NCBI RefSeq assembly: GCF_002854065.1
Contig: NZ_CP024147.1
From: Escherichia coli
GTDB taxonomy: Bacteria; Pseudomonadota; Gammaproteobacteria; Enterobacterales; Enterobacteriaceae
Strand: one strand, 5' to 3'
DNA length: 64,000 nt
Part shown: positions 1 to 64,000 of the stretch, in pieces
Layout of the letters: the number at the start of each line of letters is the position of its first letter
Numbering within the stretch: position 1 is the stretch's first letter
The notes under the pieces: generated by a model
Told to the model about the DNA's origin: nothing
The model's database searches: none
The model's input: the letters and a program-made list of their open reading frames with translations, nothing else
Program-made: the position numbers and the translations under genes

Positions 1-2969
1 TGTATATTGAGGTGAAGGATAATTACGGCAACGGAGTACCCCAGCAGGAGGTAACCCTCAGAGTATCACCAAGTGAAGGCGTGACCCTCAGTAATAACGC
101 TATATATACTACCAACCACGACGGCAATTTTTACGCAAGCTTTACCGCTACAAAAGCCGGGGTTTATCAAGTGACGGCAACCCTCGACAATGGCGATTCG
201 ATGCAACAAACAGTGACCTATGTGCCGAACGTCGCGAATGCTGAAATCACGCTGGCAGCCTCGAAGGATCCGGTGATTGCCGACAATAACGATCTCACGA
301 CACTAACAGCAACAGTCGCTGATACAGAGGGCAATGCGATAGCCAACACTGAGGTAACATTTACTCTGCCGGAAGATGTGAGGACGAACTTCACGCTGAG
401 CGATGGCGGTAAAGCGGTTACTGATGCCAATGGCAAAGCGAAAGTCACGCTGAAAGGTACAAAAGCAGGCGCTCATACTGTTACAGCATCGATAACTGGC
501 GGTAAGAGTGAGCAGTTGGTGGTGAACTTTACTGCGGATACGCTCACTGCGCAGGTTAATCTTAACGTTACCGAGGACAATTTTATCGCTAATAACGTCG
601 GGATGACCAGGCTGCAGGCAACAGTGACTGATGGAAACGGCAACCCGTTAGCCAATGAGGCGGTGACATTCACACTACCGGCAGATGTGAGCGCAAGCTT
701 TACTCTCGGACAAGGCGGTTCCGCCATTACTGACATCAACGGCAAGGCTGAAGTTACACTGAGCGGTACAAAATCCGGCACCTATCCCGTGACAGTTAGC
801 GTGAACAGTTACGGTGTCAGTGATACGAAGCCGGTGACTTTGATTGCCGATGCTGGTACCGCTAAACTGGCTGGTTTTACCGCATCATCGGGCTCATTTA
901 CCGCGAGCACAACCGAGGGCGCGACCCTGACGGCAAGCGTCACAGACGCTTACGGCAACCCGCTAGAAGGCATCATGGTCAATTTCCGCGGCCCCGCCAC
1001 CACGCTGAGTAACACCAGTGTCGAAACGGATGCTCAGGGTAAGGCAGAAATCCTTGTGACAAGCACCATTGCTGGAACGAAAGTAGTTACAGCTAATTTG
1101 GCAATCGCACCTACCGAAGCCGCCATTCGAATTTTAACTGTCAACGCAGATGTTGATTCTGCGACGATCACCAGTCTGGAAATGCCTGAAGGTCAGGTAA
1201 TAATCAGAGAACCCATAGCGGTTAAAGCACACGTCGACGACCAGTTTGGCAATCCAGTTGCTGACCAACTTGTGACATTCAGTGCAGAGCCGTCAAGTTT
1301 TAACATGGTCATTAGTCAGAATACGGTTTCTACGAATAGCCAGGGTATAGCTGAGGTCACCATGACGCCCGAAAGATACGGTTCGTATACTGTGAAAGCA
1401 TCCCTGGCGAATGGCTCCTCTTATGAGAAGGACCTGGTGGTAATCGATCTAAGACTAACACTCACGGCATCAAGTCAACTTATCGGCGTCAATGACCCAT
1501 CGGGAGCAACTCTGACTGTAAGGTTAACTCATGCAAACGGGGCTCCATTGAGCCATGAACTCGTTACCTTTAGCGTAACGCCCGAAGGTGCAACGTTAAG
1601 TAGCCAAACAGCGACAACCAACACTTCAGGTGAGGCACAAGTCGTTCTGACCAGCAATAAAGTCGGTACATATGCGGTGACAGCATCGATCCATAGCGGC
1701 GTAATTATTCAGACACAGACAACCGTGAAGGTTACTGGCAACCCAAGCACCGCACATGTTGCTAGTTTTATCGCTGATCCGTCGACTATCACGGCCAACA
1801 ATAGTGATATCAGCACGCTAAAGGCTACTGTTGAGGATGGCAGTGGTAACCTGGTCGAAGGGGTCAATGTAAACTTCGTCTTAAAAAGCGGCTCTGCCAC
1901 ATTGACGTCATTAACAGCGGTGACCGATCAAAACGGACTCGCGACAACGAGCGTTAGAGGAGCTATGACGGGGAGCGTCGCGGTAAGCGCAGAAACGAGC
2001 TATGGTGGAGCGCAAACAGTAGATATAACGCTGGTGGCAGGCCCGGCAGACGCTTCGCTGTCCGTCCTTAAGAACAACCGGTCATCACTGAAGGGGGACT
2101 TTACCGAAAGTGCTGAACTACATCTTGTTCTGCACGATCTATCAGGCCATCCGATCAATGTTTCTGAAGGGATGGAATTTGTGCAATCAGGTACCAACGT
2201 GCCCTATGTGCAAGTTAGTGCAATTGACTACAGCAAAAATTTCTCCGGCGAGTACAAAGCCACTGTTACAGGCGGCGGAGAGGGTATCGCAACGCTGATC
2301 CCCGTGTTGAATGGTGTTCACCAGGCAGGTCTGAATACCACGATAGAATTCATTAGCGCGGAAGCCAGACCAATGACCGGTACAGTGTCAGTCAATGGTG
2401 CGACCCTACCGGCAGCTTCATTCCCTTCGCAGGGATTTACCGGGGCGTATTATCAGTTGAATAATGACAACTTTGCACCAGGAAAAACGGCGGCTGATTA
2501 TGCGTTTTCAAGCACTGCCTCCTGGGTTGATGTTGATACTTCCGGTAAGGTGACATTCAAAAATGTCGGAGATAGAAATGCTGTAATAATCACGGCGACC
2601 CCAAGATCAGGTGGCGCTATTTACCAAACGCAAGTACGGGTGAAGGGCTGGTGGGTGAATCACGGTAATAACCTCATGCAATTAAGCCAGGCTGAAAACT
2701 ACTGCAGCAACCAGGTCGGTAATGGCTACAACCTTCCCCGCGCGGACCTTTTAAGCAATGGACACATGCGGCGCGAAATAGGGTCACTGTATGGTGAATG
2801 GGGAGATATGGGAAATTACATGAACGAAGCTGATTTTTATTCAATGGTATATTGGTCATCTAATTCTGCAGGCGCAGGCCAACAATACATTGTCTCCCTG
2901 GAAACAGGGACGCAAAACACTTATCAAACGCATGAATTTTTTTATGGGGCGTGTTATAAACAGATTTAA
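1..2969 (+). CDS. yeeJ: Large Ig-like (Big_1 repeat) adhesin, C-terminal ~985 aa; gene begins upstream of window
   Basis: Open frame runs from window start; tandem ~100-aa Ig-like repeats (motifs like VTATLDNG, TDANGKAKVTL); synteny with shiA/amn. The M at 12 is internal, not the start. Confidence 0.8.
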   Translation, partial: YIEVKDNYGNGVPQQEVTLRVSPSEGVTLSNNAIYTTNHDGNFYASFTATKAGVYQVTATLDNGDSMQQTVTYVPNVANAEITLAASKDPVIADNNDLTTLTATVADTEGNAIANTEVTFTLPEDVRTNFTLSDGGKAVTDANGKAKVTLKGTKAGAHTVTASITGGKSEQLVVNFTADTLTAQVNLNVTEDNFIANNVGMTRLQATVTDGNGNPLANEAVTFTLPADVSASFTLGQGGSAITDINGKAEVTLSGTKSGTYPVTVSVNSYGVSDTKPVTLIADAGTAKLAGFTASSGSFTASTTEGATLTASVTDAYGNPLEGIMVNFRGPATTLSNTSVETDAQGKAEILVTSTIAGTKVVTANLAIAPTEAAIRILTVNADVDSATITSLEMPEGQVIIREPIAVKAHVDDQFGNPVADQLVTFSAEPSSFNMVISQNTVSTNSQGIAEVTMTPERYGSYTVKASLANGSSYEKDLVVIDLRLTLTASSQLIGVNDPSGATLTVRLTHANGAPLSHELVTFSVTPEGATLSSQTATTNTSGEAQVVLTSNKVGTYAVTASIHSGVIIQTQTTVKVTGNPSTAHVASFIADPSTITANNSDISTLKATVEDGSGNLVEGVNVNFVLKSGSATLTSLTAVTDQNGLATTSVRGAMTGSVAVSAETSYGGAQTVDITLVAGPADASLSVLKNNRSSLKGDFTESAELHLVLHDLSGHPINVSEGMEFVQSGTNVPYVQVSAIDYSKNFSGEYKATVTGGGEGIATLIPVLNGVHQAGLNTTIEFISAEARPMTGTVSVNGATLPAASFPSQGFTGAYYQLNNDNFAPGKTAADYAFSSTASWVDVDTSGKVTFKNVGDRNAVIITATPRSGGAIYQTQVRVKGWWVNHGNNLMQLSQAENYCSNQVGNGYNLPRADLLSNGHMRREIGSLYGEWGDMGNYMNEADFYSMVYWSSNSAGAGQQYIVSLETGTQNTYQTHEFFYGACYKQI

Positions 2970-2989
2970 TTTTTCGTTATAATTTCTTA

Positions 2990-3023
2990 AAGAGTGCTCC
3001 ATTCGGGGCACTCTTTTTTACAT
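2990..3023 (+). terminator. Rho-independent terminator after yeeJ
   Basis: Inverted repeat agagtgctcc...ggggcactct followed by a T-run, just after the yeeJ stop codon. Confidence 0.55.
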
Positions 3024-3230
3024 TCCCTCTATAGAGCTTGCTCTTCTCTCACCGAAAATGAATAAATAAAAATGCGATACCGCCAGATTCGCGTTCGGTG
3101 TGACTATGATCGTATCCGGTGAGTACAGCTTTGATCCAAAGGCTGGTTTTCTGTGATGATTGACCAGCCTCAGAGTATTGATGACACCACCGTTCATAAC
3201 AGATCGGCATTACTATGCATAAGTACTGTC

Positions 3231-4283
3231 TCATATTCTCGCCAAAACACTTTTTAATGCCTTTGCGAATTCATCCAGACTTATATTGTCAATTTTTTGC
3301 CCAACGACGACTGACTCCGAAACATCGGCCATTGCGGGCCATCGCGTTTTGTAATCAGCATAAATTGCAACAACGGGGGTATTATAGGCACTTGCCATAT
3401 GTAATATTGAGGTGTCAGGAGTTATTGCGATATAAGCATCTTTTATGATTGCTGCTGAACGTTTAATCGAGGGTGATAAGGATAAACGGTAGACATTATT
3501 ATAACAATCCACTAATACCCTGGCTTTATCTTCCCCTTTTGGTCCATGAACGATCACTATTGGTATATCTGTTTCACTTTGAATTTTTTCTATTAGATTT
3601 TCTGCAATCGATAGTGAAAATGTACGATCCTGCGAGCTACCTTCTAAATTAAGCGCAATGTAAGATCCTAACGATCGCATTTCCTCGCGCACCTCATCGA
3701 GTACATCCTCACTTAGTGGCAATTCATATATTGGCCTGACTGCTGGAAAACCCGCCTCACGCATCATAAATGCCCATGTCATGGGTACGGGAGCCCGGAG
3801 ATTCTGATCCATCCGGGACGCGTTCTTACACACAGGGGAATAGCACTTCATGGTTAAACCAACAACCTGAAAATTCGTTTTTGCTTTCAACTGACTGATA
3901 AATAACATCGTTTTCAGGTTCTTTTTACGCATCGCCTCTATACAAAGATCCGGAGTACCGTATTGCTGTGTTATGTTCTTCGCTAAATCTTTTATTTCTT
4001 TTAATGTTGCGTGATCCTGCATAGTCATTGTGACTAATGTTAATTTAGTCTGTTCAAGTTTGAGCGCATTAAAGACTTCTAAATTAATTATCGACGTAAC
4101 AATTAGTAGATGCTTAATTTTATGCAATTCAAGCGCCCGAATAACAGGAAAGATGGCCATAGCATCGCCAATCTGATCGGGAATATGGATGACAACAAAG
4201 TCTGTTTTTTCAATATTGAAATTATAAGCTTTATAATCGTAGTAACTAAATGCAATACGTCTCAACAATGATACTAAAAACAT
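3231..4283 (-). CDS. yeeL: Glycosyltransferase family 9 (heptosyltransferase-like), apparently intact
   Basis: 371-aa ORF; start placed at internal ATG (4283) with GAGG-type RBS upstream; GT9-like C-terminal region; position between yeeJ and shiA. Confidence 0.65.
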   Translation of the reverse strand: MFLVSLLRRIAFSYYDYKAYNFNIEKTDFVVIHIPDQIGDAMAIFPVIRALELHKIKHLLIVTSIINLEVFNALKLEQTKLTLVTMTMQDHATLKEIKDLAKNITQQYGTPDLCIEAMRKKNLKTMLFISQLKAKTNFQVVGLTMKCYSPVCKNASRMDQNLRAPVPMTWAFMMREAGFPAVRPIYELPLSEDVLDEVREEMRSLGSYIALNLEGSSQDRTFSLSIAENLIEKIQSETDIPIVIVHGPKGEDKARVLVDCYNNVYRLSLSPSIKRSAAIIKDAYIAITPDTSILHMASAYNTPVVAIYADYKTRWPAMADVSESVVVGQKIDNISLDEFAKALKSVLARI

Positions 4284-4597
4284 AACTAACCTCGCCTCCC
4301 TACTGGTTATAATGCAATGCAGTCTATCAGAATCATCAGGGTGCAATTTTGTGCATATGCGGACTTTTATGTTTCATATCTCGAACCTGTGGGTCCTCTG
4401 CTTAATCCTTAAACAACACCAGCAACTCCCGCGCTTTCATCTTCCAGCGAATTTTTCATGTTGCCGCTAATCAGCCATAAAATCATTTGCAGATGCGCTC
4501 TGTCGAGGTAGTCTCATAAGGTTCGTTTATAGATCGACGGCAATGTGAGTTACCTTTTCCATACTAATTATAAAAAGACAGTACAAACAGGATCATT

Positions 4598-5914
4598 ATG
4601 GACTCCACGCTCATCTCCACTCGTCCCGATGAAAGGACGGTTTCGTTAAGTCGCGCCCGACGAGCTGCGTTAGGCAGTTTCGCTGGTGCCGTCGTCGACT
4701 GGTATGATTTTTTACTCTATGGCATCACCGCCGCACTGGTGTTTAATCGCGAGTTTTTCCCGCAAGTAAGCCCGGCGATGGGAACGCTCGCCGCATTTGC
4801 TACCTTTGGCGTCGGATTCCTTTTCCGTCCGCTCGGCGGTGTCATTTTCGGTCACTTTGGCGACCGACTGGGACGTAAGCGCATGTTAATGCTGACCGTC
4901 TGGATGATGGGCATCGCGACAGCCTTGATTGGTATTCTTCCTTCATTCTCGACCATTGGGTGGTGGGCACCTATTTTGCTGGTGACGCTGCGTGCCATTC
5001 AGGGATTTGCCGTCGGCGGCGAATGGGGAGGCGCGGCGTTGCTTTCCGTTGAAAGTGCACCGAAAAATAAAAAAGCCTTTTACAGTAGCGGTGTACAAGT
5101 TGGCTACGGTGTAGGTTTACTGCTTTCAACCGGACTGGTTTCATTGATCAGTATGATGACGACTGACGAACAGTTTTTAAGCTGGGGCTGGCGTATTCCT
5201 TTCCTGTTTAGCATCGTACTGGTACTGGGAGCATTGTGGGTGCGCAATGGCATGGAGGAGTCTGCGGAATTTGAACAACAGCAACATAATCAAGCGGCCG
5301 CGAAAAAACGCATCCCGGTTATCGAAGCGCTGTTACGACATCCCGGTGCTTTCCTGAAGATTATTGCGCTACGACTGTGCGAGTTGCTGACAATGTACAT
5401 CGTTACCGCGTTTGCACTTAATTATTCAACTCAGAATATGGGGTTACCGCGCGAACTTTTCCTTAATATTGGTTTGCTGGTAGGTGGATTAAGCTGCCTG
5501 ACAATTCCCTGTTTTGCCTGGCTTGCCGATCGTTTTGGTCGCCGCAGGGTTTATATCACAGGTGCGTTAATCGGAACGTTGAGCGCATTTCCTTTCTTTA
5601 TGGCGCTTGAAGCACAATCTATTTTCTGGATAGTTTTCTTCTCCATAATGCTGGCAAACATTGCGCATGACATGGTGGTGTGTGTGCAACAACCGATGTT
5701 TACCGAAATGTTTGGTGCCAGTTATCGCTATAGTGGCGCTGGAGTCGGTTATCAGGTTGCCAGTGTGGTTGGTGGTGGATTTACACCTTTTATTGCCGCT
5801 GCACTCATCACTTACTTTGCCGGGAACTGGCATAGCGTCGCCATTTATTTGCTGGCTGGATGCCTGATTTCCGCAATAACCGCTTTGTTGATGAAAGACA
5901 ATCAACGCGCTTGA
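4598..5914 (+). CDS. shiA: Shikimate transporter (MFS)
   Basis: 438-aa ORF with MFS sugar-transporter signature (GDRLGRKR), recognised as ShiA. Confidence 0.9.
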   Translation: MDSTLISTRPDERTVSLSRARRAALGSFAGAVVDWYDFLLYGITAALVFNREFFPQVSPAMGTLAAFATFGVGFLFRPLGGVIFGHFGDRLGRKRMLMLTVWMMGIATALIGILPSFSTIGWWAPILLVTLRAIQGFAVGGEWGGAALLSVESAPKNKKAFYSSGVQVGYGVGLLLSTGLVSLISMMTTDEQFLSWGWRIPFLFSIVLVLGALWVRNGMEESAEFEQQQHNQAAAKKRIPVIEALLRHPGAFLKIIALRLCELLTMYIVTAFALNYSTQNMGLPRELFLNIGLLVGGLSCLTIPCFAWLADRFGRRRVYITGALIGTLSAFPFFMALEAQSIFWIVFFSIMLANIAHDMVVCVQQPMFTEMFGASYRYSGAGVGYQVASVVGGGFTPFIAAALITYFAGNWHSVAIYLLAGCLISAITALLMKDNQRA

Positions 5915-6015
5915 TAGTCTGGCGAAGATCATCCGATCTTCGCCTTGCACTTTTGTTTCACATTTCTGTGACATACTATCGGATGTGCGGTAATTGTATG
6001 GAACAGGAGACACAC

Positions 6016-7470
6016 ATGAATAATAAGGGCTCCGGTCTGACCCCAGCTCAGGCACTGGATAAACTCGACGCGCTGTATGAGCAATCTGTAGTCGCATTAC
6101 GCAACGCCATTGGCAACTATATTACAAGTGGCGAATTACCTGATGAAAACGCCCGCAAACAAGGTCTTTTTGTCTATCCATCTCTGACCGTAACCTGGGA
6201 CGGTAGCACAACCAATCCCCCTAAAACGCGCGCATTTGGTCGTTTTACTCACGCAGGCAGCTACACCACCACGATTACTCGCCCTACTCTCTTTCGTTCG
6301 TATCTCAATGAACAACTTACGTTGCTGTATCAGGATTATGGTGCGCATATCTCGGTGCAACCCTCGCAGCATGAAATCCCTTATCCTTATGTCATCGATG
6401 GCTCTGAATTGACACTTGATCGCTCAATGAGCGCTGGGTTAACTCGCTACTTCCCGACAACAGAACTGGCGCAAATTGGCGATGAAACTGCAGACGGCAT
6501 TTATCATCCAACTGAATTCTCCCCGCTATCGCATTTTGATGCGCGCCGCGTCGATTTTTCCCTCGCACGGTTGCGCCATTATACCGGTACGCCAGTTGAA
6601 CATTTTCAGCCGTTCGTCTTGTTTACCAACTACACACGTTATGTGGATGAATTCGTTCGTTGGGGATGCAGCCAGATCCTCGATCCTGATAGTCCCTACA
6701 TTGCCCTTTCTTGTGCTGGCGGGAACTGGATCACCGCCGAAACCGAAGCGCCAGAAGAAGCCATTTCCGACCTTGCATGGAAAAAACACCAGATGCCAGC
6801 ATGGCATTTAATTACCGCCGATGGTCAGGGTATTACTCTGGTGAATATTGGCGTGGGACCGTCAAATGCTAAAACCATCTGCGATCATCTGGCAGTGCTA
6901 CGCCCGGATGTCTGGTTGATGATTGGTCACTGTGGCGGATTACGTGAAAGTCAGGCCATTGGCGATTATGTACTTGCACACGCTTATTTACGCGATGACC
7001 ACGTTCTTGATGCGGTTCTGCCGCCCGATATTCCTATTCCGAGCATTGCTGAAGTGCAACGTGCGCTTTATGACGCCACCAAGCTGGTGAGCGGCAGGCC
7101 CGGTGAGGAAGTTAAACAGCGGCTACGTACTGGCACTGTAGTAACCACTGATGACAGGAACTGGGAATTACGTTACTCAGCTTCTGCACTTCGTTTTAAC
7201 TTAAGCCGGGCCGTAGCAATTGATATGGAAAGTGCAACCATTGCCGCGCAAGGATATCGTTTCCGCGTGCCATACGGGACACTACTGTGTGTTTCAGATA
7301 AACCGTTGCATGGCGAGATTAAACTTCCCGGCCAGGCTAACCGTTTTTATGAAGGTGCTATTTCCGAACACCTGCAAATTGGCATTAGGGCGATCGATTT
7401 GCTGCGCGCAGAAGGCGACCGACTGCATTCACGTAAATTACGAACCTTTAATGAGCCGCCGTTCCGATAA
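6016..7470 (+). CDS. amn: AMP nucleosidase
   Basis: Start at internal ATG 6016 (MNNKGSGLTPAQALDKL...), giving 484 aa; the upstream part of the 5860 ORF is read-through. Confidence 0.9.
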   Translation: MNNKGSGLTPAQALDKLDALYEQSVVALRNAIGNYITSGELPDENARKQGLFVYPSLTVTWDGSTTNPPKTRAFGRFTHAGSYTTTITRPTLFRSYLNEQLTLLYQDYGAHISVQPSQHEIPYPYVIDGSELTLDRSMSAGLTRYFPTTELAQIGDETADGIYHPTEFSPLSHFDARRVDFSLARLRHYTGTPVEHFQPFVLFTNYTRYVDEFVRWGCSQILDPDSPYIALSCAGGNWITAETEAPEEAISDLAWKKHQMPAWHLITADGQGITLVNIGVGPSNAKTICDHLAVLRPDVWLMIGHCGGLRESQAIGDYVLAHAYLRDDHVLDAVLPPDIPIPSIAEVQRALYDATKLVSGRPGEEVKQRLRTGTVVTTDDRNWELRYSASALRFNLSRAVAIDMESATIAAQGYRFRVPYGTLLCVSDKPLHGEIKLPGQANRFYEGAISEHLQIGIRAIDLLRAEGDRLHSRKLRTFNEPPFR

Positions 7471-7531
7471 TAAGTTCTGAACCTTCTTATCAAAAATAGA
7501 TGTGAAGGATTAAGTAAGACATCTGGCAAAT

Positions 7532-7560
7532 AGCCCGCAATAAACGCGGGCTGTTTGCTT
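7532..7560 (+). terminator. Terminator after amn
   Basis: Hairpin agcccgc-aataaac-gcgggct followed by a T-rich stretch. Confidence 0.55.
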
Positions 7561-7812
7561 CCTTGGGCGGATACGAGTTTTATTATCGTCTTAATGATTT
7601 CCACATATTAAAAGCAAGTATGCTTTCAAAACACAATTATAAAAAATCCCACCAACAATATAAGTTTTTATAAAATTAAATATAAGATTATGACTTTAGA
7701 ATATTTTTATTTCTAATAGACGAGATTTTTCCTGTTATGATATAATATGCCGAATTAACACATGTTAACGATTTACCAGTAATGTAAATAAATTTTCGAG
7801 GAGATCATTCCA

Positions 7813-8529
7813 GTGGGACGTAAATGGGCCAATATTGTTGCTAAAAAAACGGCTAAAGACGGTGCAACGTCTAAAATTTATGCAAAATTCGGTGTAGAAA
7901 TCTATGCTGCTGCTAAACAAGGTGAACCCGATCCAGAATTAAACACATCTTTAAAATTCGTTATTGAACGTGCAAAACAGGCACAAGTTCCAAAGCACGT
8001 TATTGATAAAGCAATTGATAAAGCCAAAGGCGGCGGAGATGAAACATTCGTGCAGGGCCGTTATGAAGGCTTTGGCCCTAATGGCTCAATGATTATCGCC
8101 GAGACATTGACTTCAAATGTTAACCGTACGATTGCTAACGTTCGCACAATTTTCAATAAAAAAGGCGGCAATATCGGAGCGGCAGGTTCTGTCAGCTATA
8201 TGTTTGACAATACGGGTGTGATTGTATTTAAAGGATCAGACCCTGACCATATTTTTGAAATTTTACTTGAAGCTGAAGTTGATGTTCGTGATGTGACTGA
8301 AGAAGAAGGTAACATTGTTATTTATACTGAACCTACTGACCTTCATAAAGGAATCGCGGCTCTAAAAGCAGCTGGAATCACTGAGTTCTCAACAACAGAA
8401 TTAGAAATGATTGCTCAATCTGAAGTTGAGCTTTCCCCAGAAGATTTAGAAATCTTTGAAGGGCTTGTTGATGCCCTTGAAGATGACGACGATGTACAAA
8501 AAGTTTATCATAACGTCGCAAATCTCTAA
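7813..8529 (+). CDS. yeeN: YebC/PmpR-family transcriptional regulator
   Basis: 238-aa ORF starting [12 protein letters not shown] from GTG at 7813; GAGGAG RBS upstream. Confidence 0.85.
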
Positions 8530-8538
8530 TTATATTTT

Positions 8539-8575
8539 AAAGAAATCTGTCTTTATGGCAGATTTCTTTAATCTC
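8539..8575 (+). terminator. Terminator after yeeN
   Basis: Inverted repeat aaagaaatctg / cagatttcttt with T-rich tail. Confidence 0.55.
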
Positions 8576-8649
8576 ATATAATCCTTATAAAAAATATAAT
8601 GTTTAACTCGTCATATTGCTTATAAAAAATCCCCGGTAATGACTCCAAC

Positions 8650-9153
8650 TTATTGATAGTGTTTTATGTTCAGATAATGCCCGATGACTTTGTCATGCAG
8701 CTCCACCGATTTTGAGAACGACAGCGACTTCCGTCCCAGCCGTGCCAGGTGCTGCCTCAGATTCAGGTTATGCCGCTCAATTCGCTGCGTATATCGCTTG
8801 CTGATTACGTGCAGCTTTCCCTTCAGGCGGGATTCATACAGCGGCCAGCCATCCGTCATCCATATCACCACGTCAAAGGGTGACAGCAGGCTCATAAGAC
8901 GCCCCAGCGTCGCCATAGTGCGTTCACCGAATACGTGCGCAACAACCGTCTTCCGGAGCCTGTCATACGCGTAAAACAGCCAGCGCTGGCGCGATTTAGC
9001 CCCGACGTATCCCCACTGTTCGTCCATTTCCGCGCAGACGATGACGTCACTGCCCGGCTGTATGCGCGAGGTTACCGACTGCGGCCTGAGTTTTTTAAAT
9101 GGCGGAAAATCGTGTTGAGGCCAACGCCCATAATGCGGGCGGTTGCCCGGCAT
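8650..9153 (-). CDS. insB: IS1 transposase InsB
   Basis: 167-aa [19 protein letters not shown]... Confidence 0.9.
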
Positions 9154-9347
9154 CCAACGCCATTCATGGCCATATCAATGATTTTCTGGTGCGTACCGGG
9201 TTGAGAAGCGGTGTAAGTGAACTGCAGTTGCCATGTTTTACGGCAGTGAGAGCAGAGATAGCGCTGATGTCCGGCAGTGCTTTTGCCGTTACGCACCACC
9301 CCGTCAGTAGCTGAACAGGAGGGACAGCTGATAGAAACAGAAGCCAC
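9072..9347 (-). CDS. insA: IS1 InsA
   Basis: 91-aa [21 protein letters not shown]...; A6C frameshift motif before insB. Confidence 0.9.
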
Positions 9348-9660
9348 TGGAGCACCTCAAAAACACCATCATACACTAAATCAGTAAGTTGGCAGCATCA
9401 CCAAAATCCCCGTTCTCAGAGAAATAATATTTATTAAAATGGCAGGTCTTCTTTTTCTGATTACCGAAGACAAAGTGGCAATTACGTATAGTTTCCCGAT
9501 AAAGACACGACAGCAACATCCCGCATAAGGCATTGTTCTCTTTATCTTTGTACGGTACTTCATGGAACAGAGATTTTGACCTTGCGAATCGTGATGTCTG
9601 TTGGGGGCAATTTGCTCACTGAAGCGTGAGACTCGATTAAACGCACGAAACACAGAAATC

Positions 9661-9700
9661 AAAAAACCCGGCCACTTTTTTACAAAGTGACCGGGTAAAA
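9661..9700 (-). terminator. Terminator downstream of tRNA-Asn (minus strand)
   Basis: Near-perfect hairpin cccggccactt...aagtgaccggg flanked by A/T runs. Confidence 0.5.
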
Positions 9701-9757
9701 ATAATTTTTATTTTTTAACTGCCTTGAGACTCATAGAGATGTCTCAAAACTAAAATT

Positions 9758-9833
9758 TGGCTCCTCTGACTGGACTCGAACCAGTGACATACGGATTAAC
9801 AGTCCGCCGTTCTACCGACTGAACTACAGAGGA
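9758..9833 (-). tRNA. asnW: tRNA-Asn (GUU)
   Basis: Reverse complement of TCCTCTGTAGTTCAGTCGGTAGAACGGCGGACTGTTAATCCG...GGAGCCA; anticodon loop CUGUUAA; name by synteny. Confidence 0.9.
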
Positions 9834-9933
9834 ATCGTGAGAACGAGGCGAATATTAGCGATGCCCACCCACAATGTCAAAGCCTGTTTTTTAAATTTGA
9901 AATCGTTTGCTGAAATAATCTGCATTTTGTCGT

Positions 9934-11577
9934 TTATTCCGACACAGCTGGCTTTTTTTCACACTTTTGCGGTTCGGGTCGAGGGTATTTCCACAGCCAA
10001 CGTCCAGTAACCATTCGCCAGTAAAACAGCACGGCCCGCACAGCCCAGTCGGCAAACATTCCCATCCAGACACCAACCACACCCCAGCCAAGCATGATGC
10101 CCAGCACATAACCGACGACAACCCGGCAACCCCACATGCTCAACATAGAAACCCACATAGCGTAACGGGCGTCACGAGCCCCCTTAAATCCAGCGGGTAG
10201 CACCCATGAAGCGGACCAAATAGGCATAAATAAAGCATTTAGCCAAACCAGAATCACAACGACATGTTTAACCTGTGGATCCTGGGTGTAAAACGATGCC
10301 ATAACCCCGGCAAAGGGAGCCGTTAGCCAGGCGATGGCCGTTAATCCAAGAGTGGAAAGCCAGAACACATGCCGCAACTGAATCTCTGCTTGCGCTATCT
10401 GCCCTACCCCCAACCTTCGGCCTGTAATGATCGTAGAAGCAGAGCCGAGCGCACTTCCGGGTAAGTTGATAAGAGCCGCAATTGAAAACGCGATAAAATT
10501 TCCGGCAATAACACTGGTCCCCATCCCGGCAACGAACATTTGGGTTAATAACCGACCACTGGTAAATAACACTGATTCGACACTCGCTGGAATACCAATC
10601 CCCATGACTTCCCAGATAATGCTAAAATTCAGCGGTTTAAAATAGCTCTTTAACGAAATCCTTAGCGCAGGATTAAAACCAATCGCCAACACCCACAAAA
10701 TTGCAACTGCGCCAATATAACGAGAAATGGTTAAACCCAACCCAGCCCCGACAAATCCCAGTCCCGGCCAGGAGAAAAGGCCGTAAATCAATATGCCGCT
10801 AATAATAATATTAAGAATATTCAGGCTACCGTTAATCAGTAGCGGTATTTTCGTATTCCCTGCACCACGAAGTGCCCCGCTACCAATTAGAGTGATGGCA
10901 GCTGCTGGATAACTGAGTACCGTCAGCTCCAGATAAGTCAACGCCAGTGCTTTAACTTCTGTCGTGGCATCACCCGCGACGAAATCAATAATTTGCTCGC
11001 CAAAATGATGAATAAGCGTTGCCAACAGTACGGCAAACAACGTCATGATCACCAATGACTGCCGCGTCGCCACCCTCGCTCGTCGTCGATCCCGCTTACC
11101 GAGACTAAATGCCACAACGACAGTAGTACCAAGATCGATAGCAGCAAAAAAAGCCATAATGACCATATTGAAGCTGTCCGCCAATCCCACGCCGGCCATC
11201 GCATCTTTTCCCAGCCAGCTGACCAGAAAAGTGCTCAGAACCCCCATCAACAGGACACAGGCATTCTCCATGAAGATAGGAACAGCAAGCGGGGTTATCT
11301 CGCGCCAGAACAACACTTTGTAGCTCTTGCGTTTAGCGTGCCAGCGAGTGCCGTGAACAACCTGGCGTAAAGCAGAGGAGATATTCAAAGCCGACCTTAA
11401 TTGCAGAAAGTGAAACCACATTTCAAATAATGAGGGAGAATCAGCAAAGCTGCAAAGATTTTCGCCAACAAATTGTCTGCAAATGCAACAAACTGTTGAT
11501 AGAAACGGCAAACAGTTGGGGAATTTAAAAATCGGGTTTGACAAAAGATTTTTCGCCGTTAAGATGTGCCTCAACAA
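9934..11577 (-). CDS. yeeO: MATE-family efflux transporter; start codon uncertain (may be downstream ATG)
   Basis: 547-aa ORF, multi-pass membrane protein with MATE-like hydrophobic profile; lies between two tRNA-Asn genes. Confidence 0.8.
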   Translation of the reverse strand: MLRHILTAKNLLSNPIFKFPNCLPFLSTVCCICRQFVGENLCSFADSPSLFEMWFHFLQLRSALNISSALRQVVHGTRWHAKRKSYKVLFWREITPLAVPIFMENACVLLMGVLSTFLVSWLGKDAMAGVGLADSFNMVIMAFFAAIDLGTTVVVAFSLGKRDRRRARVATRQSLVIMTLFAVLLATLIHHFGEQIIDFVAGDATTEVKALALTYLELTVLSYPAAAITLIGSGALRGAGNTKIPLLINGSLNILNIIISGILIYGLFSWPGLGFVGAGLGLTISRYIGAVAILWVLAIGFNPALRISLKSYFKPLNFSIIWEVMGIGIPASVESVLFTSGRLLTQMFVAGMGTSVIAGNFIAFSIAALINLPGSALGSASTIITGRRLGVGQIAQAEIQLRHVFWLSTLGLTAIAWLTAPFAGVMASFYTQDPQVKHVVVILVWLNALFMPIWSASWVLPAGFKGARDARYAMWVSMLSMWGCRVVVGYVLGIMLGWGVVGVWMGMFADWAVRAVLFYWRMVTGRWLWKYPRPEPQKCEKKPAVSE

Positions 11578-11581
11578 CGAT

Positions 11582-11657
11582 TCCTCTGTAGTTCAGTCGG
11601 TAGAACGGCGGACTGTTAATCCGTATGTCACTGGTTCGAGTCCAGTCAGAGGAGCCA
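11582..11657 (+). tRNA. asnU: tRNA-Asn (GUU)
   Basis: 76-nt sequence identical to the other two tRNA-Asn copies, ends CCA. Confidence 0.9.
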
Positions 11658-11665
11658 AATTCCTG

Positions 11666-11694
11666 AAAAGCCCGCTTTTATAGCGGGATTTTTG
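11666..11694. terminator. Bidirectional terminator between asnU and cbl
   Basis: Hairpin aaagcccgct-ttta-tagcgggattttt. Confidence 0.55.
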
Positions 11695-12645
11695 CTATAT
11701 CTGATAATCAATTTCCTCTTCACTGCTTTCCATCACCTGCCGCTTGATATCCTCAACTGACAGTCCTGCATTACAAAGTTCCAGAAAGCGCCAGACATAG
11801 TTACGCTGAAGTTGTCCTCGCTTCAGTCCCAACCAGACAGTATTAGCATCAAAAAGATGCCGCGTATCCAGGCGGATTAAATTCTCTTCCTCTTGTTCGC
11901 CACTGGATTGCTCGGCAACTAATCCGATCCCAAGCCCAAGAGCAACATAGGTTTTAATGACATCAGAATCCTGCGCACTTAATACAATATCTGCCAGCAA
12001 ACCTTTGCGGGCAAATGCGTCATCAATACGTGAGCGCCCCGTAATCCCCTGTCGGTAAGTGATTAACGGCCACTTCGCTATTGATTCCAGCGTCAATGGT
12101 GAAATTTGCGTCAAGGGATGATCGTGTGGAACAAGCAAACTATGGTGCCAACGAAACCACGGGAAGGCGACGAGCTGCGGGTCATTACTCAAACGCTCGC
12201 TGGCGATACCAATATCAGCTTCGCCATTTTGCAACAATGTCGCAATTTCCTGTGGCGTCCCCTGGATTAGCTCGAGCCGAACCTCCGGGAAAAGTTCGCG
12301 AAAAGCTTTAATGACCTCTGGCAAGCTATAACGTGCCTGAGTATGCGTCGTTGCAATAGTGAGAACGCCAGACGTATCGTTGGTAAACAGGTCTGCAAGC
12401 CGACGAACATTACTGGCTTCATTCAGAATACGTTCTGCAATGACCAGTAATGCTTTGCCCGGTTCAGTCATGCCCAGCAGTCGCTTACCTCGTCGAACAA
12501 ATATTTCGATGCCAAGTTCATCCTCCAGTTCCCGAATATGACGGCTGACGCCTGACTGTGAGGTAAAAAGCATATTCGCAACCTCTGTCAGGTTGTAATC
12601 CTGACGTGCAGCCTCGCGGATTATCTTTAGTTGTTGGAAATTCAC
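11695..12645 (-). CDS. cbl: LysR-family regulator Cbl
   Basis: 316-aa ORF with LysR N-terminal HTH (MNFQQLKIIREAARQ...). Confidence 0.85.
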   Translation of the reverse strand: MNFQQLKIIREAARQDYNLTEVANMLFTSQSGVSRHIRELEDELGIEIFVRRGKRLLGMTEPGKALLVIAERILNEASNVRRLADLFTNDTSGVLTIATTHTQARYSLPEVIKAFRELFPEVRLELIQGTPQEIATLLQNGEADIGIASERLSNDPQLVAFPWFRWHHSLLVPHDHPLTQISPLTLESIAKWPLITYRQGITGRSRIDDAFARKGLLADIVLSAQDSDVIKTYVALGLGIGLVAEQSSGEQEEENLIRLDTRHLFDANTVWLGLKRGQLQRNYVWRFLELCNAGLSVEDIKRQVMESSEEEIDYQI

Positions 12646-12746
12646 GGTAAACTCCGGGCAGTTCAGATTTCCCGTTATTGTTAAAGTCTAATGCCCGGCA
12701 TAACAAATAATAAAAACCCGCATCTTATTCCATCCCGATATAACAC

Positions 12747-13664
12747 TTAGCTCACCAATTGCCACTGCCTTTTTTCCATCACTGGAGAACTAATCACTGA
12801 CATTAACAACTCTTTCACTGCCTGTGCCTGTGGCGATAAGTTCGCTCTGGCGGGTAAATTTAATGACAAAGAGAGACTCATGGAAGGAGTGGTAATGCGT
12901 GACATCCACCCATTTACTGCGCCACATAACGAACGCGCGGCCGATTCGGGTAATACTGCAACGCCCATGCCGCTGGCAATCGCTGCGGTAAGCGTGGCAA
13001 TAGACTCAATTTCACCAATAACTTTTGCCGTGAGTCGCCGTAGGGAAAAAGCCTCATCAACACGAAGTCTAATAGCACTGTAATCACTGGGGAGAAAGAG
13101 GTTCATTTGCGCAATAGCATTCACATCAACGCTTTGCCCCGGGCAATCTTGAGTTCCTACCAGAAAAAGATCTTCTTTCAGCAAAGCCTGACTGGATACA
13201 CCAGCCACAGGGGAATGCTCATAAATCACCGCCATATCGAGTTGGTGATTTATCAATTTTTCGTTAAGCACTGCACCACTATTTTCATGAAGATAGATAA
13301 CGATCTCCGGAAATTCAGCGCGAACCGCCTGTAATAAGGGCATGGTGATGGATGACGCAGCGGTTCCTGGTGCAAAGCCAATCGAGACTTGCCCCGATAA
13401 TGCCTGACCAACGTTATGCACCGCCAGTTGGGCCTGTTCACACTGACGTAAAATGGCCCGCGCATGGGTATAGAGAATTTTTCCGGCGTCTGTTGGTGTA
13501 ACGCCCCGCTTTGTACGGATCAAAAGTTGTTGATTTAACTCACCTTCCAGTGTGGCAACCTGCTGGCTGAGCGCTGGTTGTGCGATATGCAATACTTCAG
13601 CAGCCTGGGTCAGGCTACCAATATCTACAATTTTTACGAAGTATTTCAGGCGTCTGAAGTTCAT
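12747..13664 (-). CDS. nac: Nitrogen assimilation control protein Nac (LysR family)
   Basis: Start at internal ATG (MNFRRLKYFVKIV...), 305 aa; sigma-54 promoter upstream. Confidence 0.85.
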   Translation of the reverse strand: MNFRRLKYFVKIVDIGSLTQAAEVLHIAQPALSQQVATLEGELNQQLLIRTKRGVTPTDAGKILYTHARAILRQCEQAQLAVHNVGQALSGQVSIGFAPGTAASSITMPLLQAVRAEFPEIVIYLHENSGAVLNEKLINHQLDMAVIYEHSPVAGVSSQALLKEDLFLVGTQDCPGQSVDVNAIAQMNLFLPSDYSAIRLRVDEAFSLRRLTAKVIGEIESIATLTAAIASGMGVAVLPESAARSLCGAVNGWMSRITTPSMSLSLSLNLPARANLSPQAQAVKELLMSVISSPVMEKRQWQLVS

Positions 13665-13719
13665 GTTGCCTCCGGTTTTTAAGAATCGGCCCAAGCGCCG
13701 CCATTACTTACAACCAGAT

Positions 13720-13735
13720 TGCAAGATGCTTGCCA
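13720..13735 (-). promoter_or_regulatory. Sigma-54 (-24/-12) promoter of nac
   Basis: Minus-strand sequence TGGCAAGCATCTTGCA matches TGGCAC-N5-TTGCA; ~55 nt upstream of nac start. Confidence 0.7.
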
Positions 13736-13990
13736 GTTTTATTTTGGTGTTGATGTACAAGCTAACCAACTGTCAAATAAGAGATTATGATAGATTCGTC
13801 ATTTGCTCCTTTAATCAGCTGTCGCGTTCCCCTGCCCTATAAAAGGAGGGTATGCACCACGATGGTTCATTACCCAATAAGATTGAAAGCTCACCACTTT
13901 GTTGAAATTGACAGCAAACAAACAAAAAAATGCATTTCACCCTTTGACATCACCATGCACTGCCATTAATATGCGCCCCGTTCACACGAT

Positions 13991-14066
13991 TCCTCTGTAG
14001 TTCAGTCGGTAGAACGGCGGACTGTTAATCCGTATGTCACTGGTTCGAGTCCAGTCAGAGGAGCCA
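13991..14066 (+). tRNA. asnV: tRNA-Asn (GUU)
   Basis: Third identical 76-nt tRNA-Asn copy; followed by hairpin terminator 14070-14100. Confidence 0.9.
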
Positions 14067-14121
14067 AATTCAAAAAAGCCTGCTTTCTAGCAGGCTTTTT
14101 GCTTTCTAATTACCAACGCTC

Positions 14122-15057
14122 TTAAAACATCTGTCTTGAACCAGAACTAATTTGCACAGGCATTCCCGATCGACGTTGCAACGCAGCATTTGCGCGATTT
14201 ACATCAACTTCTTGCCCGTTGATAAACGCCCGCAAAGATGGGGTTACCGGCAATGGCACTTTTCGGTCAGACTCATATTCTGCACGATTGCGCGACAACG
14301 GCTCATGAACTTCCAGCCAGTTCGAGCCATCTGGTTCAGTGGTGTATTTTACTGGCTGGTCGATAATTTGCACACGCGTCCCAACAGGAACATTATCAAA
14401 CAGATATTTGATATCGTCATTGCGCAGACGAATACAGCCCTGACTTACCCGGAGCCCAATACCAAAATTGGCATTGGTACCATGGATGGCATACAACCTG
14501 CCAATATAAATCGCGTACAGCCCCATGGGATTATCGGGGCCCGCAGGAACAAATGCGGGCAAACTCTCCCCTCGTTTCGCATATTCGCGCCGAGTGTTCG
14601 GCGTTGGCGTCCAGGTTGGAGCTTCTTGTTTACGTTCAACGGTAGTCACCCAGTTACGCGGGGTTTCTCGCCCAGCCTGGCCGATACCAATAGGAAAGAC
14701 TTCCACAGTATTACTGTCTGGTGGGTAGTAATAAAGACGCATCTCAGCGACGTTAACAACAATCCCTTTACGAACAGTGTCGGGCAAAATCAGTTGCTGC
14801 GGAATGGTGAGTTGCGAGCCAGACTTCGGCAAAAAAACATCAGCGCCCGGGTTCGCTTCCAGCATGTTACTTAACCCTTGCCCGTATTGTGCGGCAAAAG
14901 TCTCCAGCGGCTGGGTATTGTGATCAGGAACAGTTACAGTAAACGACTGCCCCACTAAACGGCTACCCTCTGGAGGTAATGGATAAGTTACCGCCAGGCT
15001 AGTATGGCTGGCAAAAAGCAGAGCAAATGAGCAAAGAATATTTACACGACGCATCAT
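14122..15057 (-). CDS. ldtA: L,D-transpeptidase (ErfK/YkuD family); start may be the second ATG (15054)
   Basis: 311-aa ORF with signal peptide and YkuD-type catalytic region (...[20 protein letters not shown]). Confidence 0.85.
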
Positions 15058-15118
15058 GTCCCTTTCCTATGTCGCGAAAGCTATCCGTTAAGTATAGCTT
15101 TTATCAGACTTTTCGTTT

Positions 15119-16198
15119 TTAACTGTTCAAATCAGAAGTCGTATTCCCCGGTAGAACAATATTACTGGCAGCAAGTTCGCCCATGTTGTTGTATATCGCA
15201 CAGGCAGCTTCGATGATGGGCATCGCCAGAGCTGCGCCACTCCCCTCACCTAAACGCATCTCCATATTGAGATAAGGCTCCAGCCCCAAATGCGAGAGCG
15301 CTATACGCGCGCCTTTTTCTGCCGACAGGTGAGAAGGAATGAGATACGGTTTTATCGCAGGAGACATCTGGCAGGCTGCGAGCGCAGCAGCATAAGAAAG
15401 AAATCCATCCAGCAACACGGGTAAACCGCAGGAAGCAGCACCTAACATCACTCCAGCTATTCCGACCAAATCAAATCCACCCACTTTTGCCAGGACATCA
15501 ACACCATCCTGAGGATTTGGTTGATTCAACGTAATCGCCCGACGCACAACATCAATTTTATTAGCCAGTTTATCTGTCGGCAGGTTTGCGCCAATCCCAA
15601 CCACTTCTTCAGGATCCCGGCCAGTGATTGTGCTGACTATTGCTGCTGCCGGTGTCGTGTTTGCCATCCCCAGTTCACCTACACCAAACAGCGTGACACC
15701 GTTTTTTGCCAGCTCCTGCGTATAACATATGACGTCCAAAAGCAACTTTTCAGCCTGACGGCGACTCATTGCCGGAGCTGAAGCAATATTGCTGCTACCT
15801 CGTGCGACACGCATGTTGATAAGCCCGGGGATAGGCTCAGCAGTATCAATACCAACATCAATTACGTGGACGTTAGCGCCCGCTTGTTCTGCCAGCACAC
15901 ACACGCCGGTTGTTCCACGGGTCATATTTTCAGCCTGTATGGCTGTCACTTCTTTTGGAGAAATAGCGACCCCTTCCTCCCAGACGCCGTGATCGGCACA
16001 CATAACCAGTACCGCTTTTTTGCCCACATGCGGTATGCCATTCAACCCCGGCATTCCTGCCAGTTGTATGGCAAGCACCTCCAGCTTTCCCAGGCTACCA
16101 ACAGGTTTGAGTAACCCGTCAATATGCCGTTGTGCACGCGACATAGCGGTAGAATCGATGGCTGGGATCGTATTCAGTAAATCGGCAAGTATTTGCAT
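15119..16198 (-). CDS. cobT: Nicotinate-nucleotide--dimethylbenzimidazole phosphoribosyltransferase
   Basis: 359-aa ORF recognised as CobT. Confidence 0.9.
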
Positions 16199-16209
16199 CT
16201 CACGTCTCT

Positions 16210-16953
16210 TTATAGCAGTGCCAGCAGGAAGACCAGTTCACCAAGCTCTATGGCTGCTCCCAGCGTATCGCCCGTTTGCCCGCCCAGCGTACGTTTGAGA
16301 AGCTGACCGAGGATGAAAATCGCCACCATCGTCACCACCATAGCAGCCACACCATGCATACCCGGCAATAATACGGCAGCAAAAATAGCGGCTAAGCCGA
16401 GTGTGACGCAGGTTTGTCGCCCATCAATTTTGCCAATGAACACATTGCCAAGCCCTTCTTCCCGCGCATAACGATGACGATACATCAATAATGCGGCAGT
16501 CCCGCGGCTGACCGCACATGCTGCCGCCAGCGATGCAAGGATCGATTCGCCACGCAGAGCCAACTCGCTTAACACCAGAATCTTTGCCAGTACCACAAAA
16601 ATCAATGCCAGACCGCCGTGGGTGCCTAAACGGCTATCACGCATGATTTCCAACATGCGATCGCGGCTACGTGCAGAAAATACGCCATCACAGGTATCAG
16701 CGAGGCCGTCCAGATGGAATCCCCCGGTCATCAGCACCAGCACAAGTACGCTAAACAGTGCCGCCAGTGGTGCGCCACACCATGCCTGCAGCACCATGAA
16801 GACCAGCCCGCTAATCGCGCCAAGCAATAATCCAATCAAAGGAAAAGTAATAATACCGCGAGAATAATGCTCGAAATCCAGTCCCTGGGACCAGCGACGC
16901 GGTACAGGCAGACGCGTAATAAATGAGAGCATCGCCCAAAATAATTTACTCAT
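16210..16953 (-). CDS. cobS: Cobalamin (5'-phosphate) synthase
   Basis: Start at internal ATG (MSKLFWAML...); membrane protein; 4-nt overlap with cobU stop. Confidence 0.85.
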
Positions 16954-17495
16954 TTGATTTTTACTCCAATACCCGAAACCACCAGCCATACTTCATTTGC
17001 CGCAGCGGCCAACTGCTGATTTACCCGCCCGGCAATATCACGAAAATGTCGTGCCAGACGACTCTCCGGCACAATCCCCATTCCCACTTCGTTAGTCACT
17101 AATACAACCTTTGCGGGGCAACGTTGGCAGGCAGCAATCAACGACTGAATCTCAGCATTAATCGCCTGTTCCATCGCCTGATAATCCCATTCATCAGGGT
17201 CTTTATCGCCGCCATAATCAAACAACAGATTAGTCACCATTGTGGTAACGCATTCAAGCAACACAACCTCATTCGGGTTAATGTCTGCATGAATTAATTC
17301 ATCAAGATGTTGCCAGCGCTCCACTGTGCGCCAGTGCTCCGGGCGGCCTTGCCGATGATGTTCTATCCGTGCAGCCATCTCATCATCAAGGATTTGCGAG
17401 GTAGCGATATACAGAACCTGTGAAGAGTCCCCAATAAGCGCCTCTGCGTGGCGACTCTTCCCGCTCCGTGCGCCCCCCGTCACCAAAATCATCAT
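16950..17495 (-). CDS. cobU: Adenosylcobinamide kinase/adenosylcobinamide-phosphate guanylyltransferase
   Basis: 181-aa ORF with P-loop GGARSGKS. Confidence 0.9.
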
Positions 17496-18520
17496 ACCGA
17501 CTCCTGATTCAAATGTATGATGGTATTCATTGAACAGAACAATGGATCCCCCACCGTTGCTGACCGCAAAACATTTACGCGATTAATACTGCGCGTAATA
17601 TAATTAAAAATCCAGCATTCTCAATCCATTACGAAATAAGATGGCATTACGGAATAGCCAGACTTTCTCGTGTTAACGTCCGACAAAATGCGTCATTGAC
17701 AGCGGTTTCTGTGGATTGACACATTTCATTCAGATAATGAATTAATGCTACTGCCGGAACAACCAGCAAACGGGCATTGTGTTCTGAAATCCAGGCTATT
17801 GATTCAACGTCAGCGACAGATCTGCGCTGTAAAAGAACTTGTAAAACAACGTAATAGAATTATCCGGAATGGTGGCGACTATGCACTAGAACACCACAAT
17901 TTCGCTCTCTCGGTAAGGCACTGTCACAGCATTCAACAGAATGTGACTTGCCAGATTTATTAGCGCCACCAGATGTTTAACCGGGTAACCACGACCCAGT
18001 CGGGGATATATTCCATCTTCTCGCTGACATCATCAAGAATAAAAAGGTTTATCACACTCAGAGCAACGTTCTTCAGCAGGCGGGATAATTCTTCAACATT
18101 TAGAAGATGTGTTATTAAAGGCATACAAACTGGACGTATTGTATTTTCTTTTGGTGGTTGACCTAAGGTAGCAGTTTATCCTGATGCGCTGAGATTTCTG
18201 TAATATCTACGTCAACATTCTCCTCGAATAGAAAATGCAGCCCCGGCAAGTGATTCACATTTTTTAACAAAACGTTGTTAGCGTGCCATTTTCAGAAGCT
18301 CTCCAAGAAAGCGAATTCTTTTCTCAAATTCTGCATTCTCAGACACAGCTTTCTACTCCATGGTAATGGCCCAAATACGAAGTTGCTCAGGATCATTAGT
18401 GGTGCTGAGAAGTTAAATAACCATGCGGAGTACCACTCGTCATCACGTATTTATATATCATGAAGCTATTGTTGTGTTTTGTACATCAGTAGATATATTC
18501 TGATATACTCCTTTTGCTAG

Positions 18521-19715
<1,195 letters not shown>

Positions 19716-19819
19716 CTAATTTCGATAGGTTCTCAGATGAGAATGATGACGGTGATACACAGATAAGAATCAATGAGCAATGAGGGTTGCCGGGCAACCC
19801 TCATTGAATAAAACAGGAA

Positions 19820-20149
19820 TTACTTCGCTTCGCCGTTTTTCATTTCGCCCATAGCTTTCAGCTTTTTGGAGATATCGCGGCGTTCTTTGGAGAGCTCGGC
19901 ATTTTTGATGATGTAATCGTCAACGCGATCTTCATAGTCACCTTTCATGCTGGCGATGATGCCCTGGATTGCTTCAACGCTCATCCCGGGCTTGATGTAA
20001 TCGCTCAGGTTGTCCAGCAACAGGACGCGCTTCTGGTTGTCACGGATCTTTTTCTCAACGTCCTGAATTTCACGTTGCAGTTTGTTCTTACGACGGAACA
20101 GACGAACAAATTCCAGTACGTCCTGGAATGAAGGCTTGGTAGTTTCCAT
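19820..20149 (-). CDS. yeeX: DUF496-family protein YeeX
   Basis: Start at internal ATG ([14 protein letters not shown]...), 109 aa. Confidence 0.8.
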
Positions 20150-20320
20150 TTTTATACCCCTGATAATGTGAGAGTCGGATTCGTTTAAGCAACCGCTATT
20201 CGTTAGGGCCAACATTACTCATAGCTGCCGCAGATGACAATGCTTTTATCCCTTTTCACTATCATACCCTTTATCCTTGCTGAATCGAAGCAGCAGCAAG
20301 ATGATTCTGAAGTTCAGGAA

Positions 20321-21379
20321 TTATTTGCGCAAGGCCCGGCAAATCAGATTCGATAGCAACTCAAGCTGATGTGCCGTTTCCATGTTCAGCCACACATAAC
20401 CATAGATTGGTGTTTCCACAACCTTCAGGTCATGGTGGTTATTCAGCAACTGACGCAGCTCTTCCACAGCATCGTTCAATTTTTCCGTATTGGCAAAAAC
20501 CGGCTGCGGATTACCTTCGTACAGCGCATGAACAAGGCTCAGCAGTATTTGCTGCATCATGTGCTGGGTATCACGAAGTTTTTGCGCGTTCAATAACACG
20601 AAATGGCTGGGGCGCGTGGCCCAGTATGCATTGATTTGCAACTCCAGCATACAAACCAGATTGCGGTTAATGGTCTGGATACCTTCATATATCGATTTTG
20701 GAATTCGAGTTTCTTTGCTGGCGGGCGCAATCAGCCCACGCATTTTCACGGCATCGGTCAGGAGTTTTTGTAGATGGCTTTCCAGACGTGGGCGTTCGAG
20801 TAAGTTTGGTGAGAATGCAGATTGATAAACCCGATTATACTCGGTCAGACTTTTCGCCAGTTGAATGCGCCAGTGGATGAACGCCCGTTGTGGCCAGATA
20901 CCGGTAAACAACATTGCCAGTAAAGAGCCGAGGATCACATCGCCGCTTCGCCATAACGCCGTATCAATTTCACCTGTCGGGGAACCCACAACAATTGCCA
21001 GCGTCACCCCAATCAATAATCCTTGATACGGTTTCTTGCCCAGTGCCAGCCAACCGCAAAGAAACATAGCCGCCGCGCACCAGACTAACATCAGCGGTAA
21101 CGAAATTAACTCCAGTTGCAGAGCGATAAGACCTAAAATCGAACCCAACACCGTACCGCCAATACGTTCGAAGGCGCGAGGAACAACGTTACCCCAGAAC
21201 GAGATTGGCCCCATAATCACCACCATGGTGACCAGCGGCCAGGTGCTTTCAGGGATAGTAAACAGGCGGATAATGAGAAAAGTGAGCAGGAATGCCAGCG
21301 CGACCCGAGTACCATGCACAATGCGGTAATGGCGGTATACCCGGATTTCAAACGGGCTTAATGACTTATCGGCACGCAC
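20321..21379 (-). CDS. yeeA: Inner-membrane protein YeeA (FUSC-like putative transporter)
   Basis: 352-aa ORF with N-terminal transmembrane segments; synteny. Confidence 0.8.
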   Translation of the reverse strand: MRADKSLSPFEIRVYRHYRIVHGTRVALAFLLTFLIIRLFTIPESTWPLVTMVVIMGPISFWGNVVPRAFERIGGTVLGSILGLIALQLELISLPLMLVWCAAAMFLCGWLALGKKPYQGLLIGVTLAIVVGSPTGEIDTALWRSGDVILGSLLAMLFTGIWPQRAFIHWRIQLAKSLTEYNRVYQSAFSPNLLERPRLESHLQKLLTDAVKMRGLIAPASKETRIPKSIYEGIQTINRNLVCMLELQINAYWATRPSHFVLLNAQKLRDTQHMMQQILLSLVHALYEGNPQPVFANTEKLNDAVEELRQLLNNHHDLKVVETPIYGYVWLNMETAHQLELLSNLICRALRK

Positions 21380-21576
21380 GCAAAAACTCCGTAATGAAGA
21401 TTAAAAGCGCTCATAACTCATCTGTCGGCCAGAAGGCGCGCCTCTGAATTATCCGACGGACAAACCGGGAACAGTGTAATTTCCCGGCAGGAGCGAAAAA
21501 ATTGAAAGGCGCATCTTACTCTTTTCGCTTTCAAAAAAAGAGTGGTCATCGCGTTAACACACCGCCCTGAGATGAA

Positions 21577-22041
21577 TTAGTGATGTTTTGGCTGCACCGC
21601 AACATACATTTCGATATCCCAGTACCCATCTTCCGCGCCATTGTTCAAATAAACCTCGAAGCAGGGCTTTGGTAACATTTCATAAGCACTGTCCTGCAAG
21701 AGGCTATTAAAGAACTGATACCAGGGTTTAGCAAAATCATCACCGACTACACGAGCCACCGCCACCGCATACTGACCACCTGAAATTTCTGTCAGAATGA
21801 CGCCCTCACTGTTTTCGGGAAGCGTAAAGTTATTCGGTACCGTCACAACGGTGTCGCAGCGTAATTTTTCGGCGGGTCTTTCATCTGGATTGTCGTAATA
21901 GACAGCAACCCACTCAATATTTTTGTTATCTACCCACATCATCAACTGCTCAAAGCCTTTCTTTACCGTCTGTTCCCACGGGCCAACGAGATGGAAACCT
22001 GCAACGGTACGTTTCTCTTCCTGCTTAATCTCGTAGTTCAT
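21577..22041 (-). CDS. sbmC: DNA gyrase inhibitor SbmC (GyrI)
   Basis: 154-aa [27 protein letters not shown]... Confidence 0.85.
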
Positions 22042-22159
22042 GACGCCTCCATTAACACTGTTTTTATATACAGTATAGTTGCAAAATTAAAACCACAAGG
22101 AATGAGTGTTGATTATGCGAGCAGACTCGCACTCCTGCCAGTCTGCTGCAAAAGAAAGG

Positions 22160-23332
22160 TCAGGCCTTATGGTGGAAATAATCACTCAGGCGGGAAAACA
22201 TGCCGCCTTCCCCGACAGATTCCAGGGTAACCAGCGGCCAGTGCGCCACCTGTTTATCACGGTCGTAAAGTTCAATTTCCCCTACCCGCTGATGGGCGCT
22301 AATTGGCGCGGTGAGCTCTTTACCATCAAGGGTATATTTGGCTTTGATATGTGGAATTTCGGCTTTCGGTAGCACCATCCAGAACTCTTGTTCCGTTCCC
22401 AGGTCGATATTTTCTTTATCGCCATACCAGATGCGTTCCGTTCCGACCTTTTTCCCACGGTGCAAAATTTGCACCGTAGTAAAGTTTTGTTGCCCCCAAC
22501 GCAGTAATTTTCTTGCCTCTTCCTCACGACCTTTTGCACTGTCAGCCCCCATTACCACTGCAATGAGACGACGCTGCCCATCTACAGCCGAAGCAATGAG
22601 ATTAAACCCGGCACCAGAAGTATGACCCGTTTTCAGGCCGTCAACATTCATGGTTTTATCCCACAACAACCCGTTACGGTTTTGCTGGGTGATACCGTTC
22701 CAGGTGAGACTTTTCTCACTGTACATATGATAAAACTCGGGCTCGCCGTGGATGATAGCGCGAGAAAGCACAGCTAAATCATAAGCCGAGCTATGCTGGC
22801 CAGGTGCATCCAGACCATGCACTGTTTCAAAATGCGTATCCTTGAGATGCAGCTTCTCGGCATAGTTGTTCATCATTTCAACAAACTGCCGTTGCCCACC
22901 GGCAATATAGTCAGCCAGAGCAACACAAGCGTCATTTCCGGAATCCACAATTAAACCACGGCTTAAATCACGTACCGATACGCGATCGCCCTCTTTCAAA
23001 AACATCAGTGAAGAACCGACAAACACCGGATTATCTTTCGCCCACGCATCGCGCCCCACGGTGACAATATCGTCTGGCGTAATGCGATGACTATCGATAG
23101 CGCGATCCACGACATAACCCGTCATCAGCTTTGTCAGGCTGGCGGGATTGCGCTGTTGATGCTCATTACCCGCGGTGAGGATCTGTCCGGTGGTGTAATC
23201 CATCAGTACCCAGGACCCGGCTTGAATCTGTGGAGGCTGAGGTGAAAAAGGAATGTTTTCCGCCGCAAAACCAGACGATAAGTTAAAAACGAACAAAGAA
23301 GCAGCAATAATAAGACGGCGTTTCAACAGCAA
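22160..23332 (-). CDS. dacD: D-alanyl-D-alanine carboxypeptidase (PBP6b)
   Basis: 390-aa ORF with signal peptide and SxxK motif (ASLTK). Confidence 0.85.
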   Translation of the reverse strand: MLLKRRLIIAASLFVFNLSSGFAAENIPFSPQPPQIQAGSWVLMDYTTGQILTAGNEHQQRNPASLTKLMTGYVVDRAIDSHRITPDDIVTVGRDAWAKDNPVFVGSSLMFLKEGDRVSVRDLSRGLIVDSGNDACVALADYIAGGQRQFVEMMNNYAEKLHLKDTHFETVHGLDAPGQHSSAYDLAVLSRAIIHGEPEFYHMYSEKSLTWNGITQQNRNGLLWDKTMNVDGLKTGHTSGAGFNLIASAVDGQRRLIAVVMGADSAKGREEEARKLLRWGQQNFTTVQILHRGKKVGTERIWYGDKENIDLGTEQEFWMVLPKAEIPHIKAKYTLDGKELTAPISAHQRVGEIELYDRDKQVAHWPLVTLESVGEGGMFSRLSDYFHHKA

Positions 23333-23534
23333 ACCCTCAGGAGTTTCAAATAGCTGTTCTTTTTACGGAAATACTTATGAACTGGCTGGAATAAAGTGCA
23401 AGAAAATGTGACTACCCTAGCATTTTTATCTGACATGATCTGTTGCCACTCGCTGCCAAATTGTGGCGCTAAAGCTGATTAGCACGGTGATATTTGATAC
23501 TCTGGCAGACAGCAGAAATAACGGATTTAACCTA

Positions 23535-23588
23535 ATGATGAATGACGGTAAGCAACAATCTACCTTTTTGTTTCACGATTACGCGCAA
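23535..23588 (+). pseudogene. sbcB: Orphaned native 5' end of sbcB (MMNDGKQQSTFLFHDY...) left at prophage attL; reads into phage DNA and stops after 17 codons
   Basis: Sequence atgatgaatgacggtaagcaacaatctacctttttgtttcacgattacg; shares the 13-bp core tttcacgattacg with the start of intact sbcB at 38811-38823. Confidence 0.7.
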
Positions 23589-23637
23589 CACCCCTGAGAA
23601 CCGCCATGAATAAGGGTTTCATGATTTGTGATTTTAG

Positions 23638-23660
23638 TTTGGTACGCAATTTGGTACACA
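23638..23660. repeat. Direct repeats TTTGGTAC(G/A)C x2, putative integrase arm-type sites (attL side)
   Basis: tttggtacgc 23638-23647 and tttggtacac 23651-23660, same orientation as repeats near int. Confidence 0.5.
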
Positions 23661-24081
23661 ACACAATTTTCACTTCAGCGGGTAGTCATCAAACTCACCA
23701 TAACGAGCATCGTTGATGATGTATGTGATCACCACAAATATCACATCTGGACTAGTTCCGTCTTCATGCGCAGGTATCTGTTCACGCCTCCCTTTCTGCA
23801 AATCCTAAAGATGAGATTTTGGGGTTTTGGGATATCTTTTTATCCTCAGTTCTCTATCCATTCTACAAAGCAGTAATGAACCATCACTATGTGATAGTGA
23901 GGCATCCGCTACATTAAGCGCAGAGAAATGATGCAGTGGTGGTCGGACTGGATTGATGAAAAGGTGTGATCGGTTAGCGCAAGACGAATCACCACCCTCG
24001 CCAGTTTTGAGTTGTTTTGCGCTAATTTTTTACCCCACCTCTGCCCCATCAAAAGAAAACCCGCTCTAGCGGGTTCATGTC

Positions 24082-25152
24082 TCAGGCCTCTTTGCCCTTC
24101 TCTATCGCTGAGGGCTTGTCAGGAAGCAATGCGCTTATACGTCCCTTAAGGTACTTGTACATTCTGACGTCGATGAATGCTGCGTATAAATACGCTAGCA
24201 CTATCGAGACAGCAATCATTTTTACCGCCCCCATAAATGGATCTCCCTCAACAATACCGGTAATCATCACAGGGAAATGGAGAAGGTACAGAGGGAAGCT
24301 GATAAACCCTAAAAACTGGACTGGTGCAGAGTAAAGGAACCGTTTAACCAGGGACTCATCATTCATGTAATCGACAGTTAGCAGGGGAAGAAATGCCACC
24401 ATGTAGAAATAATCCATCCTGTTGGTATGCGAAGGTTGAGCATAGAGCCCGGCAAAGCATACAAACAGACACATAGCCAAAAAAACATTCTTTTGAGGTA
24501 GTTTAGTGAAACTCTCGTACCATTTTAATTTTATGATCGAGTACATACCCGATCCCATCAAAAGACATGATGATGCAAAAACAAAATTGTACATCCCGAA
24601 AAGCTCTGGACTACCGAGCCCTCTGGCAGAAACAACAGCCAGATAAATAAATGCCAAAATAGAAATACATAACCTTGAAAGCGGCCCCATTCTCAAGAAC
24701 AGAACTGGAATCAACATGGACGCCCAAAATTCTATGCTGACACTCCACGAAGGTTCATTTATCAAATTGAATGATAATGGGGTAGACCCATGTATAAATG
24801 CTAAATTCGCTACCCATGTCCTGATACTAAATACGTAATCACCTGGCACATAACCACCATTAAGGCTATTTACGTAGTAAATGATTACCATTATCACTGA
24901 TGATATAAAGGTAAGAGGCCACAGTCTTGCCAGTCTATTCAAAAAATATGACGGGATAGACGCCCCATTTCTTACTGAGTGGGTAAGCACAAATCCCGAT
25001 ATGATGAAAAAATATGCAACAGCCAAGTGAGGGCCGTTGAATGGCCCATCATTTTTCCAACCAGTAACAGCATTGATGGCGTGATTTAGGAGCACTGCGC
25101 ATGCAAAAAGGCCGCGCAAACCATCAACAGCATAGAAGCGTTTAATTTCCAT
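24082..25152 (-). CDS. Acyltransferase family 3 membrane protein (OafA/Oac-like); candidate lysogenic-conversion O-acetyltransferase
   Basis: 356-aa multi-pass membrane ORF, N-terminal motif YAVDGLRGLFACAVLLNH typical of acyltransferase-3; AT-rich; sits at prophage end after the tail fibre gene; hairpin terminator 24057-24076. Confidence 0.7.
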   Translation of the reverse strand: MEIKRFYAVDGLRGLFACAVLLNHAINAVTGWKNDGPFNGPHLAVAYFFIISGFVLTHSVRNGASIPSYFLNRLARLWPLTFISSVIMVIIYYVNSLNGGYVPGDYVFSIRTWVANLAFIHGSTPLSFNLINEPSWSVSIEFWASMLIPVLFLRMGPLSRLCISILAFIYLAVVSARGLGSPELFGMYNFVFASSCLLMGSGMYSIIKLKWYESFTKLPQKNVFLAMCLFVCFAGLYAQPSHTNRMDYFYMVAFLPLLTVDYMNDESLVKRFLYSAPVQFLGFISFPLYLLHFPVMITGIVEGDPFMGAVKMIAVSIVLAYLYAAFIDVRMYKYLKGRISALLPDKPSAIEKGKEA

Positions 25153-25271
25153 AACAATTTATTTAAAAAAAGAAAAATTATACTAGAAATATATCATCAA
25201 CATCTATGCCATTGATGATTAAGTGATGGTTGTCACGGTTTTGTGTTTCTGGCTGGAATGCTGGCAGTGCT

Positions 25272-25460
25272 TTACTCGCTTGACTCAGGATCGGTGAATA
25301 CTCCATCTTCATAAATCCATCCAATTCTGCATGGTATTCCGTCTATTTTAACAACCTGATAATCATCAAAAATATGCCCCTCACCATCCCATATAACAAT
25401 ATTTACAACTATTCCATCTGTAATTAATGCATATCTCATGCAAACTCCTCCACAAGACAA
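25272..25460 (-). CDS. Small hypothetical phage protein downstream of tail fibre gene (possible tail-fibre assembly remnant)
   Basis: 62-aa ORF only; position where a tail-fibre chaperone is expected. Confidence 0.3.
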
Positions 25461-26362
25461 ATACCATCAGCACCTTCACCACCATAAAAACGCGTGGAGA
25501 AGACCTGCGTGTCATATGCGCCAGCGCCGCCACCGCCAGGGACTAATGCTTTCGCAATTCTCGGTGAATATACAGTACACTGCCCCGCTCTTCGGCTGCC
25601 ACCCCAAAAGCTTGAACCGCCGTACCCATTAAGGAACCTAGTATTATTTTGGCCATCTCCGCCATCTCCGCCGGCTAGATTTACATCACCACCAGACCCG
25701 GCAACTCCAACGCCGCCTGATGCATATACAGTGGAAGCAGTGGACGGGTTTCCGCCTGTGGCAACCATCCCACTAAATGTTGAGTTACCGCCTTTTGTTG
25801 CCTCAGTTCCGCCAGCACCGATAACCACGGCAAAGTTTGTGATGTCAGCAATATTGAACCATTTGATACCTGTAGCGCCTGCAGCCCCCCCAGCACCGGA
25901 AAAGTTATCGGTTGGGGAACCACTATTAAAAGCGCCACCTCCGCCACCACCCCCTCCCGTTAGAGTTACTTTGATGCGCTTCGTCAGCGGGTTTAGCGTT
26001 ACTGTTTTTGATGAGGTGATCCACTGCTCGGCAATCTTCCTACCTACGTATCCGTTGGTATCTCCCAAATCAAGGTTTGCGAGAGCCGTTTTCACCGTGC
26101 CATCCGATTTGATATCGCCAAACGGATTCTTGCGGCTTAACAGCAGAGCACGAAGCGCGGTAAGCAACTGGTCGTGCCGCGCCTTCTCCAGACTGGCACC
26201 AGATGCCTCAACAACGCTACAAAGTTCTTCCTGCAACATGTCAAAGTAGTCATCATCCAGATCGGTGGCAGGCGTGCCAGTCTGGGGGTTACCACGGGTA
26301 AAACCGTTCTTACCCGCGCCGAACTTATCCTTCTGCGCGGTTTTCGTGTCTATACGATGCAT
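25436..26362 (-). CDS. Phage tail fibre protein, glycine-rich
   Basis: 308-aa ORF with poly-Gly/GGxGG repeats and conserved tail-fibre N-terminus; follows baseplate genes. Confidence 0.65.
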
Positions 26363-26365
26363 GGA

Positions 26366-26950
26366 TTACTCCGGATATTTAAAAATTACGTAGGTATGCG
26401 ACGGGCAGAGTTTGTTAAGCACACACTCGACAACGGTGTCGCCCCAGATACGCAGTGCGGAATCACAGGGATCGCCACATGTCATCCAGGTGGTGTTGGT
26501 GGTGGTTGGCATGTTGACATGCCAGTAATACCGCCATTCCGGCGCATTCACCGCGTCAGTACAGGCCGATGAGCAGGTGAACGTGCTTTTGTCGTATCGC
26601 GTGATGGTGGCATCTGGTCTGCCCAGGGCAGCAAGCTGTGCAAGATAAAAATCCTCGTTGATGCCGCCCGCCAGGTTAACCTTCGCATCCAGCCGTTGCT
26701 GACGCTGGCGAAGGGTCTGCGTTCCCGCCGGAATACATTCATCCGGCAGACCGCACAGACGCTCCCAGCGGTTTATCAGTTCAGTGGTGGTGCGCGGATC
26801 CAGCTCCCGCATCAGGGCATCCGCACGCTGATGAACACGGGTTAATGACGGTGCCGCACCGGCAATCGCCGGATCGCTGGCTGACCACGCCGGACCGGGC
26901 GGCAACAGTGCCGATAACAGGCGGATGTAATCATCGTTTGTCACGTCCAT
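26366..26950 (-). CDS. Phage tail protein (Mu gp48 / YmfQ-like, DUF2313)
   Basis: 194-aa ORF in tail module between baseplate J and tail fibre. Confidence 0.5.
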
Positions 26951-27999
26951 GAAATCGTCCCCAGTACCGCCAGTTCGTTTTTCGCAATGGAGATATTGTC
27001 CACCGGTGCAAGCAACTGATGGCTGTATTCCCCGTTCGCACCGGAAATCGCCTCACTGATACGCGACACCTTCAGTTCTCCCTGCGGATAACCATCACGC
27101 AGCAGGAACGAACGCAACTCCGCGGTGATGGCAGCCCGTATTTCCGGTGTATCCGGCGTCACGCGGATATGAAAATCCACCGTATGTGCCACCGGCCTGA
27201 ACACATACAAGTCAGAACCTGCCACCGGGGCCAGTGGCCCGATATGTTGTATTGCCGCCGTTTCCGTTGATTCTTCCGGAATGGGATTAATCAGGTCACT
27301 GCTGGCAATCATCACACCGACAGTTCCCGTTCCCATCCAGTGACGGTATGTCCATGCGCGGGTAATGCCGGGCACTTCTTTAGCCCAGACGACATAGTCC
27401 CCGTCAGCCCCGCCCTGCGGCGTCCAGTAATACCGCTCAATGACGCGGGCGCGCCACGTTTCCAGATCTTCAGTATCGAATCCGCCAGTCAGGGTATCTG
27501 CAACACCGGAAGACGGCAGACCATTCACCGGCGTGACTAGGATTAATGCCGTACCGTCGTCAGCGTTACCGACCGCGCCTGCATTTGAGCAAGTGATCGG
27601 CACACGCAGGACACCACCGGAGCTGGTTGCATCGGCAGTTGCCGTGTACTGAACCAGGTCATCGCGCTGAATCACGCTCCCGGCAGTCACCTTCAGGCCA
27701 TCGCTGACACCTTCCCAGCGCATATACCCGCTGGCAGCCGTGGCCCCCTTGCGCGGACACCGTTTCATCGCAGCATGTCGCGCCAGCCAGGACTCATCGC
27801 ACAGGTCAGGCAGCATATTCATTGCCAGATAATCGATGTACCCGTAGACCGTATGCAGCGCCGCCGCATACACCTTTGCCCGCACGTCTTCATCCATGCG
27901 CCGGAGCGTGTTGCTGACGTCCAGCCTGGCGAATAAATCGTTACGGAGCATACTGATATTTTCTGCCAGCGTCGGGCGCTGAAATTCACTGTCCGCCAT
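26941..27999 (-). CDS. Baseplate J-like protein (Mu gp47-like)
   Basis: 352-aa ORF, position and size in Mu-like baseplate module. Confidence 0.55.
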
Positions 28000-28414
28000 G
28001 CGTTATCGCACTCCACAGATCATCAAAAGAAATCATTACCGGTCCGTCACGACGCCAGAGAGTGATACTGTTACCCAGTTCATTAATCCCGGTACGGCGG
28101 ATATCCAGATCAATACGGGACACCACGCCGTCATCAATCATCCATTGCAGGCATTCGCGGATATATCCCCTTACCGTCTGCACCAGCTGATTGGTCAGTT
28201 TGCTGCGCTGAAGCAGCCACAGTCGGGAGCCGTAACGGTCATTCTGTACCGCAGGCCAGGTATCCCCCCACCATCCCATCGGGACGTCGGCGTTGTCATC
28301 AGGCTCCGCCCGCCGCCAGGTAAACAGGGAAATCACCACGGCGCGGGTCAGCGGATCCAGCGGTGCGCTGGCGCAGGTGCGTTTACCGTTCACCGTCAGC
28401 CACAGTTCCATCAT
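27986..28414 (-). CDS. Phage baseplate protein (Mu gp46-like)
   Basis: 142-aa ORF overlapping neighbours, as in Mu-like baseplate operons. Confidence 0.5.
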   Translation of the reverse strand: MMELWLTVNGKRTCASAPLDPLTRAVVISLFTWRRAEPDDNADVPMGWWGDTWPAVQNDRYGSRLWLLQRSKLTNQLVQTVRGYIRECLQWMIDDGVVSRIDLDIRRTGINELGNSITLWRRDGPVMISFDDLWSAITHGGQ

Positions 28415-28959
28415 GCCTCCATCGCTTTATCAGGTTTGTCGGTGTTACTGCCCTGACCGTTCTCTCTGTGACGATGCCCGTTATAGGCAAGCCGCATCGC
28501 TGACATGGTGGTGCCGCCGGAGTCGCACAGGTCTTTCACCTGTCCGGTCACTTCCAGGTCCATTTCAAAACGTGCTTTAGGTGAATTGCGAAACGTGATC
28601 GTTTTACCTGCACCGTCCACCACGATCCCCTCCCGGGTCAGCGTCACGGACTGCCCCTGATCGTCATAGACAGCCACCTCACCCGTCTGCAGCCCTTTCA
28701 GGCGGTAGCGCCGGTCCGACACCGTAACAACCACCGCATGAGAACGGTCGCCATCCGGAAACAACACCACCGCTTCCGCACCGCTGTTTGCCCTTGCGGT
28801 AAAACCGTAGGGTTCAAGATGTTCAACCCCGGCTTTGGGTTCACCGGCAATCAGGGACACATCCACGGTCTGACATTTCGTGGCGGCACTGATGCTTTTC
28901 ACCACGGCCCGCCCAATCAGGCCGAGGAGTTGTCGCTGCATGGCTTCAATCGTCCTCAT
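28411..28959 (-). CDS. Baseplate assembly protein V / spike (Mu gp45-like)
   Basis: 182-aa ORF; position in module. Confidence 0.5.
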   Translation of the reverse strand: MRTIEAMQRQLLGLIGRAVVKSISAATKCQTVDVSLIAGEPKAGVEHLEPYGFTARANSGAEAVVLFPDGDRSHAVVVTVSDRRYRLKGLQTGEVAVYDDQGQSVTLTREGIVVDGAGKTITFRNSPKARFEMDLEVTGQVKDLCDSGGTTMSAMRLAYNGHRHRENGQGSNTDKPDKAMEA

Positions 28960-30038
28960 CAGAACGGGTCCTCCTGTACTCTGGCTTTTTTCTTTTTCCG
29001 CGCGCCGGGGGCTTCGGGTTCAGGCAGATAAGCATCAGGTGGGCCGACACGGATTTCCGTCAGGGTGCCGTTCTGGTCCTGAGTAAACGTGACTTCCGAA
29101 ACAAGCAGTTCGGTATTGTCGAAACCACAGACCGGATCAAAGACAATCACCCGCTGGTTGGGCTGCCACAGCGTACCGTTACACTGTCGCCAGCCCTGCA
29201 CCACATAGGTGGTTTCATCCGTCCGCGCCGCCCGTTGTCTGGCTTCAAAGTCCGCACGGGCAATACAGCCTGCCCCCGTAGCCTGCCCTGTCTGCCTGAT
29301 ATACATCGGACGGTAACGGGCAATAAATGCGTCCTCTGTGCGGGCCCGCAGCGCGGTGGTGGTGGCCTCACCGAAATCATCGTCGTTTCCGGCACGCTGC
29401 CCCGCCACCTGGTAAACAGAAAACCGCTCCCGGATACTCTTCTCCGTATCGCAGGAAAGGATGTTTTCCCCGAGTACCAGCGCAGTATGTGCCCGAGTTG
29501 AGCCAATACCGCCAATCACCAGCCTGCCGTGCGGGTCGTCGTAAGCCAGTGCCTGCTGCTGACCGAGTATTTTGTTGATTACCTCAATCACCGTTTCACC
29601 GTGATCAGGCTGAACATCAGGAATAACACCCGACGGCGCACCGCTGTTCACCACCTCAATGCCGAAAGGCGCAGCAAGCGCCTGCGCAATCTGCACCAGC
29701 GAGCGTCCGTTAAACTGTGTCGGTTCGGCTGCACAGTCAATCAGGTCAGCCGTCAGACTACGTCCGACAATACCGGTGCTGACCGAACGGGAATCGTAAC
29801 GAACGGGCGTCGCCTCCACCCAGCCGGTGATCACCAGCTCATCACCAATCAGCACTTCCACTTTTGAACCGTTTTTAATGCGCGGCTGAAGCGTGGTGAT
29901 ACCCTCATCTCCCGGCCACTGGCGGGTGATCTCCACACTGAAATCCCGCGCCAGCCGTTCAATACCGGCACCGATGCGCACCGATGTCCAGCCATTCCAC
30001 TCCCGGCCATTTACCCGTAGCGTGACATTGTCGTTCAT
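28959..30038 (-). CDS. Phage tail protein (Mu gp44 / P2 gpD-like)
   Basis: 359-aa ORF; position between DNA-circulation and baseplate genes. Confidence 0.5.
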   Translation of the reverse strand: MNDNVTLRVNGREWNGWTSVRIGAGIERLARDFSVEITRQWPGDEGITTLQPRIKNGSKVEVLIGDELVITGWVEATPVRYDSRSVSTGIVGRSLTADLIDCAAEPTQFNGRSLVQIAQALAAPFGIEVVNSGAPSGVIPDVQPDHGETVIEVINKILGQQQALAYDDPHGRLVIGGIGSTRAHTALVLGENILSCDTEKSIRERFSVYQVAGQRAGNDDDFGEATTTALRARTEDAFIARYRPMYIRQTGQATGAGCIARADFEARQRAARTDETTYVVQGWRQCNGTLWQPNQRVIVFDPVCGFDNTELLVSEVTFTQDQNGTLTEIRVGPPDAYLPEPEAPGARKKKKARVQEDPF

Positions 30039-31375
30039 TGCACTGGCACCTTCAGAGGGATCACCGGCACAAAGCCGGGATGCGTAATGGCATTACGCCG
30101 GATAATGTCCGCGTCACGCGCCGCGTTATCAAACCAGGTCGCCGCCAGCACCAGCGCGGGTAAAACCTCATCCGGTGTGCGCTGAATGATCCGTGCAGAC
30201 TGTTCAAGGCGCGTGTTGATATCCGCATTCAGATCTGCTTTCACCCGGCGCAGCGCCAGAAACAGCGCATCACTGGTTGTACGGGACAACTCCTTATCAA
30301 TTGCCGTATTCAGTGTGTCGCGAATGTCAGTCAGTTCTTCCCACGTCGGCAGGTCAACCGTGTTTTTCACCGCCGGTGCATTGTTCAGTGCCGGATGCGT
30401 GACGGAAGGCCAGCCAGTGCTCTGCGCGGGTGTTGTTGCCTGCCCCACTGCGGCATTCTGCATCACCGCGGAAGTTGTTGGCGCAGGCAATCGGGTGACG
30501 GCATACGCCGCTTCGCTGATTGCGGTCGTACGAAGGGTGCTGGCAACCACGTTACGCTGCTGCGTCGCCGTGGCGGTGGTTTTACTGTCCGTTTTCCAGA
30601 CGCCGCGCGGTTGCAGATCGCTGCCGAGGCTGACACCGGAAAGCGTTTTGATCATGGTGACCAGGTCGCTGGCGTTACCATAAAGGCGTTTCCCGGTACG
30701 CCACATTTTCTGCACCTGCTCAACGAAATTTTTGCCTGACGATGGCGGCGGCAGAAGTACCGAGATATCCCCCTGCAACAGCCTGGCGGCATCCGATACG
30801 GCAGAATCCACCACTTTCATCGCATCAGAAACATACCCCAGCATTATGCTGGCATTACCGATAACGTCGTTCTGCACGAAATCCGCAACACCATCGATAC
30901 TGAAACCGCTGAAGCTGTCACTGATGCAGTCATCCAGTGCAGAACAGGATGACATCAGCGTCTGCGCCGTCGCCGCACCTGATGTGGGGTAAGAGAGTTC
31001 TCCTGCTTCGACAAACTTCAGGTCAAAGCGGACAATACGCCCTTCACTTTTCGATGTGCTGACCCGAACTTCCCCGTCAACACAGACTTTCAGCTCACCA
31101 TATGTCGGGTGGACAAGCGTGCCTGGACCGGGTTTATTCAGCGCGTCAATCAGGCGATCGCGCTGGTCAAAGCAGTCATCTCCCACCACATAAGCTGTGA
31201 TGGACGGGCGGAAAGTGATTTTCCCCAGGTCTTCGGTATAGGGTTTGTCGCGGTTTGGGTATTCATGCGTTTCAACCCGACGTCCTACCGGGGCCCCTTC
31301 ATCTTCTACCTTGAACGGAACGCCGCGAAACGACGCTTCAACCAGTCTGTCTTTCCACGCCATTGTCTGCACCAA
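30035..31375 (-). CDS. Phage DNA circulation protein (Mu gp43 / N-like)
   Basis: 446-aa ORF; the expected upstream tape-measure/sheath/head genes are missing, replaced by IS1. Confidence 0.5.
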   Translation of the reverse strand: MVQTMAWKDRLVEASFRGVPFKVEDEGAPVGRRVETHEYPNRDKPYTEDLGKITFRPSITAYVVGDDCFDQRDRLIDALNKPGPGTLVHPTYGELKVCVDGEVRVSTSKSEGRIVRFDLKFVEAGELSYPTSGAATAQTLMSSCSALDDCISDSFSGFSIDGVADFVQNDVIGNASIMLGYVSDAMKVVDSAVSDAARLLQGDISVLLPPPSSGKNFVEQVQKMWRTGKRLYGNASDLVTMIKTLSGVSLGSDLQPRGVWKTDSKTTATATQQRNVVASTLRTTAISEAAYAVTRLPAPTTSAVMQNAAVGQATTPAQSTGWPSVTHPALNNAPAVKNTVDLPTWEELTDIRDTLNTAIDKELSRTTSDALFLALRRVKADLNADINTRLEQSARIIQRTPDEVLPALVLAATWFDNAARDADIIRRNAITHPGFVPVIPLKVPVQ

Positions 31376-31534
31376 TATGATTTGTTATAAGCTACTCTGT
31401 TTCAGACGCTTCTTTCGAAGCGCCAGAGAACATTTACCTTTAAGGAGAGGTATAAATGGAAATGTTTTTGCCGTTAATACTGGGTTTGTTGCTAGCCGTT
31501 TTCATAGGACGGTGGGCTTGGTAATGACTCCAAC

Positions 31535-32038
31535 TTATTGATAGTGTTTTATGTTCAGATAATGCCCGATGACTTTGTCATGCAGCTCCACCGATTTTGA
31601 GAACGACAGCGACTTCCGTCCCAGCCGTGCCAGGTGCTGCCTCAGATTCAGGTTATGCCGCTCAATTCGCTGCGTATATCGCTTGCTGATTACGTGCAGC
31701 TTTCCCTTCAGGCGGGATTCATACAGCGGCCAGCCATCCGTCATCCATATCACCACGTCAAAGGGTGACAGCAGGCTCATAAGACGCCCCAGCGTCGCCA
31801 TAGTGCGTTCACCGAATACGTGCGCAACAACCGTCTTCCGGAGCCTGTCATACGCATAAAACAGCCAGCGCTGGCGCGATTTAGCCCCGACATAGCCCCA
31901 CTGTTCGTCCATTTCCGCGCAGACGATGACGTCACTGCCCGGCTGTATGCGCGAGGTTACCGACTGCGGCCTGAGTTTTTTAAGTGACGTAAAATCGTGT
32001 TGAGGCCAACGCCCATAATGCGGGCAGTTGCCCGGCAT
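31535..32038 (-). CDS. insB: IS1 transposase InsB
   Basis: 167-aa ORF. Confidence 0.9.
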
Positions 32039-32232
32039 CCAACGCCATTCATGGCCATATCAATGATTTTCTGGTGCGTACCGGGTTGAGAAGCGGTGTA
32101 AGTGAACTGCAGTTGCCATGTTTTACGGCAGTGAGAGCAGAGATAGCGCTGATGTCCGGCGGTGCTTTTGCCGTTACGCACCACCCCGTCAGTAGCTGAA
32201 CAGGAGGGACAGCTGATAGAAACAGAAGCCAC
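31957..32232 (-). CDS. insA: IS1 InsA
   Basis: 91-aa ORF. Confidence 0.9.
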
Positions 32233-32327
32233 TGGAGCACCTCAAAAACACCATCATACACTAAATCAGTAAGTTGGCAGCATCACCCGTCAGATGAAAG
32301 AATTAATCGGTAACGAAGGAGATATTC

Positions 32328-32498
32328 ATGTCACTTGCAACCACAGTGAAGGAGAGCAAGTTACAGAGACGCATGTACACGCAGAAAGCTCTCTGGTATC
32401 GCCATAATGGCGACCGCGAAGGAATGCGGGTATGCCTTAATTTGTCCCGAGTCGAAGTATTAAATCAGCGTTATTTCCTTGGGCCGTGTCCATTCTGA
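32328..32498 (+). CDS. Small hypothetical phage protein (56 aa), not in ORF track
   Basis: ATG at 32328 preceded by GAAGGAG RBS; translated by hand MSLATTVKESKLQRRMYTQKALWYRHNGDREGMRVCLNLSRVEVLNQRYFLGPCPF; directly upstream of recombination genes. Confidence 0.4.
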   Translation: MSLATTVKESKLQRRMYTQKALWYRHNGDREGMRVCLNLSRVEVLNQRYFLGPCPF

Positions 32499-32506
32499 GG
32501 TGAATT

Positions 32507-33214
32507 ATGGATTTGAATAAATTCGATGAGCCATTCAGCCCTGAAGATATCGAATGGCGAATACAGCAAAGCGGTAAAACACGCGATGGCAAGGTGTGGG
32601 CTATGGTGCTGGCTTATGTAACGAACCGGGCAATCATGAAACGCCTGAACGATGTTTGCGGCAAAGCAGGATGGCGCAATGAATACCGCGATATTCCCAA
32701 CAACGGCGGAGTTGAATGCGGCATATCAATCAGGATTGATTCCGAATGGGTAACCAAATGGGATGCTGCTGAAAACACGCAGGTAGAAGCCGTCAAAGGT
32801 GGTCGTTCCGGCGCAATGAAGCGCGCTGCCGTTCAATGGGGAATCGGTCGGTATCTGTATAACCTTGAGGAAGGTTTCGCACAAACATCTCTCGATAAAA
32901 AGCAGGGGTGGCACAGGGCAAAACTGAAGGATGGAACAGGATTTTACTGGCTCCCTCCATCGCTGCCGGGATGGGCAATACCAGCATCAGATAACAAACC
33001 ATCACCAGAAAATACCAACCAGAAATCTCCATCGGTTGACTGCGAACAAATCCTGAAAGACTTCAGCGATTATGCATCAACAGAAACTGACAAGAAAAAA
33101 CTCATCGAGCGTTATCAGCGTGACTGGCAATTAATGGCTGGCAACGAGGAGGCGCAGGCTAAATGCGTTCAGGTAATGAGCATCAGAGTTAACGAACTAA
33201 AACAGGCGGCATAA
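32507..33214 (+). CDS. Rad52/Rad22-type single-strand annealing protein (phage recombinase)
   Basis: 235-aa ORF immediately upstream of a phage SSB gene; sequence resembles Rad52-family phage proteins. Confidence 0.55.
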   Translation: MDLNKFDEPFSPEDIEWRIQQSGKTRDGKVWAMVLAYVTNRAIMKRLNDVCGKAGWRNEYRDIPNNGGVECGISIRIDSEWVTKWDAAENTQVEAVKGGRSGAMKRAAVQWGIGRYLYNLEEGFAQTSLDKKQGWHRAKLKDGTGFYWLPPSLPGWAIPASDNKPSPENTNQKSPSVDCEQILKDFSDYASTETDKKKLIERYQRDWQLMAGNEEAQAKCVQVMSIRVNELKQAA

Positions 33215-33721
33215 ATGGCAAGCAGAGGCGTAAATAAGGTGATTATCCTTGGTCGGGTAGGACAAGACCCGGAAGTTCGATACTCACCATCAGGAACAGC
33301 GTTCGCTAACCTGACAATAGCCACGTCAGAACAATGGCGAGATAAAAATACTGGCGAGCAAAAGGAATTGACTGAATGGCATCGTGTTGCTGTATCCGGG
33401 AAACTGGCTGAGGTCGTGGGGCAGTATGTGAAAAAAGGTGATCAGATTTATTTCGAGGGAATGCTGAGAACCAGAAAGTGGAAAGACCAGTCAGGGCAAG
33501 ACCGTTACACAACCGAGGTTCATGTCGGAATTAATGGCGTGATGCAAATGCTTGGCGGCATTGGCGACAGCAAACAACAAGCAGCCAGCAGGCAATCACA
33601 GAAGCCACAGCAGCAATCATCACCAGCACAACACAACGAACCTCCGATGGATTTTGACGACGATATACCCTTTGCACCAGTAACTCTCCCCTTCCCTCGT
33701 CACGCTATTCACGCAATTTAA
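33215..33721 (+). CDS. ssb: Single-stranded DNA-binding protein (phage SSB)
   Basis: 168-aa ORF with OB-fold N-terminus ([18 protein letters not shown]...) and acidic C-terminal tail DFDDDIPF. Confidence 0.85.
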
Positions 33722-33734
33722 TCAGGAGAAAATC

Positions 33735-34031
33735 ATGCCAGCGCCTCTGTATGGTGCGGATGACGCGCGCCGCTGTTCCGGCAATTCCGTATCGGAGGTG
33801 CTGGATAAATTCAGGAAAAACTACAACCGGATAATGTCGCTACCGCAGGAAACGAAAGAGGAAAAGGAATTTCGCCACTGTATATGGCTTGCAGAGAAAG
33901 AAGAACGCGAGCGAATTTACCAGACATCAATCCGACCATTCCGCAAAGCCACATATACCCACTTCCCTGAATATATCGACCCGCGCCTGCGTAATTACCG
34001 CTCACGCTATGGCGCTATCAGTAATGACTGA
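33735..34031 (+). CDS. Hypothetical phage protein
   Basis: 98-aa ORF in co-oriented phage early-gene string. Confidence 0.4.
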
Positions 34032-34040
34032 GGAATTTAC

Positions 34041-34205
34041 CATGAGAGGACTTGCATACAATCCCGGAATTCTTCCGGCAGAAATGATTATTCGCCAACG
34101 CGTAAAGCCAATGCCATCGAGAGAGGAATTGCTTAAGAGAAAGAGTTTCGGTTCTGTTAATGACAACAAATATCTGAATGCGATGTGGCTGAGTGGGAAG
34201 AAATG
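34041..34205 (+). CDS. Hypothetical small phage protein
   Basis: 54-aa in-frame segment from ATG 34041 within ORF 33889-34206; start uncertain. Confidence 0.3.
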
Positions 34206-34685
34206 AAACAAATGACACTAATTGAGATGGATGGATTTCTGAAAGGTAAATGCATCCCATGTGATTTAAAGGTTAACGAAACAAACGCTGAATATCTTGT
34301 GCGTAAGTTCGGTGAACTTGAATCAAAACTAGAAACGGCGTTGCGGGAGTGTAGTTCTGCTGGAATCACGATTGATAACCTTGAGGCCAAGTGCGCGAAG
34401 ATGGCTGCTGAAAATACCTCGCTTAAGCAATCTGAGAAGGAATTTAATGACTTTTGTCGTGAGGAGTTTAGCGAATGGGAAGATGATGTTACTGAAACCC
34501 CAGCCACCGATGCTTTCCTGGCTGAAGTACGGGCGCAGGGGGTAGAGATGTACGCAGATAACCTCGACAACGGAGCAGACGACGCAGAACGAGGTGGTTT
34601 TGATTATGCCGCTAAGTTTCTACGCGGTGAGGCGTCTAGTGTACGCTTGTTCGCCGACCAGCTTCGCAAAGGAGGCAACCAGTGA
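34185..34685 (+). CDS. Ead/Ea22-like phage protein (start may be ATG 34203)
   Basis: 166-aa ORF with coiled-coil/acidic features typical of lambdoid Ea22-like proteins. Confidence 0.5.
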
Positions 34686-35161
34686 GCAAGATTAACTATC
34701 AGGCACTGCGTGAGGCGGCGGAACGTGCAATTCCAGCAATGGAACGCCTGTTAATGTTGCCAGTTGATGATGATTTGTTAAGTGAACAGGAACTTAAAGA
34801 TTACGGTGTGGATATTGATGCGCTCAACGCCTTCAAATTTCTGACCGGACCAGAAACCGTGCTGGCGCTGCTGGATGAGCTGGAAAGAAAACAGCAATAC
34901 ATCAAATCCCGAGACCAGGAGAACGAGGATATTGCGCTAACGGTAGGGAAGCTGCGCGTTGAGCTGGAAGCCGCAGAGAAGCGCATTGCTGAGCTGGAGT
35001 TGCGGGAGGTTGTGCTTCCGCAATGCTATAGCATGTTGCATCGCGTCGATTTTGACGAGCCTTACCACACTGAAATGGTTTACAGGCAGCATCAGGTTCT
35101 TGAGGCACTGCACAACGCTGGAATAAACGTCACCGAAGCAGGTAAAGGAGAGGCATCATGA
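34682..35161 (+). CDS. Ead/Ea22-like phage protein
   Basis: 159-aa ORF, coiled-coil region (LRVELEAAEKRIAELELRE); overlaps neighbours by 4 nt. Confidence 0.5.
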   Translation: MSKINYQALREAAERAIPAMERLLMLPVDDDLLSEQELKDYGVDIDALNAFKFLTGPETVLALLDELERKQQYIKSRDQENEDIALTVGKLRVELEAAEKRIAELELREVVLPQCYSMLHRVDFDEPYHTEMVYRQHQVLEALHNAGINVTEAGKGEAS

Positions 35162-35670
35162 GCACTATCACAAGAGAATGGCTGCAGCAGGCTATCAACG
35201 ATTATGAAAGCGTTCGTGATGAGCTTCCTTTCGGGCTTGATGATTACCAGGGGAATATCCTGGCTGCCCTGCGTATCGCACTGGCATCGCTGGAAGCAGA
35301 GCCGGTGGCGTGGAAGGTAACATTCACGCAAATTGACCGTGAATATAACACGTTCACTGGTATGTATTCTGACAAAGCAGAAGTCGAACGGTGGGTGCGG
35401 CTGCATAAAGCATGTAATTTTCGGGCAGATATAACACCGCTTTATACCGCCAAGCCAGTGCCGGTAACTCCGGATGGTTGGATAAGCTGTAGTGAGCGAA
35501 TGCCAGAGGACGGTCAGCACGTAATTATTTTATGTGATGGCGCATTCGTTCTTTATGCGCAATATCGAGACGGAGAGTTTTTCGATATTGTCCGCAATGG
35601 TGATGAATTTTTCGAAACACAGAGTCGCAATGTAACCGACTGGATGCAACTACCAGAACCTCCCCTTTGA
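35158..35670 (+). CDS. DUF551-type phage protein
   Basis: 170-aa ORF; C-terminal region (PDGWISCSERMPEDGQHVIILCDG) resembles DUF551. Confidence 0.5.
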   Translation: MSTITREWLQQAINDYESVRDELPFGLDDYQGNILAALRIALASLEAEPVAWKVTFTQIDREYNTFTGMYSDKAEVERWVRLHKACNFRADITPLYTAKPVPVTPDGWISCSERMPEDGQHVIILCDGAFVLYAQYRDGEFFDIVRNGDEFFETQSRNVTDWMQLPEPPL

Positions 35671-35766
35671 TAGCTAAGCTTATACATATCTTTTACATCA
35701 GCAATCTATTGTTAATCTCCAATCAATGTTACGTTGTCATCTCTCTCATGCTTTGGAGGTAGTGAT

Positions 35767-35958
35767 ATGTCTTGTCCAAAATGCGGTTCTGGAAATATTG
35801 CAAAAGAAAAAACAATGCGTGGATGGTCTGATGATTATGTGTGCTGCGATTGCGGATACAACGACTCTAAAGACGCATTTGGAGAGCGTGGTAAAAACGA
35901 GTTTGTCAAAATTAATAAAGAACGCGAAGGCGGTGATGCTGCCAACTTACTGATTTAG
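35767..35958 (+). pseudogene. Phage zinc-ribbon protein with C-terminus altered by IS1 insertion (native end ...EREGNEKS reconstructed across the IS)
   Basis: CxxC...CxxC motif (MSCPKCGSG...YVCCDCGY); GGAGGT RBS 6 nt upstream of ATG 35767; reading frame runs into the IS1 terminal repeat. Confidence 0.55.
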
Positions 35959-35986
35959 TGTATGATGGTGTTTTTGAGGTGCTCCA

Positions 35987-36262
35987 GTGGCTTCTGTTTC
36001 TATCAGCTGTCCCTCCTGTTCAGCTACTGACGGGGTGGTGCGTAACGGCAAAAGCACTGCCGGACATCAGCGCTATCTCTGCTCTCACTGCCGTAAAACA
36101 TGGCAACTGCAGTTCACTTACACCGCTTCTCAACCCGGTACGCACCAGAAAATCATTGATATGGCCATGAATGGCGTTGGATGCCGGGCAACCGCCCGCA
36201 TTATGGGCGTTGGCCTCAACACGATTTTCCGCCATTTAAAAAACTCAGGCCGCAGTCGGTAA
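35987..36262 (+). CDS. insA: IS1 InsA
   Basis: 91-aa ORF. Confidence 0.9.
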
Positions 36263-36684
36263 CCTCGCGCATACAGCCGGGCAGTGACGTCATCGTCTGC
36301 GCGGAAATGGACGAACAGTGGGGATACGTCGGGGCTAAATCGCGCCAGCGCTGGCTGTTTTACGCGTATGACAGGCTCCGGAAGACGGTTGTTGCGCACG
36401 TATTCGGTGAACGCACTATGGCGACGCTGGGGCGTCTTATGAGCCTGCTGTCACCCTTTGACGTGGTGATATGGATGACGGATGGCTGGCCGCTGTATGA
36501 ATCCCGCCTGAAGGGAAAGCTGCACGTAATCAGCAAGCGATATACGCAGCGAATTGAGCGGCATAACCTGAATCTGAGGCAGCACTTGGCACGGCTGGGA
36601 CGGAAGTCGCTGTCGTTCTCAAAATCGGTGGAGCTGCATGACAAAGTCATCGGGCATTATCTGAACATAAAACACTATCAATAA
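36181..36684 (+). CDS. insB: IS1 transposase InsB
   Basis: 167-aa ORF. Confidence 0.9.
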
Positions 36685-36823
36685 GTTGGAGTCATTACCC
36701 GCGAAGGCAACGAAAAAAGCTAATTTATTTATTCATATATGAAAACAATGTAATAAATATTCGAATTGAAGAATTGAAAGAACACCAAGCCGCCTGATGG
36801 CGGTTTTTTATTGGAGACAAGAA

Positions 36824-37168
36824 ATGTCAGATTTGGCTATGAAGGTTTTGAAATGGCAATCGACTGGCGATGTCGGCATCAGTAGCGCAACTCTTGCCTC
36901 AATCGCATGTGGCCTGAAAAAGAATATCTATGGTCATCACTTCGGCGCTCCCCATGACGCAGCAGACTTTCGGCGATGCGTTGCACTTGTTGAGCAGATT
37001 CCAGAAATCAGAGATTCATTCGACAAGGTTGCAAAGCGCGTTCCGGCATTCAAAGGAATCCTCAACGAATGGGATTCACTCGTTGCTCTGTTGAAGTCTG
37101 AAATGAAGACGTACGGGAACAAAGCACCAGAGACTTACAGAAGAATCAGCGAGCTACGCAAGGACTAA
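36824..37168 (+). CDS. Hypothetical phage protein (moron-like unit bracketed by hairpin/T-run elements)
   Basis: Start at ATG 36824 (MSDLAMKVLKWQ...) with GGAGA RBS; GC hairpin plus T-run at 36789-36809 and a similar element at 37209-37229. Confidence 0.45.
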   Translation: MSDLAMKVLKWQSTGDVGISSATLASIACGLKKNIYGHHFGAPHDAADFRRCVALVEQIPEIRDSFDKVAKRVPAFKGILNEWDSLVALLKSEMKTYGNKAPETYRRISELRKD

Positions 37169-37245
37169 CGCCTCACACTCGATGAGGCCTGTACATATCT
37201 GATAGATCCGCTATATGGCGGTTTATTTTTGCCTGGAGAATTAAG

Positions 37246-37437
37246 ATGACCGATACCAGCCTGATTCCTGAGAAAGAAGTGATGAACAAGCTCGGTGTTT
37301 CATCACGTCAGACAATCTGGAACTATACCAAACGGCACGGATTTCCGAAGCCAGTCAGAACCCACCCCAAATCATACCTTCGTGAAGCTGTTGAAGGGTG
37401 GATTCTTAACGGTGGCGTTAATCAGAAATGCTCCTGA
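37246..37437 (+). CDS. alpA: AlpA-family phage transcriptional regulator / excisionase-like
   Basis: 63-aa ORF with HTH (VSSRQTIWNYTKRHGFPKP), convergent with and adjacent to integrase. Confidence 0.7.
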   Translation: MTDTSLIPEKEVMNKLGVSSRQTIWNYTKRHGFPKPVRTHPKSYLREAVEGWILNGGVNQKCS

Positions 37438-38596
37438 TGTGCCAGAACAATTTATCAGCGTGAAGCTCATACGCTTTGCGCTGAGCCTCTATCCAGTCGT
37501 GTTTATTGTATACGGACATTATCCCGCCAAGTTCATGACCGAGCATTCGCTCAGTAACATGAGGCTCGACATTCATCTCGGACAGACGTGTAACAAGCGT
37601 TCTTCTGAAATCGTGTGTTCGCCAGTAACCTAGATCCATCCCTCCCCTTATTCTATTTACGAATCGGTTGGCTGCAGCGATGCTGATCGGTTTGTTTATG
37701 TCTTCTCCAGGGAAAAGAACATCATTGTACGTTGTCATGGCCTTTTCGAGGAAAGGCTTAATTTGTTCGAAGATTGGACGGCGGATAACATTACCCATCT
37801 TGCTATGCTCTTTCGGTACGGTCCATACGTTTTCCAGCAGGTCAAATTCTGTCTTTTTTGCCAGCCTAAGCTCTGAGAGCCTCGCCCCCCACAGCATAAG
37901 CATCTGATGAAGTAGCTTATTTGACGTAGACGCACGGCTTCTTTCAATAGCAAGCCAAATCTTAGCCAGTTCGTGATACGACAGTACCCGATCCCCTACC
38001 TCAGCGCGGGAGCCGAAGTCCCTTGGTTGGATGCTCATAATTGCGCAACTATCTATCAACTGACGCCGCATGCACCAACTTATTGCTGATCTTAGTTGAC
38101 TTAGCACCTGCCTTGCTCGGCGTGGATTATCTCTTTCTTCTTCGGTAAGCAGGTCAACCCATTGCTTAACCGTGATAGAAGATGCCGGACGATTAGGAAA
38201 GGCGTCATGCATGCGCTTCATAACCGTTGATCGGTAAAGTGCCTGGGTCTTTTCTCTGAGAGTTGTAGAGACGTAGTTGTCGAACCAGTAGTCGAGACAC
38301 TGGGCGACCGTCATGGAGTTCTCCACCTTCTCTTCAAAATAAGTGCGTGGATCCGTTCCTGAGAAATAGAGCTTTCGCAAGTCAGCAGTGATCTGTCTGG
38401 CATCCTTCAAAGACAGGGATGGGTATCGACCAAGCCCAAGTCGATTAGGCTTGCCATGCCAGCGATAGCGGTACTGGAACTGGATGACCCCCTTCGGTGA
38501 AATTCGTACGCTGAGGCCATCGGCATCAGCCACTTCTTGTGGGCCCGAATATGGTTTACCATAAATACTACGCAGTTTTGTGTCGCTTATAGCCAT
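37418..38596 (-). CDS. int: Tyrosine-type phage integrase (P4-type, N-terminal arm-binding domain)
   Basis: 392-aa ORF with integrase catalytic region (HDFRRT...LGH...Y); adjacent to attR. Confidence 0.85.
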   Translation of the reverse strand: MAISDTKLRSIYGKPYSGPQEVADADGLSVRISPKGVIQFQYRYRWHGKPNRLGLGRYPSLSLKDARQITADLRKLYFSGTDPRTYFEEKVENSMTVAQCLDYWFDNYVSTTLREKTQALYRSTVMKRMHDAFPNRPASSITVKQWVDLLTEEERDNPRRARQVLSQLRSAISWCMRRQLIDSCAIMSIQPRDFGSRAEVGDRVLSYHELAKIWLAIERSRASTSNKLLHQMLMLWGARLSELRLAKKTEFDLLENVWTVPKEHSKMGNVIRRPIFEQIKPFLEKAMTTYNDVLFPGEDINKPISIAAANRFVNRIRGGMDLGYWRTHDFRRTLVTRLSEMNVEPHVTERMLGHELGGIMSVYNKHDWIEAQRKAYELHADKLFWHIRSISD

Positions 38597-38605
38597 AAAT
38601 AATAT

Positions 38606-38648
38606 TTGGTACGCTCAGAAATAATGGTTTGGTACACATCTGGTACAC
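38606..38648. repeat. Direct repeats TTTGGTAC(G/A)C x3, putative integrase arm-type sites (attR side)
   Basis: tttggtacgc 38606-38615, tttggtacac 38628-38637, ctggtacac 38640-38648; matching pair on attL side at 23638-23660. Confidence 0.5.
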
Positions 38649-38777
38649 AATATCACATGGACAACAGCGCACAGTAAACAACTATATTTGACGTTCGTAG
38701 ACATACTCAGGTGAAAAAATGGTTGTTTTTCGAGTTATAACAGACAGTTAATTAACTACAGTGGACAATGCTAGACA

Positions 38778-40202
38778 ATGACAGACGCAGATAAACAACC
38801 TACCTTCCTCTTTCACGATTACGAAACCTTTGGCACGCACCCCGCGTTAGATCGCCCTGCACAGTTCGCAGCCATTCGCACCGATAGCGAATTCAATGTC
38901 ATCGGAGAACCCGAAGTCTTTTACTGCAAGCCCGCTGATGACTATTTACCCCAGCCAGGAGCAGTATTAATTACCGGTATTACCCCGCAGGAAGCACGGG
39001 CGAAAGGAGAAAACGAAGCCGCGTTTGCCGCCCGTATTCACTTGCTTTTTACCGTACCGAAGACCTGTATTCTGGGCTACAACAATGTGCGTTTCGACGA
39101 CGAAGTCACACGCAACATTTTTTATCGTAATTTCTACGATCCTTACGCCTGGAGCTGGCAAAACCGCAATTCGCGCTGGGATCTGCTTGACGTGATGCGC
39201 GCCTGCTATGCCCTGCGCCCGGACGGCATCAACTGGCCGGAAAACGACGACGGTCTGCCGAGCTTCCGCCTGGAACATCTCACCAAGGCCAACGGTATTG
39301 AACACAGTAACGCCCATGATGCGATGGCCGACGTTTACGCGACCATCGCCATGGCGAAGCTGGTGAAGGCCCAACAGCCAAAGCTGTTTGATTATCTGTA
39401 TGCCTACCGGGGCAAAAACAAGCTGATGACGCTGATTGACGTCCCGCAGATGAAGCCACTGGTGCATGTCTCGGGAATGTTTGGCGCCTGGCGCGGAAAC
39501 ACCAGCTGGATTGCGCCGCTGGCCTGGCATCCGGATAACCGTAATGCGGTGATCATGGTCGACCTGGCGGGCGACATCGCCCCGCTGCTCGAGCTGGATG
39601 CCGATACGCTGCGCGAGCGCCTGTATACGCCGAAGGCCGAGCTCGGCGACAGTTCGCCGGTGCCGATTAAGCTGGTGCATCTGAATAAGTGCCCGGTGCT
39701 GGCGCAGGCCAATACCCTGCGCCCAGAAGACGCTGACCGTTTAGGCATTAACCGACAGCACTGCCTGGATAACCTGAAACTGCTGCGCGATAACCCGCAG
39801 GTGCGCGAGAAGGTGGTGGCGATTTTTGCTGAAGCCGAGCCGTTTGTCGCATCGGACAACGTCGACGCCCAGCTTTATAACGGTTTCTTTAGCGACGCCG
39901 ACCGCGCGGCGATGAAAATCGTGCTGGAGACCGAGCCGCGCAATCTGCCGGCGCTGGACATTACCTTCGCCGACCCGCGTATTGAGAAGCTGCTGTTTAA
40001 CTTCCGCGCGCGCAACTTCCCCGGCACGCTGGATGAAAACGAGCAACAGCGCTGGCTGGAACACCGTCGGCAGATCTTCACCCCGGAATTTTTACAGGCC
40101 TACGCCCAGCAACTGGAGATGTTGTACGGTCAGTATGAGGGGAATAACGAGAAGCTATCGCTGCTGAAGGCGCTGTATCAGTACGTGCAGGAGATTGTTT
40201 AA
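38778..40202 (+). CDS. sbcB: Exodeoxyribonuclease I, with phage-supplied promoter and first ~11 codons (MTDADKQPTFLF...)
   Basis: 474-aa ORF with DnaQ-like exonuclease N-terminus (FLFHDYETFG); hairpin terminator 40211-40241 downstream. Confidence 0.9.
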   Translation: MTDADKQPTFLFHDYETFGTHPALDRPAQFAAIRTDSEFNVIGEPEVFYCKPADDYLPQPGAVLITGITPQEARAKGENEAAFAARIHLLFTVPKTCILGYNNVRFDDEVTRNIFYRNFYDPYAWSWQNRNSRWDLLDVMRACYALRPDGINWPENDDGLPSFRLEHLTKANGIEHSNAHDAMADVYATIAMAKLVKAQQPKLFDYLYAYRGKNKLMTLIDVPQMKPLVHVSGMFGAWRGNTSWIAPLAWHPDNRNAVIMVDLAGDIAPLLELDADTLRERLYTPKAELGDSSPVPIKLVHLNKCPVLAQANTLRPEDADRLGINRQHCLDNLKLLRDNPQVREKVVAIFAEAEPFVASDNVDAQLYNGFFSDADRAAMKIVLETEPRNLPALDITFADPRIEKLLFNFRARNFPGTLDENEQQRWLEHRRQIFTPEFLQAYAQQLEMLYGQYEGNNEKLSLLKALYQYVQEIV

Positions 40203-40255
40203 TTCAACGCAGCGACGCCGGAAAATCTTCCCGGCGTCGCTTGATGCCTGGGGCA

Positions 40256-40480
40256 TTATTTCTGTACGGTGATGGTCCACGCCGCATCGCCAGACTGCTG
40301 ATAGTCCGTGACCGTAAAGCCCTCTTCCGCCGCCCACTGCGGGATGGCTTCCGTCGCCTGAGTACAGTCGAACTCAATCACCAGCTGGTCGCCGCTGGCC
40401 AGTTCCGCCATCGCCGCCTTCGCTTCAATTAACGGGAACGGGCAAACCTGCGTGACTACGTCCAGTTTCTTCACAACCAT
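40256..40480 (-). CDS. yeeD: TusA-like sulfurtransferase
   Basis: 74-aa ORF with CPxP motif (VCPFPLIEAK). Confidence 0.85.
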   Translation of the reverse strand: MVVKKLDVVTQVCPFPLIEAKAAMAELASGDQLVIEFDCTQATEAIPQWAAEEGFTVTDYQQSGDAAWTITVQK

Positions 40481-40525
40481 TTTTTCTACTCCTTAAGCCG
40501 TTGCGGTTTTCAGTTTTGCTTTCCG

Positions 40526-41494
40526 CTACGGGCGAACATACAACATCCACGACGCGCACCACACGCCGAGAATCATAAATACCAGGCCAATCCAGCCCTG
40601 CCAGGTCATCATCGCCGTCATCACCAAACCGTTGCCGATCGAGCAGCCGCCGGCAATGCTGGCACCGAAGCCCATCAGTACGCCGCCACCCGCGCTACGC
40701 AGCGTGGTGCTGGCATCGGCAGCGCGGACGCGGAATTCACGGCTGGCTTTCGCGGCAATAAACGAACCGATAAAGATTCCCAGCACCAGGAAGACGCCCC
40801 AGTTGAGGTACTTGCTGTCACCCCCCACCAGGAACTGCAGGATATTGGCGGTCGGCGAGGTAATGCCAAGGCCAAACATACGTCCGGTGGCCTCACTCAG
40901 CGGCCAGGCCAGCAGGGCGATAAGGCCAATCAGCACGGCGGTCACAAACGGATGCCAACGCTTTTCAAACAGCAGATGCGCCAGGCCAGTGCGGCGCGGC
41001 GGCAGAGAAGCTACTTTGAGCTTTGGTTTGCTCAGCTCTTTGCGAACAAACCACAGGGTCACCGCCACCAGCAGAACGATAAGTGGCCAGACGGAGATAT
41101 TCAGGGTTTCGGCAATGCCGTTGTGAGTGGTCGTGTGTTGACCGAGGAATTTGTTAAGCCCAGCCGCGTGCGGTGAACGCATGATCGCGCTCATCACCAT
41201 ATAGGTGACCAGTGCAATCCAGCTGCCAATCAGCCCTTCCCCGGCACGATACCAGGTGCCGGTGGCGCAGCCTCCCGCATAAACGATACCGATACCAAAA
41301 ACAAATCCACCCACCACGGTGCCAAGCCACGGGAACGCGCCTGCATCGTACTGCACCAGGCCAAGCTGGATCAGGGCGAACACGCCGATACTCTGGATAC
41401 AGATAGCAATCAACAGTGCGTAAAACATGCGGTTATTTTTGGTGATATACATATCGCGAAAGCCACCCGTCAGGCAGAAACGACCGCGCTGCAT
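40526..41494 (-). pseudogene. yeeE: YeeE/YedE-family transporter, 5' end severed by IS1 (first ~14 codons lie beyond the IS at ~42283-42330)
   Basis: 322-aa membrane ORF abutting the IS1 end; minus-strand sequence after the IS encodes MIISGMICGAL..., completing the native N-terminus across the 9-bp duplication. Confidence 0.75.
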
Positions 41495-41560
41495 AACGAA
41501 TCCCAGGTGATGCTGCCAACTTACTGATTTAGTGTATGATGGTGTTTTTGAGGTGCTCCA

Positions 41561-41836
41561 GTGGCTTCTGTTTCTATCAGCTGTCCCTCCTGTTCAGCTA
41601 CTGACGGGGTGGTGCGTAACGGCAAAAGCACCGCCGGACATCAGCGCTATCTCTGCTCTCACTGCCGTAAAACATGGCAACTGCAGTTCACTTACACCGC
41701 TTCTCAACCCGGTACGCACCAGAAAATCATTGATATGGCCATGAATGGCGTTGGATGCCGGGCAACTGCCCGCATTATGGGCGTTGGCCTCAACACGATT
41801 TTACGTCACTTAAAAAACTCAGGCCGCAGTCGGTAA
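41561..41836 (+). CDS. insA: IS1 InsA
   Basis: 91-aa ORF. Confidence 0.9.
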
Positions 41837-42258
41837 CCTCGCGCATACAGCCGGGCAGTGACGTCATCGTCTGCGCGGAAATGGACGAACAGTGGGGCTA
41901 TGTCGGGGCTAAATCGCGCCAGCGCTGGCTGTTTTACGCGTATGACAGTCTCCGGAAGACGGTTGTTGCGCACGTATTCGGTGAACGCACTATGGCGACG
42001 CTGGGGCGTCTTATGAGCCTGCTGTCACCCTTTGACGTGGTGATATGGATGACGGATGGCTGGCCGCTGTATGAATCCCGCCTGAAGGGAAAGCTGCACG
42101 TAATCAGCAAGCGATATACGCAGCGAATTGAGCGGCATAACCTGAATCTGAGGCAGCACCTGGCACGGCTGGGACGGAAGTCGCTGTCGTTCTCAAAATC
42201 GGTGGAGCTGCATGACAAAGTCATCGGGCATTATCTGAACATAAAACACTATCAATAA
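41755..42258 (+). CDS. insB: IS1 transposase InsB
   Basis: 167-aa ORF (FTSLKK variant). Confidence 0.9.
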
Positions 42259-42460
42259 GTTGGAGTCATTACCCGAATCCCAGTAAAGCCCCGCAAATCA
42301 TGCCACTTATTATCATGTGCAACATAAGAATCAATTAACTCAATATTATCAGTCTTAAAATTATTCCTGACCCCGCCGGACGGCTCCAATAACCAAAAGC
42401 TCTATATTATTCCCGACGGTTATTAATATTGATTTTTTAATCACCCCACAAACTTAAGAC

Positions 42461-42490
42461 AAAAAAAACCGGAGGCCCAGACCTCCGGTT
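42461..42490 (-). terminator. Terminator downstream of plaP
   Basis: Hairpin ccggaggcccagacctccgg with A-run on plus strand (T-run on minus). Confidence 0.6.
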
Positions 42491-42515
42491 TTGCAACCAT
42501 CGTTTTTAAATTCAG

Positions 42516-43874
42516 TTATGCAACATCTTCGTACTGCGGAACCGGGTTGCGGAAGCTTTTGGTCACACAGGCCAGGTAGATCAGACCGATACCGGCCCAG
42601 ATCAGGCCCAGAACCATAGAGCTCTCTTCCAGGTTCACCCACAGTGCGCCAACGGTCAGCGCGCCGCAGATTGGCAGGAACAGGTACTGGAAGTGATCTT
42701 TCAGCGTCTTATTACGCTTCTCACGGATCCAGAACTGAGAGATAACGGACAGGTTCACGAAGGTGAACGCCACCAGCGCACCGAAGTTAATCAGCGCCGT
42801 TGCCATCACCAGGTCGAAGTTAATCGCCAGCAGCGCAATCGCGCCAACCAGGATGATGTTCATCGCCGGGGTGCGCCAGGTTGGATGCACGTAGCCGAAG
42901 AAGCTTTTCGGGAACACGCCATCACGGCCCATCACGTACATCAGACGCGCCACACCCGCATGCGCCGCCATACCGGAAGCCAGCACGGTAATGGTGGAGA
43001 AGATCAGCGCGCCAACCTGGAAGGCTTTACCCGCCACGTACAGCATGATTTCAGGCTGTGAGGCGTCCGGATCTTTGAAGCGAGAGATATCCGGGAAGTA
43101 GAGCTGCAGGAAATAGGTGGAGAAGATAAAGATCAGGCCACCAATCAGCGCCGTCAGGAAGATAGCACGCGGAATCACACGCTCAGCGTCTTTGGTTTCT
43201 TCAGACAGGTTGCTGATACCGTCAAAACCGGTAAAGGAGAAGCACAGAATCGTGGCCCCGGTAATCATAGGGATCACGTGCGCATCACCCGACCAGAACG
43301 GACGGTTGCTTGCCAGCGTACCGGCACCTTCGCCGTGCGCCACGCCATAAATCACCATACCTAGGATCACGGCAATCAGTACCACCTGGAACACCACGAT
43401 CACGGTGTTAAAGTTGGCGACAGATTTGATGCTGCGCAGGTTAAAGGCGGTCATAAAGGCAACCAGTGCAATCACGAATACCCATGACGGTATCGACGGC
43501 ACCAGCGCTTCGAAATAGATTTTTGCCAGCAGAATGTTGATCATCGGCGCGAACAGATAATCGAGCAGCGAAGACCAACCCACCATAAAGCCAACGGTCG
43601 GGCTGATGGATTTCTGGGCATAAGTGTAGGCAGAGCCCGCCGAAGGATAACGGCGCACCAGCTTACCGTAGCTCAGCGCGGTGAACAGAATTGCCACCAG
43701 AGCGAAGGCATAAGCTGTTGGCACGTGACCATCGGTCATGCCAGATACGATACCGAACGTATCAAACAGCGTCATCGGCTGCATATAGGCCAGGCCCATC
43801 ATAACAACCGGAATAAGCGTAAGCGTTTTACGTAATTCCACGCGAGAGGTGTTTGGAGTAACGTTATGCGACAC
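42516..43874 (-). CDS. plaP: Amino acid/polyamine permease (putrescine importer PlaP)
   Basis: 452-aa 12-TM APC-family ORF; synteny. Confidence 0.85.
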
Positions 43875-44221
43875 GGTCAGTCTCCATTACGGCGATGGCC
43901 GGCGCAAAATTGAAAAATTGCCCCATTTTTTTTCTGTTTCCTCAGCGACAACGACTGTCGTTTTTTAAGTAAGTATCTATCCGGTACGAAGCCCGGCCTC
44001 TTTAATTTGATGGTTGTTTTGATGTAAAAAAAATAACCGACGCGGCAAGCACGTCGGTTAATCTCAATTTTTTACATTCGACATATTTTGCCCCAAACGG
44101 TAGCAAAAAGACAAGCCGCTGAGAGCATAATCAGCACGCCTTCTCGTCTAAACGACTGATAATTCAGCAACTCCCGAATCATAAATCTCATCAATAGCAC
44201 TATTTGCTAAAACAGCGGCGA

Positions 44222-45043
44222 TTATTCCATCGGCATACGTAACGGGTCAGGATACTGATACTCAAAGCCGAGCTCGCGGCAAATGAGATTACCGTCGATG
44301 ATTTTGCCTTTTCCATTACCGCTGTCGCTAAAGCTCGGAACCGCTAACCCCAGCTCACGCGCCATTTGCGGATAGAAAATACCGCGAGCGGGATGCAACG
44401 GCGCACAAATGTTATAAATGTGTCCACCCTTCGGCGCCTGTAATAAAAGCGTAATAGCAGAGACAACATCTTCCAGATGGACGAGATTCACGCCGTGCTG
44501 ACCATCCGGCGCGGATTTACCTGCGAAGAAACGTCCCGGATGCCGATCCGGCCCCACCAGCCCCGCCAGACGCAGAATATCCACCGACGTCCCCGGCAAT
44601 TGATGAAGCCAGTCTTCCAGCTCTTTTAATACTCTGCCGCTAGCGGTAACCGGTTCACGCGGCGTGCTCTCTTTTACCAGCCCTTCTTCTTTACCGTAGA
44701 CCGAAGTGGAGCTGGTAAAGATAATGCGCGGAATCTGGTACGCCAGCGCGGTGTCCACAATCTCCTGCACCGCCTGATGATAGAAATCTTCGCCCGGACC
44801 GCTGCGGCGCGCGGGGAGCGTAATGACCAGCGCGTCAACATTCATTAAAGCATCAAGGTCATCAGCCTCACAGACCAGCTGCGGATCGAGCCGCAACGGA
44901 TAGCTATCAATCCCGCACATCCGTGCGGCTTCCACGCCATCCTCTGTCGTTTTACTGCCCGTTACCTGCCAGCCGCGCGCCATCAACGACAGCGCCAGCG
45001 GCATACCCAGCCACCCTAAACCGACAATTGCCACCTTCTTCAT
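44222..45043 (-). CDS. yeeZ: NAD-dependent epimerase/dehydratase family protein
   Basis: Start at internal ATG (MKKVAIVGLGWLG Rossmann motif) with AGGAGA RBS; 274 aa. Confidence 0.8.
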   Translation of the reverse strand: MKKVAIVGLGWLGMPLALSLMARGWQVTGSKTTEDGVEAARMCGIDSYPLRLDPQLVCEADDLDALMNVDALVITLPARRSGPGEDFYHQAVQEIVDTALAYQIPRIIFTSSTSVYGKEEGLVKESTPREPVTASGRVLKELEDWLHQLPGTSVDILRLAGLVGPDRHPGRFFAGKSAPDGQHGVNLVHLEDVVSAITLLLQAPKGGHIYNICAPLHPARGIFYPQMARELGLAVPSFSDSGNGKGKIIDGNLICRELGFEYQYPDPLRMPME

Positions 45044-45149
45044 TGCGCTATCTCCTGGTTCATCCTGCACTCCTCTCATAAGGCTACGCCACAGCGAGAA
45101 AACTGACAATTTATAGTGGTAACATGAATTGATTTAATGAATGAAAAAA

Positions 45150-45190
45150 GCGCTTGCGCTCAACGACAAAAGTGGTTTAGGTTAAAAGAC
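45150..45190 (+). promoter_or_regulatory. his operon promoter region (approximate)
   Basis: Location upstream of hisL; TAGGTTAAAAG -10-like element as remembered for the enterobacterial his promoter. Confidence 0.4.
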
Positions 45191-45221
45191 ATCAAGTGAA
45201 TAGTCATTCAACGAGAAATTT

Positions 45222-45272
45222 ATGAGCCGCGTTCAATTTAAACACCACCATCATCACCATCATCCTGACTAG
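45222..45272 (+). CDS. hisL: his operon leader peptide (7 consecutive His codons)
   Basis: atg agc cgc gtt caa ttt aaa cac cac cat cat cac cat cat cct gac tag = [16 protein letters not shown]. Confidence 0.95.
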
Positions 45273-45369
45273 TCTTTCAGGCGATGTGTGCTGGGAGACA
45301 TTCAGATCTTCCAGTGGTGCATGAACGCAAGAGAGCCCCCGGAAGATCATCTTCCGGGGGCTTTTTTTT
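45273..45369 (+). promoter_or_regulatory. his attenuator with terminator hairpin 45335-45369
   Basis: Perfect 13-bp stem gcccccggaagat/atcttccgggggc followed by T8, between hisL and hisG. Confidence 0.9.
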
Positions 45370-45403
45370 GAACCAAATTCAGCAGGGTAATGAGGAATAC
45401 AGA

Positions 45404-46303
45404 ATGTTAGATAACAGCCGTTTACGCATAGCTATTCAGAAATCAGGCCGCCTGAGCGATGATTCACGCGAATTACTGGCCCGTTGTGGTATCAAAATCA
45501 ATCTCCACACCCAGCGCCTGATCGCGATGGCGGAGAACATGCCGATCGATATCCTGCGCGTTCGCGATGACGATATTCCGGGGTTGATTATGGATGGCGT
45601 GGTCGATCTCGGCATTATCGGTGAAAACGTTCTGGAAGAAGAGCTGCTGAGCCGCCGCGCGCAAGGCGAAGACCCGCGCTACTTTACCCTGCGTCGTCTG
45701 GACTTCGGCGGCTGCCGTCTGTCGCTGGCGACCCCGGCGGATGAAGCCTGGAACGGCCCGGCTGCGCTCGACGGCAAACGTATTGCCACCTCTTACCCAC
45801 ACCTGCTCAAACGTTATCTCGACCAGAAAGGCATCAGCTTTAAATCCTGCCTGCTGAACGGCTCTGTTGAAGTGGCCCCGCGTGCCGGTCTGGCCGACGC
45901 CATCTGCGACCTGGTATCAACCGGCGCGACGCTGGAAGCCAACGGCCTGCGTGAAGTAGAAGTGATGTTCCGCTCTAAAGCCTGCCTGATTCAACGCGAC
46001 GGCGAGATGAGCGACACCAAGCAGCAGTTGATTGACCGTCTGTTAACCCGTATTCAGGGCGTGATTCAGGCGCGCGAATCGAAATACATCATGATGCACG
46101 CGCCAACCGAACGCCTGGAAGAAGTGATTGCCCTGCTGCCGGGTGCCGAGCGCCCAACCATTCTGCCGCTGGCGGGCGACCAGCAGCGCGTGGCGATGCA
46201 CATGGTCAGCAGCGAAACCCTGTTCTGGGAAACCATGGAAAAACTGAAGTCCCTGGGTGCCAGCTCGATTCTGGTACTGCCGATTGAGAAGATGATGGAG
46301 TAA
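45404..46303 (+). CDS. hisG: ATP phosphoribosyltransferase
   Basis: Start at ATG 45404 ([17 protein letters not shown]...), 299 aa. Confidence 0.9.
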
Positions 46304-46308
46304 GCGCC

Positions 46309-51813
<5,505 letters not shown>

Positions 51814-51820
<7 letters not shown>

Positions 51821-52413
51821 CTGAACAACTGGACTGGCAAAAAACCGACGGACTGATGCCCGCCATTATCCAACACGCGGTATCCGGTGAAGTGCTGATG
51901 CTGGGCTATATGAACGAGGAAGCGCTGGCCAAAACGCAGGAAACGGGCAAAGTGACCTTTTTCTCGCGCACCAAACAGCGCCTGTGGACCAAGGGTGAAA
52001 CCTCCGGCCACTTCCTCAATGTGGTAAGCATCGCGCCCGACTGCGACAATGACACTCTGCTGGTGCTGGTTAACCCGATTGGCCCGACCTGCCATAAAGG
52101 CACCTCAAGCTGCTTCGGCGACACCAGCCACCAGTGGCTGTTCCTGTATCAGCTTGAGCAGCTGCTGGCCGAGCGTAAAAACGCTGACCCGGCAAGTTCA
52201 TACACCGCTAAGCTGTACGCCAGCGGCACCAAGCGTATCGCGCAGAAAGTGGGTGAAGAAGGCGTGGAAACCGCGCTGGCCGCCACGGTGCACGATAAGT
52301 TTGAGCTGAAGAATGAGGCGTCGGATTTGATGTATCACCTGCTGGTGCTATTGCAGGATCAGGAGCTGGATTTGACGGCGGTGATTGAGAATTTGCGGGA
52401 ACGGCATAAGTAA
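51814..52413 (+). CDS. hisI: Bifunctional phosphoribosyl-AMP cyclohydrolase / phosphoribosyl-ATP pyrophosphatase
   Basis: 199-aa ORF; last gene of his operon. Confidence 0.9.
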
Positions 52414-52423
52414 CGGATAAATT

Positions 52424-52452
52424 TGAGCCCGGCGATAACACCGGGCTTTATT
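52424..52452. terminator. Bidirectional terminator between hisI and ugd
   Basis: Hairpin gcccggcgataacaccgggc flanked by T/A runs. Confidence 0.6.
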
Positions 52453-52469
52453 ATTGCTGCACGAACCTG

Positions 52470-53636
52470 TCAATCATTACCAAACAGATCGCGGGTATAC
52501 ACCTTCTCTTTCACATCAGCCAATTCTTCCGCCATTCGGTTAGAAATGATGACATCCGCTTCTTGCTTAAATGCATCCAAATCGCGTACAACGCGGGAAT
52601 TAAAGAATTCATCTTCTTTCATCGCAGGTTCATACACAATCACTGGAATGCCTTTCGCTTTGATTCGTATCATAATCCCTTGAATCGAAGATGCGCGGAA
52701 ATTGTCGGATCCTGACTTCATGACGAGGCGATATACCCCAACCACTTTCGGCTTGCGGGCCAGGATGGAATCGGCAATAAAATCCTTGCGGGTACGGTTA
52801 GCGTCAACAATCGCACCGACGATGTTATTTGGCACAGACGCATAATTTGCCAGCAGTTGTTTAGTATCTTTCGGGAGGCAATATCCACCATAACCAAAAG
52901 ATGGATTGTTATAGTGATTACCGATGCGCGGGTCCAGGCACACGCCTTCAATAATCTGGCGGGAGTTCAGGCCCAGGCTTTCCGCATAGCTATCCAGCTC
53001 GTTGAAATAAGCCACGCGCATCGCGAGGTAGGTGTTCGCGAATAGCTTGATAGCTTCGGCTTCGGTCGAGTCGGTGAACAGCGTCGGGATATCCTTCTTC
53101 ACTGCCCCTTCCTGCAGCAGCGCGGCAAAACGCTCGGCACGCTCAGAACGTTCGCCGATAACGATACGCGACGGATGCAGGTTGTCGTACAGCGCACGGC
53201 CTTCGCGCAGGAATTCCGGCGAGAAGAAAATATTGTCGATACCCAGTTTTTCTTTAATCGAATTGGTAAAGCCTACCGGAATGGTAGATTTGATAACCAT
53301 CACCGCGTTGGGGTTGATTTCAACGACGTCACGGATAACAGACTCAACGCTGGACGTATTGAAATAGTTCGTTTTGGGGTCGTAATCGGTCGGAGTGGCG
53401 ATGATCACATAGTCTGCATCGCGATAAGCATCGCGCTTATCAGTGGTCGCACGGAAATTCAGCGGTTTGGTCGCCAGATACTCTTCGATCTCTTTGTCGA
53501 CGATCGGCGACTGTTTCTGATTCAGCATGTCGACCTTGGCCTGAACGATATCCAGGGCCACCACTTCGTGGTGCTGGGCGATCAGAATGCCGTTCGACAG
53601 GCCGACGTAACCTGTTCCTGAAATAGTTATCTTCAT
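52470..53636 (-). CDS. ugd: UDP-glucose 6-dehydrogenase
   Basis: 388-aa ORF ([16 protein letters not shown]...GGYCLPKD catalytic Cys motif). Confidence 0.9.
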
Positions 53637-53784
53637 TCGCTCTGTAACTTCTTCCGGTTAAACATTTGAGGGTGAATGCATCACCACCGTGGGACCCAAC
53701 GTTGTCGGATCGGCTTGCCGCCAGTATATCGCGAATTACCGCGTCGCCGCCTATCAGACCTGACTGAATGCTGTTTTCAGACAA

Positions 53785-53815
53785 TAAAAAAGCCCGGAGA
53801 TGCGCTCCGGGCCTG
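53785..53815 (-). terminator. Terminator downstream of gnd
   Basis: Hairpin gcccggagatgcgctccgggc with A-run on plus strand. Confidence 0.6.
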
Positions 53816-53839
53816 GCTTTACGGATGAACTAATTCAGA

Positions 53840-55246
53840 TTAATCCAGCCATTCGGTGTGGAACACACCTTCTTTATCAGTGCGTTTATAGGTATGCGCG
53901 CCGAAGTAGTCACGCTGAGCCTGAATCAGGTTCGCCGGCAGTACCGCAGCGCGGTAGCTATCGTAGTACGCCACTGCTGCAGAGAAGGTCGGTACCGGAA
54001 TACCGTTCTGCACAGCATAGGCCACCACGTCACGCAGCGCCTGCTGGTATTCATCAGCGATATTTTTGAAGTACGGTGCCAGCAGCAGGTTGGCGATACT
54101 CGCGTTTTCAGCGTAGGCGTCGGTGATTTTCTGCAGGAACTGTGCACGAATGATGCAGCCCGCGCGGAAGATCTTCGCGATTTCGCCGTAGTTCAGATCC
54201 CAGTTGTACTCGTCAGACGCGGCACGCAGCTGAGAGAAGCCCTGCGCGTAGGAGACGATTTTACCCAGGTACAGTGCGCGACGCACTTTCTCAACGAACT
54301 CTGCTTTATCGCCAGCCAGTTTAGCCTGCGGGCCAGTCAGCACTTTAGATGCCGCCACGCGCTGGTCTTTCAGGGAGGAGATGTAGCGCGCGAAAACAGA
54401 TTCAGTGATCAGCGACAGCGGTTCGCCCAGGTCCAGAGAGCTCTGGCTAGTCCATTTACCGGTGCCTTTGTTCGCCGCTTCGTCGAGGATCACATCAACC
54501 AGGTATTTACCGTCTTCATCTTTTTTGGTGAAGATGTCTTTGGTGATGTCGATCAGGTAGCTGCTCAGCTCGCCTTCATTCCACTCGGTGAAGGTGGTTG
54601 CCAGCTCTTCGTTAGACAGGTTCAGGCCGCCTTTCAGCAGAGAATAGGCTTCAGCAATCAGCTGCATGTCGCCGTATTCGATACCGTTGTGGACCATTTT
54701 CACGTAATGACCCGCACCGTCAGCACCGATGTAGGTTACGCAAGGCTCGCCGTCTTCAGCTACAGCAGCAATCTTGGTCAGGATAGGCGCAACCAACTCA
54801 TACGCTTCTTTCTGGCCGCCAGGCATGATAGATGGGCCCTTCAGCGCGCCCTCTTCGCCGCCGGATACGCCGGTACCGATGAAGTTAAAGCCTTCAGCAG
54901 ACAGCTCACGGTTACGACGAATGGTATCCTGGAAGAAGGTGTTACCACCATCAATGATGATGTCACCTTTATCAAGGTAAGGTTTCAGGGAATCGATGGC
55001 AGCATCGGTGCCCGCGCCTGCTTTCACCATTAACAGGATACGACGTGGGGTCTCAAGAGACTCGACGAACTCCTTGACCGTGTAGTGAGGAACCAGCTTT
55101 TTGCCTGGATTCTCAGCGACAACTTCTTCGGTTTTTTCACGGGAGCGGTTGAAGATAGAGACGGTATAACCACGGCTTTCGATGTTGAGCGCCAGGTTGC
55201 GCCCCATCACAGCCATACCGACTACGCCGATTTGTTGCTTAGACAT
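53840..55246 (-). CDS. gnd: 6-phosphogluconate dehydrogenase (decarboxylating)
   Basis: 468-aa ORF ([21 protein letters not shown]...). Confidence 0.95.
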
Positions 55247-55417
55247 TACATACTCCTGTCAGGTAGTATCTGTCTATGAACAGACAGAATTTAAGAAATT
55301 ATATATTAGGAGAACGACAAGTTGTATAAAGAAATAGATGTTTGAGTGAAATTAATAACTGTCATAAGTAACTAAAAAAACGCATAGCGACAAGCTCAGA
55401 TAAGTTGTTGCTCAATA

Positions 55418-56563
55418 TTAGAGCACTTCTTGCATTGTGAGTTTATTATAGATTTGAACGGTTTTTCGTATGACAACGGTAGATGAATACTTTTCCTCTA
55501 CTCGCTTTCTGGCATTCTGCCCCATCTTAGTGCGCTCAAGAGGATCGCTAATAAGGATACCAAGCTTCTGAGAAAATAGGTTCACATTTCCTTTAGGCAC
55601 AAGGAAACCGTTATAACCGTCAAGTATTAAACTCCCACAACCACCAGTGTCAAAACTTATAACAGGACGACCGATTGCACCGGCTTCTAAAAGAATTCGA
55701 GGAATACCTTCAGAGTAAACAGATGGCAAAGCGACTATATCCACACTTTCAATTAATTCCTTGATATCGCTACGCTTGCCCAGCCAAATGATATCACCGG
55801 AGTTATGCCACTCTTCTATCTGAGTTATACTTATAGCGTCGCGATCATTGTCAACAAGAATGCCCGCAACTAATATCTCAAATTCGATGCCTTGTAATTT
55901 TAAAATTCTACTAGCATCAATTAACGTGCGTAGCCCTTTACTCCAAAGCATGCGACTTGCAAAAAAAACTTTAACCTTGGTATTATTAGGTGGTGTACTA
56001 TAACAAAAATAGTCTATATTAATACCTGCGCCATCAATAACTTCAGTTTTATTTTTTGGAATATCTAATAGTTCAATTATTTTTTGCTGATCTTTTTTAT
56101 GTTCAAAGAGGATACAACAATCAATATTTAAGAAAAATCTTCTATACATATTAGCAATTAAGAACTTAACCATTTGGTAAATGACCTTATTGCTTTCAAA
56201 AACTCTACCTAACCCAACAAAACTATAGACCATTTTTTTGTTTCGGATTCTGGCCCATAAACAACTAATCACACCAGGTTTAATCGTGACGCTATGCACA
56301 ATATCAGGATTAATTTTATTCAATGTTCTAAATGAGCGAGTTATATCGCAAAAGAAAACAACAGGATTGATATTTTGCTCTTTTATTTTACTATCAATAC
56401 ACTTAAATCCTAAACTAGTAAAGCGATCCAGAATAGACTTGTCAGAATAATTCGCAAAAATATAGACATCATATCCTGCTTCCAGAACTGATAAGGCACG
56501 ATCTAACCAATGTAATTCGAAATACCAAGCGGAGTTCACAAAATAACATATCTTTATTTTCAT
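55418..56563 (-). CDS. Glycosyltransferase family 1 (GT4-type), O-antigen cluster
   Basis: 381-aa ORF with C-terminal GT1 motif (...EGIPRILLEAGAIGRPVISFDTGG...); AT-rich. Confidence 0.7.
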   Translation of the reverse strand: MKIKICYFVNSAWYFELHWLDRALSVLEAGYDVYIFANYSDKSILDRFTSLGFKCIDSKIKEQNINPVVFFCDITRSFRTLNKINPDIVHSVTIKPGVISCLWARIRNKKMVYSFVGLGRVFESNKVIYQMVKFLIANMYRRFFLNIDCCILFEHKKDQQKIIELLDIPKNKTEVIDGAGINIDYFCYSTPPNNTKVKVFFASRMLWSKGLRTLIDASRILKLQGIEFEILVAGILVDNDRDAISITQIEEWHNSGDIIWLGKRSDIKELIESVDIVALPSVYSEGIPRILLEAGAIGRPVISFDTGGCGSLILDGYNGFLVPKGNVNLFSQKLGILISDPLERTKMGQNARKRVEEKYSSTVVIRKTVQIYNKLTMQEVL

Positions 56564-56718
56564 ATTTAAAACTCACATCTCCTTCCTTAAGCTATTATCC
56601 TGTTAAAATTTAAAACCTCAGCACGTCATCTTATACTTCGAAGAAAATATCAGTTTTAAATAAAGCAAAACAAATCATCCCTGATTTGTTTGTGAATCAA
56701 AATAAAGACTATTACAAA

Positions 56719-58878
56719 TCACCAACACACAAGCATGTATTCATACACCAGATCACGCTCAGGCTGGAGGTGAACAAACTTGAATTGATAACCCATATTG
56801 AGATTTTCAACAAATTTCTTACATTCAAAAATTTGCTCTGGCTGCAACCACAAGTGATAAACAGAAATCAGCAACACGGGCTTGTGTTTTTTGATTGTCT
56901 CGATTGCACCATTAAGGGCATTAATCTCATAGCCTTCAATATCGAATTTAATCAAACCAACACGATCTTCAAACGTCAGACTATCAATAGTGACCGATTG
57001 AACTTTAATGTCAGACTGCTCGTCTTCAACAACACATGAGCCTACTCCATCATCCCCAACTTTCATCATCGAAAGTTCGCCAGATACATTGCTGACAGCA
57101 ACATTTAAGGGTTTAATAGTATCATTTAAATATTGATGATTACGCTCAAGATTCCGAACCATACAGTTATAATTATCAGCTACAGGTTCTAAGGCAAGTA
57201 CTTCTTTAAATCCAAAGCTAGCGAACATGATAGCTGTATCACCAACCCAAGCCCCACAATCTATAGCAACAGAGCCTTTGAATTCTTCAGTGAATCGGCC
57301 TGGAAGATACTTCAAGCCAGCTTTGAAATAGTTGGTTGCTAGAGTAACCGGTAATTCAGATAGATCAAGATGCTGAATTAATTCTTTTTCGTGACGTAAG
57401 ATTGAATCAATATTTGACAATATAACTCTATCTTCATCCGTAAATAATGTTAAAGATAAAGGTAATTCCAACTCAATGCCTTGATGTTCAAAGTATGGCA
57501 GTAATTCATAAAAACCAAATAATTTCCTCTCATTTTGAAGGCTAAATTCATCAAGGCCGCGTTTGAATTCTTCACGTAGTTTAGAGATCCGAGAGGAATT
57601 TACCTTCATGTAATAATAAAACTGGTTAGTAGGCGCTACTTTTATTAGTACAGAACCATTTTTATTCTGTCCTGAAATGACATCGACTTTATCAGTAAGT
57701 TCTTTCGACATCTTCAAAAATGAAGAATCTAACTCCTCCCGAAAATGTTTGGAAAGTAAAGATGAGGAGGAATCCATTTTTGATGAAACAGCATTAATAA
57801 TTGGTTCAATTATTAATTTGTTAGTAATAAAACGTAGTTTGGAAACGACTTTCTTTTTAATCCTGTTTCTTGTCTGAACTGTTTTTATAATCCTGTTACT
57901 CATCAACTCATTATAAATTGGAAGAACATGATTATAATAATAGTCATTTGTATCGGAGGAAAATGAAACATTAGAAGTTACTGGCTGGAAACCTTCTTCT
58001 TTAGCCTGTTCAAAAACAGCAATAGCAGCTTCCTGATATGACTTCAATCCATCGCCTCTCAAACGAGAAGAATGGAAAACTAAATCAAAAAGATGGTGAA
58101 AATAAAAATGATTCAGGTATTTTTGAAACGTTCCAACACTAAGAAGGTGTTTTTTTATAATATCATAATTATTAAAAGATATTAATGCCTTGTCAGCACT
58201 AGCACTGGATGAGCCCACGTTCATGACCCTGTAGTTATAAACAGGCACATTCAAAAGAGTTATCTTTTCTACAGAGGCATAGGTGATGAATTTAAAGGGC
58301 ATATCCTGATATGAAGCCCCAGGACTTTCATAGAAGCGAATATGATTTTCTTCAAGAAAATCTCTTCTATACAAGCCAGTCCAGATTGATGATTCAAGCA
58401 AGAAAAGCTCAACTGAATTTTCTGGTACAATTTCTGCCAAGTTATCATTATCAAATGTACATAAATGCGCAAGGGACTGAGTATTGATTACAACTTCATT
58501 ACTTATTCTATTGAAACTTGCTTTAATGACCGGATTCGGGATTTTATTATAAGCGTCTATTAGACGCTCAAACATATCAAGCTGAACCCAATCGTCTGTT
58601 TCGATGATAGAAATAAAATCGCCGCTTGCAACATCTAGCCCAGAGTTGATTGCAGCTCCGTAACCTGCGTTTTTTTTATGGATAGCAATAATTCTTGTAT
58701 CGCTCGAAGCGTATCGATCAATAATCTGAGGGCAAGCATCAGGGCTACCGTCATTGACTATTATTATTTCCAGATTCTTATATGTTTGAGACAGAACACT
58801 GTCGAGACATTGCTCTAAATAAACTTCGCCGCCGTATACAGGTAAAATAACGGAAATTTTAAAGATATCATCACCCAT
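56719..58878 (-). CDS. Fused glycosyltransferase family 2 (N-terminal) - FkbM-family methyltransferase (C-terminal)
   Basis: 719-aa ORF; N-terminus ISVILPVYGGEVYLEQCLDSVLSQTY...IVNDGS...DDW (GT2); C-terminus AIDCGAWVGDTAIMFA...FDIEGYEINAL (FkbM-type SAM methyltransferase). Confidence 0.65.
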   Translation of the reverse strand: MGDDIFKISVILPVYGGEVYLEQCLDSVLSQTYKNLEIIIVNDGSPDACPQIIDRYASSDTRIIAIHKKNAGYGAAINSGLDVASGDFISIIETDDWVQLDMFERLIDAYNKIPNPVIKASFNRISNEVVINTQSLAHLCTFDNDNLAEIVPENSVELFLLESSIWTGLYRRDFLEENHIRFYESPGASYQDMPFKFITYASVEKITLLNVPVYNYRVMNVGSSSASADKALISFNNYDIIKKHLLSVGTFQKYLNHFYFHHLFDLVFHSSRLRGDGLKSYQEAAIAVFEQAKEEGFQPVTSNVSFSSDTNDYYYNHVLPIYNELMSNRIIKTVQTRNRIKKKVVSKLRFITNKLIIEPIINAVSSKMDSSSSLLSKHFREELDSSFLKMSKELTDKVDVISGQNKNGSVLIKVAPTNQFYYYMKVNSSRISKLREEFKRGLDEFSLQNERKLFGFYELLPYFEHQGIELELPLSLTLFTDEDRVILSNIDSILRHEKELIQHLDLSELPVTLATNYFKAGLKYLPGRFTEEFKGSVAIDCGAWVGDTAIMFASFGFKEVLALEPVADNYNCMVRNLERNHQYLNDTIKPLNVAVSNVSGELSMMKVGDDGVGSCVVEDEQSDIKVQSVTIDSLTFEDRVGLIKFDIEGYEINALNGAIETIKKHKPVLLISVYHLWLQPEQIFECKKFVENLNMGYQFKFVHLQPERDLVYEYMLVCW

Positions 58879-60199
58879 TGTCTTTCAAAACCTTTCGCAA
58901 AGTGGATTGGAAATTATAGCGCTGATTAAAGTTGGCAAAGACATTTCGACTATGAGTAGCCATGTTAATGAGCTCATCTTTTTTAAGCGATGTAATGAAC
59001 TCAGCACACTTTTGCGCAGATTCGATCTGATGGTACGCTTCTGTCGACTCAATCCCTTCCATAGCAGCTTTAGTTGAAACTAATGGAACACCATAAGAAA
59101 GCGCCTCCAGACATTTAACTTTCAACCCTGAAAGTAATTCATCTGGATTGATAATTACATCGCAGGAATGGTAGAACTTATCAAGGCTCTCACAAAAACC
59201 GAGGATATTAACAAAACCAGGGTACTGTCTACCTTCAAGAGCTCCGCAAATTGTTCCTGAAATATCGAGTCTTACATTATGATCAAGTTTACTTAAGCTA
59301 TCGATAAAATTGTTGATCGCAACGACATTTGGATAGTGCCCAGAGGCCATAAAGCCAACAACGATCTTTTTATTGGATGTTGGGACATAATCAATAAAGT
59401 TTACGTCCAGAATAGGTGGCTGAACAATGACTTGGGAACTAACATTCTCCCTGAAGTAACGGCCTTCTGCTTCTTGAATAGCAAATATATAATTAGCTCT
59501 TGATAACCCAATGGTTTCTTCTTTCTTCGATGTAGAGAAATAGAATTTATCTTGTGAAATACCAATTTTTGCCATTCGAGTGTTCCTCTTAGCAAAAACA
59601 TCGTGAGTATCGATCACTGAGACTGTATTAGGTTTAAGGTATAAACACAATTTTGACAGGAAGACATAATTAACAATTGCAATCTGATAATTATTCATCG
59701 CAGAAAGTGCAGCAACAAATTGACATATTTCATCATCAAGCCAATCGTCAATTTTATTTCCATCAGGAATTATTTGCTGATTGACATCGTGTCTTAGAGT
59801 GCCGAACTTTCCGTTCCGACATTTTATATTATAAGTATAATCCCAATCAACACTATTTGAATCCCAAGGTGAATTATTGAAAACAATAGCGTGAATTGTG
59901 AATCCTAGGGATTTTAATGTCGCAATTTTTGTATCAATATTTTTCCCGACGGCATCATTTCCATAAAAAGGCATAATGACTAGCGCATTTTTATCTGAAC
60001 TTGACTTTAAAATTTTTGGAAAAACAGTAAATTCATTTGCATTTTGTTCAGCATTAACGTTCAACGCTTTAATTAATAACCGCCTTGGGTAATGAGCGTT
60101 AACCATGAGGGCAAATAATTTCCAAAGCTTACGTGCGAGCCTGGTATACCTGAATTTAACAAAAGCTTTCTTCAAAAATCTGGTGATTGTGTTTTTCAT
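58871..60199 (-). CDS. Glycosyltransferase (GT1-like C-terminal domain), O-antigen cluster
   Basis: 442-aa ORF; C-terminal region with E(x7)E-like GT1 features; overlaps neighbours by 4-8 nt. Confidence 0.5.
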   Translation of the reverse strand: MKNTITRFLKKAFVKFRYTRLARKLWKLFALMVNAHYPRRLLIKALNVNAEQNANEFTVFPKILKSSSDKNALVIMPFYGNDAVGKNIDTKIATLKSLGFTIHAIVFNNSPWDSNSVDWDYTYNIKCRNGKFGTLRHDVNQQIIPDGNKIDDWLDDEICQFVAALSAMNNYQIAIVNYVFLSKLCLYLKPNTVSVIDTHDVFAKRNTRMAKIGISQDKFYFSTSKKEETIGLSRANYIFAIQEAEGRYFRENVSSQVIVQPPILDVNFIDYVPTSNKKIVVGFMASGHYPNVVAINNFIDSLSKLDHNVRLDISGTICGALEGRQYPGFVNILGFCESLDKFYHSCDVIINPDELLSGLKVKCLEALSYGVPLVSTKAAMEGIESTEAYHQIESAQKCAEFITSLKKDELINMATHSRNVFANFNQRYNFQSTLRKVLKDNG

Positions 60200-60726
60200 A
60201 ATGGAATAGATAACAGATCAGAATAAACTGGATATGTGGCATAACCTACAGCAGGAATCTGATGGCCCGTCTCAACTAAAAAAACTCGGCCCAACCCAAA
60301 CTTTAATCCGGCTTCTACATCACCCAGTTTATCACCAACAATAAAAGATTGTTTTAAGTCAATGGAATAATCACGAGCTGCAGACTCGAACATACCCGTA
60401 TTAGGTTTGCGGCACGAACAATCACATCGATATTCAGGGACAATTCCATCTGGATGATGAGGGCAATAATAGATATCTAATATATCGATACCCTGTGATT
60501 TCAAGATACCCCTATACCACTTTGTCAATTTATCATAATCAGATAAGGTGTAATATCCTTTGGCAATTCCGGCCTGATTTGTCACAATGATTATTTTATA
60601 ACCATGAGCAATAAATCTTTTCATGCCACTGATACAGTTTTTGGTAAATTCAAAATCTTCAATTTTATATAGATAATTGACTTCCTTATTAATTACACCA
60701 TCGCGATCAAGAAATGCCACTTTCAT
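60196..60726 (-). CDS. gmhB: D-glycero-D-manno-heptose 1,7-bisphosphate phosphatase (HAD family)
   Basis: 176-aa ORF with HAD motif FLDRDGVIN and zinc-binding C..H.H..C..C signature typical of GmhB. Confidence 0.75.
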   Translation of the reverse strand: MKVAFLDRDGVINKEVNYLYKIEDFEFTKNCISGMKRFIAHGYKIIIVTNQAGIAKGYYTLSDYDKLTKWYRGILKSQGIDILDIYYCPHHPDGIVPEYRCDCSCRKPNTGMFESAARDYSIDLKQSFIVGDKLGDVEAGLKFGLGRVFLVETGHQIPAVGYATYPVYSDLLSIPL

Positions 60727-61400
60727 TTAAATCTCTCACATGCAATGAAATAATCTTCAGGAATTCCTATATCGATAAAATATGAGGAATTAACGTAGGC
60801 CTTAAACTCTCCTTTGAATTTAGGCAAAAAATCAGATTCAAAAGAAAATTTATTCCCAGCAAACTTGCTCATAATTTCCTTTGAGACAATATAAATTCCA
60901 CTGTTAATAATTCCAGGGCCAGTTCTTCCCTTTTCTACCATAGCATTAACATTAGATTTCTCATCTAAATCTAAACTACCATAACGAGCGACATCATTAA
61001 CTTCGACACCAGATATTAGAAGATCTGTTCCCTTCGAAGCTTCTATGAAGTCACTATAATTAAGCTCGCAGTACGTATCACCATTAAGAACAATGAATTT
61101 ATCCGTTCTGACTTTAGAACTGGCATATTTAATTGCGCCACCAGTTCCTAGAGGTTCTTTTTCGACAACAAAGTCAACCTCACAACCAACAGGGTTGTCA
61201 TGGACAACCCTGTCGATGATATAGTCAGCTTTGTAGGATAATGATAGTATAATTCTGGTAGCTCCTTGTTTTTCAAGATACGTCATTAGACGATAAAGAA
61301 ATGGTTGCCCTGAAATATCTACCATTGGCTTAGGAAGCTCGCCACTAACACTCTTCAGACGAGTACCTAGCCCTCCTGCCAAAATAACTACATCATACAT
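60723..61400 (-). CDS. hddC: D-glycero-alpha-D-manno-heptose 1-phosphate guanylyltransferase
   Basis: 225-aa ORF with nucleotidyltransferase motif ILAGGLGTRL; sits within gmhA/hddA/gmhB set. Confidence 0.7.
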   Translation of the reverse strand: MYDVVILAGGLGTRLKSVSGELPKPMVDISGQPFLYRLMTYLEKQGATRIILSLSYKADYIIDRVVHDNPVGCEVDFVVEKEPLGTGGAIKYASSKVRTDKFIVLNGDTYCELNYSDFIEASKGTDLLISGVEVNDVARYGSLDLDEKSNVNAMVEKGRTGPGIINSGIYIVSKEIMSKFAGNKFSFESDFLPKFKGEFKAYVNSSYFIDIGIPEDYFIACERFK

Positions 61401-61402
61401 AA

Positions 61403-61993
61403 TTATTTATCTTCTGGTTTGAAAATGGCACGTTCAACAATTGCGCAGATCATATGACCAATGCAAATATGGCATTCTTGAATGTATGGTGTAATTTTAG
61501 AAGGTACATTAATTGAATAGTCTACCAAATCTTTAAGCTTACCTGCTTCACCACATAGCGCCACGCTTGTCACACCCAGTTCTTTTGCCAGTTCCATCGC
61601 GTTAATGATATTAACGGAGTTACCTGAAGTACTGATGCCAATGAAAACATCACCTGGCTTGCTTTGAGCTTGCAGTTGTCTTGCAAATAGTTTATCAAAT
61701 CCGTAGTCATTGCCGATAGCCGTTAGCATCGAGGTATCAGTGGTGATAGCAATGGCTGGTAATCCTGGTCTATCGAAAAAGAAGCGACTGACGAACTCAG
61801 CCGCGATATGCTGAGAATCAGCAGCACTACCACCATTCCCGGCAAGAATTACTTTATTCCCGTTTTTATATGCATTGATAATCAAATCTGCAACTAAAGA
61901 GATTTGGCTCAATACACTGTCAGATTCCTGAAGCAATTTTTTTACTGCAATGCTGTCATCAAGATATGCTTTAATATAATTTACATTGTCCAT
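61403..61993 (-). CDS. gmhA: Phosphoheptose isomerase (SIS domain)
   Basis: 196-aa ORF with SIS motifs (ILAGNGGSAADSQH, ISTSGNS). Confidence 0.8.
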   Translation of the reverse strand: MDNVNYIKAYLDDSIAVKKLLQESDSVLSQISLVADLIINAYKNGNKVILAGNGGSAADSQHIAAEFVSRFFFDRPGLPAIAITTDTSMLTAIGNDYGFDKLFARQLQAQSKPGDVFIGISTSGNSVNIINAMELAKELGVTSVALCGEAGKLKDLVDYSINVPSKITPYIQECHICIGHMICAIVERAIFKPEDK

Positions 61994-63009
61994 GAATATG
62001 CTCCATCCTCGACAAATTGGAATTTATAGACTTCGCCACCAAACTCTTGTAGTTTACGTTCGATCAACTGTTTTCGCTCCGGTTCAACGAATAGCATCAT
62101 AAAACCACCGCCACCGGCACCTGAAACTTTCATTGACTTAACACCGATACTAAACACTTCCTTCTCGATTTTCTCAATCATCGGATTACTGATTGACGAT
62201 GAGGTGTTTTTCTTACTTTCCCATGCATCCAGGAATGTCGCGGCCATAGCATCGATATCAGATTTGAGTAAGTGTTCTTTAATCTGATATGCTGATTCTT
62301 TAACTTTATGCATAGCCATCAGTTTAGACTCTTTGTCACTCTCTAAAGATCTAATCTGGTCATCAATAATTTTCGCAGAGTCTCTCGAAGCCCCTGTAAA
62401 ATAAAGAATCAGGGATGACTCTAACTCATTTATTATATATCTACGAATTCTAAGTGGGTTAACAATAACGCGATTACCTTCATAAAACTCCATGAAATTA
62501 AAACCACCAAATGTTGCAGCATACTGATCTTGTTTACCACCTGATAAACCACAGTCTACTCGCTCAATCTTGAATGCTAACTGGGCCAGATCATATTCTC
62601 CAAGAGGCAGAGAATACATTTGCCGTAGTCCTTCAAGCATTGAAACAACAACCGTCGATGATGACCCCAAACCGCTACCTGCAGGAGCGTCAGAATGAGT
62701 AATGATACGAACCGGTTTTAATTCGCCGTCAAAATAATCATTCATGACTCGAAGGTAAACTGCTCGATGCAGTTTTAGCTTCCCTTCAATCGTTACACCA
62801 TTGGTAAGATCAATCTCTTCTCTGATATTAAGGTCGGTTGCCTCAAAAATAACTTTACTACCTTCAAGCTCATCATCAATGTAAGCATACGCATACATAT
62901 TGATGGTCGCATTCAGTACACACCCACCGAATGTATCGCTATAAGGTGAAACATCTGTCCCACCTCCTGCAATGCCTAAACGTAGAGGCGCTTTGCTTCT
63001 AACTTTCAT
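61981..63009 (-). CDS. hddA: D-glycero-alpha-D-manno-heptose 7-phosphate kinase (GHMP kinase)
   Basis: 342-aa ORF with GHMP kinase motif PAGSGLGSSS. Confidence 0.75.
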   Translation of the reverse strand: MKVRSKAPLRLGIAGGGTDVSPYSDTFGGCVLNATINMYAYAYIDDELEGSKVIFEATDLNIREEIDLTNGVTIEGKLKLHRAVYLRVMNDYFDGELKPVRIITHSDAPAGSGLGSSSTVVVSMLEGLRQMYSLPLGEYDLAQLAFKIERVDCGLSGGKQDQYAATFGGFNFMEFYEGNRVIVNPLRIRRYIINELESSLILYFTGASRDSAKIIDDQIRSLESDKESKLMAMHKVKESAYQIKEHLLKSDIDAMAATFLDAWESKKNTSSSISNPMIEKIEKEVFSIGVKSMKVSGAGGGGFMMLFVEPERKQLIERKLQEFGGEVYKFQFVEDGAYSWTM

Positions 63010-63025
63010 AACAAAAGAATCCCTA

Positions 63026-64000
63026 TTAACGATTCAGAGGAATGCGGCCAGATGCGATTTCTTTTCTCCAGTGCTGGAGTAAATCACGAAACATATCTGT
63101 CGCTTTTATTTCTGGTTTCCAGTCAATGAAATTCCTGATTTTAGTATTATCAAACATTTGGTAATCGGCATCAATTGGACGCAGGCGATCTGTATCTGTA
63201 ACAACTTCAATATCGTCACGAGTGCTAAAGCTCAGTAAAAGGTCTATAACCTCAGGAAGTTTGAATGCTTCTTCACCTGCAATATTAAATGCTTCGCCGA
63301 AAGGAACATTCCCTTTTTCGCTCTCCAGAGCTAATAAATAGTATGCACGCACAGCGTCTCTAGCATCTTGGAAAGTACGTACGCTTGCTAAATTGCCAAC
63401 TTTTAATTTTGGTTCCTGATGTCCAGCTTCGATCAAGGCAATCTGCTTGGCAACAGTACTTTCGAAAAATACATCACTACGGCGTGGGCCTGTATGTGTG
63501 CCCATGCGAGTGATAAATGTACGCAACCCATATGCCTCGCCATAAAAACGCCCTAAATAATCGGTACCAATTTTACTAATGCTGTAAGGGCTAGCGCCAT
63601 GGAACTGCGTATCTTCGTTTAAAGCTTCACCTACTTTTGCTCTACCATAAACTTCACTAGAAGAACAAACATGAACAACAGGATCATAACCATCTTGTTG
63701 TTTTAGTTTTTTAATGCATTCCAACAGATTGGCAGTACCAATAATATTGGTCTGCAAGGTCTCGATCGGAATATCGAATGAGGTGCGGGGAAATGACTGC
63801 GCAGCAAGGTGGAAAATGAATTTTGGACGCTTCGCTTCAATTAAGTTATACATGGAAGTATAGTCATTAAGGTCTGCGTATTGGATGAATACTCTATCCT
63901 TTTTATTAATCCGGTCTGTTAAATGATAGATATTATCCATTGGCTCTTGCCAACGCATCATTCCAATTACTGTGTCGGTTGTATTCTCTAAAATATAATC
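63026..64000 (-). CDS. NAD-dependent epimerase/dehydratase (Gmd/Rmd-like): probable GDP-heptose 4,6-dehydratase or 4-reductase; N-terminus lies beyond window end
   Basis: 311+ aa SDR-family ORF with catalytic S..YxxxK (SSSEVYG...YSISK); frame stays open to the window edge. Confidence 0.65.
   Translation of the reverse strand, partial: DYILENTTDTVIGMMRWQEPMDNIYHLTDRINKKDRVFIQYADLNDYTSMYNLIEAKRPKFIFHLAAQSFPRTSFDIPIETLQTNIIGTANLLECIKKLKQQDGYDPVVHVCSSSEVYGRAKVGEALNEDTQFHGASPYSISKIGTDYLGRFYGEAYGLRTFITRMGTHTGPRRSDVFFESTVAKQIALIEAGHQEPKLKVGNLASVRTFQDARDAVRAYYLLALESEKGNVPFGEAFNIAGEEAFKLPEVIDLLLSFSTRDDIEVVTDTDRLRPIDADYQMFDNTKIRNFIDWKPEIKATDMFRDLLQHWRKEIASGRIPLNR

Follow-up and report, generated by a model that had tools for sequence, protein, structure and literature searches.

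The yeeL gene carried by the 64-kb stretch of Escherichia coli DNA analysed in this study (hereafter called the window) is open over its entire length. From sequence comparison and structural modelling we are confident that its predicted product, YeeL, is a divergent glycosyltransferase family 9 (GT9) enzyme with the two-domain GT-B fold. The intact allele is ordinary and already known. It is the majority, already annotated state of the gene in E. coli; it is not special to the window strain, and K-12 is the exception. As read from the alignment of the two alleles, it is a TAA at codon 235 that makes K-12 yeeL a pseudogene. As to its role, YeeL may well be an accessory GT9 enzyme that modifies the LPS core, and this is the reading that we consider reasonably probable.

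Reading frame of yeeL and the lesion of the K-12 allele

On the minus strand of the window, the ORF list gives a single uninterrupted frame at 3231-4346, which has 371 codons when counted from a TTG and ends with the TGA stop at 3231-3233. The real start is most likely the ATG at 4283-4281, giving a protein of 350 aa. This is because the ribosome-binding motifs GGGAGG (4300-4295) and GAGG (4293-4290) precede the ATG, PGAP calls the same 350-aa CDS (annotated as WP_099145435.1) in the genome of CUWW06, which is 100% identical over yeeL, homologues in other genera start at the same Met in the alignment, and the TTG is TGG in K-12. The TTG at 4346 was rejected as the start on the last three of these grounds. 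An open frame of 350 codons in DNA with a G+C content of 38.8% is far beyond chance; the G+C content of the whole window is 48.9%. A preliminary description of this DNA spoke of an uninterrupted frame of about 350-370 codons with a plausible ribosome-binding site, which agrees with the two codon counts on the minus strand and with the GGGAGG/GAGG motifs found before the ATG at 4283. The features of the region are as follows.

3231..4283, minus strand: yeeL CDS, 350 aa plus TGA (3231-3233), predicted divergent family-9 glycosyltransferase (ORF list, Pfam, CDS of CUWW06, AlphaFold2)
4284..4346, minus strand: in-frame upstream extension to the TTG, probably untranslated (TTG is TGG in K-12; homologues and PGAP start at 4283)
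4290..4300, minus strand: ribosome-binding region GGGAGG-C-GAGG, with GAGG 6 nt before the ATG (read from sequence)
3579..3581, minus strand: codon 235, CAA (Gln) in the window and TAA in K-12 (pairwise alignment of the window and MG1655)

The neighbours of yeeL in the window are the 3' part of yeeJ (12-2969, plus strand) on one side and shiA (4598-5914, plus strand), amn and yeeN on the other, and the gene order yeeJ, yeeL, shiA, amn is the same as in K-12. This synteny and a nucleotide identity of 96.8% to the K-12 gene b4497 place the window gene in the Escherichia yeeL orthologue group. A simple promoter scan of the 314-bp spacer between yeeL and shiA gave no convincing promoter, a terminator scan for yeeL gave nothing convincing, and Rfam gave no RNA family within or close to yeeL. 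Elsewhere in the window, three tRNA-Asn genes at 9758-9833 (minus strand), 11582-11657 (plus strand) and 13991-14066 (plus strand) correspond to the asnW, asnU and asnV positions. They, the sRNA STnc240 (44025-44101, minus strand) and the his operon leader (45248-45369, plus strand) are all placed as K-12 synteny predicts.

The annotation of K-12 MG1655 marks yeeL (b4497, NC_000913.3 2052276-2053328) as a pseudogene. The K-12 gene occupies the same locus between yeeJ and shiA, and its span of 1053 nt equals that of the window gene. Alignment of the two over the 1116-nt frame revealed 36 substitutions and no indel, in agreement with the identity given above. One of the 36 substitutions, at window position 3581, changes codon 235 from CAA (Gln) in the window to TAA in K-12; the window gene reads through at this codon, and the two alleles also differ by 14 amino-acid replacements. 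A frameshift as the cause of the K-12 pseudogene was rejected, since the lengths are equal and there is no indel. The product of the K-12 allele would stop at residue 234. Because this truncation precedes the donor-binding motif Pro289-Asp-Thr-Ser-x-x-His295, K-12 YeeL should be inactive. The preliminary description had spoken of yeeL as a split pseudogene in K-12, and this was borne out: b4497 is not intact, the window gene contains no internal frameshift, and the K-12 frame is interrupted by an in-frame nonsense codon. The value of the analysis as a correction lies in this point: K-12 yeeL is disabled by one nonsense codon (Gln235 to stop) and not by a frameshift.

Family, fold and conserved residues of YeeL

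YeeL scores 29.9 bits (E 4.4e-7) with the Pfam family PF01075 (Glyco_transf_9), whose cut-off is 22, over residues 207-321 only. The match is weak and confined to the C-terminal half of the protein. The models for heptosyltransferases I, II and III and for RfaQ gave scores far below their cut-offs: 39.7 bits against 185.3 for NCBIfam TIGR02193 (heptosyltransferase I), 19.5 against 134.6 for NCBIfam TIGR02195 (heptosyltransferase II), 17.2 against 170.2 for TIGR02201 and 15.9 against 467 for PRK10422. YeeL as an orthologue of WaaC, WaaF or WaaQ was rejected on these equivalog scores, and because of them the donor and the acceptor of YeeL are not transferable by orthology. The gene is also located between yeeJ and shiA and not in a waa (rfa) cluster. 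Close relatives are few. Only 29 matches at E <=1e-30 were found among 1.84 billion representative proteins, many of which are E. coli fragments, and full-length relatives fall quickly to 21-35% identity.

The residues that are shared within the subfamily are those expected of a GT9 enzyme. In a 31-member YeeL alignment, G39, D40, N212, P289, D290, T291, H295, S298, A299 and P303 are invariant, and the positions with near-complete conservation include D16, Y17 and R220; the window YeeL has all of these residues. Three sites correspond to known GT9 structures, namely G39-D40, R220 at the position of WaaC Lys192, and D290-T291...H295 at WaaC 261-266. The last of these aligns with D261-T262-G-L-S-H266 of WaaC and also with WaaF. 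Their positions in the window are as follows.

4164..4169, minus strand: Gly39-Asp40, invariant; aligns with the GD of the Veillonella GT9 protein 3tov; Asp40 is a candidate catalytic base
3624..3626, minus strand: Arg220, nearly invariant; aligns with WaaC Lys192, a donor-phosphate contact (profile alignment to 2gt1)
3399..3419, minus strand: Pro289-Asp290-Thr291-Ser-Ile-Leu-His295, GT9 nucleotide-sugar-binding motif; P289, D290, T291 and H295 invariant; downstream of the K-12 stop

An AlphaFold2 model built on the 31-member subfamily alignment (pLDDT 94.5, pTM 0.92) has two Rossmann-like domains, as in the GT-B fold, and an extra N-terminal helix. The top Foldseek matches to this model in the PDB were 3TOV, WaaF (1PSW) and WaaC (2GT1/6DFE), with TM scores of 0.65-0.73 at about 14% identity. 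A search of the PDB with the single YeeL sequence gave only WaaF, at E 1.6, so that a profile search was needed; the subfamily profile detected 3tov (1.5e-12), WaaC (5e-9) and WaaF (7e-9), and in these matches the motifs were in register. The best match, 3TOV of Veillonella parvula, extends over nearly the full length of YeeL including the Gly-Asp (TM 0.73). However, it shares only 14% identity with YeeL and is itself uncharacterised, and it adds nothing on the substrate.

WaaC and WaaF thus share with YeeL the GT-B fold, an N-terminal Gly-Asp, a basic residue at the position of WaaC Lys192 and a C-terminal Asp-Thr-(Gly/Ser)-x-x-His. YeeL differs from them in its low identity of about 14%, in its location outside the waa cluster, in being dispensable, and in the extra N-terminal helix of about 27 residues, which contains the conserved Asp16-Tyr17. 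The family-9 assignment of the preliminary description is upheld by the Pfam score above the cut-off, by the modelled GT-B fold and by the retained GT9 motifs. GT9 in the CAZy classification also includes non-heptosyl transferases. The term 'heptosyltransferase-like', as far as sequence can tell, describes the family and fold of YeeL and not a demonstrated donor sugar.

Prevalence, recurrent loss and selection

A 1601-nt query across the gene matched the yeeL locus in 5343 of 5426 complete E. coli genomes, and 4931 genomes covered at least 80% of the query. In RefSeq, the gene is annotated almost everywhere in E. coli as 'glycosyltransferase family 9 protein'. The 350-aa YeeL protein cluster has 10,923 member sequences, and 118 contigs in public databases already carry the exact YeeL protein of the window, under the name 'MULTISPECIES: glycosyltransferase family 9 protein [Escherichia]'. 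As a rough estimate from an evenly spaced sample (n = 40 records), about 70-75% of genomes seem to retain uninterrupted yeeL.

The remaining alleles carry lesions of several kinds. The exact K-12 61-mer with the TAA was found in 765 genomes (14%), non-laboratory isolates included, and this number is a lower bound for the stop allele. In one natural isolate with the K-12 stop allele, PGAP flags yeeL with 'internal stop'. Other lesions in E. coli are IS1-associated truncations, IS insertions at the locus and deletions, and 'partial' forms are found in Shigella sonnei. A further case is CUWW06 (NZ_CP182139.1), which is the closest relative and the only database genome that is 100% identical across yeeL. 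Here a 1195-bp IS5 with a CTAA duplication lies between the ribosome-binding site and the ATG of yeeL (locus L021, 4290-5488). The insertion point corresponds to window positions 4286-4289, and the window is without this IS5. The yeeL gene of CUWW06 has lost its translation signals through the IS5, yet PGAP calls the CDS intact. Since yeeL has been lost repeatedly, through a nonsense mutation in the K-12 clade and, in other lineages, through IS insertions and deletions, any function of the gene is dispensable.

IS elements are also found at other places in the window. There are four IS1 transposase ORFs, at 8650-9153 (minus strand), 31535-32038 (minus strand), 36181-36684 (plus strand) and 41755-42258 (plus strand), and one IS5 transposase ORF at 18667-19647 (minus strand). 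This IS load is unusually high for the 64 kb, and the IS1 after yeeN is common to CUWW06.

The record of loss raises the question of whether the intact frame is a relic, in decay or without function, that is open in the window only because it has not yet been disabled. The independent and recurrent lesions (K-12-type nonsense in at least 765 genomes, IS1-associated truncations, IS insertions), the IS5 in the closest relative, the 'partial' forms of Shigella sonnei and the low G+C content of yeeL would all fit such a relic. The pattern of substitution, however, does not. By the Nei-Gojobori method, dN/dS of yeeL was 0.17-0.21 among the window, K-12 and Nissle alleles, and about 0.06-0.10 in comparisons with Pseudocitrobacter, Erwinia and a 72%-identical Escherichia variant, in which dS is saturated. 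These low values indicate, as far as sequence comparison goes, that yeeL is under purifying selection and is maintained where intact, despite its frequent loss. In addition, every invariant catalytic residue is kept in the window YeeL, and full-length orthologues persist in several genera. A phenotype signal also speaks against a relic: in a TraDIS study of the ST131 strain EC958, the hyper-motile pool was enriched for Tn5 insertions in the intact yeeL gene with a logFC of 7.46, a signal that was not followed up in that study (PMC5425062). The values of dN/dS and the conservation of residues disfavour the relic, and we regard it as an unlikely explanation of the intact frame. The suggestion of the preliminary description that this strain may keep a functional heptosyltransferase-like enzyme is supported by the invariant residues, the GT9 fold and the purifying selection, from which we infer that the enzyme is probably functional.

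Genomic context and possible role of YeeL

The linkage of yeeL is not conserved across nine genomic contexts. In Pseudocitrobacter the order is mtfA, yeeL, shiA, amn, without yeeJ. The 72%-identical Escherichia variant likewise lacks yeeJ at the locus and has yeeL flanked by hchA and mtfA; in one further genome the flanking genes are maeB and the eut operon. The gene that yeeL follows in Erwinia persicina and Rosenbergiella encodes an MFS transporter. An MFS gene directly adjoins yeeL in four contexts (window 4598-5914; loci L004, 8479-9789; L005, 8678-9847; L018, 6636-7841), for which chance is a possible explanation: it is the divergent shiA in E. coli and Pseudocitrobacter, and Rosenbergiella and Erwinia persicina have a different MFS_1 gene, about 155 bp upstream of yeeL and in the same orientation. 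More distant relatives, at 29-33% identity, sit in LPS/LOS-type clusters together with a second GT9 and with GT2, GT8, WaaL/Wzy_C-like, WecG and Bac_transf proteins. Overall, yeeL looks like an orphan single-gene cassette of low G+C content, and its adjacency to yeeJ looks incidental.

The neighbourhood of yeeJ nevertheless bears on one possible role. BAHT enzymes, such as TibC for TibA and Aah for AIDA-I, are GT9-related and are encoded beside their adhesin substrates. Only 262 bp separate yeeL from the 3' end of yeeJ, which codes for an inverse autotransporter adhesin, so YeeL might be a heptosyltransferase that glycosylates YeeJ in the same manner. However, yeeJ and yeeL are convergent and do not form an operon, and no yeeJ-like gene adjoins the orthologues in Pseudocitrobacter, Erwinia, Rosenbergiella or the 72%-identical Escherichia variant. 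The order mtfA-yeeL-shiA of Pseudocitrobacter suggests that asnT-yeeJ was inserted beside an older yeeL. The two genes also decay separately: in E. coli Nissle, yeeL is intact and yeeJ is reduced to a beta-domain fragment and a frameshifted Ig-like pseudogene (L009, 175-2982), whereas in K-12 the reverse is found. No TibC chain was found at E values up to 10 in the YeeL profile search of the PDB, TibC was absent from the top 50 Foldseek matches, and no Cys cluster is conserved across the YeeL subfamily. TibC and Aah resemble YeeL in the GT9 relation and in having the gene beside an adhesin gene; YeeL differs from them in that neither its profile nor its top structural matches detected them, in that it has no conserved Cys cluster, and in the absence of co-inheritance of yeeL with yeeJ. 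The absence of co-inheritance and of similarity to TibC disfavours YeeJ as the substrate, and we consider this role very improbable.

Another role is suggested by the occurrence of yeeL in Erwinia aphidicola (CP188307.1; locus L003, 7800-12400), where a 61%-identical orthologue lies on the opposite strand between the tail-fibre gene H and the sheath gene FI of a P2-like tail cluster. Lysis and repressor genes are present in this cluster and capsid genes are absent, so that it may be a tailocin. We take the site of this yeeL to be the one where P2 carries the Z/fun conversion gene. YeeL could then be a mobile surface-receptor modifier, which alters the LPS core and thereby the susceptibility to phages or tailocins, in the style of lysogenic conversion. 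The movement of yeeL as a single low-G+C cassette among unrelated sites fits this role, and the PHROGs family phrog_27389 (function unknown) matches YeeL over its full length with 768 bits. The phrog, however, probably derives from an over-extended prophage call. The tail cluster of Erwinia is a single observation, yeeL of E. coli lies outside any prophage, and PADLOC gave no defence-system match for YeeL. General carriage of yeeL by phages was rejected, since tblastn of 50,697 phage genomes (INPHARED) gave no YeeL match and IMG/VR contained only distant, partial GT9 relatives (26-33% identity) and no close homologue. Taken with these points, a receptor modifier of this kind seems to us quite unlikely.

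The window itself contains a prophage remnant at 24082-38596, between dacD and sbcB, which is interrupted by IS1 copies. Its contents are an acyltransferase-3 gene (24082-25152), a Mu/e14-like baseplate and tail region (about 25436-31375) and an integrase gene (37418-38596). In CUWW06, the same prophage extends through head and lysis genes.

The reading that we favour, an accessory enzyme acting on the LPS core, rests for its acceptor on two hints, the charge of the N-terminal domain and the LPS/LOS-type clusters of the relatives. The pI of the N-domain is 9.4 and that of the C-domain is 4.9, and a basic N-domain is weak evidence for the binding of an anionic glycolipid. In the mechanism that we propose, YeeL would be a cytoplasmic enzyme, and its C-terminal domain would bind a nucleotide-activated sugar, most likely ADP-heptose, and the basic N-terminal domain would bind an anionic envelope glycolipid, most likely the inner or outer core of LPS. 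Asp40, which we take to be the counterpart of WaaC Asp13, would serve as the general base as that residue does in WaaC. Transfer of the sugar to the LPS-core acceptor would yield a non-essential, strain-variable decoration of the core. The hyper-motility signal of EC958 is a phenotypic hint in favour of this reading; the weak Pfam match, the low equivalog scores, the location outside the waa cluster, the unrelated surroundings of close orthologues, the frequent loss and the negative promoter scan count against it. In the literature searched for yeeL we found no biochemical or functional study; its use as an integration site in K-12 and the one TraDIS entry were the only records. A more far-reaching proposal is that YeeL founds a narrowly distributed, uncharacterised GT9 subfamily, and that the cassette adds a non-stoichiometric sugar to the LPS core, changing phage or tailocin sensitivity and motility. 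To this proposal in its entirety we attach a low probability.

Apart from yeeL, the window carries an O-antigen cluster at 55418-63961 (minus strand). Its products include a GmhA-like SIS isomerase, a GHMP kinase, a nucleotidyltransferase, a GmhB-like phosphatase and a GDP-mannose-4,6-dehydratase-like enzyme, and by sequence this set has the appearance of a pathway for GDP-heptose/6-deoxy-heptose. GT1/GT4 enzymes and a 719-aa fusion of GT2 with an FkbM methyltransferase are also encoded there. The cluster presumably resembles those of heptose-containing O antigens of the ABC-transporter route, such as O52.

In conclusion, the discovery value of the intact frame is small, because intact yeeL is the normal state of E. 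coli and both the intact gene and the K-12 pseudogene are already annotated. Engineering of K-12 and W3110 makes wide use of the yeeL locus as a 'neutral' site for integration (PMC12492688), and in most wild strains this site is a conserved gene with an intact frame. If YeeL does add a sugar to the LPS core, the nonsense allele would add to the hidden surface defects of laboratory K-12.

Follow-up and report, generated by a model that had tools for sequence, protein, structure and literature searches.

The isoforms of IS1, its frameshift-made transposase, the 9-bp duplications that it leaves and the deletions that it causes have been textbook knowledge since the 1980s and 1990s. In the published biology of the element, from which we take both the chemistry of transposition and the use of the frameshift, the insA frame would give InsA, a repressor with a zinc ribbon and a helix-turn-helix. 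A rare -1 ribosomal slip at the A6C motif (AAAAAAC, nt 307-313 of the element) would join InsA to the insB' frame to give the DDE transposase InsAB', which would work on 23-bp terminal inverted repeats and insert with a 9-bp target duplication. A 2025 study of K-12 describes how a switch at A6C, out of the insA frame and into that of insB', gives the transposase (PMC12428005). K-12 itself contains two types of the element (also PMC12428005), type I (IS1A and IS1E, the 'consensus' IS1) and type II (IS1B and IS1C, grouped here with IS1R of R100). The same study found K-12 type II to be essentially non-transposing, and suggested L81F as the cause (PMC12428005).

IS1 is native to E. coli, and expansions of it are described in Shigella and enteroinvasive E. 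coli (EIEC). Shigella genomes hold a median of 194-286 insertion sequences, of which IS1 makes up 42-59%, and EIEC genomes hold 71-164; IS2, IS4, IS600 and IS911 expand along with it (PMC7373316).

We have analysed a window of 64 kb of E. coli DNA, meaning the whole stretch at its full length. It contains four full-length IS1 elements, designated c1 to c4, which fill exactly the span given in an earlier note on this DNA, together with a full-length IS5 (Table 1). The account that we consider very probable is that each of the four is an independent and structurally intact insertion, that they belong to two long-known, co-resident isoforms, both recently mobile, and that c2 is associated with a deletion of ~25 kb.

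Table 1. Positions of the features in the window (position 1 is its first letter)
Feature	Position	Strand	Remarks
IS1 copy 1 (c1)	8635-9402	-	IS1R/IS1B type, InsA F81; AT-rich spacer, yeeN / tRNA-Asn
c1 target-site duplication	8626-8634 and 9403-9411		AAAATCCCC, perfect 9 bp
c1 insA	9072-9347	-	
c1 insB-frame ORF	8650-9153	-	
c1 A6C	9090-9096	-	AAAAAAC, -1 programmed frameshift motif
IS5	18521-19715		1195 bp; flanks CTAG / CTAA, no exact 4-bp duplication
Degraded mosaic prophage	23584-38793		dacD to sbcB, host of c2 and c3; K-12 homology ends at 23583 and resumes at 38794
Prophage, left part	24082-31375		Acyltransferase, Mu-like baseplate, DNA-circularisation gene (Pfam)
IS1 copy 2 (c2)	31520-32287	-	IS1A type; inside prophage, deletion junction
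c2 A6C	31975-31981	-	As for c1
Prophage early genes	32507-35670		Rad52/SSB/anti-RecBCD/Ead/DUF551 (Pfam)
IS1 copy 3 (c3)	35932-36699	+	IS1R/IS1B type; prophage early region, small Lar-like ORF interrupted
c3 target-site duplication	35923-35931 and 36700-36708		CGCGAAGGC, perfect 9 bp
c3 A6C	36238-36244	+	As for c1
Prophage integrase	37418-38596		Pfam
IS1 copy 4 (c4)	41506-42273	+	IS1A type; in tsuA (yeeE), nt 44-52, codons 15-18
c4 target-site duplication	41497-41505 and 42274-42282		CGAATCCCA, perfect 9 bp
c4 A6C	41812-41818	+	As for c1

All four elements are exactly 768 bp in length with canonical IS1 ends, and the terminal inverted repeats of ~23 bp are imperfect, GGTGATGCTGCCAACTTACTGAT pairing with GGTAATGACTCCAACTTATTGAT at 18 of 23 positions in each copy. 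Within every copy insA occupies IS nt 56-331, the insB frame is open over nt 229-753, and AAAAAAC lies at nt 307-313. The conceptual InsAB' fusion of 232 amino acids includes the zinc ribbon, the helix-turn-helix and the IS1-type DDE domain, matching the Pfam families Zn_ribbon_InsA (PF03811, 1.4e-19), HTH_Tnp_IS1 (PF12759, 6.3e-28) and DDE_Tnp_IS1 (PF03400, 3.7e-78). Given canonical ends and long exact repeats, chance is of no concern for the four copies. A 5-nt overhang of the repeat that we termed I1 past the ends of the elements was treated as a mismatch-tolerant extension made by the repeat search; the 9-bp duplications of c1 and c3 are unrelated to one another.

The earlier note had distinguished two sequence variants among the copies, and nucleotide alignment confirms this, separating c1 and c3 from c2 and c4 by seven fixed substitutions (IS nt 127, 262, 298, 301, 304, 393 and 396). 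Differences within each type are fewer, 1 nt between c1 and c3 and 2 nt between c2 and c4, at positions private to c2 (nt 432), c4 (nt 444) and c3 (nt 655, where the T is synonymous). In the frame that is translated, which is insA before A6C and insB' after it, every one of the seven fixed differences is a third-position change; the chance of this is (1/3)^7 = 4.6e-4. Six are synonymous, and the other gives F81L in InsA and InsAB'. Differences confined to third codon positions point to long-term selection and not to recent decay, and in our account the two isoforms are separate lineages under purifying selection on their translated frames, rather than decayed copies of each other.

The variants had originally been told apart by the N-termini of the annotated InsB proteins, MPGNRPHY...PPFKK in c1 and c3 and MPGNCPHY...TSLKK in c2 and c4. 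Both sequences are present as described, but as a difference between proteins they are an artefact of ORF calling. The first 19 residues of the InsB ORF precede the A6C site, immediately 5' of which the two types read TTCCGCCATTTAAAAAAC and TTACGTCACTTAAAAAAC, and the synthesis of InsAB' does not use the frame in which this stretch lies. N-terminal differences between annotated InsB proteins should thus not be taken as protein variation, since the stretch lies outside InsAB'.

Comparison with known isoforms identifies c1 and c3 as the IS1R/IS1B type and c2 and c4 as the IS1A type. Copy c1 differs by 1 nt from K-12 IS1B/C and from the IS1 of R100, and c3 by 2 nt from both; like those elements they have F81 in InsA. 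K-12 IS1B/C differs in a private change at nt 704 (T>A), by which residue 152 (InsB numbering) of the DDE part is altered to Q (L152Q), and this is absent from c1, c3, R100 IS1, IS1A and IS1D. At the same site in strain CUWW06 there is a copy identical to c1 (0 nt differences). No 100% identical copy of c3 was found among complete E. coli genomes, where the best match is 99.9%. On the other side, c4 lies 1 nt and c2 3 nt from K-12 IS1A, with which they share length, ends, L81 in InsA, the A6C motif and all six of the IS1A diagnostic bases (nt 127, 298, 301, 304, 393 and 396). Exact (100% identical) copies of c4 are widespread, occurring in many E. coli, and PGAP names them 'IS1A family'. The differences from K-12 IS1A are at nt 262, where c2 and c4 have T and IS1A has A, a third allele that is synonymous in insA (Thr69) and changes residue 5 of the untranslated InsB stretch from S to C, and at nt 444, where c2 has G (Arg65) while IS1A and c4 have T (Ser65).

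These comparisons bear on whether the variants might have an origin in place and no separate history, a single IS1 expansion having been followed by mutation or gene conversion. The private substitutions at nt 432, 444 and 655 do indicate some change within the types, and the type-A base that c2 has at nt 444 could correspond to a small conversion tract. However, six of the seven diagnostic bases, with the third allele at nt 262, also split K-12 IS1A from K-12 IS1B/C and R100 IS1, and all of the differences are at third positions of the translated frames. Because K-12 and R100 show the same diagnostic split, the division of the isoforms is old and common across strains, and an origin in place is effectively refuted; we give it almost no weight.

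A different proposal is that one isoform, most likely IS1R/IS1B, came recently on a plasmid (whether a resistance plasmid or another) and then spread on the chromosome, with IS1A as the resident. This is compatible with our main explanation. It would fit the single nucleotide that separates c1 from R100 IS1, and one InsAB' accession (WP_095033700.1) is annotated both in R100 and for the CUWW06 copy identical to c1. Near-identical IS1B-type copies are found on many E. coli plasmids, and ~15,500 of the ~74,800 IS1 places in the collection are plasmid-borne. However, IS1A-type copies are also common on plasmids, the IS1B-type copies of K-12 are chromosomal, and the direction of transfer cannot be given by four copies. 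We therefore regard recent entry by plasmid as unlikely, while allowing it an appreciable chance.

The history of the insertions can be read by comparison with near-identical public assemblies, in which insertion polymorphism gives the relative order of IS events. Three of the copies (c1, c3 and c4) are flanked by their own perfect 9-bp duplications, in keeping with the 8-9 bp of the IS1 family. The c3 site is empty, with a single copy of the 9-mer, in SRR23696841 (L091) and GCA_035821435.1 (L094). That of c4 is empty in CUWW06, EC24, MEI4BO-21, SRR23696841 and ERR10376543, and filled in GCA_035821435.1 and in the metagenome contig L095, where the IS1 stretch is 139 nt long with the type-B base at nt 127. 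At the c1 site no IS1 is annotated in EC24 or MEI4BO-21, as judged by annotation and spacing; the exact 25-mer of the empty site was not found in either strain. In CUWW06 a further type-A IS1, flanked by a perfect duplication, occupies a site that has no insertion in the window. The existence of sister assemblies with empty sites indicates that both types moved recently, in an order that reads as c2, then c4, then c3, the last being the youngest.

Two candidate relationships were rejected. Inversion mediated by the inverted pairs c2/c3, c2/c4 or c1/c3 is not in accord with the matched duplications of c1, c3 and c4, or with a gene order that is that of the relatives. The IS1 that interrupts tsuA in other E. 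coli (51 genomes, strain 042 among them) is an insertion distinct from c4: the site is another one, and the element there is accompanied by a small deletion and lacks a duplication.

The arrangement of the copies could also suggest composite transposons like Tn9, in which pairs of IS1 carry the DNA between them. Copies c3 and c4, in direct orientation and separated by 4.8 kb, enclose int-sbcB-tsuB-tsuA', and c2 and c3, in inverted orientation, enclose 3.6 kb of prophage early genes. Yet c1, c3 and c4 each have their own matched 9-bp duplication, and the pairs do not match at their outer flanks. The matching duplications of c3 and c4 show that each inserted alone. Moreover, the sister assemblies place the arrivals of c3 and c4 at different times, and the DNA between these two is in normal chromosomal order. 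We consider the chance that any pair acted as a composite transposon to be vanishingly small.

Copy c2 is different from the others in that its flanks, GGTGGGCTT and CGTCAGATG, are unlike, and there is no target-site duplication. It lies in a degraded prophage, at a junction where the Mu-like baseplate and tail module is joined to a point just downstream of kil, beside the Rad52/SSB early genes. The prophage site is empty in EC24, MEI4BO-21 and ERR10376543, and an intact counterpart is present in CUWW06. The left flank of c2 is collinear with that intact prophage up to L001 33503, and the DNA on the right has no counterpart in CUWW06. In strain c1-17 the point matching the right side of c2 is just after kil. 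Upstream of the DNA-circularisation gene, intact prophages have genes for the tape measure, the sheath and the head, among others. In two assemblies (SRR23696841 and GCA_035821435.1) the contigs stop within IS1 at the c2 junction. When relatives were searched with the DNA-circularisation protein for the tail-side junction, all that came up were long contigs whose prophages are intact; these gave no further junction but confirmed which genes had been lost. We also rejected a correspondence between the kil-side junction and an IS1 at a similar prophage deletion in c1-17, as the two are 516 bp apart.

On this comparison c2 marks the junction of a deletion of ~25 kb within the prophage, and the lack of a duplication follows from that position. 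A single IS1 with no duplication, joining segments that lie ~25 kb apart in intact relatives, resembles the products known for IS1 adjacent deletion and for recombination between insertion sequences. We suggest that c2 produced or mediated the loss that crippled the prophage. The route, deduced rather than directly observed, would be either transposition within one molecule or homologous recombination of two IS1 copies in direct orientation, and the sequence alone fits either.

The IS5 stands in place of ~11 kb of the CP4-44 island of K-12 (flu/Ag43, cbtA/cbeA and others), and in EC24 and MEI4BO-21 the island is found beside the same IS5. A separate observation concerns the right-hand part of the window. 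From ~39150 to its end the DNA is Kluyvera-like, a replacement of at least 25 kb that starts inside sbcB, spans the his operon and reaches into the O-antigen cluster. This replacement is more interesting content of the window than the IS1 finding.

The earlier note had also judged the load of insertion sequences to be high, and closer to Shigella or EIEC than to commensal E. coli. The local density is indeed high, with four IS1 and one IS5 in 64 kb; at ~40 copies per 4.65 Mb the expectation is 0.55 IS1 per 64 kb, and the Poisson probability of four or more is ~0.0025. The inference to a Shigella-like genome is unsupported. Wastewater, human gut and soil are the sources of the nearest complete genomes, all E. 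coli; one of these has 18 IS1 places, another 26, and two (CUWW06 and 100416) have at least 39 each, where the species median is 11. Of the 5426 complete E. coli genomes in RefSeq, none covers 80% or more of 24000-46000 or of 30500-37400, and 388 records (~7% of the 5426) have at least 40 IS1 pieces.

A genome of Shigella or EIEC kind, in massive IS expansion and degradation, would account for the local density and for the numbers in CUWW06 and 100416, and one chromosomal gene, tsuA, is interrupted. These expansions do have much in common with what is seen here, as the same native element spreads from resident variants, interrupts genes and causes deletions (PMC7373316). The differences are of extent and context. 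A genome of that kind would be expected to carry hundreds of insertion sequences, with IS1 alone at roughly 80 or more, as well as the invasion plasmid pINV and ipaH; as counted, the relatives carry tens of IS1 (18 to at least 39) and probably not hundreds. Two of these genomes, all labelled E. coli, hold merely 18 and 26 places, and the 388 records show that counts of at least 40 are reached elsewhere in the species. The inventory of the window comprises the four IS1, the IS5 and a short remnant of the IS4 family, which is annotated in the counterpart from CUWW06, so there is no co-expansion within it; no intact IS2, IS4, IS600 or IS911, the elements typical of such expansion (PMC7373316), was found in the 64 kb. 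The window is chromosomal, and over 11731-17889 its backbone shares 99.9-100% identity with K-12 MG1655. Intact ORFs in the window include shiA, amn, yeeO, cbl, nac, cobUST, dacD, sbcB, plaP, the his operon, ugd and gnd. Disruption is confined to prophage genes and tsuA, the only chromosomal gene interrupted, and the core ORFs match intact counterparts in CUWW06 and K-12. With a K-12-like backbone and intact local genes the Shigella/EIEC reading is unsupported, and we hold it to be most improbable. Where a region is dispensable and rich in prophage, a local cluster of insertion sequences is not diagnostic of a genome like that of Shigella.

Four copies of two isoforms in one window is thus a finding that is real but ordinary and already known, with little consequence for biology at large. 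It bears on the activity of the F81 type. In K-12 type II is reported as nearly inactive (PMC12428005), whereas here the type II copies include strain-specific insertions whose sites are empty in sister assemblies. If the inactivity of type II is general, c1 and c3 may have been mobilised in trans by an IS1A-type transposase, rather than moving autonomously. We tentatively consider, at a little under an even chance, that an expansion of IS1 is in progress in a K-12-like, non-invasive lineage of E. coli in which both isoforms are currently mobile. The F81 type would then have made the latest insertion (c3) and also, as a separate event, the new insertion in CUWW06. Should this be so, the data would point to L152Q of K-12 IS1B/C, or to the context, as the inactivating lesion rather than to L81F; the alternative would be efficient mobilisation in trans by the IS1A-type transposase. 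An F81 isoform that is still moving would be natural evidence bearing on the recent claim for K-12.

The window holds four full-length IS1 copies, and they stand exactly where an earlier note had placed them, at 768 bp each, together with a complete IS5 element of 1195 bp. All four have canonical IS1 ends, with the left and right ends matching at 18 of 23 positions, and all four retain insA, an open insB' frame and the slippery motif. Without a -1 frameshift at this A6C motif the product of IS1 is the repressor InsA only, the transposase being the fusion InsAB' (PMC12428005). Pfam recovers the three IS1 domains, Zn_ribbon_InsA, HTH_Tnp_IS1 and DDE_Tnp_IS1, in the conceptual 232-aa InsA-InsB' fusion.

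Coordinates of features in the window and in compared genomes (IS nt, position within the 768-bp element)
Feature	Location	Strand	Remarks
IS1 copy 1	8635-9402	-	768 bp; repeat search and direct extraction
IS1 copy 2	31520-32287	-	768 bp; repeat search and direct extraction
IS1 copy 3	35932-36699	+	768 bp; repeat search and direct extraction
IS1 copy 4	41506-42273	+	768 bp; repeat search and direct extraction
insA	IS nt 56-331		all four copies
insB' (-1 frame)	open IS nt 229-753		all four copies
Slippery motif AAAAAAC (A6C)	IS nt 307-313		all four copies
IS5	18521-19715		
tRNA-Asn(GTT)	9758-9833	-	
tRNA-Asn(GTT)	11582-11657	+	
tRNA-Asn(GTT)	13991-14066	+	
Prophage remnant	23584-38793		mosaic
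sbcB	38778-40202		chimeric
yeeZ-like SDR gene	44222-45109		
FkbM-family methyltransferase gene	56719-58878		719 aa
Extra IS1, CUWW06	L001 18944-19711		IS1R/B type
Extra IS5, CUWW06	L001 4286-5488		between GT9 gene and shiA
IS1B and IS1C, K-12 MG1655	L004 9164-9931, 20635-21402		
IS1 in tsuA, E. coli 042	NZ_CP042934.2 2091912-2092679 (L105)		identical to copy 4

The copies had been divided into two variants by the N-terminus of 'InsB', and both forms are present, R/PPF in copies 1 and 3 and C/TSL in copies 2 and 4. On nucleotide alignment copies 1 and 3 differ by 1 nt and copies 2 and 4 by 2 nt, with private SNPs at IS nt 432 (copy 2), 444 (copy 4) and 655 (copy 3), and seven differences are fixed between the types (IS nt 127, 262, 298, 301, 304, 393 and 396). 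The residues compared are positions 5, 17, 18 and 19 of an ORF with its ATG at nt 250; they lie outside InsAB' because they are upstream of the frameshift site and in the -1 frame. The first five fixed differences fall on third codon positions of insA, the frame read there, and the two that are 3' of A6C fall on third positions of insB', a placement of seven out of seven with a chance probability of ~4.6e-4. Six are synonymous; nt 298 alone alters a residue, giving F81 in InsA/InsAB' of copies 1 and 3 and L81 in copies 2 and 4. K-12 IS1A has a third allele, A, at nt 262 ('MPGNS'), again silent in InsA. The third-position pattern marks the two types as separate element lineages, each kept by purifying selection acting on the truly translated frames.

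The isoforms were typed against the annotated elements of K-12 MG1655 and plasmid R100. Copies 1 and 3 lie 1 and 2 nt, respectively, from K-12 IS1B/IS1C, and the same distances from the R100 IS1; copies 4 and 2 lie 1 and 3 nt from K-12 IS1A. K-12 therefore holds the same two types together, and there they have been described as types I and II in a set of four (PMC12428005). The InsAB' accession WP_095033700.1 is common to R100 and E. coli CUWW06, the nearest complete genome (99.9-100% identity outside mobile DNA), and the CUWW06 IS1 at the copy 1 site is identical in sequence to copy 1. Exact copies of copy 4 occur in many E. coli chromosomes, strain C among them, annotated 'IS1A family', and near-exact copies of copy 3 are annotated 'IS1B family'. 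The two variants are a re-observation of IS1 isoforms that were already known.

Perfect 9-bp target duplications flank copy 1 (AAAATCCCC), copy 3 (CGCGAAGGC) and copy 4 (CGAATCCCA); comparison of the flanks of copy 2 gave none. CUWW06 has an intact prophage of ~37 kb from dacD to sbcB, and the window is collinear with its tail/baseplate module as far as copy 2. Past this point the window switches to a Rad52/SSB/anti-RecBCD early region directly downstream of kil, and ~25 kb are missing, comprising tape measure, sheath, head, packaging, lysis, Q, replication and immunity. Copy 2 is thus a deletion junction. Its origin is either an IS1 adjacent deletion or recombination of one direct copy with another, and the sequence fits both. 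Three parts make up the prophage remnant: a module for the Mu-like baseplate and for DNA circularisation (98.6% to CUWW06), the P22-like early region, which the CUWW06 prophage lacks, and an integrase region common to CUWW06 (99.8% from 37170). The attachment site beside sbcB is empty in the complete relatives EC24 and MEI4BO-21 and the short-read assembly ERR10376543.

Occupied and empty sites in public short-read assemblies give the order of events. SRR23696841 runs unbroken across empty copy 3 and copy 4 sites, and its contig stops 27 nt into IS1 at the copy 2 junction. A contig of GCA_035821435.1 begins within IS1 at the copy 4 site and ends within IS1 at the copy 2 junction, with the copy 3 site empty. 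The order is therefore copy 2, then copy 4 (IS1A type), then copy 3 (IS1R/IS1B type). Prophage and copy 4 are both missing from ERR10376543, EC24 and MEI4BO-21, and neither EC24 nor MEI4BO-21 has an IS1 annotation at the copy 1 site. CUWW06 has copy 1 and lacks copy 4, with a single 9-mer at that site; its extra IS1 adjoins a cobalamin pseudogene and is flanked by a perfect 9-bp duplication (AATGAATTA), and the window has no insertion there. Both isoforms have moved recently in the window lineage, and IS turnover is ongoing on this branch and that of CUWW06. The site of the extra CUWW06 IS5 is also empty in the window.

The window, like K-12 in its asnT/U/V region, has three tRNA-Asn(GTT) genes, and the first of them is 355 bp away from copy 1. 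The IS1 of E. coli 042 disrupts the 5' end of tsuA at a site different from that of copy 4, where ~270 bp are deleted and no duplication is present, so that tsuA has been hit independently; ~50 further genomes have an IS1 in the tsuA-plaP region. Where IS5 stands, K-12 has ~11 kb belonging to the CP4-44 island (flu/Ag43, yeeR, yeeS, cbeA/cbtA), of which EC24 and MEI4BO-21 carry a different form. The 4-bp flanks of IS5 are unequal (CTAG and CTAA), and the arrangement looks like an IS5-associated deletion common to the window and CUWW06.

From ~39150, within sbcB, to 64000 the window is 72-86% identical to K-12, across sbcB 3', tsuBA, plaP, a yeeZ-like gene, hisLGDCBHAFI, ugd, gnd and O-antigen genes. 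Of the 5426 complete E. coli genomes, only 4 carry this segment at 99% identity or more. Among species-representative genomes Kluyvera genomosp. 1 is the best match (83-88% nucleotide identity, collinear over 38811-55264), and HisC is 98% identical to its protein and at most 89% to that of any other genus returned. The collinear stretch takes in the plaP-yeeZ-hisL arrangement without yeeY or yoeB-yefM: in 44076-45144 the yeeY, yoeB-yefM and yoeI of the K-12 plaP-hisL interval are absent, and the yeeZ-like gene stands alone, as in Kluyvera. The first ~370 nt of sbcB are 98-100% K-12-like and the remainder is 84-91% identical to Kluyvera and 58-82% to K-12; this sharp breakpoint, which coincides with no IS1, is the left recombination junction of the foreign segment, apparently a replacement from another genus, at least 25 kb long, within a K-12-like backbone. 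Cross-genus exchange at the sbcB-his-O-antigen locus is a known phenomenon. Within 52413-64000, wzzB is absent from the hisI-ugd interval, and past gnd the O-antigen genes, which include the FkbM-family methyltransferase and continue beyond the window end, encode a heptose-nucleotide pathway (sedoheptulose-7-P isomerase, heptose bisphosphate phosphatase, nucleotidyltransferase and a GDP-mannose-4,6-dehydratase-like gene).

The IS load had been read as high and Shigella/EIEC-like. The local excess stands: four IS1 in 64 kb has P ~0.0025 at ~40 copies per genome. Among 5426 complete E. coli genomes, 4970 contain IS1, the median number of places is 11, and 388 records have at least 40 IS1 pieces. 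For the four nearest genomes, a chimeric query of lineage-specific O-antigen DNA and IS1 gave at least 39 places in each of CUWW06 and the complete relative 100416, 26 in EC24 and 18 in MEI4BO-21. By E. coli standards the lineage is rich in IS1, still inside the species range. Shigella chromosomes have a median of 194-286 IS, of which IS1 makes up 42-59%, EIEC have 71-164, and complete E. coli chromosomes have a median total of 32 (IQR 22-57), IS1 being native to E. coli (Hawkey et al. 2020, PMC7373316). Over 11731-17889 the backbone shares 99.9-100% identity with K-12, the core genes of the window are intact, three of the four IS1 lie in dead prophage or AT-rich spacer, and no IS2, IS600 or IS911 is found within the 64 kb. 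On counts from relatives and these features of the window, likeness to Shigella or EIEC is not supported.

In K-12, only IS1A/E are reported to transpose and types II-IV to be nearly inert, for which L81F may be responsible (PMC12428005). Here copy 3, the youngest insertion, is of the F81 type, and so is an independent new insertion in CUWW06. K-12 IS1B and IS1C share a private T>A at IS nt 704 giving L152Q in the DDE part of InsB', absent from copies 1-4, the R100 IS1, IS1A, IS1D and all other types. L152Q is a candidate alternative to L81F for the inactivity of IS1B/C (type II), although F81-type copies could instead have been moved in trans by an IS1A-type transposase. The observation holds, positions included: two classic isoforms in four intact copies, three of them simple insertions and one a deletion junction, and the host is a K-12-like E. 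coli that is ordinary apart from being rich in IS1.

Follow-up and report, generated by a model that had tools for sequence, protein, structure and literature searches.

A cryptic prophage of 15,240 bp interrupts sbcB in the 64-kb Escherichia coli segment analysed here (the window), and alignment places the insertion at codons 12-16 of the gene and assigns the first 11 codons of the presumably expressed copy to phage DNA. By the same alignments, sbcB is split and the reading frame of exonuclease I (ExoI) is regenerated with a phage-encoded N-terminus. Stx2c phages and Shigella phage Sf101 use this attachment site, known as "type 2851", which had already been published and annotated, so that the finding is correct but ordinary. 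Taken as a whole, the interval is very probably a decayed temperate lambdoid phage that was integrated by tyrosine-integrase recombination at the "2851-type" site in sbcB. The site and its junctions comprise the following features, in window coordinates.

23333..23534, + strand: dacD-sbcB intergenic host DNA, the native sbcB upstream and promoter region stranded at attL; collinear with K-12 (98.5%) to 23583.
23535..23597, + strand: sbcB' stub of 20 codons, with the native start and 16 host codons followed by phage DNA; reads MMNDGKQQSTFLFHDYAQHP and then stops.
23571..23583, + strand: attL core TTTCACGATTACG; on the opposite strand it reads CGTAATCGTGAAA, the attP core published for 2851 and Sf101.
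23584..23672, + strand: P' arm with two direct TTGGTACRC repeats (23639-23647 and 23651-23659), presumed arm-type Int sites.
38597..38777, + strand: P arm with three GGTACRC repeats (38606, 38629 and 38640); presumed int promoter (- strand) and sbcB promoter (+ strand).
38778..38810, + strand: phage-encoded replacement start and first 11 codons (MTDADKQPTFL), present in the HK140/Sf101 attP and missing from the K-12 attB.
38811..38823, + strand: attR core TTTCACGATTACG, encoding F-H-D-Y and the first base of the next Glu codon within the ExoI motif.
38778..40202, + strand: hybrid intact sbcB of 474 codons, opening with MTDADKQPTFLFHDYETFG; phage-derived to 38810, E. coli-type to about 39043-39161, then Kluyvera-like.

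The initial annotation had the native sbcB start (23535-23583) breaking off into phage DNA, and these first 49 nt are indeed identical to the 5' end of K-12 sbcB. On the left, identity to K-12 extends to 23583 (98.5% over 2,084 bp), and the counterpart of 23333..23534 is flanked by dacD and sbcB in the K-12 annotation; on the right, K-12 identity picks up again at 38794. The intact sbcB described at 38778, starting MTDADKQP and rejoining at the same 13-bp core (38811-38823), was likewise placed and read correctly. The core TTTCACGATTACG occurs twice in the 64-kb window (23571-23583 and 38811-38823), both times on the + strand, with no copy on the opposite strand. Around it, attL and attR share an imperfect match of 30 nt (26/30 identical), and their local alignment scores 40 where shuffled sequences gave a mean of 17.7 (sd 2.3, maximum 30).

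A four-way comparison of att sites with HK140, Sf101 and K-12 bore out the proposal that a cryptic prophage replaces the 5' end of sbcB. In this comparison attL has the structure B-O-P' and attR the structure P-O-B', while attP is P-O-P' in the virion-derived genomes of HK140 and Sf101 and attB is B-O-B' at the empty K-12 site. Since the reciprocal halves are seen in the HK140/Sf101 attP and the K-12 attB, the new 5' end of sbcB is phage-borne; the alignment of attL and attR to the uninterrupted K-12 gene, which had been suggested as a check, found the core identity. The same P' arm is found in the HK140 and Sf101 attP, 26 phage records, phage 2851 among them, carry the P arm at 97.8% identity or higher, and the two arms at the two junctions jointly rebuild the free-phage attP. 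GGTACRC arm-type repeats were recovered at both ends as reported, two in P' and three in P. The longer form TTGGTACRC is present four times in the window, two per arm, against 0.67 expected by chance, a count of four being reached in 1 of 100 shuffles; the additional, fifth repeat copy is CTGGTACAC at 38640. The five GGTACRC repeats, above chance and kept in the HK140/Sf101 attP, are putative Int sites.

The phage attP consists of the 181-bp arm beside the divergent int, a 33-nt imitation of the sbcB 5' coding sequence and the 13-bp core, in which strand exchange splits sbcB at the F-H-D-Y codons of the ExoI exonuclease motif. The host promoter and first 16 codons stay at attL as the 20-codon stub, and the phage arm with its imitation start is joined in frame to sbcB codon 17 onward at attR. 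The fusion at attR being in frame, ExoI is thus regenerated with 11 phage-encoded N-terminal residues and is one residue shorter. The predicted hybrid product aligns full-length to the E. coli ExoI structures 4JRP and 1FXX. FLFHDYETFG is conserved at 80/80 loci of other Enterobacteriaceae, and the phage-replaced residues precede this motif. No native sbcB beginning like the phage version, and hence a possible donor, was found among the 80 genome loci examined, the nearest native starts being Citrobacter-type MNDGKQ(Q/H)PTFLFHDY and Phytobacter MSDDERQPTFLFHDY. Upstream of the start codon, the phage arm aligned to the native sbcB upstream region with a score of 20 (shuffles: mean 17.1, maximum 29), which is no excess over chance, and the arm as a diverged copy of the native upstream region was therefore rejected.

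The initial annotation regarded sbcB as undescribed as an integration site, which did not hold: Stx2c phage 2851 and Sf101 are both published as integrating there, at an identical 13-bp core, CGTAATCGTGAAA (PMC4159516), and the gene is among the four standard Stx-prophage sites in O157. The Int of Sf101 is 99% identical to those of 2851, HK544 and mEp234 (PMC4159516). In GenBank, this segment carries the label "attP type 2851" in HK544 and mEp234, and the segment is also in phage 2851. An int adjoining a phage-type sbcB 5' end was found in about 581 of 5,426 complete E. coli genomes, about one in nine. The integration of phage 2851 was reportedly first described by Strauch et al. in 2008; a full-text literature search on restoration of the sbcB 5' end by a prophage, whose reach did not include that original description, returned nothing relevant.

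Between the junctions, the remnant contains the following features.

23628-23876, + strand: 82-aa ORF overlapping the S24/UmuD-like remnant; matches Sf101_0017.
23673..23924, - strand: decayed C-terminal remnant of an S24/UmuD-like gene, HK140_028 homologue (tblastn 55% to residues 45-129, E 5e-26).
24082..25152, - strand: acyltransferase (O-acetyltransferase-like) cargo gene directly inside attL (PHROG 3333 O-acetyltransferase, E 2e-34).
25272..31375, - strand: eight ORFs for SfV/SfI-like myovirus tail-fibre, baseplate wedge, baseplate hub and DNA-circularisation proteins (PHROG matches).
31520..32287, - strand: IS1 without target-site duplication (flanks GGTGGGCTT versus CGTCAGATG), read as a deletion or rearrangement junction.
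32507..35958, + strand: early-left genes erf, ssb, abc2 (anti-RecBCD), Ea22-like and other small ORFs (PHROG 1097, 44 and 656).
35932..36699, + strand: IS1 with a 9-bp target duplication CGCGAAGGC, a simple insertion.
37246..37437, + strand: intact excisionase/AlpA-like regulator (PHROG 66), 63/63 identical to the HK140 and Sf101 proteins.
37418..38596, - strand: intact tyrosine integrase of the 2851/Sf101/HK544 type, 392 aa (PF13356 and PF00589).

No intact ORF was found on the - strand at 23673..23924. The acyltransferase gene has its own terminator (24076-24057), and its product matched no NCBIfam family. The tail and baseplate segment (25272..31375) has 97% nucleotide identity to SfV, SfI, SfII and SKA5 and is collinear at 98% with the prophage of E. 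coli CUWW06 (NZ_CP182139.1), which occupies the same att site as a full 38,310-bp element with a complete module set and gam/bet/exo early genes. The early-left region matches Sf101, HK544 and Stx phages. None of the ORFs of the interval belongs to a head, terminase, lysis, replication or immunity module, and the element is therefore regarded as cryptic; PADLOC, run on the cargo and early genes, found no known defence system.

The integrase gene lies 181 bp from the new sbcB start. Its product matches Phage_integrase (PF00589, E 2e-16) and Arm-DNA-bind_3 (PF13356, E 2e-17), is identical at 390/392 residues to HK140 Int and at 387/392 to Sf101 Int (98.7-99.5%), and shows on inspection of the translation putative catalytic Arg, His-x-x-Arg and Tyr motifs (WGARLSEL, THDFRRT and SVYNKH) in the expected order within PF00589. 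The initial description of a P4-type integrase beside attR stands for the Arm-DNA-bind_3/Phage_integrase architecture and does not extend to the NCBIfam integrase-domain model PRK09692, whose cut-off is missed (52.5 versus 434 bits); as judged from these domain matches, Int is P4-like in architecture and outside the curated model. With both att sites present and int and xis intact by sequence, the element may still be excisable.

After integration, an IS1-associated deletion probably took away about 23-25 kb, with the tape measure and the genes for head, terminase, lysis, replication and immunity, and a second IS1 inserted. The 15.2-kb element that remains is non-inducible and keeps attL and attR, an intact int and an intact xis, and, by attL, its O-acyltransferase-like cargo gene. 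Collinearity with CUWW06 stops at the IS1 at 31520..32287, and a target duplication is present at the other three IS1 copies and absent only at 31520.

The two sides of this IS1 have different closest relatives, the left half (tail, acyltransferase) being CUWW06-like and the right half (erf/abc2) Sf101/HK544-like, and the remnant may therefore go back either to one mosaic phage or to two elements that became joined at the IS1. That two prophages were fused at 31520-32287, as tandem lysogens or by recombination of an incoming with a resident phage, instead of one mosaic phage losing its middle, is possible but on the unlikely side. The left 10 kb is 98% identical to CUWW06 while the early region has erf/ssb/abc2 where CUWW06 has gam/bet/exo, and the boundary IS1 lacks a target duplication, all as a fusion would have it; however, lambdoid phages are routinely mosaic, the Sf101 genome itself being described as highly mosaic (PMC4159516), and a single IS1-mediated adjacent deletion accounts for the same features. 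No complete E. coli genome was found with both halves together. The Arm-DNA-bind_3 domain of Int, typical of P4-like integrases, and the small size of 15 kb could also suggest a P4-like satellite or integrative island in place of a prophage remnant, an origin that we consider very improbable and indeed refuted by the gene content, given the baseplate, tail-fibre and lambdoid early genes, the complete phages and 38-kb prophage that are its closest relatives, and a PRK09692 match far under the cut-off. Least probable, to the point of being negligible, is the reading that the initial annotation had named as its own counter-case, in which the 38778 N-terminus is the ordinary host sbcB allele and the 23535 fragment an unrelated local duplication, without site-specific integration. 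No support for it was found, and the phage sequences refute it: the MTDADKQP segment and the 181-bp arm are in free-phage genomes, contiguous with the P' arm seen at attL, and an MTDADKQP-type N-terminus is native at 0/80 genome loci.

A phage-supplied promoter for sbcB is suggested by the geometry of the locus, in which the host promoter lies 15 kb off at attL and int is divergent from sbcB; transcription of sbcB would have to begin within DNA of phage origin, the P arm being the most plausible place. Three terminator-like hairpins on the + strand upstream of sbcB (36787, 37208 and 37739) make read-through from further upstream unlikely. Scanned strictly for a sigma-70 consensus, neither the phage arm nor the native upstream region nor 36650-38850 yielded a promoter at threshold. 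With a relaxed matrix, the best + strand candidate in the P arm was TGGACA at 38658 and TATATT at 38683 with a 19-nt spacer, scoring at about the 90th percentile of random windows; the relaxed scan also did not pick out the native sbcB promoter region. Because the native region is missed as well, these scans have little power either way, and promoter prediction, failing on phage arm and native region alike, cannot settle the expression of sbcB.

Two possible consequences for ExoI were weighed. Integration might silence or strongly lower sbcB, the frame being restored without an adequate promoter in the phage arm, so that lysogens would be ExoI-poor and the ORF would be intact only through recency. 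The strict scans, empty in the P arm, and the relaxed scan, with only a weak candidate, fit this view, as does the O157 literature in calling the site "disrupted" or "occupied"; we nevertheless hold it to be unlikely, since the same scans miss the native promoter region and a full-length sbcB ORF persists in remnants that are old and heavily decayed. The remnant in E. coli 100416 (NZ_CM128593.1) has a truncated int, yet an intact sbcB is read from the phage-derived 5' end, and in the Enterobacter L062 fossil, where 27 int codons remain, the intact gene still has the phage-derived 5' end. At four lysogen-type loci of other genera the gene is likewise full-length, and it carries no pseudogene flag in the four E. 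coli matches listed with this junction. Intact sbcB in remnants even more decayed than the present one argues that the arrangement has been functional over evolutionary time. Alternatively, by replacing the sbcB promoter and first 11 codons, the phage might put ExoI under the control of its arm, through a 181-bp region shared with the divergent int promoter and the Int/Xis sites, a suggestion that we advance with considerable doubt. If true, ExoI levels would change upon lysogeny and in induction, which could help a phage with Erf and anti-RecBCD Abc2 because ExoI degrades the 3' single-strand ends on which recombination of this kind relies; in the same reading, once the prophage is lost the phage 5' region can stay on as the permanent 5' end of sbcB, as in Enterobacter L062.

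The intact sbcB is a three-part mosaic of phage, E. coli and then Kluyvera-like DNA, and five E. coli genomes have its 3' allele. The foreign tract, at least 25 kb long, sets in about 300 bp beyond attR and extends across his and on into the O-antigen cluster. This neighbouring cluster has a GDP-heptose pathway by NCBIfam matches, which ruled out an O8/O9 mannan-type cluster. Import of the Kluyvera-like tract by the prophage (specialised or lateral transduction) is unsupported, as the 230-350 bp by attR are E. coli-type and not donor-type, and the terminase-to-tail order of CUWW06 appears to point to attL/dacD, away from sbcB/his. The region is a good example of chromosomal mosaicism: phage, E. 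coli and Kluyvera-like DNA together make up one gene, which lies where an imported tract with his and the O-antigen cluster begins.

These observations are of practical use chiefly in annotation: a prophage in sbcB should not lead to the gene being scored as disrupted, because the frame is regenerated with a phage-encoded N-terminus. If the phage arm alters ExoI expression, Stx2c/Sf101-type lysogens and non-lysogens would differ in a recombination and repair nuclease.

Among known systems, the integration module of 2851, Sf101, HK544, mEp234 and HK140 has the same core, arms, imitation sbcB 5' end and dacD-sbcB position as the copy described here. In contrast to the 2851/Sf101 group, the present element has been degraded by IS1 to a remnant of 15.2 kb that lacks head, lysis, replication, immunity, stx and oacB genes, and its morphogenesis genes are those of an SfV-like myovirus baseplate, where 2851 is lambda-like and Sf101 P22-like. 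CUWW06 and 100416 share with it a hybrid sbcB allele of 100% identity, an acyltransferase of 91% ("acyltransferase family protein" in CUWW06) and an int-to-tsuA stretch of 99.8-99.9%. In 100416 only the acyltransferase, one IS1 and the truncated int are left, and the element here is thus an intermediate state of decay between CUWW06 and 100416, with a different early region. The spot immediately inside attL is the usual place of lysogenic-conversion genes. Sf6 and Sf101 carry an O-antigen acyltransferase by attP, and here a gene for an acyltransferase-3-like membrane protein, with a terminator of its own, is located just inside attL; its product is identical to Sf101 OacB at 83/356 residues (23%) and the gene is in the opposite orientation, so that orthology is not supported and its role in O-antigen modification is putative.

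A published parallel in arrangement is Rac in ttcA of K-12, for which experiments showed that the two protein variants differ in function and that excision depends on XisR (PMC4632033); nothing comparable for sbcB was found in the literature searched. The two cases differ in integrase, core and target gene. Rac is nevertheless inserted at the 5' end of its target with int adjacent, supplies a phage variant of the N-terminus and leaves the original 5' fragment as the pseudogene ttcC' (PMC4632033), and likewise here attP contains an in-frame substitute start and N-terminal codons and the host 5' fragment is found at the far junction, as in a 5'-end-replacing insertion of the Rac/ttcA type.

Within the 64-kb window there are exactly two copies of the 13-mer TTTCACGATTACG (23571-23583 and 38811-38823), each on the + strand and with none on the opposite strand, and the sequences quoted in the initial annotation were located where it had placed them. 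Around this core, the left and right junctions (attL and attR) share a 30-nt imperfect match (26/30; local alignment score: 40, shuffle mean: 17.7, shuffle maximum: 30); similarity upstream of the two start codons was not beyond chance (score: 20, shuffle mean: 17.1). The left copy carries the K-12 start, MMNDGKQQSTFLFHDY, followed by AQHP and a stop codon, forming a 20-codon stub at 23535-23597. The right copy, MTDADKQPTFLFHDYETFG..., opens a 474-codon ORF at 38778-40202 that aligns with the E. coli exonuclease I (ExoI) structures 4JRP and 1FXX over its full length.

Four attachment sites were compared, namely the empty site of a K-12 derivative, the free-phage genomes of HK140 and Sf101, and attL and attR of the window. 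At the empty site, the core stands between its left and right host flanks. In HK140 and Sf101, the window's 181-bp arm likewise lies beside int, followed by the same imitation start, ATGACAG(A/G)C(A/G)CAGATAAACAACCTACCTTCCTC, by the core, and by the post-core sequence of the window's attL. The order is therefore host-core-phage at attL and phage-core-host at attR, as expected. To the left of the core, mismatched positions follow the host at attL and the phage at attR, so strand exchange is placed within the 13-bp core. This comparison shows that the insertion is a site-specific integration and that the new sbcB 5' end is phage DNA, the arm and imitation start in the free phages bearing out the phage-borne 5' end that had been proposed. 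The core codes for F13-H14-D15-Y16 and the first base of E17 (K-12 numbering); D15 and E17 are metal-binding residues of the ExoI motif in the DEDDh family. The peptide FLFHDYETFG was found at all 80 sbcB loci fetched from other Enterobacteriaceae in one scan that took a single genome for each species, hence a stable attB. The possibility that the MTDADKQP N-terminus is the ordinary host allele did not hold, as this start is native in no species among these 80 loci.

Features of the element and of the neighbouring O-antigen region (window coordinates, strand, description)
23628-23876, +, 82-aa ORF overlapping the S24/UmuD-like remnant, annotated as hypothetical in Sf101
23673-23924, -, decayed S24/UmuD-like C-terminal remnant, 55% identity to HK140_028 residues 45-129
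24082-25152, -, acyltransferase (PHROG O-acetyltransferase) directly inside attL, own terminator at 24076-24057
right of the acyltransferase, tail-fibre, baseplate-wedge, hub and DNA-circularisation genes, 97% identity to SfV, SfI and SfII
31520-32287, IS1 between tail/baseplate and early genes
between the two IS1 copies, erf, ssb, abc2 and Ea-type early genes
35932-36699, second IS1 copy of the element, before xis and int
37246-37437, AlpA-like excisionase, 63/63 residues identical to both the HK140 and Sf101 proteins
37418-38596, -, tyrosine integrase, Pfam Arm-DNA-bind_3 and Phage_integrase
55418-63961, -, O-antigen-type cluster next to gnd

The integrase is full length, with identities of 390/392 to HK140 Int and 387/392 to Sf101 Int. 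Its earlier designation as P4-type agrees with the domain architecture, but not with membership of the NCBIfam integrase-domain model PRK09692, for which the match was far below the cut-off. The GGTACRC repeats noted at both ends were recovered as four copies of TTGGTACRC in the window, all within the att arms (0.67 expected), and a fifth copy, CTGGTACAC, at 38640. The same repeats occur in the HK140 and Sf101 attP and are plausible, putative arm-type Int sites.

From core to core the element measures 15,240 bp and, from left to right, holds the S24/UmuD-like remnant, the acyltransferase, tail/baseplate genes, IS1, early genes, IS1, xis and int. No head, terminase, lysis, replication or immunity genes were found within it, so a functional phage is impossible. 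The 82-aa ORF, which starts inside the repeats of the P' arm (the phage side at attL) and lacks a PHROG match, is perhaps not a genuine gene. The acyltransferase has no NCBIfam match and is only 23% identical to OacB of Sf101. An acyltransferase or acyltransferase-like ORF is the one cargo kept in the most decayed remnants, those of E. coli 100416 and an Enterobacter locus (L062), the ORF of the latter being only 25% identical; this retention may indicate selection for a lysogenic-conversion function.

In E. coli CUWW06 the prophage at the same site spans 38,310 bp with all modules present, its left 10 kb and its int-to-sbcB end being collinear with the window at 98% and 99.8%, whereas strain 100416 has a still shorter remnant of the acyltransferase, IS1 and a truncated int. 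Four IS1 copies are present in the 64 kb (8635-9402, 31520-32287, 35932-36699 and 41506-42273), three of which have clean 9-bp target duplications (AAAATCCCC, CGCGAAGGC and CGAATCCCA). The copy at 31520-32287 has none, which identifies it as the site of the deletion or rearrangement by which the prophage lost its middle part. As the early region differs, with erf/abc2 in the window and gam/bet/exo in CUWW06, the ancestor may have been either a single mosaic phage or a pair of elements that became joined at IS1. The IS1 at 41506 breaks the thiosulfate transporter gene tsuA/yeeE, which is intact in the near-identical strain 100416. Three tRNA-Asn(GTT) genes, at 9758-9833 (-), 11582-11657 (+) and 13991-14066 (+), are arranged as in strain 100416, with an IS1 directly upstream of the first.

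Attachment at this position extends to other genera, as seen in loci of the scan.

Integrases and remnants upstream of sbcB in other genera (locus coordinates)
L011, L014, L023 and L044, about 1627-3040 in each, integrases of ~60% identity
L062 (Enterobacter sp. BIGb0383), 2819-3050, fossil attR, 27 int codons adjoining an acyltransferase-like ORF and dacD

The ~60% identical integrases (4/80 loci; Kluyvera sichuanensis, a Pseudocitrobacter MAG, Citrobacter sp. wls619 and an Enterobacter MAG) lie in the same position and orientation, but have TGTACT-type repeats in place of the window's GGTACRC, and their substitute sbcB 5' end, VTVKNDNIQRTFLFHDYE, is a different one that apparently begins with GTG. 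A wider integrase clade thus targets the sbcB 5' end, and each of its members brings its own imitation start. By its sequence, the Enterobacter sp. BIGb0383 site is a fossil attR; int is reduced to 27 codons and sbcB is a full-length ORF reading from a phage-type 5' end.

Past the core, sbcB of the window is ~99% identical to K-12 for roughly 230-350 bp, after which, between 39043 and 39161, the number of mismatches per 100 bp climbs from 0-2 to about 20. This is a second, independent junction within the gene, beyond which identity to K-12 is about 76%. The remaining 1.1 kb of sbcB and the downstream tsuB/tsuA are 92-93% identical to Kluyvera georgiana and 76-78% to Escherichia; sbcB is therefore built from three sources. 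This 3' allele occurs in only 5 of the 5,426 complete E. coli genomes. Low identity to K-12 (73-86%) runs on through tsuBA, plaP, yeeZ, the his operon, ugd and gnd to the window end, and yeeY, yefM-yoeB and wzzB are absent from the tract (39043-64000) compared with K-12. An Rfam STnc240 sRNA match lies between plaP and yeeZ (44025-44101, -) and a His operon leader at 45248-45369 (+); like the tRNA-Asn genes, both were unremarkable. The cluster at 55418-63961 encodes the GDP-D-glycero-D-manno-heptose pathway (gmhA, hddA, hddC and gmhB), a sugar-nucleotide 4,6-dehydratase, a 719-aa GT2 and FkbM methyltransferase fusion and GT4 glycosyltransferases, which suggests a (deoxy)heptose-containing polysaccharide. 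The tract has the appearance of an intergeneric import, at least 25 kb long and including the O-antigen locus, with its left edge ~300 bp from attR; no evidence was found for the prophage as its cause.

As for expression, the native sbcB upstream region has been left behind at attL, at a distance of 15 kb, int transcription runs away from sbcB, and terminator-like hairpins lie on the + strand at 36787, 37208 (annotated in HK140) and 37739. Any transcription of sbcB would most plausibly begin in the 181-bp phage arm. Scans for a consensus promoter detected none in this arm, nor in the native region; a relaxed matrix scan gave a weak candidate, TGGACA-19 nt-TATATT at 38658-38688 (~90th percentile of random windows). 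In the old remnant of E. coli 100416, sbcB is still a full-length ORF, as it is at the Enterobacter L062 site. Full-length sbcB in old remnants argues, indirectly, more strongly for expression from the phage arm than the promoter scans do, and we infer that a phage-supplied promoter is plausible.

The structural interpretation in the initial annotation is correct, but its impression that sbcB was not a described integration site did not hold. In E. coli O157 the gene is among the four standard insertion sites of Stx prophages, and a survey of 346 strains found it occupied in 26.9% (PMC8309913); it is also recognised as a site used by Stx1a phages in O26 (PMC10042803). GenBank records of HK544 and mEp234 label the same segment 'attP; prophage attachment site (type 2851)', and it is found at ≥97.8% identity in 26 phage records, including phage 2851. 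An int beside a phage-type sbcB 5' end is present in 581 of the 5,426 complete E. coli genomes. In the literature searched, outside which the original phage 2851 description lay, the regenerated sbcB frame is not spelled out and its promoter not examined; the consequence for ExoI expression is thus at most under-described. The recurrence of the att site across genera and the mosaic sbcB are modest additions. Prophage replacement of a gene 5' end is itself documented for Rac in ttcA, where the TtcA N-terminus is altered and ttcC' is left behind (PMC4632033). From the published site, the GenBank labels, the genome counts and this precedent, the structure is therefore already known, and the feature is a common one.

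Follow-up and report, generated by a model that had tools for sequence, protein, structure and literature searches.

Structure of the host–phage junction

The window analysed here is a stretch of 64,000 nucleotides of Escherichia coli DNA, in which a prophage is inserted close to the 5′ end of sbcB. The host side of the first junction and the reading frame that crosses it consist of the following features:

22160–23332, minus strand: dacD, an ORF that carries this name in matching records of E. coli; the host gene on the far side of the spacer, divergent from sbcB
23333–23534: native dacD–sbcB intergenic region, 202 bp, with two substitutions relative to K-12
23535–23582, plus strand: native sbcB codons 1–16 (MMNDGKQQSTFLFHDY), identical to codons 1–16 of K-12 sbcB and cut off from the gene body
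23571–23583: left copy of the 13-bp core TTTCACGATTACG, the same sequence as has been published for the attP core of 2851 and Sf101
23535–23597, plus strand: chimeric remnant ORF of 20 codons and a stop (MMNDGKQQSTFLFHDYAQHP), the last four codons being phage DNA

The two junctions of the window were aligned on the 13-bp core against the empty site of K-12 (NC_000913.3, in which the core begins 36 nt after the sbcB start) and the mEp234 attP. In this four-way, core-centred alignment the 260 nt to the left of the core at 23571 were 99.2% identical to K-12, and the 120 nt to its right were 97.5% identical to the mEp234 phage arm and unrelated to sbcB. The second junction revealed the reciprocal arm pattern, with 98.8% and 99.2% identity. 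Host sequence ends at 23583, after 16 codons and one nucleotide, and phage DNA occupies 23584–38810 (approximately 15.2 kb). Judged from these alignments, the match of the host arm to the native dacD–sbcB region is not due to chance, and the anatomy is with near certainty that of a textbook pair of recombination junctions.

The remnant ORF opens with ATGATG at 23535, shares its first 16 residues with K-12 exonuclease I and stops at 23595–23597. An earlier note on this DNA had described a remnant of 17 codons, which the present reading extends to 20. Its statement that the spacer with the original sbcB start is present at the junction could be confirmed, as could its view that the native upstream region and the first codons of sbcB are parted from the gene body by the prophage and point into phage DNA. 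Of the promoter and codons it had placed together at 23535–23590, the codons are found there; the promoter must lie upstream of 23535. The attL label it used applies in the orientation of the window only, the junction being the integrase-distal one.

The same two spacer substitutions are also present in the lysogen CUWW06, and 3–5 of 253 positions deviate from K-12 in two further lysogens, AST19 and the O157 host of phage 1717 (its flanking sequence). The remnant and spacer are thus essentially undecayed in four lysogens (2–5 differences per 253 nt). Decay of the remnant was considered as a sign of disuse and dropped, since the dacD promoter lies in the spacer too and the insertions may be of recent date, which makes the absence of decay uninformative.

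Attachment core and phage family

The attachment functions of the prophage are located at its opposite end:

37246–37437, plus strand: excisionase, 63 aa, phrog_66
37418–38596, minus strand: tyrosine integrase of the 2851 type, 392 aa, with PF13356 (Arm-DNA-bind_3) and PF00589 (Phage_integrase) domains
38811–38823: right copy of the 13-bp core, the second of the two in the window

The window holds two copies of the core and no more, a direct repeat that flanks the prophage; K-12 sbcB (inside codons 13–17) and phage mEp234 (adjoining the integrase) have a single copy each. The attP core of phages 2851 and Sf101 has been published as CGTAATCGTGAAA, on the other strand, together with the sbcB site (PMC4159516). 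In the Sf101 paper attL denotes the sequenced junction between sbcB and orf22 (PMC4159516), which would be the integrase-side junction according to the gene numbering (int = orf18). GenBank records of mEp234 and HK544 label the site "prophage attachment site (type 2851)", and records of Stx2c and Stx1a phages (1717, EH1904 and others) mark it as a duplication caused by the insertion.

The integrase of the window is 98.7–99.5% identical to those of Sf101, mEp234 and HK140, and its excisionase is 100% identical to the proteins of the same three phages; the likeness to phage 2851 itself refers to the core and the sbcB site. The 2851-type integrase gene adjoins the right junction. By these comparisons, the feature at 23535 marks the integrase-distal end of a prophage of type 2851, of the family that includes Stx2c phage 2851, Sf101, mEp234 and HK140. 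Both the site family and the sbcB target are already known, and the feature is an ordinary integration scar. The integrase, the excisionase and both cores are intact, and excision would be expected to rejoin the native start to sbcB.

A megablast search with 23300–24100 gave matches in 5,419 of 5,426 complete E. coli genomes. The sbcB site is uninterrupted in 4,840 of them, so that approximately 11% carry it split, and the same junction sequence, in which the match continues into the non-sbcB side, was present in 462.

Replacement of the sbcB start at the second junction

At the right junction two features restore the gene:

38597–38810: integrase-side phage arm, 98.8% identical to the mEp234 attP, providing new upstream DNA, in which a position-weight scan lists promoter candidates, and a surrogate sbcB ATG at 38778
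38778–40202, plus strand: hybrid sbcB, 474 aa, with codons 1–15 (MTDADKQPTFLFHDY) derived from the phage and the remainder chromosomal

Surrogate and native codons are colinear when the latter are counted from the second ATG, and the phage-form attP contains 19 codons that mimic the start of sbcB. Because this surrogate start is fused in frame at the second junction, the exonuclease I frame is preserved; as read from the sequence, sbcB is intact, full-length and in frame across the right junction, and the exact hybrid protein is listed publicly as exodeoxyribonuclease I (AUJ96528.1). This phage-supplied replacement is absent from the earlier note. As the phage supplies both upstream DNA and a start, integration exchanges the promoter and the translation start of sbcB, and the stranded piece at 23535 is the displaced original. 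For annotation, this means that the 48-nt fragment at 23535–23582 is best described as a junction remnant and not as a disrupted gene, sbcB being intact at 38778–40202. With the same site split in about one-ninth of complete E. coli genomes, this annotation reading applies widely.

The 20-residue chimeric peptide MMNDGKQQSTFLFHDYAQHP could in principle be a functional small protein, as its native start context is kept; we regard this as extremely improbable. The sequence of the peptide follows simply from the position of the core, and a comparable ORF of 19 codons, opened by the surrogate start, is present in the phage-form attP. The peptide shows no hydrophobic or signal character, and it ends, within the motif FHDYETFG, at Y16 of exonuclease I, keeping D15 and losing E17, both of which we take to be catalytic from DEDDh exonucleases.

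The exchange of starts raises the question of whether it serves the phage. The DNA upstream of the surrogate sbcB start, the upstream region of int and the arm repeats share one 181-bp region. The remnant prophage also carries the early genes erf, ssb and abc2 (anti-RecBCD) at 32507–34031, and loss of exonuclease I suppresses recBC defects. A phage with recombination and anti-RecBCD genes of its own is thus seen to insert into the exonuclease I gene and to give it a new promoter, which may be a coincidence. Two preprints report that the level of SbcB controls retron and DRT10 reverse-transcriptase defence (bioRxiv 10.1101/2020.05.25.114553; bioRxiv 10.64898/2026.04.29.721553). Given such SbcB-controlled systems and the erf, ssb and abc2 genes, altered expression of exonuclease I in lysogens could be adaptive for the phage. 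A promoter swap of this kind, in which 2851-type integration would place exonuclease I under a phage-borne promoter and start and redirect the host sbcB promoter into the accessory-gene bay of the phage, sense to oacB in Sf101 and antisense to the acyltransferase gene here, is considered unlikely; if true, it would imply changed exonuclease I expression in lysogens, possibly of benefit to the phage.

Phage arm between the remnant and the acyltransferase gene

Inside the first junction, the remnant is followed by a conserved stretch of phage DNA:

23584–23968: phage attachment-site arm, conserved among 2851-type phages in a multiple alignment; the sequences diverge past approximately 23968
23640–23660, plus strand: two direct repeats TGGTACRCA (copies at 23640 and 23652), candidate Int arm-binding sites
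23673–23924, minus strand: UmuD′-like (S24 peptidase) pseudogene fragment, lacking the N-terminus and containing an internal stop

From 23560, which is 24 nt before the arm, to approximately 23966 the window is 97.8% identical to mEp234 and 93.9% identical to Sf101. Past approximately 23968 the cargo of each family member differs. The TGGTACRCA motif has four exact copies in the 64 kb, against 0.72 expected, and all lie beside the two cores, the copies of the integrase-side arm being at 38630 and 38641. The repeats are putative Int arm sites, and the integrase has the Arm-DNA-bind_3 domain.

The UmuD′-like fragment could be identified by tblastn with HK140_028 (55% identity, E = 8e-27, with an in-frame stop), and its counterpart in E. 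coli AST19 is annotated as a HumD pseudogene. Phage HK140 has an intact umuD-like gene of 129 aa at the same arm position, which indicates that most family members carry a decayed copy. A plus-strand ORF at 23628–23876 (Sf101_0017/orf17) was rejected as a real gene; it overlaps the UmuD′-like pseudogene on the opposite strand, and in phage 1717 the loss of 1 nt shifts its frame. An Rfam scan of 23200–25400 at E ≤ 1 gave no RNA family match.

Acyltransferase gene and its cassette

Beyond the arm, the first gene of the cargo and its terminator are as follows:

24082–25152, minus strand: acyltransferase-3 family gene, 356 aa, PF01757 (E = 5e-23)
24057–24076, minus strand: intrinsic terminator of the acyltransferase gene, from a terminator scan and folds of both strands

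The gene begins 498 nt beyond the junction and lies on the strand opposite to the remnant, as had been noted earlier. Candidate −10 elements for it, including a perfect TATAAT, are present at 25177–25216. With promoter candidates and a terminator of its own, the acyltransferase gene looks like a self-contained accessory unit.

The acyltransferase was present in 2 of the 5,426 complete E. coli genomes, with 89% nucleotide identity and at the same place, and had no match above 30% identity among 50,697 phage records; it is thus unrelated to the phage acetyltransferases known so far. Its assignment as a known Shigella O-acetyltransferase was rejected, the identity to Sf101 OacB being only 25% over 212 aa. 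The gene forms a cassette with a 62-aa ORF (25272–25460) and a glycine-rich tail-fibre protein (25436–26362), and in Enterobacter roggenkampii the same cassette (7273–11071 of the compared locus) ends a different prophage beside yedD. The 90% protein cluster of the acyltransferase and that of the FkbM/WbrX protein encoded in the O-antigen locus overlap in accession series and organisms, including Enterobacter roggenkampii, as compared at the level of cluster listings. The O52 antigen is partially O-acetylated, and the acyltransferase cassette may account for this modification.

The stranded sbcB promoter as a possible source of antisense RNA

Since dacD and sbcB diverge, the promoter of sbcB has to be located within the 202-bp spacer or immediately past it, and it would hence be stranded together with the remnant. 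Gene arrangement likewise implies that the spacer holds the divergent promoters of both genes, and thus that the sbcB promoter is present at the stranded site. A sigma-70 consensus scan of the plus strand over 23333–23534 returned no site. In a position-weight scan the best score of the spacer was 7.98, for a TG-extended TACTCT at 23498–23503, compared with a background best per 240 nt of 6.6 ± 2.5. A mapped sbcB start site was not found in the literature searched, SMRT-Cappable-seq tables included, and the eLife 3′-end tables list near sbcB only the yeeD terminator, antisense to the sbcB 3′ end.

The earlier note had proposed either that the stranded promoter provides host-controlled antisense regulation of the acyltransferase gene or that it is a silent relic. 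The first proposal would have a transcript from the sbcB promoter cross the arm and lower acyltransferase expression, by polymerase collision or by an RNA duplex, under host control. The geometry is indeed convergent, and the terminator scan revealed no plus-strand intrinsic terminator in 23584–24082, that is, before the gene. Read on the plus strand, the hairpin at 24057–24076 is followed by UUCAUGUCUC instead of a U-tract. Transcription could thus physically continue into the gene if Rho does not act, and a plus-strand terminator-like site at 25031–25047, near the 5′ end of the acyltransferase gene, could end the transcript after most of the gene had been covered. Against this proposal stand the lack of a promoter motif above background in the spacer and of a mapped start site in the sources named above. 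Moreover, approximately 485 nt between the remnant stop (23597) and the acyltransferase gene would be untranslated, and windows in this stretch contain more C than G (C/G ratio 1.6–1.8), a composition that is permissive for Rho loading and not predictive of it. To our knowledge no regulation of sbcB has been described that would give "host control" a meaning. Taking into account also that the arrangement is not conserved, with Sf101 oacB lying in the sense orientation at the same position, we consider active antisense control improbable.

Orientation of the first gene within the family

In two of the related prophages the first genes inside the junction point the same way as the stranded promoter, namely orf17 and oacB of Sf101, its first two genes (3068–4735 of the compared locus), and two small ORFs of Stx2c phage 1717 (2414–3333 of the compared locus). 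In the other four the first gene is antisense to it: the tail-fibre gene of mEp234, the intact umuD-like gene of HK140, the tailspike of E. coli AST19 and the acyltransferase of the window. The orientation of the first gene is therefore not conserved as far as these loci indicate, which argues against a designed antisense circuit.

The sense-oriented genes of Sf101 and 1717 would also agree with promoter capture, in which the family phages use the stranded host promoter for accessory genes and the cargo happens to be inverted here, leaving the mechanism idle. This is even less probable than antisense control, given the opposite first genes of mEp234, HK140, AST19 and the window and the arm of approximately 400 nt, with its pseudogene, that intervenes in all of them. 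It also predicts no function for this window. Should the stranded promoter be active, lysogens of Sf101 and 1717 are where phage cargo could be driven, and the Sf101 lysogen would then deserve more interest than the present window, which is the less informative case, since oacB is sense to the promoter there.

Likely consequence of the stranded remnant

The reading that best accommodates these observations is a silent relic. Integration shifted the native upstream region and codons 1–16 approximately 15.2 kb away from the sbcB body, while the phage brought a colinear surrogate consisting of its own upstream DNA and 15 codons. The stranded piece would then have no function of its own beyond forming half of the excision substrate. 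Any transcript from the stranded promoter would contain the 20-codon ORF followed by the untranslated stretch of approximately 485 nt, running through the putative integrase-binding repeats and the umuD-like pseudogene. Rho with NusG terminates untranslated transcripts, especially those that are antisense or derived from horizontally acquired DNA. As ribosome-free RNA of this kind is a normal target of Rho, little or no effect on the acyltransferase gene is the most likely outcome. The length of the spacer, the self-contained nature of the acyltransferase gene and the non-conserved orientation favour the silent relic over host-controlled antisense regulation, and from these sequence features we estimate a probability of about 0.8 that the acyltransferase gene is not regulated by the remnant.

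Remainder of the prophage and surrounding region

The prophage consists, in order, of a Mu-like baseplate and tail-fibre module (25436–31375), an IS1 (31520–32287) that cuts this module, early genes, a second IS1 (35932–36699), xis and int. The window contains four IS1 copies with 98.8–100% identity (8635–9402, 31520–32287, 35932–36699 and 41506–42273); the two inside the prophage bound a stretch in which head, lysis and immunity genes are missing, and another lies between tsuA and plaP. An IS5-like element is located at 18512–19720, upstream of tmaR.

From approximately 39161, about 340 bp into sbcB, to at least 55264 the identity with K-12 falls from approximately 99% to 73–86%, covering tsuBA, plaP, yeeZ, the his operon (81.8%), ugd and gnd. 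Divergence of this degree greatly exceeds the variation within E. coli and suggests an import from another genus, the O-antigen locus included. The left end of the import is approximately 340 bp from the prophage junction, and since it starts inside sbcB, the gene is composed of three parts, of phage, E. coli and foreign origin. The O-antigen genes at 55418–63961 match the O52 type and comprise glycosyltransferases, a 719-aa FkbM/WbrX protein and the GDP-6-deoxy-D-manno-heptose pathway (HAD phosphatase, nucleotidyltransferase, SIS isomerase, GHMP kinase and dehydratase). The interval from hisI to ugd contains no wzzB, in agreement with an ABC-transporter pathway.

Comparison with known systems

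Among the phages of the family, Sf101, mEp234 and HK140 resemble the window in the identical core, the position in sbcB, the near-identical integrase, the identical excisionase and the conservation of both arms. Sf101 further shares an acyltransferase-family accessory gene just inside the integrase-distal junction; however, the acyltransferase of the window is only 25% identical to OacB and lies in the opposite orientation. Unlike an intact P22-like or lambdoid phage, the prophage of the window is an IS1-truncated remnant of approximately 15 kb with a Mu-like baseplate module.

With cis-antisense or convergent control of prophage accessory genes, the window shares only the geometry, the region of a host promoter being directed towards the 3′ end of a gene of the phage. 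It differs from that class in the untranslated spacer of 485 nt and in the orientation, which is not conserved among related phages.

A parallel is provided by phage 21 and the element e14 in icd, where the insertion lies inside an ORF and the phage carries a substitute gene end. The window agrees with these cases in the attachment site within an ORF, the diverged copy of the displaced end and the severed fragment at the other junction. In the icd cases, however, the 3′ end is replaced, whereas in sbcB of the window it is the 5′ end, so that the promoter and the translation start are exchanged.

Follow-up and report, generated by a model that had tools for sequence, protein, structure and literature searches.

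Organization of the locus

The stretch of Escherichia coli DNA analysed here (the window, 64,000 nucleotides) carries a 15-kb, IS1-truncated prophage inserted in sbcB, and this prophage hosts a standalone acyltransferase-3 (AT3) gene. The gene lies inside the att-bounded DNA, 499 bp from the attR core and directly beside the attP arm, in the order Gly_rich_2 tail fibre, 55-aa ORF, AT3. The prophage-distal position after a tail fibre gene, as described in the first-pass annotation, was thus borne out. The following features were identified:

23571..23583, unstranded: attR core TTTCACGATTACG, from a 13-nt direct repeat and alignment to the K-12 dacD-sbcB intergenic region
23584..23965, unstranded: conserved attP arm of sbcB-integrating phages, 93-98% nucleotide identity to mEp234, 2851 and Stx phages
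24057..24076, minus strand: intrinsic-terminator-like hairpin with T-run (GAACCCGCTAGAGCGGGTTT TCTTTT), from a consensus scan and RNA folding
24082..25152, minus strand: standalone AT3 gene, from the ORF list, Pfam PF01757, PHROG 3333 and an AlphaFold2 model
25177..25182, minus strand: perfect TATAAT hexamer, possible own promoter of the AT3 gene, read from the sequence
25272..25439, minus strand: 55-aa ORF, from the ORF list and sequence; its ATG overlaps the tail fibre stop codon (ATGA)
25436..26362, minus strand: tail fibre protein of 308 aa with a glycine-rich C-terminal part (Gly_rich_2), from PHROG tail fibre families
26366..31375, minus strand: Mu/SfV-like baseplate module, from PHROGs and a full-length counterpart in strain CUWW06
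31520..32287, unstranded: IS1 copy at a deletion junction within the prophage, from 768-bp repeats and transposase PHROG 720
35932-36699: second IS1 copy, from the 768-bp repeats
37418..38596, minus strand: sbcB-specific tyrosine integrase, from amino acid identity to phage integrases
38811..38823, unstranded: attL core within the 5' end of sbcB, from the 13-nt direct repeat and K-12 alignment

An alignment of the window with the K-12 dacD-sbcB spacer revealed the 13-nt att core, which a generic direct-repeat search (seed 11) had missed. The attR core adjoins a left-behind 5' fragment of sbcB, and the published attP core of Sf101 and 2851 is its reverse complement (PMC4159516). At the amino acid level, the integrase is 98.7% identical to that of Sf101 and 99% or more identical to the integrases of HK140, mEp234 and Stx phages. 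The attP arm carries an S24/UmuD-like pseudogene remnant, for which the annotation of strain 100416 gives an S24 peptidase pseudogene.

The baseplate module comprises genes for gp48/YmfQ, baseplate J, gp46, gp45, a baseplate protein and a DNA circularisation/hub protein. The remaining virion genes are gone from the window prophage, which has no head, lysis or tape-measure genes, and its two 768-bp IS1 repeats are 98.8-99.7% identical. The full-length prophage of strain CUWW06 combines an HK97-like head with a Mu-like contractile tail. The AT3 gene is intact in this full-length prophage, in the 15-kb remnant of the window and in a 3.5-kb remnant in strain 100416, which keeps the gene though almost no other phage DNA remains.

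The terminator hairpin sits 5 nt past the AT3 stop codon, folds with -18.7 kcal/mol (z -2.0) and lies within the stretch common to the window prophage and an Enterobacter prophage, in agreement with the earlier proposal that the gene has a terminator of its own. Upstream, the TATAAT hexamer sits 24 nt from the AT3 ATG, with a weak -35 element and no clear Shine-Dalgarno sequence; a promoter scan made no call at this position because the -35 element matches only 3/6. A Dam/OxyR-type phase-variation switch, as found for gtr and oafB, was considered and rejected: only one GATC occurs within 148 nt upstream of the ATG, and this one falls in the 55-aa ORF, at its 3' end. An Rfam scan of 23300-26400 found nothing.

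The product is an intact AT3 protein of the Oac type

The AT3 gene encodes 356 aa from an ATG start, with no in-frame start further upstream, and the protein is identical to AUJ96512.1. The first-pass annotation had described an AT-rich gene for a family-3 acyltransferase with ten transmembrane (TM) helices and had suggested a profile search with Acyl_transf_3. This search gave a near full-length match (Pfam PF01757, E 6.4e-23, residues 7-322 against model positions 2-323 of 326), and the protein also matched PHROG 3333 "O-acetyltransferase" (2e-34). At 42.4% GC, the gene falls below the window as a whole (48.9%) and further below the genes for the tail fibre (53.0%) and baseplate J (57.7%). 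The AlphaFold2 model (pLDDT 88.5, pTM 0.89) contains ten long helices; this predicted 10-TM topology fits both the hydropathy peaks and the K/R-rich termini. HGSNAT was the top match to the model among solved structures (probability 1.00, TM 0.50), and the matches in AFDB were all AT3 proteins (TM up to 0.96). A sequence search of solved structures returned no match, and an NCBIfam search returned no meaningful family, only a 19-bit match to SucT. We conclude that the protein is a member of the AT3 family (PF01757; TmAT superfamily).

The residues R13-x10-H24, R73-L-A-R76 and W136/E141 are invariant across 20 relatives, and the R-x10-H, RxxR and W..E residues align with those in Oac, OacB and WecH; R13 and H24, with their spacing of 10 residues, are likewise invariant in these three proteins. 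In studied AT3 proteins, the R-X10-H motif lies in TMH1 (Arg14/His25 in OafB) and the RXXR motif at the cytoplasmic face of TMH3 (PMC9833829); the roles of the conserved residues discussed below are taken from the same work. The dN/dS of the AT3 gene is 0.06-0.08 (against two other alleles). The ORF is therefore not a chance ORF, and the gene is under purifying selection.

No SGNH Pfam match was found for the protein, its model has no extra domain, and the chain ends at residue 356, soon after TM10. It had previously been assigned to the Oac/OafA type. Since it has neither an SGNH domain nor an 11th helix, we assign it to the Oac type (AT3 only) and not to the OafA type, and because identity to Sf6 Oac is only 20%, it is not an orthologue of Oac either.

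A small AT3 subfamily moves with a tail fibre tip

By sequence comparison, the window AT3 belongs to a small, divergent AT3 subfamily. A tblastn search against 50,697 phage records found no close relative: the best matches were 24-29% identical, and neither Sf6 nor Sf101 was among them. The scan of species-representative genomes returned almost exclusively distant generic AT3 proteins (22-30% identity) and one Acetobacter relative (44%), with no further Enterobacterales contexts. The Acetobacter homologue adjoins a GT2 gene, with no recognisable O-antigen cluster around it. An IMG/VR scan yielded two loci only, one of them a Yersinia P2-like prophage, and exact-protein look-ups for P0006, P0031 and P0032 gave no match.

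Relatives on the phage side (43-99% identity) are always located downstream of tail-fibre or fibre-assembly genes. Their contexts include SfV-like, P22-like, P2-like and Sodalis prophages, and the arrangement recurs in five prophage or remnant contexts besides that of the window. Enterobacter roggenkampii (CP116249.1) carries a 99%-identical AT3 protein together with a fibre tip that is 87% identical to that of the window, and close copies of the AT3 are also found in Kluyvera. Alignment of such loci delimited a shared segment:

23919..26040, minus strand: mobile cassette of fibre tip, 55-aa ORF, AT3 gene and terminator, common to unrelated prophages

In the P22-like prophage of E. roggenkampii this cassette is split by an IS, and its parts align with 87% and 96.6% nucleotide identity. 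A Cedecea orphan locus aligns with 73% identity and retains the fibre 3' end. The 55-aa gene is called in every related locus, always between the same fibre type and the AT3 gene, and the identical tail fibre gene in related loci matches Pfam PF21722. Judging from these alignments, the AT3 gene is inherited together with the fibre tip and the 55-aa ORF, as a single cassette. The 55-aa ORF has no Pfam match, and its PHROG matches are solely to families of unknown function; possibly, it encodes a putative fibre chaperone.

The closest chromosomal relatives are two alleles (P0027 and P0030) with 42% identity over the full length and the same invariant residues. Each is the final gene of a wzm-wzt-GT-glf-GT cluster next to hisI, that is, of a Klebsiella-like O-antigen cluster with an ABC transporter and glf. 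Unlike the window gene, these are uncharacterised chromosomal cluster genes and not phage morons. A literature search for a named Klebsiella galactan O-acetylase found nothing relevant.

The AT3 gene co-occurs with an O52-type O-antigen cluster

The first-pass annotation had linked the AT3 gene to a heptose-containing O-antigen encoded in the same window:

55418..64000, minus strand: partial O52-type O-antigen gene cluster, 100% identical to clusters annotated with O52-family wzm/wzt

The part of the cluster within the window encodes glycosyltransferases, an FkbM methyltransferase and the GDP-6-deoxy-heptose pathway. Like the P0027 and P0030 clusters, the O52 cluster uses an ABC transporter and a Glf-type pyranose-furanose mutase. 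The O52 polymer contains D-fucofuranose (6-deoxy-galactofuranose). It is also said to be partially O-acetylated, as Feng et al. reportedly described in 2004; full-text literature searches for the position of this acetylation gave nothing usable.

The proposed link is plausible, with evidence on both sides. Among 5,426 complete E. coli genomes, the AT3 gene is present in two, both with the O52 cluster, and no acetyltransferase gene was found in this cluster from galF to gnd, including the part beyond the window. However, the association represents one clonal lineage (flanks 99.9-100% identical) and is thereby confounded, and the 99%-identical protein of E. roggenkampii weakens it. In the O52-cluster strains EC24 and MEI4BO-21 the sbcB site is empty and the AT3 gene is absent; therefore, the AT3 protein is not required for O52 synthesis.

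Comparison with known seroconversion systems

The window AT3 is only about 20% identical to any characterised O-antigen acetylase. Sf6 Oac (OacA) resembles it in architecture: both are standalone AT3 proteins (333 aa for Oac and 356 aa for the window protein) with 10 TM helices, cytoplasmic termini and a long periplasmic TM3-TM4 loop (topology predicted for the window protein). The R-x10-H and RxxR motifs align, and both genes follow directly on a tail receptor-binding gene and have their own terminator. The sequences themselves have diverged, with the 20% identity extending over 252 residues (pairwise E 3e-4).

Sf101 is the closest match in integration, with an identical 13-bp att core, a near-identical integrase and the same target, the 5' end of sbcB. 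Its OacB, which performs 3/4-O-acetylation of rhamnose in the S. flexneri O-antigen, is likewise encoded by an AT3-only moron between a receptor-binding tail gene and the int/att region, where oacB adjoins the tailspike gene. However, OacB and the window AT3 resemble each other only over the N-terminal 100 residues, with 28% identity. Sf101, a podovirus of the P22/Sf6-like kind, carries oacB inverted relative to the tailspike gene, whereas the window prophage has a Mu/SfV-like contractile tail and an AT3 gene co-oriented with the tail genes. In contrast to oacB, the window gene is separated from int by attP, and its presumed substrate differs.

In SfV, SfII and SfX, three-gene gtrABC cassettes for glucosylation occupy the slot between the tail fibre genes and attP, and these phages integrate at thrW. 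They share the kind of chassis seen in the CUWW06 prophage and carry their conversion cassette in the same slot, but the window prophage has a one-gene system, predicted to acylate, and uses the sbcB site instead of thrW.

Salmonella OafA and OafB and Staphylococcus OatA share the same AT3 transmembrane domain and conserved residues, and the acetyl-CoA pore mechanism was modelled on AT3 domains of this type (PMC9833829). OafB is also prophage-borne (BTP1) and blocks its own phage (PMC9558356). These proteins have an 11th TM helix and a C-terminal periplasmic SGNH domain, both of which are missing from the window AT3, and transfer would therefore fall either to the AT3 domain alone or to a partner not linked to it.

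Proposed function of the AT3 gene

Taken together, the best reading is O-antigen acetylation by lysogenic conversion, with a substrate suggested by genomic context; we assign this reading a probability of roughly 0.55. LPS O-antigen is the most likely candidate acceptor, an assignment we favour because the 42%-identical homologues are the last genes of O-antigen clusters. Beyond what is observed (family and fold, motifs, an intact frame under purifying selection, position in the prophage and contexts of relatives), we infer donor, acceptor, timing and phenotype as follows. The gene would be a moron of a temperate phage that integrates in sbcB, with the tail-fibre module on one side and attP on the other, and would encode a functional standalone Oac-type O-acyltransferase of the inner membrane. 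By analogy with studied AT3 proteins, acetyl-CoA would enter the pore from the cytoplasm and be held by R13 and R73xxR76, which would bring its thioester close to H24 on the periplasmic side. From there, with no SGNH partner domain, the acetyl group would pass directly to a hydroxyl group on a sugar in an exported surface polysaccharide. In this strain, the acceptor would be the O52-type polymer of the ABC-transporter pathway, acetylated after export, either on undecaprenyl-PP or during or after ligation. The predicted outcome is lysogenic conversion: masking of the receptor of the co-transferred tail-fibre tip would lead to superinfection exclusion and an altered O epitope.

A more specific version of this proposal is tentative, and we regard it as possible rather than probable. 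Fibre tip, 55-aa ORF and AT3 might form a portable "bind-and-mask" cassette that moves across phage chassis and genera, and in this E. coli lineage the AT3 might at the same time be the O-acetyltransferase of O52, acting in the periplasm on a polymer of the ABC-transporter pathway. The subfamily may even be specialised for ABC-exported furanoside O-antigens, since its nearest chromosomal relatives occur in glf (galactofuranose) clusters and O52 contains D-fucofuranose. If true, this would name the gene responsible for O-acetylating a rare E. coli O-antigen non-stoichiometrically, add a case of an AT3 protein modifying an ABC-transporter-pathway O-antigen in E. coli, and describe a cassette, mobile between phage types and genera, that serves both to bind and to mask a receptor, with relevance to serotyping in silico, to O-antigen vaccines and to predictions of phage host range. 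The gain would be incremental, as a phage-borne AT3 O-acetylase next to att is a well-established concept.

The alternative that survives best, although we consider it improbable, is that a functional AT3 acts on another envelope glycan that is common across Enterobacterales and serves as the receptor of the linked fibre; candidates are enterobacterial common antigen (ECA), LPS core, colanic acid or another exopolysaccharide, periplasmic glucans and peptidoglycan. The cassette appears to work across genera because E. roggenkampii has a near-identical AT3 together with a related fibre tip and close copies are found in Kluyvera, and since the O-antigens there are not known to be O52-like, this distribution suggests either a shared non-O-antigen receptor or a broad acceptor tolerance. 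The position of the Acetobacter homologue, beside a GT2 gene and outside a recognisable O-antigen cluster, points in the same direction, as does the fact that the AT3 family in E. coli includes WecH (ECA) and OpgC (periplasmic glucans) (PMC9558356). However, comparison of the window protein with OpgC gave no significant similarity and that with WecH only a marginal one, and O-antigen clusters next to his are the only polysaccharide loci that embed members of the subfamily. Moreover, every phage-borne AT3 protein covered in a review of the family, namely Sf6 OacA, SfII OacD, BTP1 OafB and PhiV10 Oac, acetylates O-antigen (PMC9558356). An OpgC- or WecH-like function was also considered and was set aside as the main reading for lack of sequence similarity.

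It is unlikely that the AT3 gene is an inert passenger left behind as the prophage decays, either because it is silent or because this host offers no acceptor that its product can use. The 15-kb prophage with its two IS1 copies is indeed defective, a convincing promoter or ribosome-binding site is lacking, and sister strains live without the gene. Yet neither the reading frame nor any of the catalytic motifs is disrupted, dN/dS is low, and the gene has been kept through three successive stages of prophage decay, including that of strain 100416.

Transfer of a non-acetyl group such as succinyl or propionyl onto a surface or periplasmic glycan is very unlikely: the AT3 sequence itself does not fix the donor, and AT3 proteins take various acyl-CoA, with OpgC being a succinyl transferase, but the characterised AT3 proteins of phages and O-antigen clusters are acetyltransferases (PMC9558356), and PHROG places the window protein in an O-acetyltransferase family.

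A divergent O-acyltransferase gene in the conversion slot of the sbcB prophage

Judged from its sequence, the element is a phage moron for a predicted standalone acyltransferase-3 (AT3) O-acyltransferase (AUJ96512.1), located in the classical slot of conversion genes. The following features are concerned.

23571-23583 and 38811-38823: attR and attL of the IS1-truncated, sbcB-inserted prophage
23584-23965: att arm (382 bp) just inside attR
24076-24057: hairpin and T-run downstream of the AT3 gene
24082..25152, minus strand: AT3 gene, ATG start, 356 aa
25272-25439, minus strand: ORF of 55 aa
37418..38596: integrase gene
56719-58878, minus strand: FkbM-family methyltransferase gene, 719 aa

The first-pass annotation reported a genuine ORF with exact coordinates. 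Its assignment to the acyltransferase-3 family held in a profile search, in which the PF01757 model (Acyl_transf_3) was covered almost end to end (E = 6.4e-23), and the protein also matched PHROG 3333 "O-acetyltransferase" (2e-34) and PHROG 6705 "O-antigen acetylase" (4e-11). The gene is AT-rich as claimed (42.4% GC, versus 48.9% for the window, 53.0% for the upstream tail fibre gene and 57.7% for baseplate J) and has its own terminator, a GC-rich hairpin with a T-run behind it, five bases past the stop codon (-18.7 kcal/mol, z = -2.0 versus shuffles). The proposed distal position past the tail fibre gene was likewise found, with attR 499 bp away; in the circular phage genome, the gene would have the tail fibre genes on one side and attP-int on the other. 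With ORF, family matches, composition and hairpin as found, every descriptive element of the earlier finding is therefore confirmed. Upstream of the gene lies a TATAAT hexamer that fits the -10 consensus perfectly; the -35 is weak, and a Shine-Dalgarno sequence is missing.

An AlphaFold2 model based on an alignment of 20 sequences (pLDDT 88.5, pTM 0.89) contained ten long helices, consistent with the ten transmembrane segments predicted earlier. The best matches among solved structures were cryo-EM structures of human HGSNAT (probability 1.00, TM 0.50), whose relationship with AT3 proteins defines the TmAT superfamily (PMC12423673). Matches in the AlphaFold database were AT3 proteins without exception. 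Every residue that defines AT3 catalysis (PMC9833829) is present and invariant across the subfamily: R13 and H24 (R-X10-H motif, TMH1), R73-x-x-R76 (RXXR motif, TMH3), F48, F49, G53, W136 and E141. D10, R13, H24, F48, F49 and G53 are also invariant in an alignment with the prototype Oac of phage Sf6, OacB of the serotype-converting phage Sf101 and E. coli WecH, and the RxxR arginines align with those of Oac and OacB. Since the protein has neither an SGNH domain nor an 11th helix, it is of the Oac type; the OafA type, offered alongside it in the first-pass annotation, does not apply.

The protein is nevertheless distant in sequence from every characterised member, with 20% identity to Sf6 Oac and 28% to Sf101 OacB over 100 residues; WecH is only marginally similar, and OpgC not at all. 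NCBIfam gave no family and the solved structures no match by sequence; in 50,697 phage records, relatives did not exceed 29% identity, and the plasmids searched had none. The kind of element is ordinary and the gene is a divergent new member, not a new kind; only the candidate O52 connection and the cassette of fibre tip and AT3 gene are mildly novel.

Prophage and integration site

The window is E. coli chromosome, with flanks that match strains CUWW06 and 100416 at 99.9-100% identity, and runs from sbmC and dacD through the prophage, sbcB, tsuBA, plaP, the his operon, ugd and gnd to a low-GC O-antigen cluster. The K-12 dacD-sbcB spacer aligned to the window in two parts, split at 23583 and 38794 with overlap, and the longest exact repeat is TTTCACGATTACG, at 23571-23583 and 38811-38823. 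Integration swapped the first ~16 codons of sbcB for phage-derived sequence (23528-23583, 38778-40202; 474 aa versus 475 aa in K-12), and the original 5' fragment is stranded beside dacD at attR.

The integrase shares 98.7% identity with the Sf101 enzyme and at least 99% with its counterparts in HK140, mEp234 and several Stx phages. The integration machinery of the prophage is one that a proven serotype-converting phage also uses. The att arm is conserved in Sf101/HK140/mEp234/Stx-type phages. It carries a degraded S24/UmuD-like (HumD) gene and is kept beside dacD in thousands of E. coli genomes, which suggests that the site was often occupied in the past.

About 15.2 kb of the prophage is left, with a Mu/SfV-like module for baseplate and fibre, some of the early genes (Erf, SSB) and the integrase; the head, lysis, sheath and tape-measure genes have been lost. 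Two IS1 copies lie inside it. The window has four (768 bp, 98.8-99.7% identical; 8635-9402, 31520-32287, 35932-36699, 41506-42273), one of them at a deletion junction past the DNA-circularisation/hub gene within the prophage and another separating tsuA from plaP.

Relatives and the candidate link to the O52 polymer

Among 5.8 billion protein clusters searched, only 78 relatives turned up, about 40 of which form a coherent subfamily (at least 31% identity). The exact protein occurs without exception in the same prophage context beside dacD.

Relatives of the AT3 protein (identity to the window protein; organism; location)
99%; Enterobacter roggenkampii; P22-like prophage, 3' of a Gly_rich_2 fibre gene and the same 55-aa ORF, IS inserted between
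75%; Cedecea; orphan locus adjoining IS3, keeps fibre gene 3' end and small ORF
68%; Yersinia frederiksenii; 3' of tail fibre assembly gene, P2-like prophage
48%; E. coli (paralogue); 3' of fibre assembly gene, other SfV-like prophage at a different site
45%; Acetobacter; adjoins GT2 gene
43%; Sodalis; flanked by tail fibre gene and integrase
42%, two alleles; Klebsiella-like enterobacterium; terminal gene of wzm-wzt-GT-glf-GT-GT-GT clusters adjoining hisI

The host of the 42% homologues is Klebsiella-like by its his operon (60% GC, 83% identical to E. coli his), and the mutase in these clusters scores above the NCBIfam cut-off for UDP-galactopyranose mutase.

Clusters in RefSeq identical to the one past gnd are annotated with O52-family wzm/wzt, the GDP-6-deoxy-heptose pathway, fcf1 and a Glf-type mutase. 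Between galF and gnd, no acetyltransferase is encoded. For the O52 polymer, Feng et al. reportedly described in 2004 a Fucf-6dmanHep disaccharide repeat with partial O-acetylation. The AT3 gene occurs in just two of 5,426 complete E. coli genomes, those of CUWW06 and 100416 (87.5% nucleotide identity); both have the O52-type cluster, found in only two other genomes of the collection. A strict link is weighed against by the sister strains EC24 and MEI4BO-21, where the cluster is present and the sbcB site empty, by the single lineage to which the examined O52 genomes belong, and by a nearly identical cassette in Enterobacter and Kluyvera.

In the window, ugd follows hisIE directly, across a spacer of 56 bp (52413-52470). 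The gene for the chain-length regulator, wzzB, sits between hisI and ugd in K-12 but is absent here, which fits an O-antigen from the ABC-transporter pathway. The cluster also encodes the FkbM-family methyltransferase, which a review of E. coli O-antigens puts forward as the chain-terminating capping enzyme of that pathway (PMC7685785).

For the mechanism, we infer the donor and pore steps from work on OafB. R13, R73 and R76 would keep acetyl-CoA in place, with its thioester offered to H24 at the periplasmic face, and the acetyl group would pass directly to a sugar hydroxyl. The O52-type polymer is finished in the cytoplasm and then exported by Wzm/Wzt; any modification would therefore have to take place in the periplasm, on the exported chain, and likewise for the Klebsiella-like clusters with the 42% homologues. 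The modification would be expected to mask the receptor that the linked fibre recognises and to alter the epitope, by analogy with the action of Sf6 Oac, BTP1 OafB and PhiV10 Oac (PMC9558356). Spread of the cassette across genera could instead point to another conserved envelope glycan as acceptor, but homologues are found inside O-antigen clusters, and we consider this rather unlikely.

Cassette inheritance, selection and prophage decay

Nucleotide identity to the Enterobacter prophage is 87% over 26040-25272 (C-terminal two-thirds of the fibre and the 55-aa ORF) and 96.6% over 25279-23919 (AT3 gene, leader and terminator), while the remainder of the two prophages is unrelated. Therefore, the AT3 gene was inherited as a unit with the receptor-binding tip and the small ORF that partners it. 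The 55-aa ORF starts in an ATGA overlap with the stop codon of the tail fibre gene, and it moves with the tip and the AT3 gene across genera. It had no Pfam match and PHROG matches solely of unknown function, and may be a small fibre chaperone.

Within one E. coli clone, this sbcB prophage is seen at different stages of decay: full-length in CUWW06 (about 38 kb), a 15-kb remnant in the window that contains two IS1 copies, and ~3.5 kb with the AT3 gene, IS1, an integrase fragment and little else in 100416. The AT3 gene is intact in all three. Compared with the CUWW06/100416 allele (dS 0.57), its dN/dS was 0.08, and compared with the Enterobacter allele (dS 0.078) it was 0.06; these values indicate strong purifying selection (alleles compared: window 24082-25152; CUWW06, locus L001, 20783-21853; locus L013, 10001-11071). 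Both this selection and its retention through prophage decay argue against the gene being an inert relic, which we regard as improbable. An AT3 enzyme with a different acyl donor also appears improbable.

The flanks of the window are 99.9-100% identical to those in CUWW06 and 100416, yet the AT3 alleles are separated by a dS of 0.57, and the window allele is much nearer to that of Enterobacter roggenkampii (dS 0.078). Together, these sequence comparisons imply cassette replacement or independent acquisition, with recent transfer between genera.

Follow-up and report, generated by a model that had tools for sequence, protein, structure and literature searches.

The phage-derived region beside sbcB in this Escherichia coli DNA most probably represents (we put the probability at about 0.8) the defective remnant of one temperate, SfV-like lambdoid myovirus that lost about 25 kb of its middle in an IS1-associated event, an origin from a single phage being preferred on grounds of parsimony. 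In the window (the whole stretch of 64,000 nucleotides that was analysed), the element extends from 23571 to 38823 (15,253 bp) and is flanked by exact 13-bp att cores, TTTCACGATTACG (Table 1). The original prediction had placed a prophage at 25436–38596. All of the phage genes that it named are present, but they belong to a 15.3-kb remnant rather than a complete prophage, and its limits, which lie inside the element, left out 1.9 kb at the start (attL, the HumD/S24-like fragment and the acyltransferase gene).

This att core is the one published for the sbcB-integrating phages Sf101 and 2851 (PMC4159516), and sbcB itself has been described as an integration site before, in the publication on Sf101, which also ascribes it to phage 2851 (PMC4159516). 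Integration at sbcB is also seen for Stx phages. Each junction in the 5′ end of sbcB bears the 2851/Sf101-type core (CGTAATCGTGAAA), and the flanks are hybrid, as expected: the bacterial sides matched the empty site of strain EC24, that of attL also the empty site of K-12, and the phage sides matched attP of Sf101. Integration at sbcB, as predicted, was thus exact. Empty sites were present in both EC24 and MEI4BO-21. The sbcB ORF (38778–40202, 474 aa) stays intact, with a promoter and first 11 codons newly supplied by the phage, and the reconstituted gene may still work. Inside attL, the attP-adjacent block is conserved among sbcB-integrating phages, since 23584–23967 was 99% identical in many genomes, and it showed 93.7% identity to the DNA right of attP in Sf101.

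Table 1 Features of the phage remnant at sbcB (positions in the window)
Feature	Position	Strand	Evidence or remark
attL core TTTCACGATTACG	23571–23583	+	sbcB 5′ end (bacterial) on left, phage DNA on right
82-aa ORF, attP-adjacent block	23628–23876	+	annotated elsewhere by RefSeq as S24 peptidase/HumD fragment
Acyl_transf_3 membrane acyltransferase, 356 aa, intact	24082–25152	-	Pfam PF01757 E 6e-23; PHROG O-acetyltransferase E 2e-34
Small ORF, 62 aa, between fibre and acyltransferase	25272–25460	-	PHROG 22737
Glycine-rich tail fibre, 308 aa	25436–26362	-	PHROGs; N-terminal 101 aa SfV-like, C-terminal tip divergent
Baseplate wedge, Mu gp48/YmfQ family	26366–26950	-	98% aa SfV orf20, 26% Mu gp48
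Baseplate J-like, Mu gp47	26941–27999	-	97% aa SfV orf19, 31% Mu gp47
Baseplate wedge, Mu gp46	27986–28414	-	100% aa SfV orf18, 45% Mu gp46
Baseplate assembly protein V-like, Mu gp45	28411–28959	-	99% aa SfV orf17, 29% Mu gp45
Baseplate hub, Mu P/gp44	28959–30038	-	99% aa SfV orf16, 35% Mu gp44
Tail/DNA circularization protein, Mu N/gp43, complete	30035–31375	-	relatives' annotated start corresponds to 31363
IS1 copy 1, 768 bp, joint of tail and recombination arms	31520–32287	-	no 9-bp target-site duplication
56-aa early-left ORF	32328–32498	+	follows kil in Sf101-type and related lambdoid phages
Rad52/Rad22-family single-strand annealing protein (SSAP)	32507–33214	+	Pfam PF04098 Rad52_Rad22 E 3.5e-25; PHROG label 'Erf-like'
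Phage SSB	33215–33721	+	PHROGs
Abc2 anti-RecBCD protein	33735–34031	+	E 9e-56
Early-left accessory ORF	34185–34685	+	PHROG 614
Ead/Ea22-like protein	34682–35161	+	Pfam Ead_Ea22 E 9.5e-32
DUF551 protein	35158–35670	+	E 3e-19
Eag-like gene, 5′ part	35726–35931	+	broken by IS1 copy 2
IS1 copy 2, 768 bp, simple insertion	35932–36699	+	9-bp duplication CGCGAAGGC
Early-left ORF	36797–37168	+	PHROG 1229
AlpA-like HTH protein	37246–37437	+	weak AlpA/HTH_17 match E 0.0035; PHROG 'excisionase and transcriptional regulator' E 2e-8
Tyrosine integrase, 392 aa, intact	37418–38596	-	Arm-DNA-bind_3 (PF13356) + Phage_integrase (PF00589)
attR core TTTCACGATTACG	38811–38823	+	exact 13-bp core

Six minus-strand ORFs of the tail arm, from 31375 down to 26366, were collinear with Mu gp43–gp48 at 26–45% amino acid identity (tblastn). 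The proteins that they encode were 97–100% identical to SfV orf15–orf20 (tblastn), and over 5.3 kb the DNA identity was about 97%. The reading frames of the baseplate genes are intact, and PHROGs labelled the ORFs of this arm as baseplate hub, wedge and DNA circularization proteins. The resemblance to a Mu gp43–gp49 order noted earlier was therefore seen for gp43–gp48 but not for gp49, as the tail fibre ORF had no detectable similarity to Mu gp49 (S). Mu (Muvirus) thus shares six collinear tail and baseplate genes with the element at low identity, but differs in the lack of a gp49 match and in mode of entry, which here is site-specific integration at a 13-bp core and not transposition. A Mu-like transposable phage was rejected: transposase A/B and Mu ends are absent (the only transposase found was that of IS1), and a tyrosine integrase and an att core are present.

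In the other arm, the predicted genes for a Rad52-like SSAP with SSB, an Ea22-like protein and a DUF551 protein were all borne out by Pfam or PHROG matches; PADLOC returned no match for the early-left accessory ORF at 34185–34685. The AlpA/P4-type integrase pair adjoining sbcB also held up, with a weak AlpA match and an integrase that carries a P4-type arm-binding domain. The AlpA-like gene is a probable excisionase or regulator, judging from its domain matches; it and int converge and overlap, an arrangement also found in Sf101, HK544 and a prophage of E. coli CUWW06 (described below). The integrase was identical to Sf101 Int at 387 of 392 residues. More generally, the element has in common with Sf101 (Lederbergvirus), 2851, HK544, mEp234 and Stx phages an integrase at 99% identity, the convergent AlpA-like gene, the 13-bp core and the attP flanks, and with Sf101 and other sbcB-integrating phages also patches of the early-left arm at 95–98% identity. 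Sf101, however, is a P22-like podovirus whose tailspike and oacB contrast with the Mu-like baseplate and distinct acyltransferase of the window, and at the DNA level the Rad52-type SSAP gene did not match the recombination gene of Sf101. Assignment to the P22-like Lederbergvirus (Sf101, Sf6) was rejected, only the early-left/int arm being alike and the structural genes present being of the myovirus baseplate type.

The original prediction was right that this is not a standard lambda, P2 or Mu prophage, but the combination that it regarded as unusual is not so: the union of a Mu-like tail and a lambdoid early region is recognised as the defining architecture of SfV/SfI/SfII/SfIV-type lambdoid myoviruses, and the element is ordinary in this respect. 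The SfV-like group (SfV, SfI, SfII, SfIV and Escherichia phage SKA5) consists of serotype-converting lambdoid myoviruses, unclassified Caudoviricetes. In the SfV record, orf15–20 are annotated as similar to Mu N, P and gp45–48; after them come genes for O-antigen modification, then int, xis and the early-left arm. Along with the Mu-like baseplate module and its identity to SfV orf15–20, the window has the lambdoid organisation of SfV and its order of fibre, surface-polysaccharide modification gene, att, int, excisionase-like gene and early-left arm: fibre, acyltransferase (its activity predicted) and attL at one end, and attR, int, AlpA-like gene and early-left arm at the other. The isolated phage SKA5 carries this tail module with EaE, Ea22 and exonuclease VIII genes, and the CUWW06 prophage carries it with lambda gam-bet-exo. 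The element differs from SfV-like phages in its 2851/Sf101-type integrase targeting sbcB (thrW or argW serves as the site for every other S. flexneri phage that converts serotype; PMC4159516), in an Acyl_transf_3 acyltransferase instead of gtrABC, in an early-left arm of Rad52-SSB-Abc2 type, and in having two IS1 copies and about 25 kb less DNA.

Whole-element comparison largely went against an unusual or recombinant element, since both arms matched the two ends of one intact 38.3-kb prophage. This prophage (38,323 bp) lies between the same cores, between dacD and sbcB, in the sister strain CUWW06 (NZ_CP182139.1), which was 99.99% identical to the window over 11.5 kb of upstream chromosome. 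It is complete and free of internal IS1: its Mu-like contractile tail is full, its head is of HK97 type, and its genes for lysis, replication and immunity are lambdoid. Host lineage, att cores and gene order are shared with the window. Over 26000–31250, including the baseplate genes, there were zero mismatches. Identity over 37170–41506 (AlpA-like gene, int and sbcB) was 99.77%, and all but one of the mismatches fell in the int/AlpA part (9 mismatches, about 99.3% identical). By contrast, the early-left arm at 32288–37169 (Rad52, SSB, Abc2, Ea22, DUF551) had no counterpart in the CUWW06 prophage, which has lambda Red (gam-bet-exo) in place of Rad52-SSB-Abc2, and the acyltransferase/fibre-tip block (24000–26000) was about 9% divergent, the allele there being 92.7% identical in DNA. 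These block differences mean that the window prophage is not simply the CUWW06 prophage minus 25 kb. The alignments indicate at least one additional exchange of a block by recombination; on the circular map of the phage, the block that differs runs across attP without a break. A search of 5,426 complete E. coli genomes turned up no intact prophage with this exact combination.

Two 768-bp IS1 copies, absent from the original prediction, lie within the element. The flanks of copy 1 differ (left GGTGGGCTT, right CGTCAGATG), and it interrupts a small gene that in CUWW06 sits between the gp43-like and tape-measure genes. The other two nearby IS1 copies examined (35932–36699 and 41506–42273) each had a perfect 9-bp duplication. 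Because an IS1 without such a duplication marks a deletion or recombination joint, the adjacency of baseplate and recombination genes is best read, from these junctions, as the scar of an internal deletion of about 25 kb at IS1, not as a functional fusion of modules. The same joint would be left if an SfV-like myovirus and a P22-like or other lambdoid phage with the same sbcB integrase (e.g. Sf101) had stood in tandem and been fused by an IS1-mediated deletion. Such a composite could also account for the right arm matching Sf101, HK544, HK75, mEpX2 and Sf6 at 95–99% in patches, for the lack of a CUWW06 match at 32288–37169, and for a divergence from CUWW06 of 0.7% in int/AlpA and none in the baseplate. 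We nevertheless consider it improbable: a phage added on the sbcB side leaves the difference at 24000–26000, on the dacD side, unexplained, whereas one exchanged block contiguous across attP accounts for both differences. Moreover, the early-left module had matches in 3,169 of the 5,426 E. coli genomes and is common to lambdoid phages of all tail types, so it does not point to a podovirus, and SfV-like structural modules with lambdoid early-left arms exist in SKA5 and the CUWW06 prophage.

If an assembler had collapsed the 25 kb between two direct IS1 insertions in a complete prophage, the result would likewise be an IS1 whose flanks came from different insertions, the left from one and the right from the other. 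Such a collapse is very unlikely, as IS1 copy 1 showed no chimeric pattern between the two IS1 subtypes in the window, and the rest of the window was collinear with CUWW06 without anomalies. In addition, strain 100416, which belongs to this lineage, carries sbcB, a truncated int′, IS1, the acyltransferase and dacD within 3,667 bp of its complete genome; this independent IS1-flanked reduction at the same site indicates a decay route active in the lineage.

A single SfV-like phage decaying at this site would have had the following history. The phage would have integrated by means of its 2851/Sf101-type tyrosine integrase into the 13-bp core at the sbcB 5′ end, giving an intact order, from the left, of attL, HumD-like fragment, acyltransferase, tail fibre, Mu-like baseplate, tape measure/tube/sheath and HK97-type head, and continuing with terminase, lysis, Q/nin, replication, immunity, early-left arm, AlpA-like gene, int and attR. 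About 25 kb, from just past the gp43-like gene to just past kil, would then have been lost in association with IS1, either by adjacent deletion through intramolecular transposition or by recombination between two direct IS1 copies, with a single IS1 lacking a target duplication left at the joint. The second IS1 would have entered the Eag-like gene later, by simple insertion. We infer both this order of events and the mechanism of deletion.

Relative to the CUWW06 prophage, the remnant lacks tape-measure, tube, sheath, all head, packaging, lysis and replication genes and the repressor, and hence cannot produce virions. As the contractile tail, HK97-type head and lysis genes, which are absent from the window along with replication and immunity genes, are present in its CUWW06 sibling, the element is classed as a remnant of an SfV-like phage and not as a complete member of the group. 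In principle the remnant may still be able to excise, since it retains an integrase (predicted to be active), the AlpA-like gene and both att sites. These intact parts, together with the intact baseplate ORFs, are what would be expected of a functional new mosaic, whether a viable recombinant phage, a P4/PICI-like satellite or a tailocin, made of a Mu-like tail and lambdoid recombination genes. That origin is extremely unlikely given that sheath, tube, tape-measure, head, terminase, cos-region, lysis, replication and repressor genes are all missing, that no primase/helicase or capsid-redirecting gene of the kind found in P4 or PICIs is present, and that IS1 has broken the Eag-like gene and, at the joint, truncated another. 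A P4-like satellite or PICI was rejected on gene content: despite the P4-type arm domain and weak AlpA match, there was no primase/helicase, capsid-redirecting or capsid-related match, and the remaining ORFs are lambdoid early-left and baseplate genes. An R-type tailocin was rejected because sheath, tube, tape-measure and lysis genes are absent.

The acyltransferase is a putative O-antigen O-acetylase and the most plausible function retained by the remnant, with acetylation of the O-antigen likely. It occupies the position of gtr in SfV, between tail fibre and att, and its similarity to OacB of Sf101 was limited to 28% identity across some 100 aa. It is possible, if somewhat doubtful, that the remnant is a domesticated conversion cassette, in which the acyltransferase would be a functional O-antigen O-acetylase fitting the lineage's rare, horizontally imported O-antigen cluster, and that the 15-kb remnant could also excise. 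If so, selection for the acyltransferase would explain its survival through two independent IS1-associated reductions (in the window and in strain 100416), and its presence in the intact CUWW06 prophage would fit as well. A homolog with 99% amino acid identity stands at a prophage end in Enterobacter roggenkampii, and a similarly small ORF to that between fibre and acyltransferase occurs at the equivalent position in CUWW06 and in E. roggenkampii (55 aa there).

The limits of the prophage element are set by two exact copies of TTTCACGATTACG that bound an insertion between dacD and sbcB. These genes are adjacent in K-12 and in EC24 and MEI4BO-21, two E. coli strains of the window's lineage, and lie 15,253 bp apart in the window. 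The sequences outside the two cores (left of the first, right of the second) correspond to the empty site of EC24, while those inside (right of the first, left of the second) correspond to the two sides of attP in the P22-like podovirus Sf101. TTTCACGATTACG is the reverse complement of the attP core published for Sf101 and the Stx phage 2851, and sbcB is an already known attachment site (PMC4159516). The phage side of attR provides sbcB with a new start, and the gene is intact (474 aa). Since the insert starts at the first core, the original prediction, in which the prophage began at 25436, leaves out 1.9 kb on the left.

Features of the prophage remnant and of the neighbouring chromosome, in window coordinates
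Feature	Position	Strand	Remarks
IS1 copy 4	8635-9402		near tRNA-Asn cluster; both flanks share AAAATCCCC
Three tRNA-Asn (GTT) genes	9758-14066		4.3 kb around yeeO, cbl, nac, as in other E. coli
IS5 transposase gene	18667-19647		adjoins tmaR, where CP4-44 ends in K-12
yeeA, sbmC, dacD segment	19717-23583		98.6% identical to K-12
First att core	23571-23583		TTTCACGATTACG
Acyltransferase	24082-25152		Acyl_transf_3; intact
62-aa ORF			between tail fibre and acyltransferase
Glycine-rich tail fibre	25436-26362		adjoins baseplate genes; residues 1-101 match SfV fibre
Six baseplate/tail genes	31375 down to 26366	-	collinear with Mu gp43-gp48; 26-45% aa identity
IS1 copy 1	31520-32287		768 bp; no duplication (GGTGGGCTT left, CGTCAGATG right)
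Rad52/Rad22-family annealing protein		+	Pfam E 3.5e-25; PHROGs family label 'Erf-like'
SSB, Abc2, uncharacterised ORF, Ead/Ea22-like, DUF551, Eag-like, second uncharacterised ORF		+	next genes of the arm
IS1 copy 2	35932-36699		768 bp; simple insertion, 9-bp duplication CGCGAAGGC at its flanks
AlpA-like HTH		+	weak Pfam match; PHROG excisionase/regulator
Integrase			convergent with AlpA-like gene; Arm-DNA-bind_3 and Phage_integrase domains
Second att core	38811-38823		TTTCACGATTACG
Divergent tract	39160-64000		from ~350 nt into sbcB; tsuB/tsuA, plaP, his operon, ugd, gnd, low-GC O-antigen cluster
IS1 copy 3	41506-42273		simple insertion, 9-bp duplication CGAATCCCA; tsuA/yeeE disrupted

Between the same att cores, strain CUWW06 of this lineage (NZ_CP182139.1) carries an intact prophage of 38,323 bp. 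Its order runs from the acyltransferase and fibre through the same six baseplate genes, tape measure, tail assembly protein, tube and sheath to head-tail connector genes, HK97-type capsid, protease, portal, terminase and an HNH endonuclease; then follow a lysis cassette, Q, nin genes, replication genes, a cro/cI-type switch and kil, and finally an early-left arm, the AlpA-like gene and int, next to sbcB. Window positions 26000-31250 match this prophage with 0 mismatches and 37170-41506 are 99.77% identical to CUWW06. The tail and recombination arms of the window are thus the two ends of a CUWW06-type prophage, with ~25 kb of its middle missing. The region deleted in the window includes possible defence or toxin cargo of the CUWW06 prophage (locus L004), namely a DUF4041 gene in the nin/replication region (26917-28419) and a HipA-family kinase and DUF3037 pair beside the repressor (32404-33977).

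Two IS1 copies overlooked in the original prediction lie inside the element. The DNA either side of copy 2 is collinear with the Eag-like gene of Sf101. Copy 1 sits exactly at the border of the two arms. It is bordered on the left by the start of a small gene located, in CUWW06, between the gp43-like and tape-measure genes, and on the right by a short ORF that comes after kil in Sf101-type phages. Because it has no target duplication and its flanks come from separate prophage positions, IS1 copy 1 is a joint left by deletion or recombination rather than an insertion into an already existing fusion. Collapse of the assembly across two direct IS1 copies would yield the same joint, and we consider this highly improbable. 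Copy 1 was also compared with the two IS1 subtypes, since a chimera of them would be proof of IS1 x IS1 recombination; no such pattern appeared. A composite transposon (IS1-[Rad52...DUF551]-IS1) was rejected: the two outer flanks are not alike, and copy 2, lying in a gene collinear with Sf101, is bounded by a perfect duplication of its own. Apparent cases of both arms within 12 kb in other E. coli genomes were likewise discarded, their extra coverage being only IS1 copies joined by the search.

Every gene call of the original prediction was confirmed by PHROGs, Pfam and direct comparisons. Its tail arm is that of the SfV-like lambdoid myoviruses: the six proteins are 97-100% identical to SfV orf15-orf20, and the DNA is ~97% identical to SfV, SfI, SfII, SfIV and Escherichia phage SKA5. 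No similarity was detected between the tail fibre and Mu gp49. The annotation of the SfV record, the source for its layout here, describes orf15-20 as resembling Mu N, P and gp45-48; after these it lists fibre genes, the O-antigen modification genes gtrA, gtrB and gtrV, then int and xis, an early-left arm and a cI/cro switch. SKA5 combines the same tail type with EaE, Ea22 and exonuclease genes. Judging from these records, a Mu-like tail with lambdoid early genes is not unusual; SfV-like prophages normally have it. The window early-left arm is a patchwork common to lambdoid phages of every tail type (HK75, mEpX2, mEp235, Sf6, HK620, Stx phages and Sf101), and parts of it are present in 3,169 of 5,426 complete E. 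coli genomes. Scanning the uncharacterised ORFs with NCBIfam and PADLOC yielded nothing useful. The integrase is identical to Sf101 Int at 387 of 392 residues.

The proposal of an unusual mosaic was only partly upheld: its components stand, and the element is an ordinary, IS1-eroded prophage remnant, for which both the phage type and the site are known. The apparently exotic adjacency of baseplate, recombination and P4-type integrase genes is that of an SfV-like prophage's normal two ends after IS1-mediated internal deletion, and has little importance beyond annotation. Only one thing is mildly new: here an SfV-like myovirus has the 2851/Sf101 integrase and site, and an acyltransferase instead of gtr genes. 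Of modest value is that the sbcB site, described before for a P22-like and an Stx phage type (Sf101 and 2851, respectively), is also used by SfV-like myoviruses.

The window prophage, however, is not just the CUWW06 prophage minus 25 kb. The baseplate and chromosome are identical between the two, unlike the early-left arm, the int/AlpA region and the fibre-tip block: the window arm (32288-37169) is non-homologous to the CUWW06 prophage, which has gam-bet-exo at that place, 9 mismatches fall in the int/AlpA region, and the acyltransferase/fibre-tip block (24000-26000) is ~9% divergent (180 mismatches). Placed on the circular phage map, the parts that differ join into a single block, contiguous across attP. 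A composite of two prophages, with another phage in tandem next to sbcB, leaves the dacD-side difference unexplained and is therefore unlikely; we prefer a single recombinant SfV-like parent (probability roughly 0.8). In this reading two related sbcB phages exchanged one module, the recombinant became a lysogen, and an IS1 deletion then removed the prophage middle, a sequence of events that would account for everything seen. A search of complete E. coli genomes and of phages for an intact prophage sharing this early-left arm found none.

A further strain of the lineage, 100416, has at the same att site the arrangement sbcB-int'(truncated)-IS1-acyltransferase-dacD with an S24-peptidase pseudogene (locus L009, NZ_CM128593.1, 4715-8055), with 3,667 bp between cores. 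This is an independent, more advanced IS1-associated reduction in which the acyltransferase is still kept, and IS1-associated decay of this prophage has therefore occurred at least twice. One lineage thus presents four states at one site (empty, an intact 38.3-kb prophage, and remnants of 15.3 and 3.7 kb), which could be a small natural example of prophage decay keeping a surface-modification gene.

Genes for sheath, tube, tape measure, head, packaging, lysis and replication are all missing from the window remnant, as is a repressor. It therefore cannot form particles or tailocins; it also differs from P4-like satellites and PICIs, whose replication and capsid-redirecting genes it does not carry. 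The early-left genes are without the upstream region in which relatives such as Sf101 carry N and the immunity switch, and their usual promoter has presumably been lost too. Plausible surviving functions are those of the acyltransferase and the reconstituted sbcB, and excision may possibly still work. Retention of the acyltransferase in the intact prophage and both remnants is compatible with selection for a putative O-antigen modification. The acyltransferase family is small (43 clusters at E<=1e-10). Identification of the gene as oacB was rejected, its relationship to OacB being only distant; the 390-aa ORF at 22160-23332, also considered as oacB, is chromosomal dacD. A homolog with 99% aa identity lies at an Enterobacter roggenkampii prophage end (locus L011, CP116249.1, 7273-11071), adjoining a Gly-rich fibre and a 55-aa ORF. 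Taken with the divergent 24000-26000 block, this homolog suggests transfer between genera of the fibre tip along with the modification gene.

In the surrounding chromosome, one base differs from CUWW06 in 11.5 kb (6221-17744), and the CP4-44 island is missing from both. To the right of the element, the divergent tract shares just 78-90% identity with typical E. coli, its his operon reaches a GC content of 0.64, and it is 100% identical in only four of 5,426 complete genomes (CUWW06, EC24, MEI4BO-21 and 100416). Int-mediated import, with this tract starting at the att core, was rejected: over its first 350 nt to the right of the core, sbcB is still K-12-like. HisD shares 96-97% aa identity with proteins labelled Kluyvera cryocrescens, 94% with Citrobacter and 87% with typical E. 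coli, and by these comparisons the tract looks like an inter-genus recombination tract that brought in the O-antigen locus.
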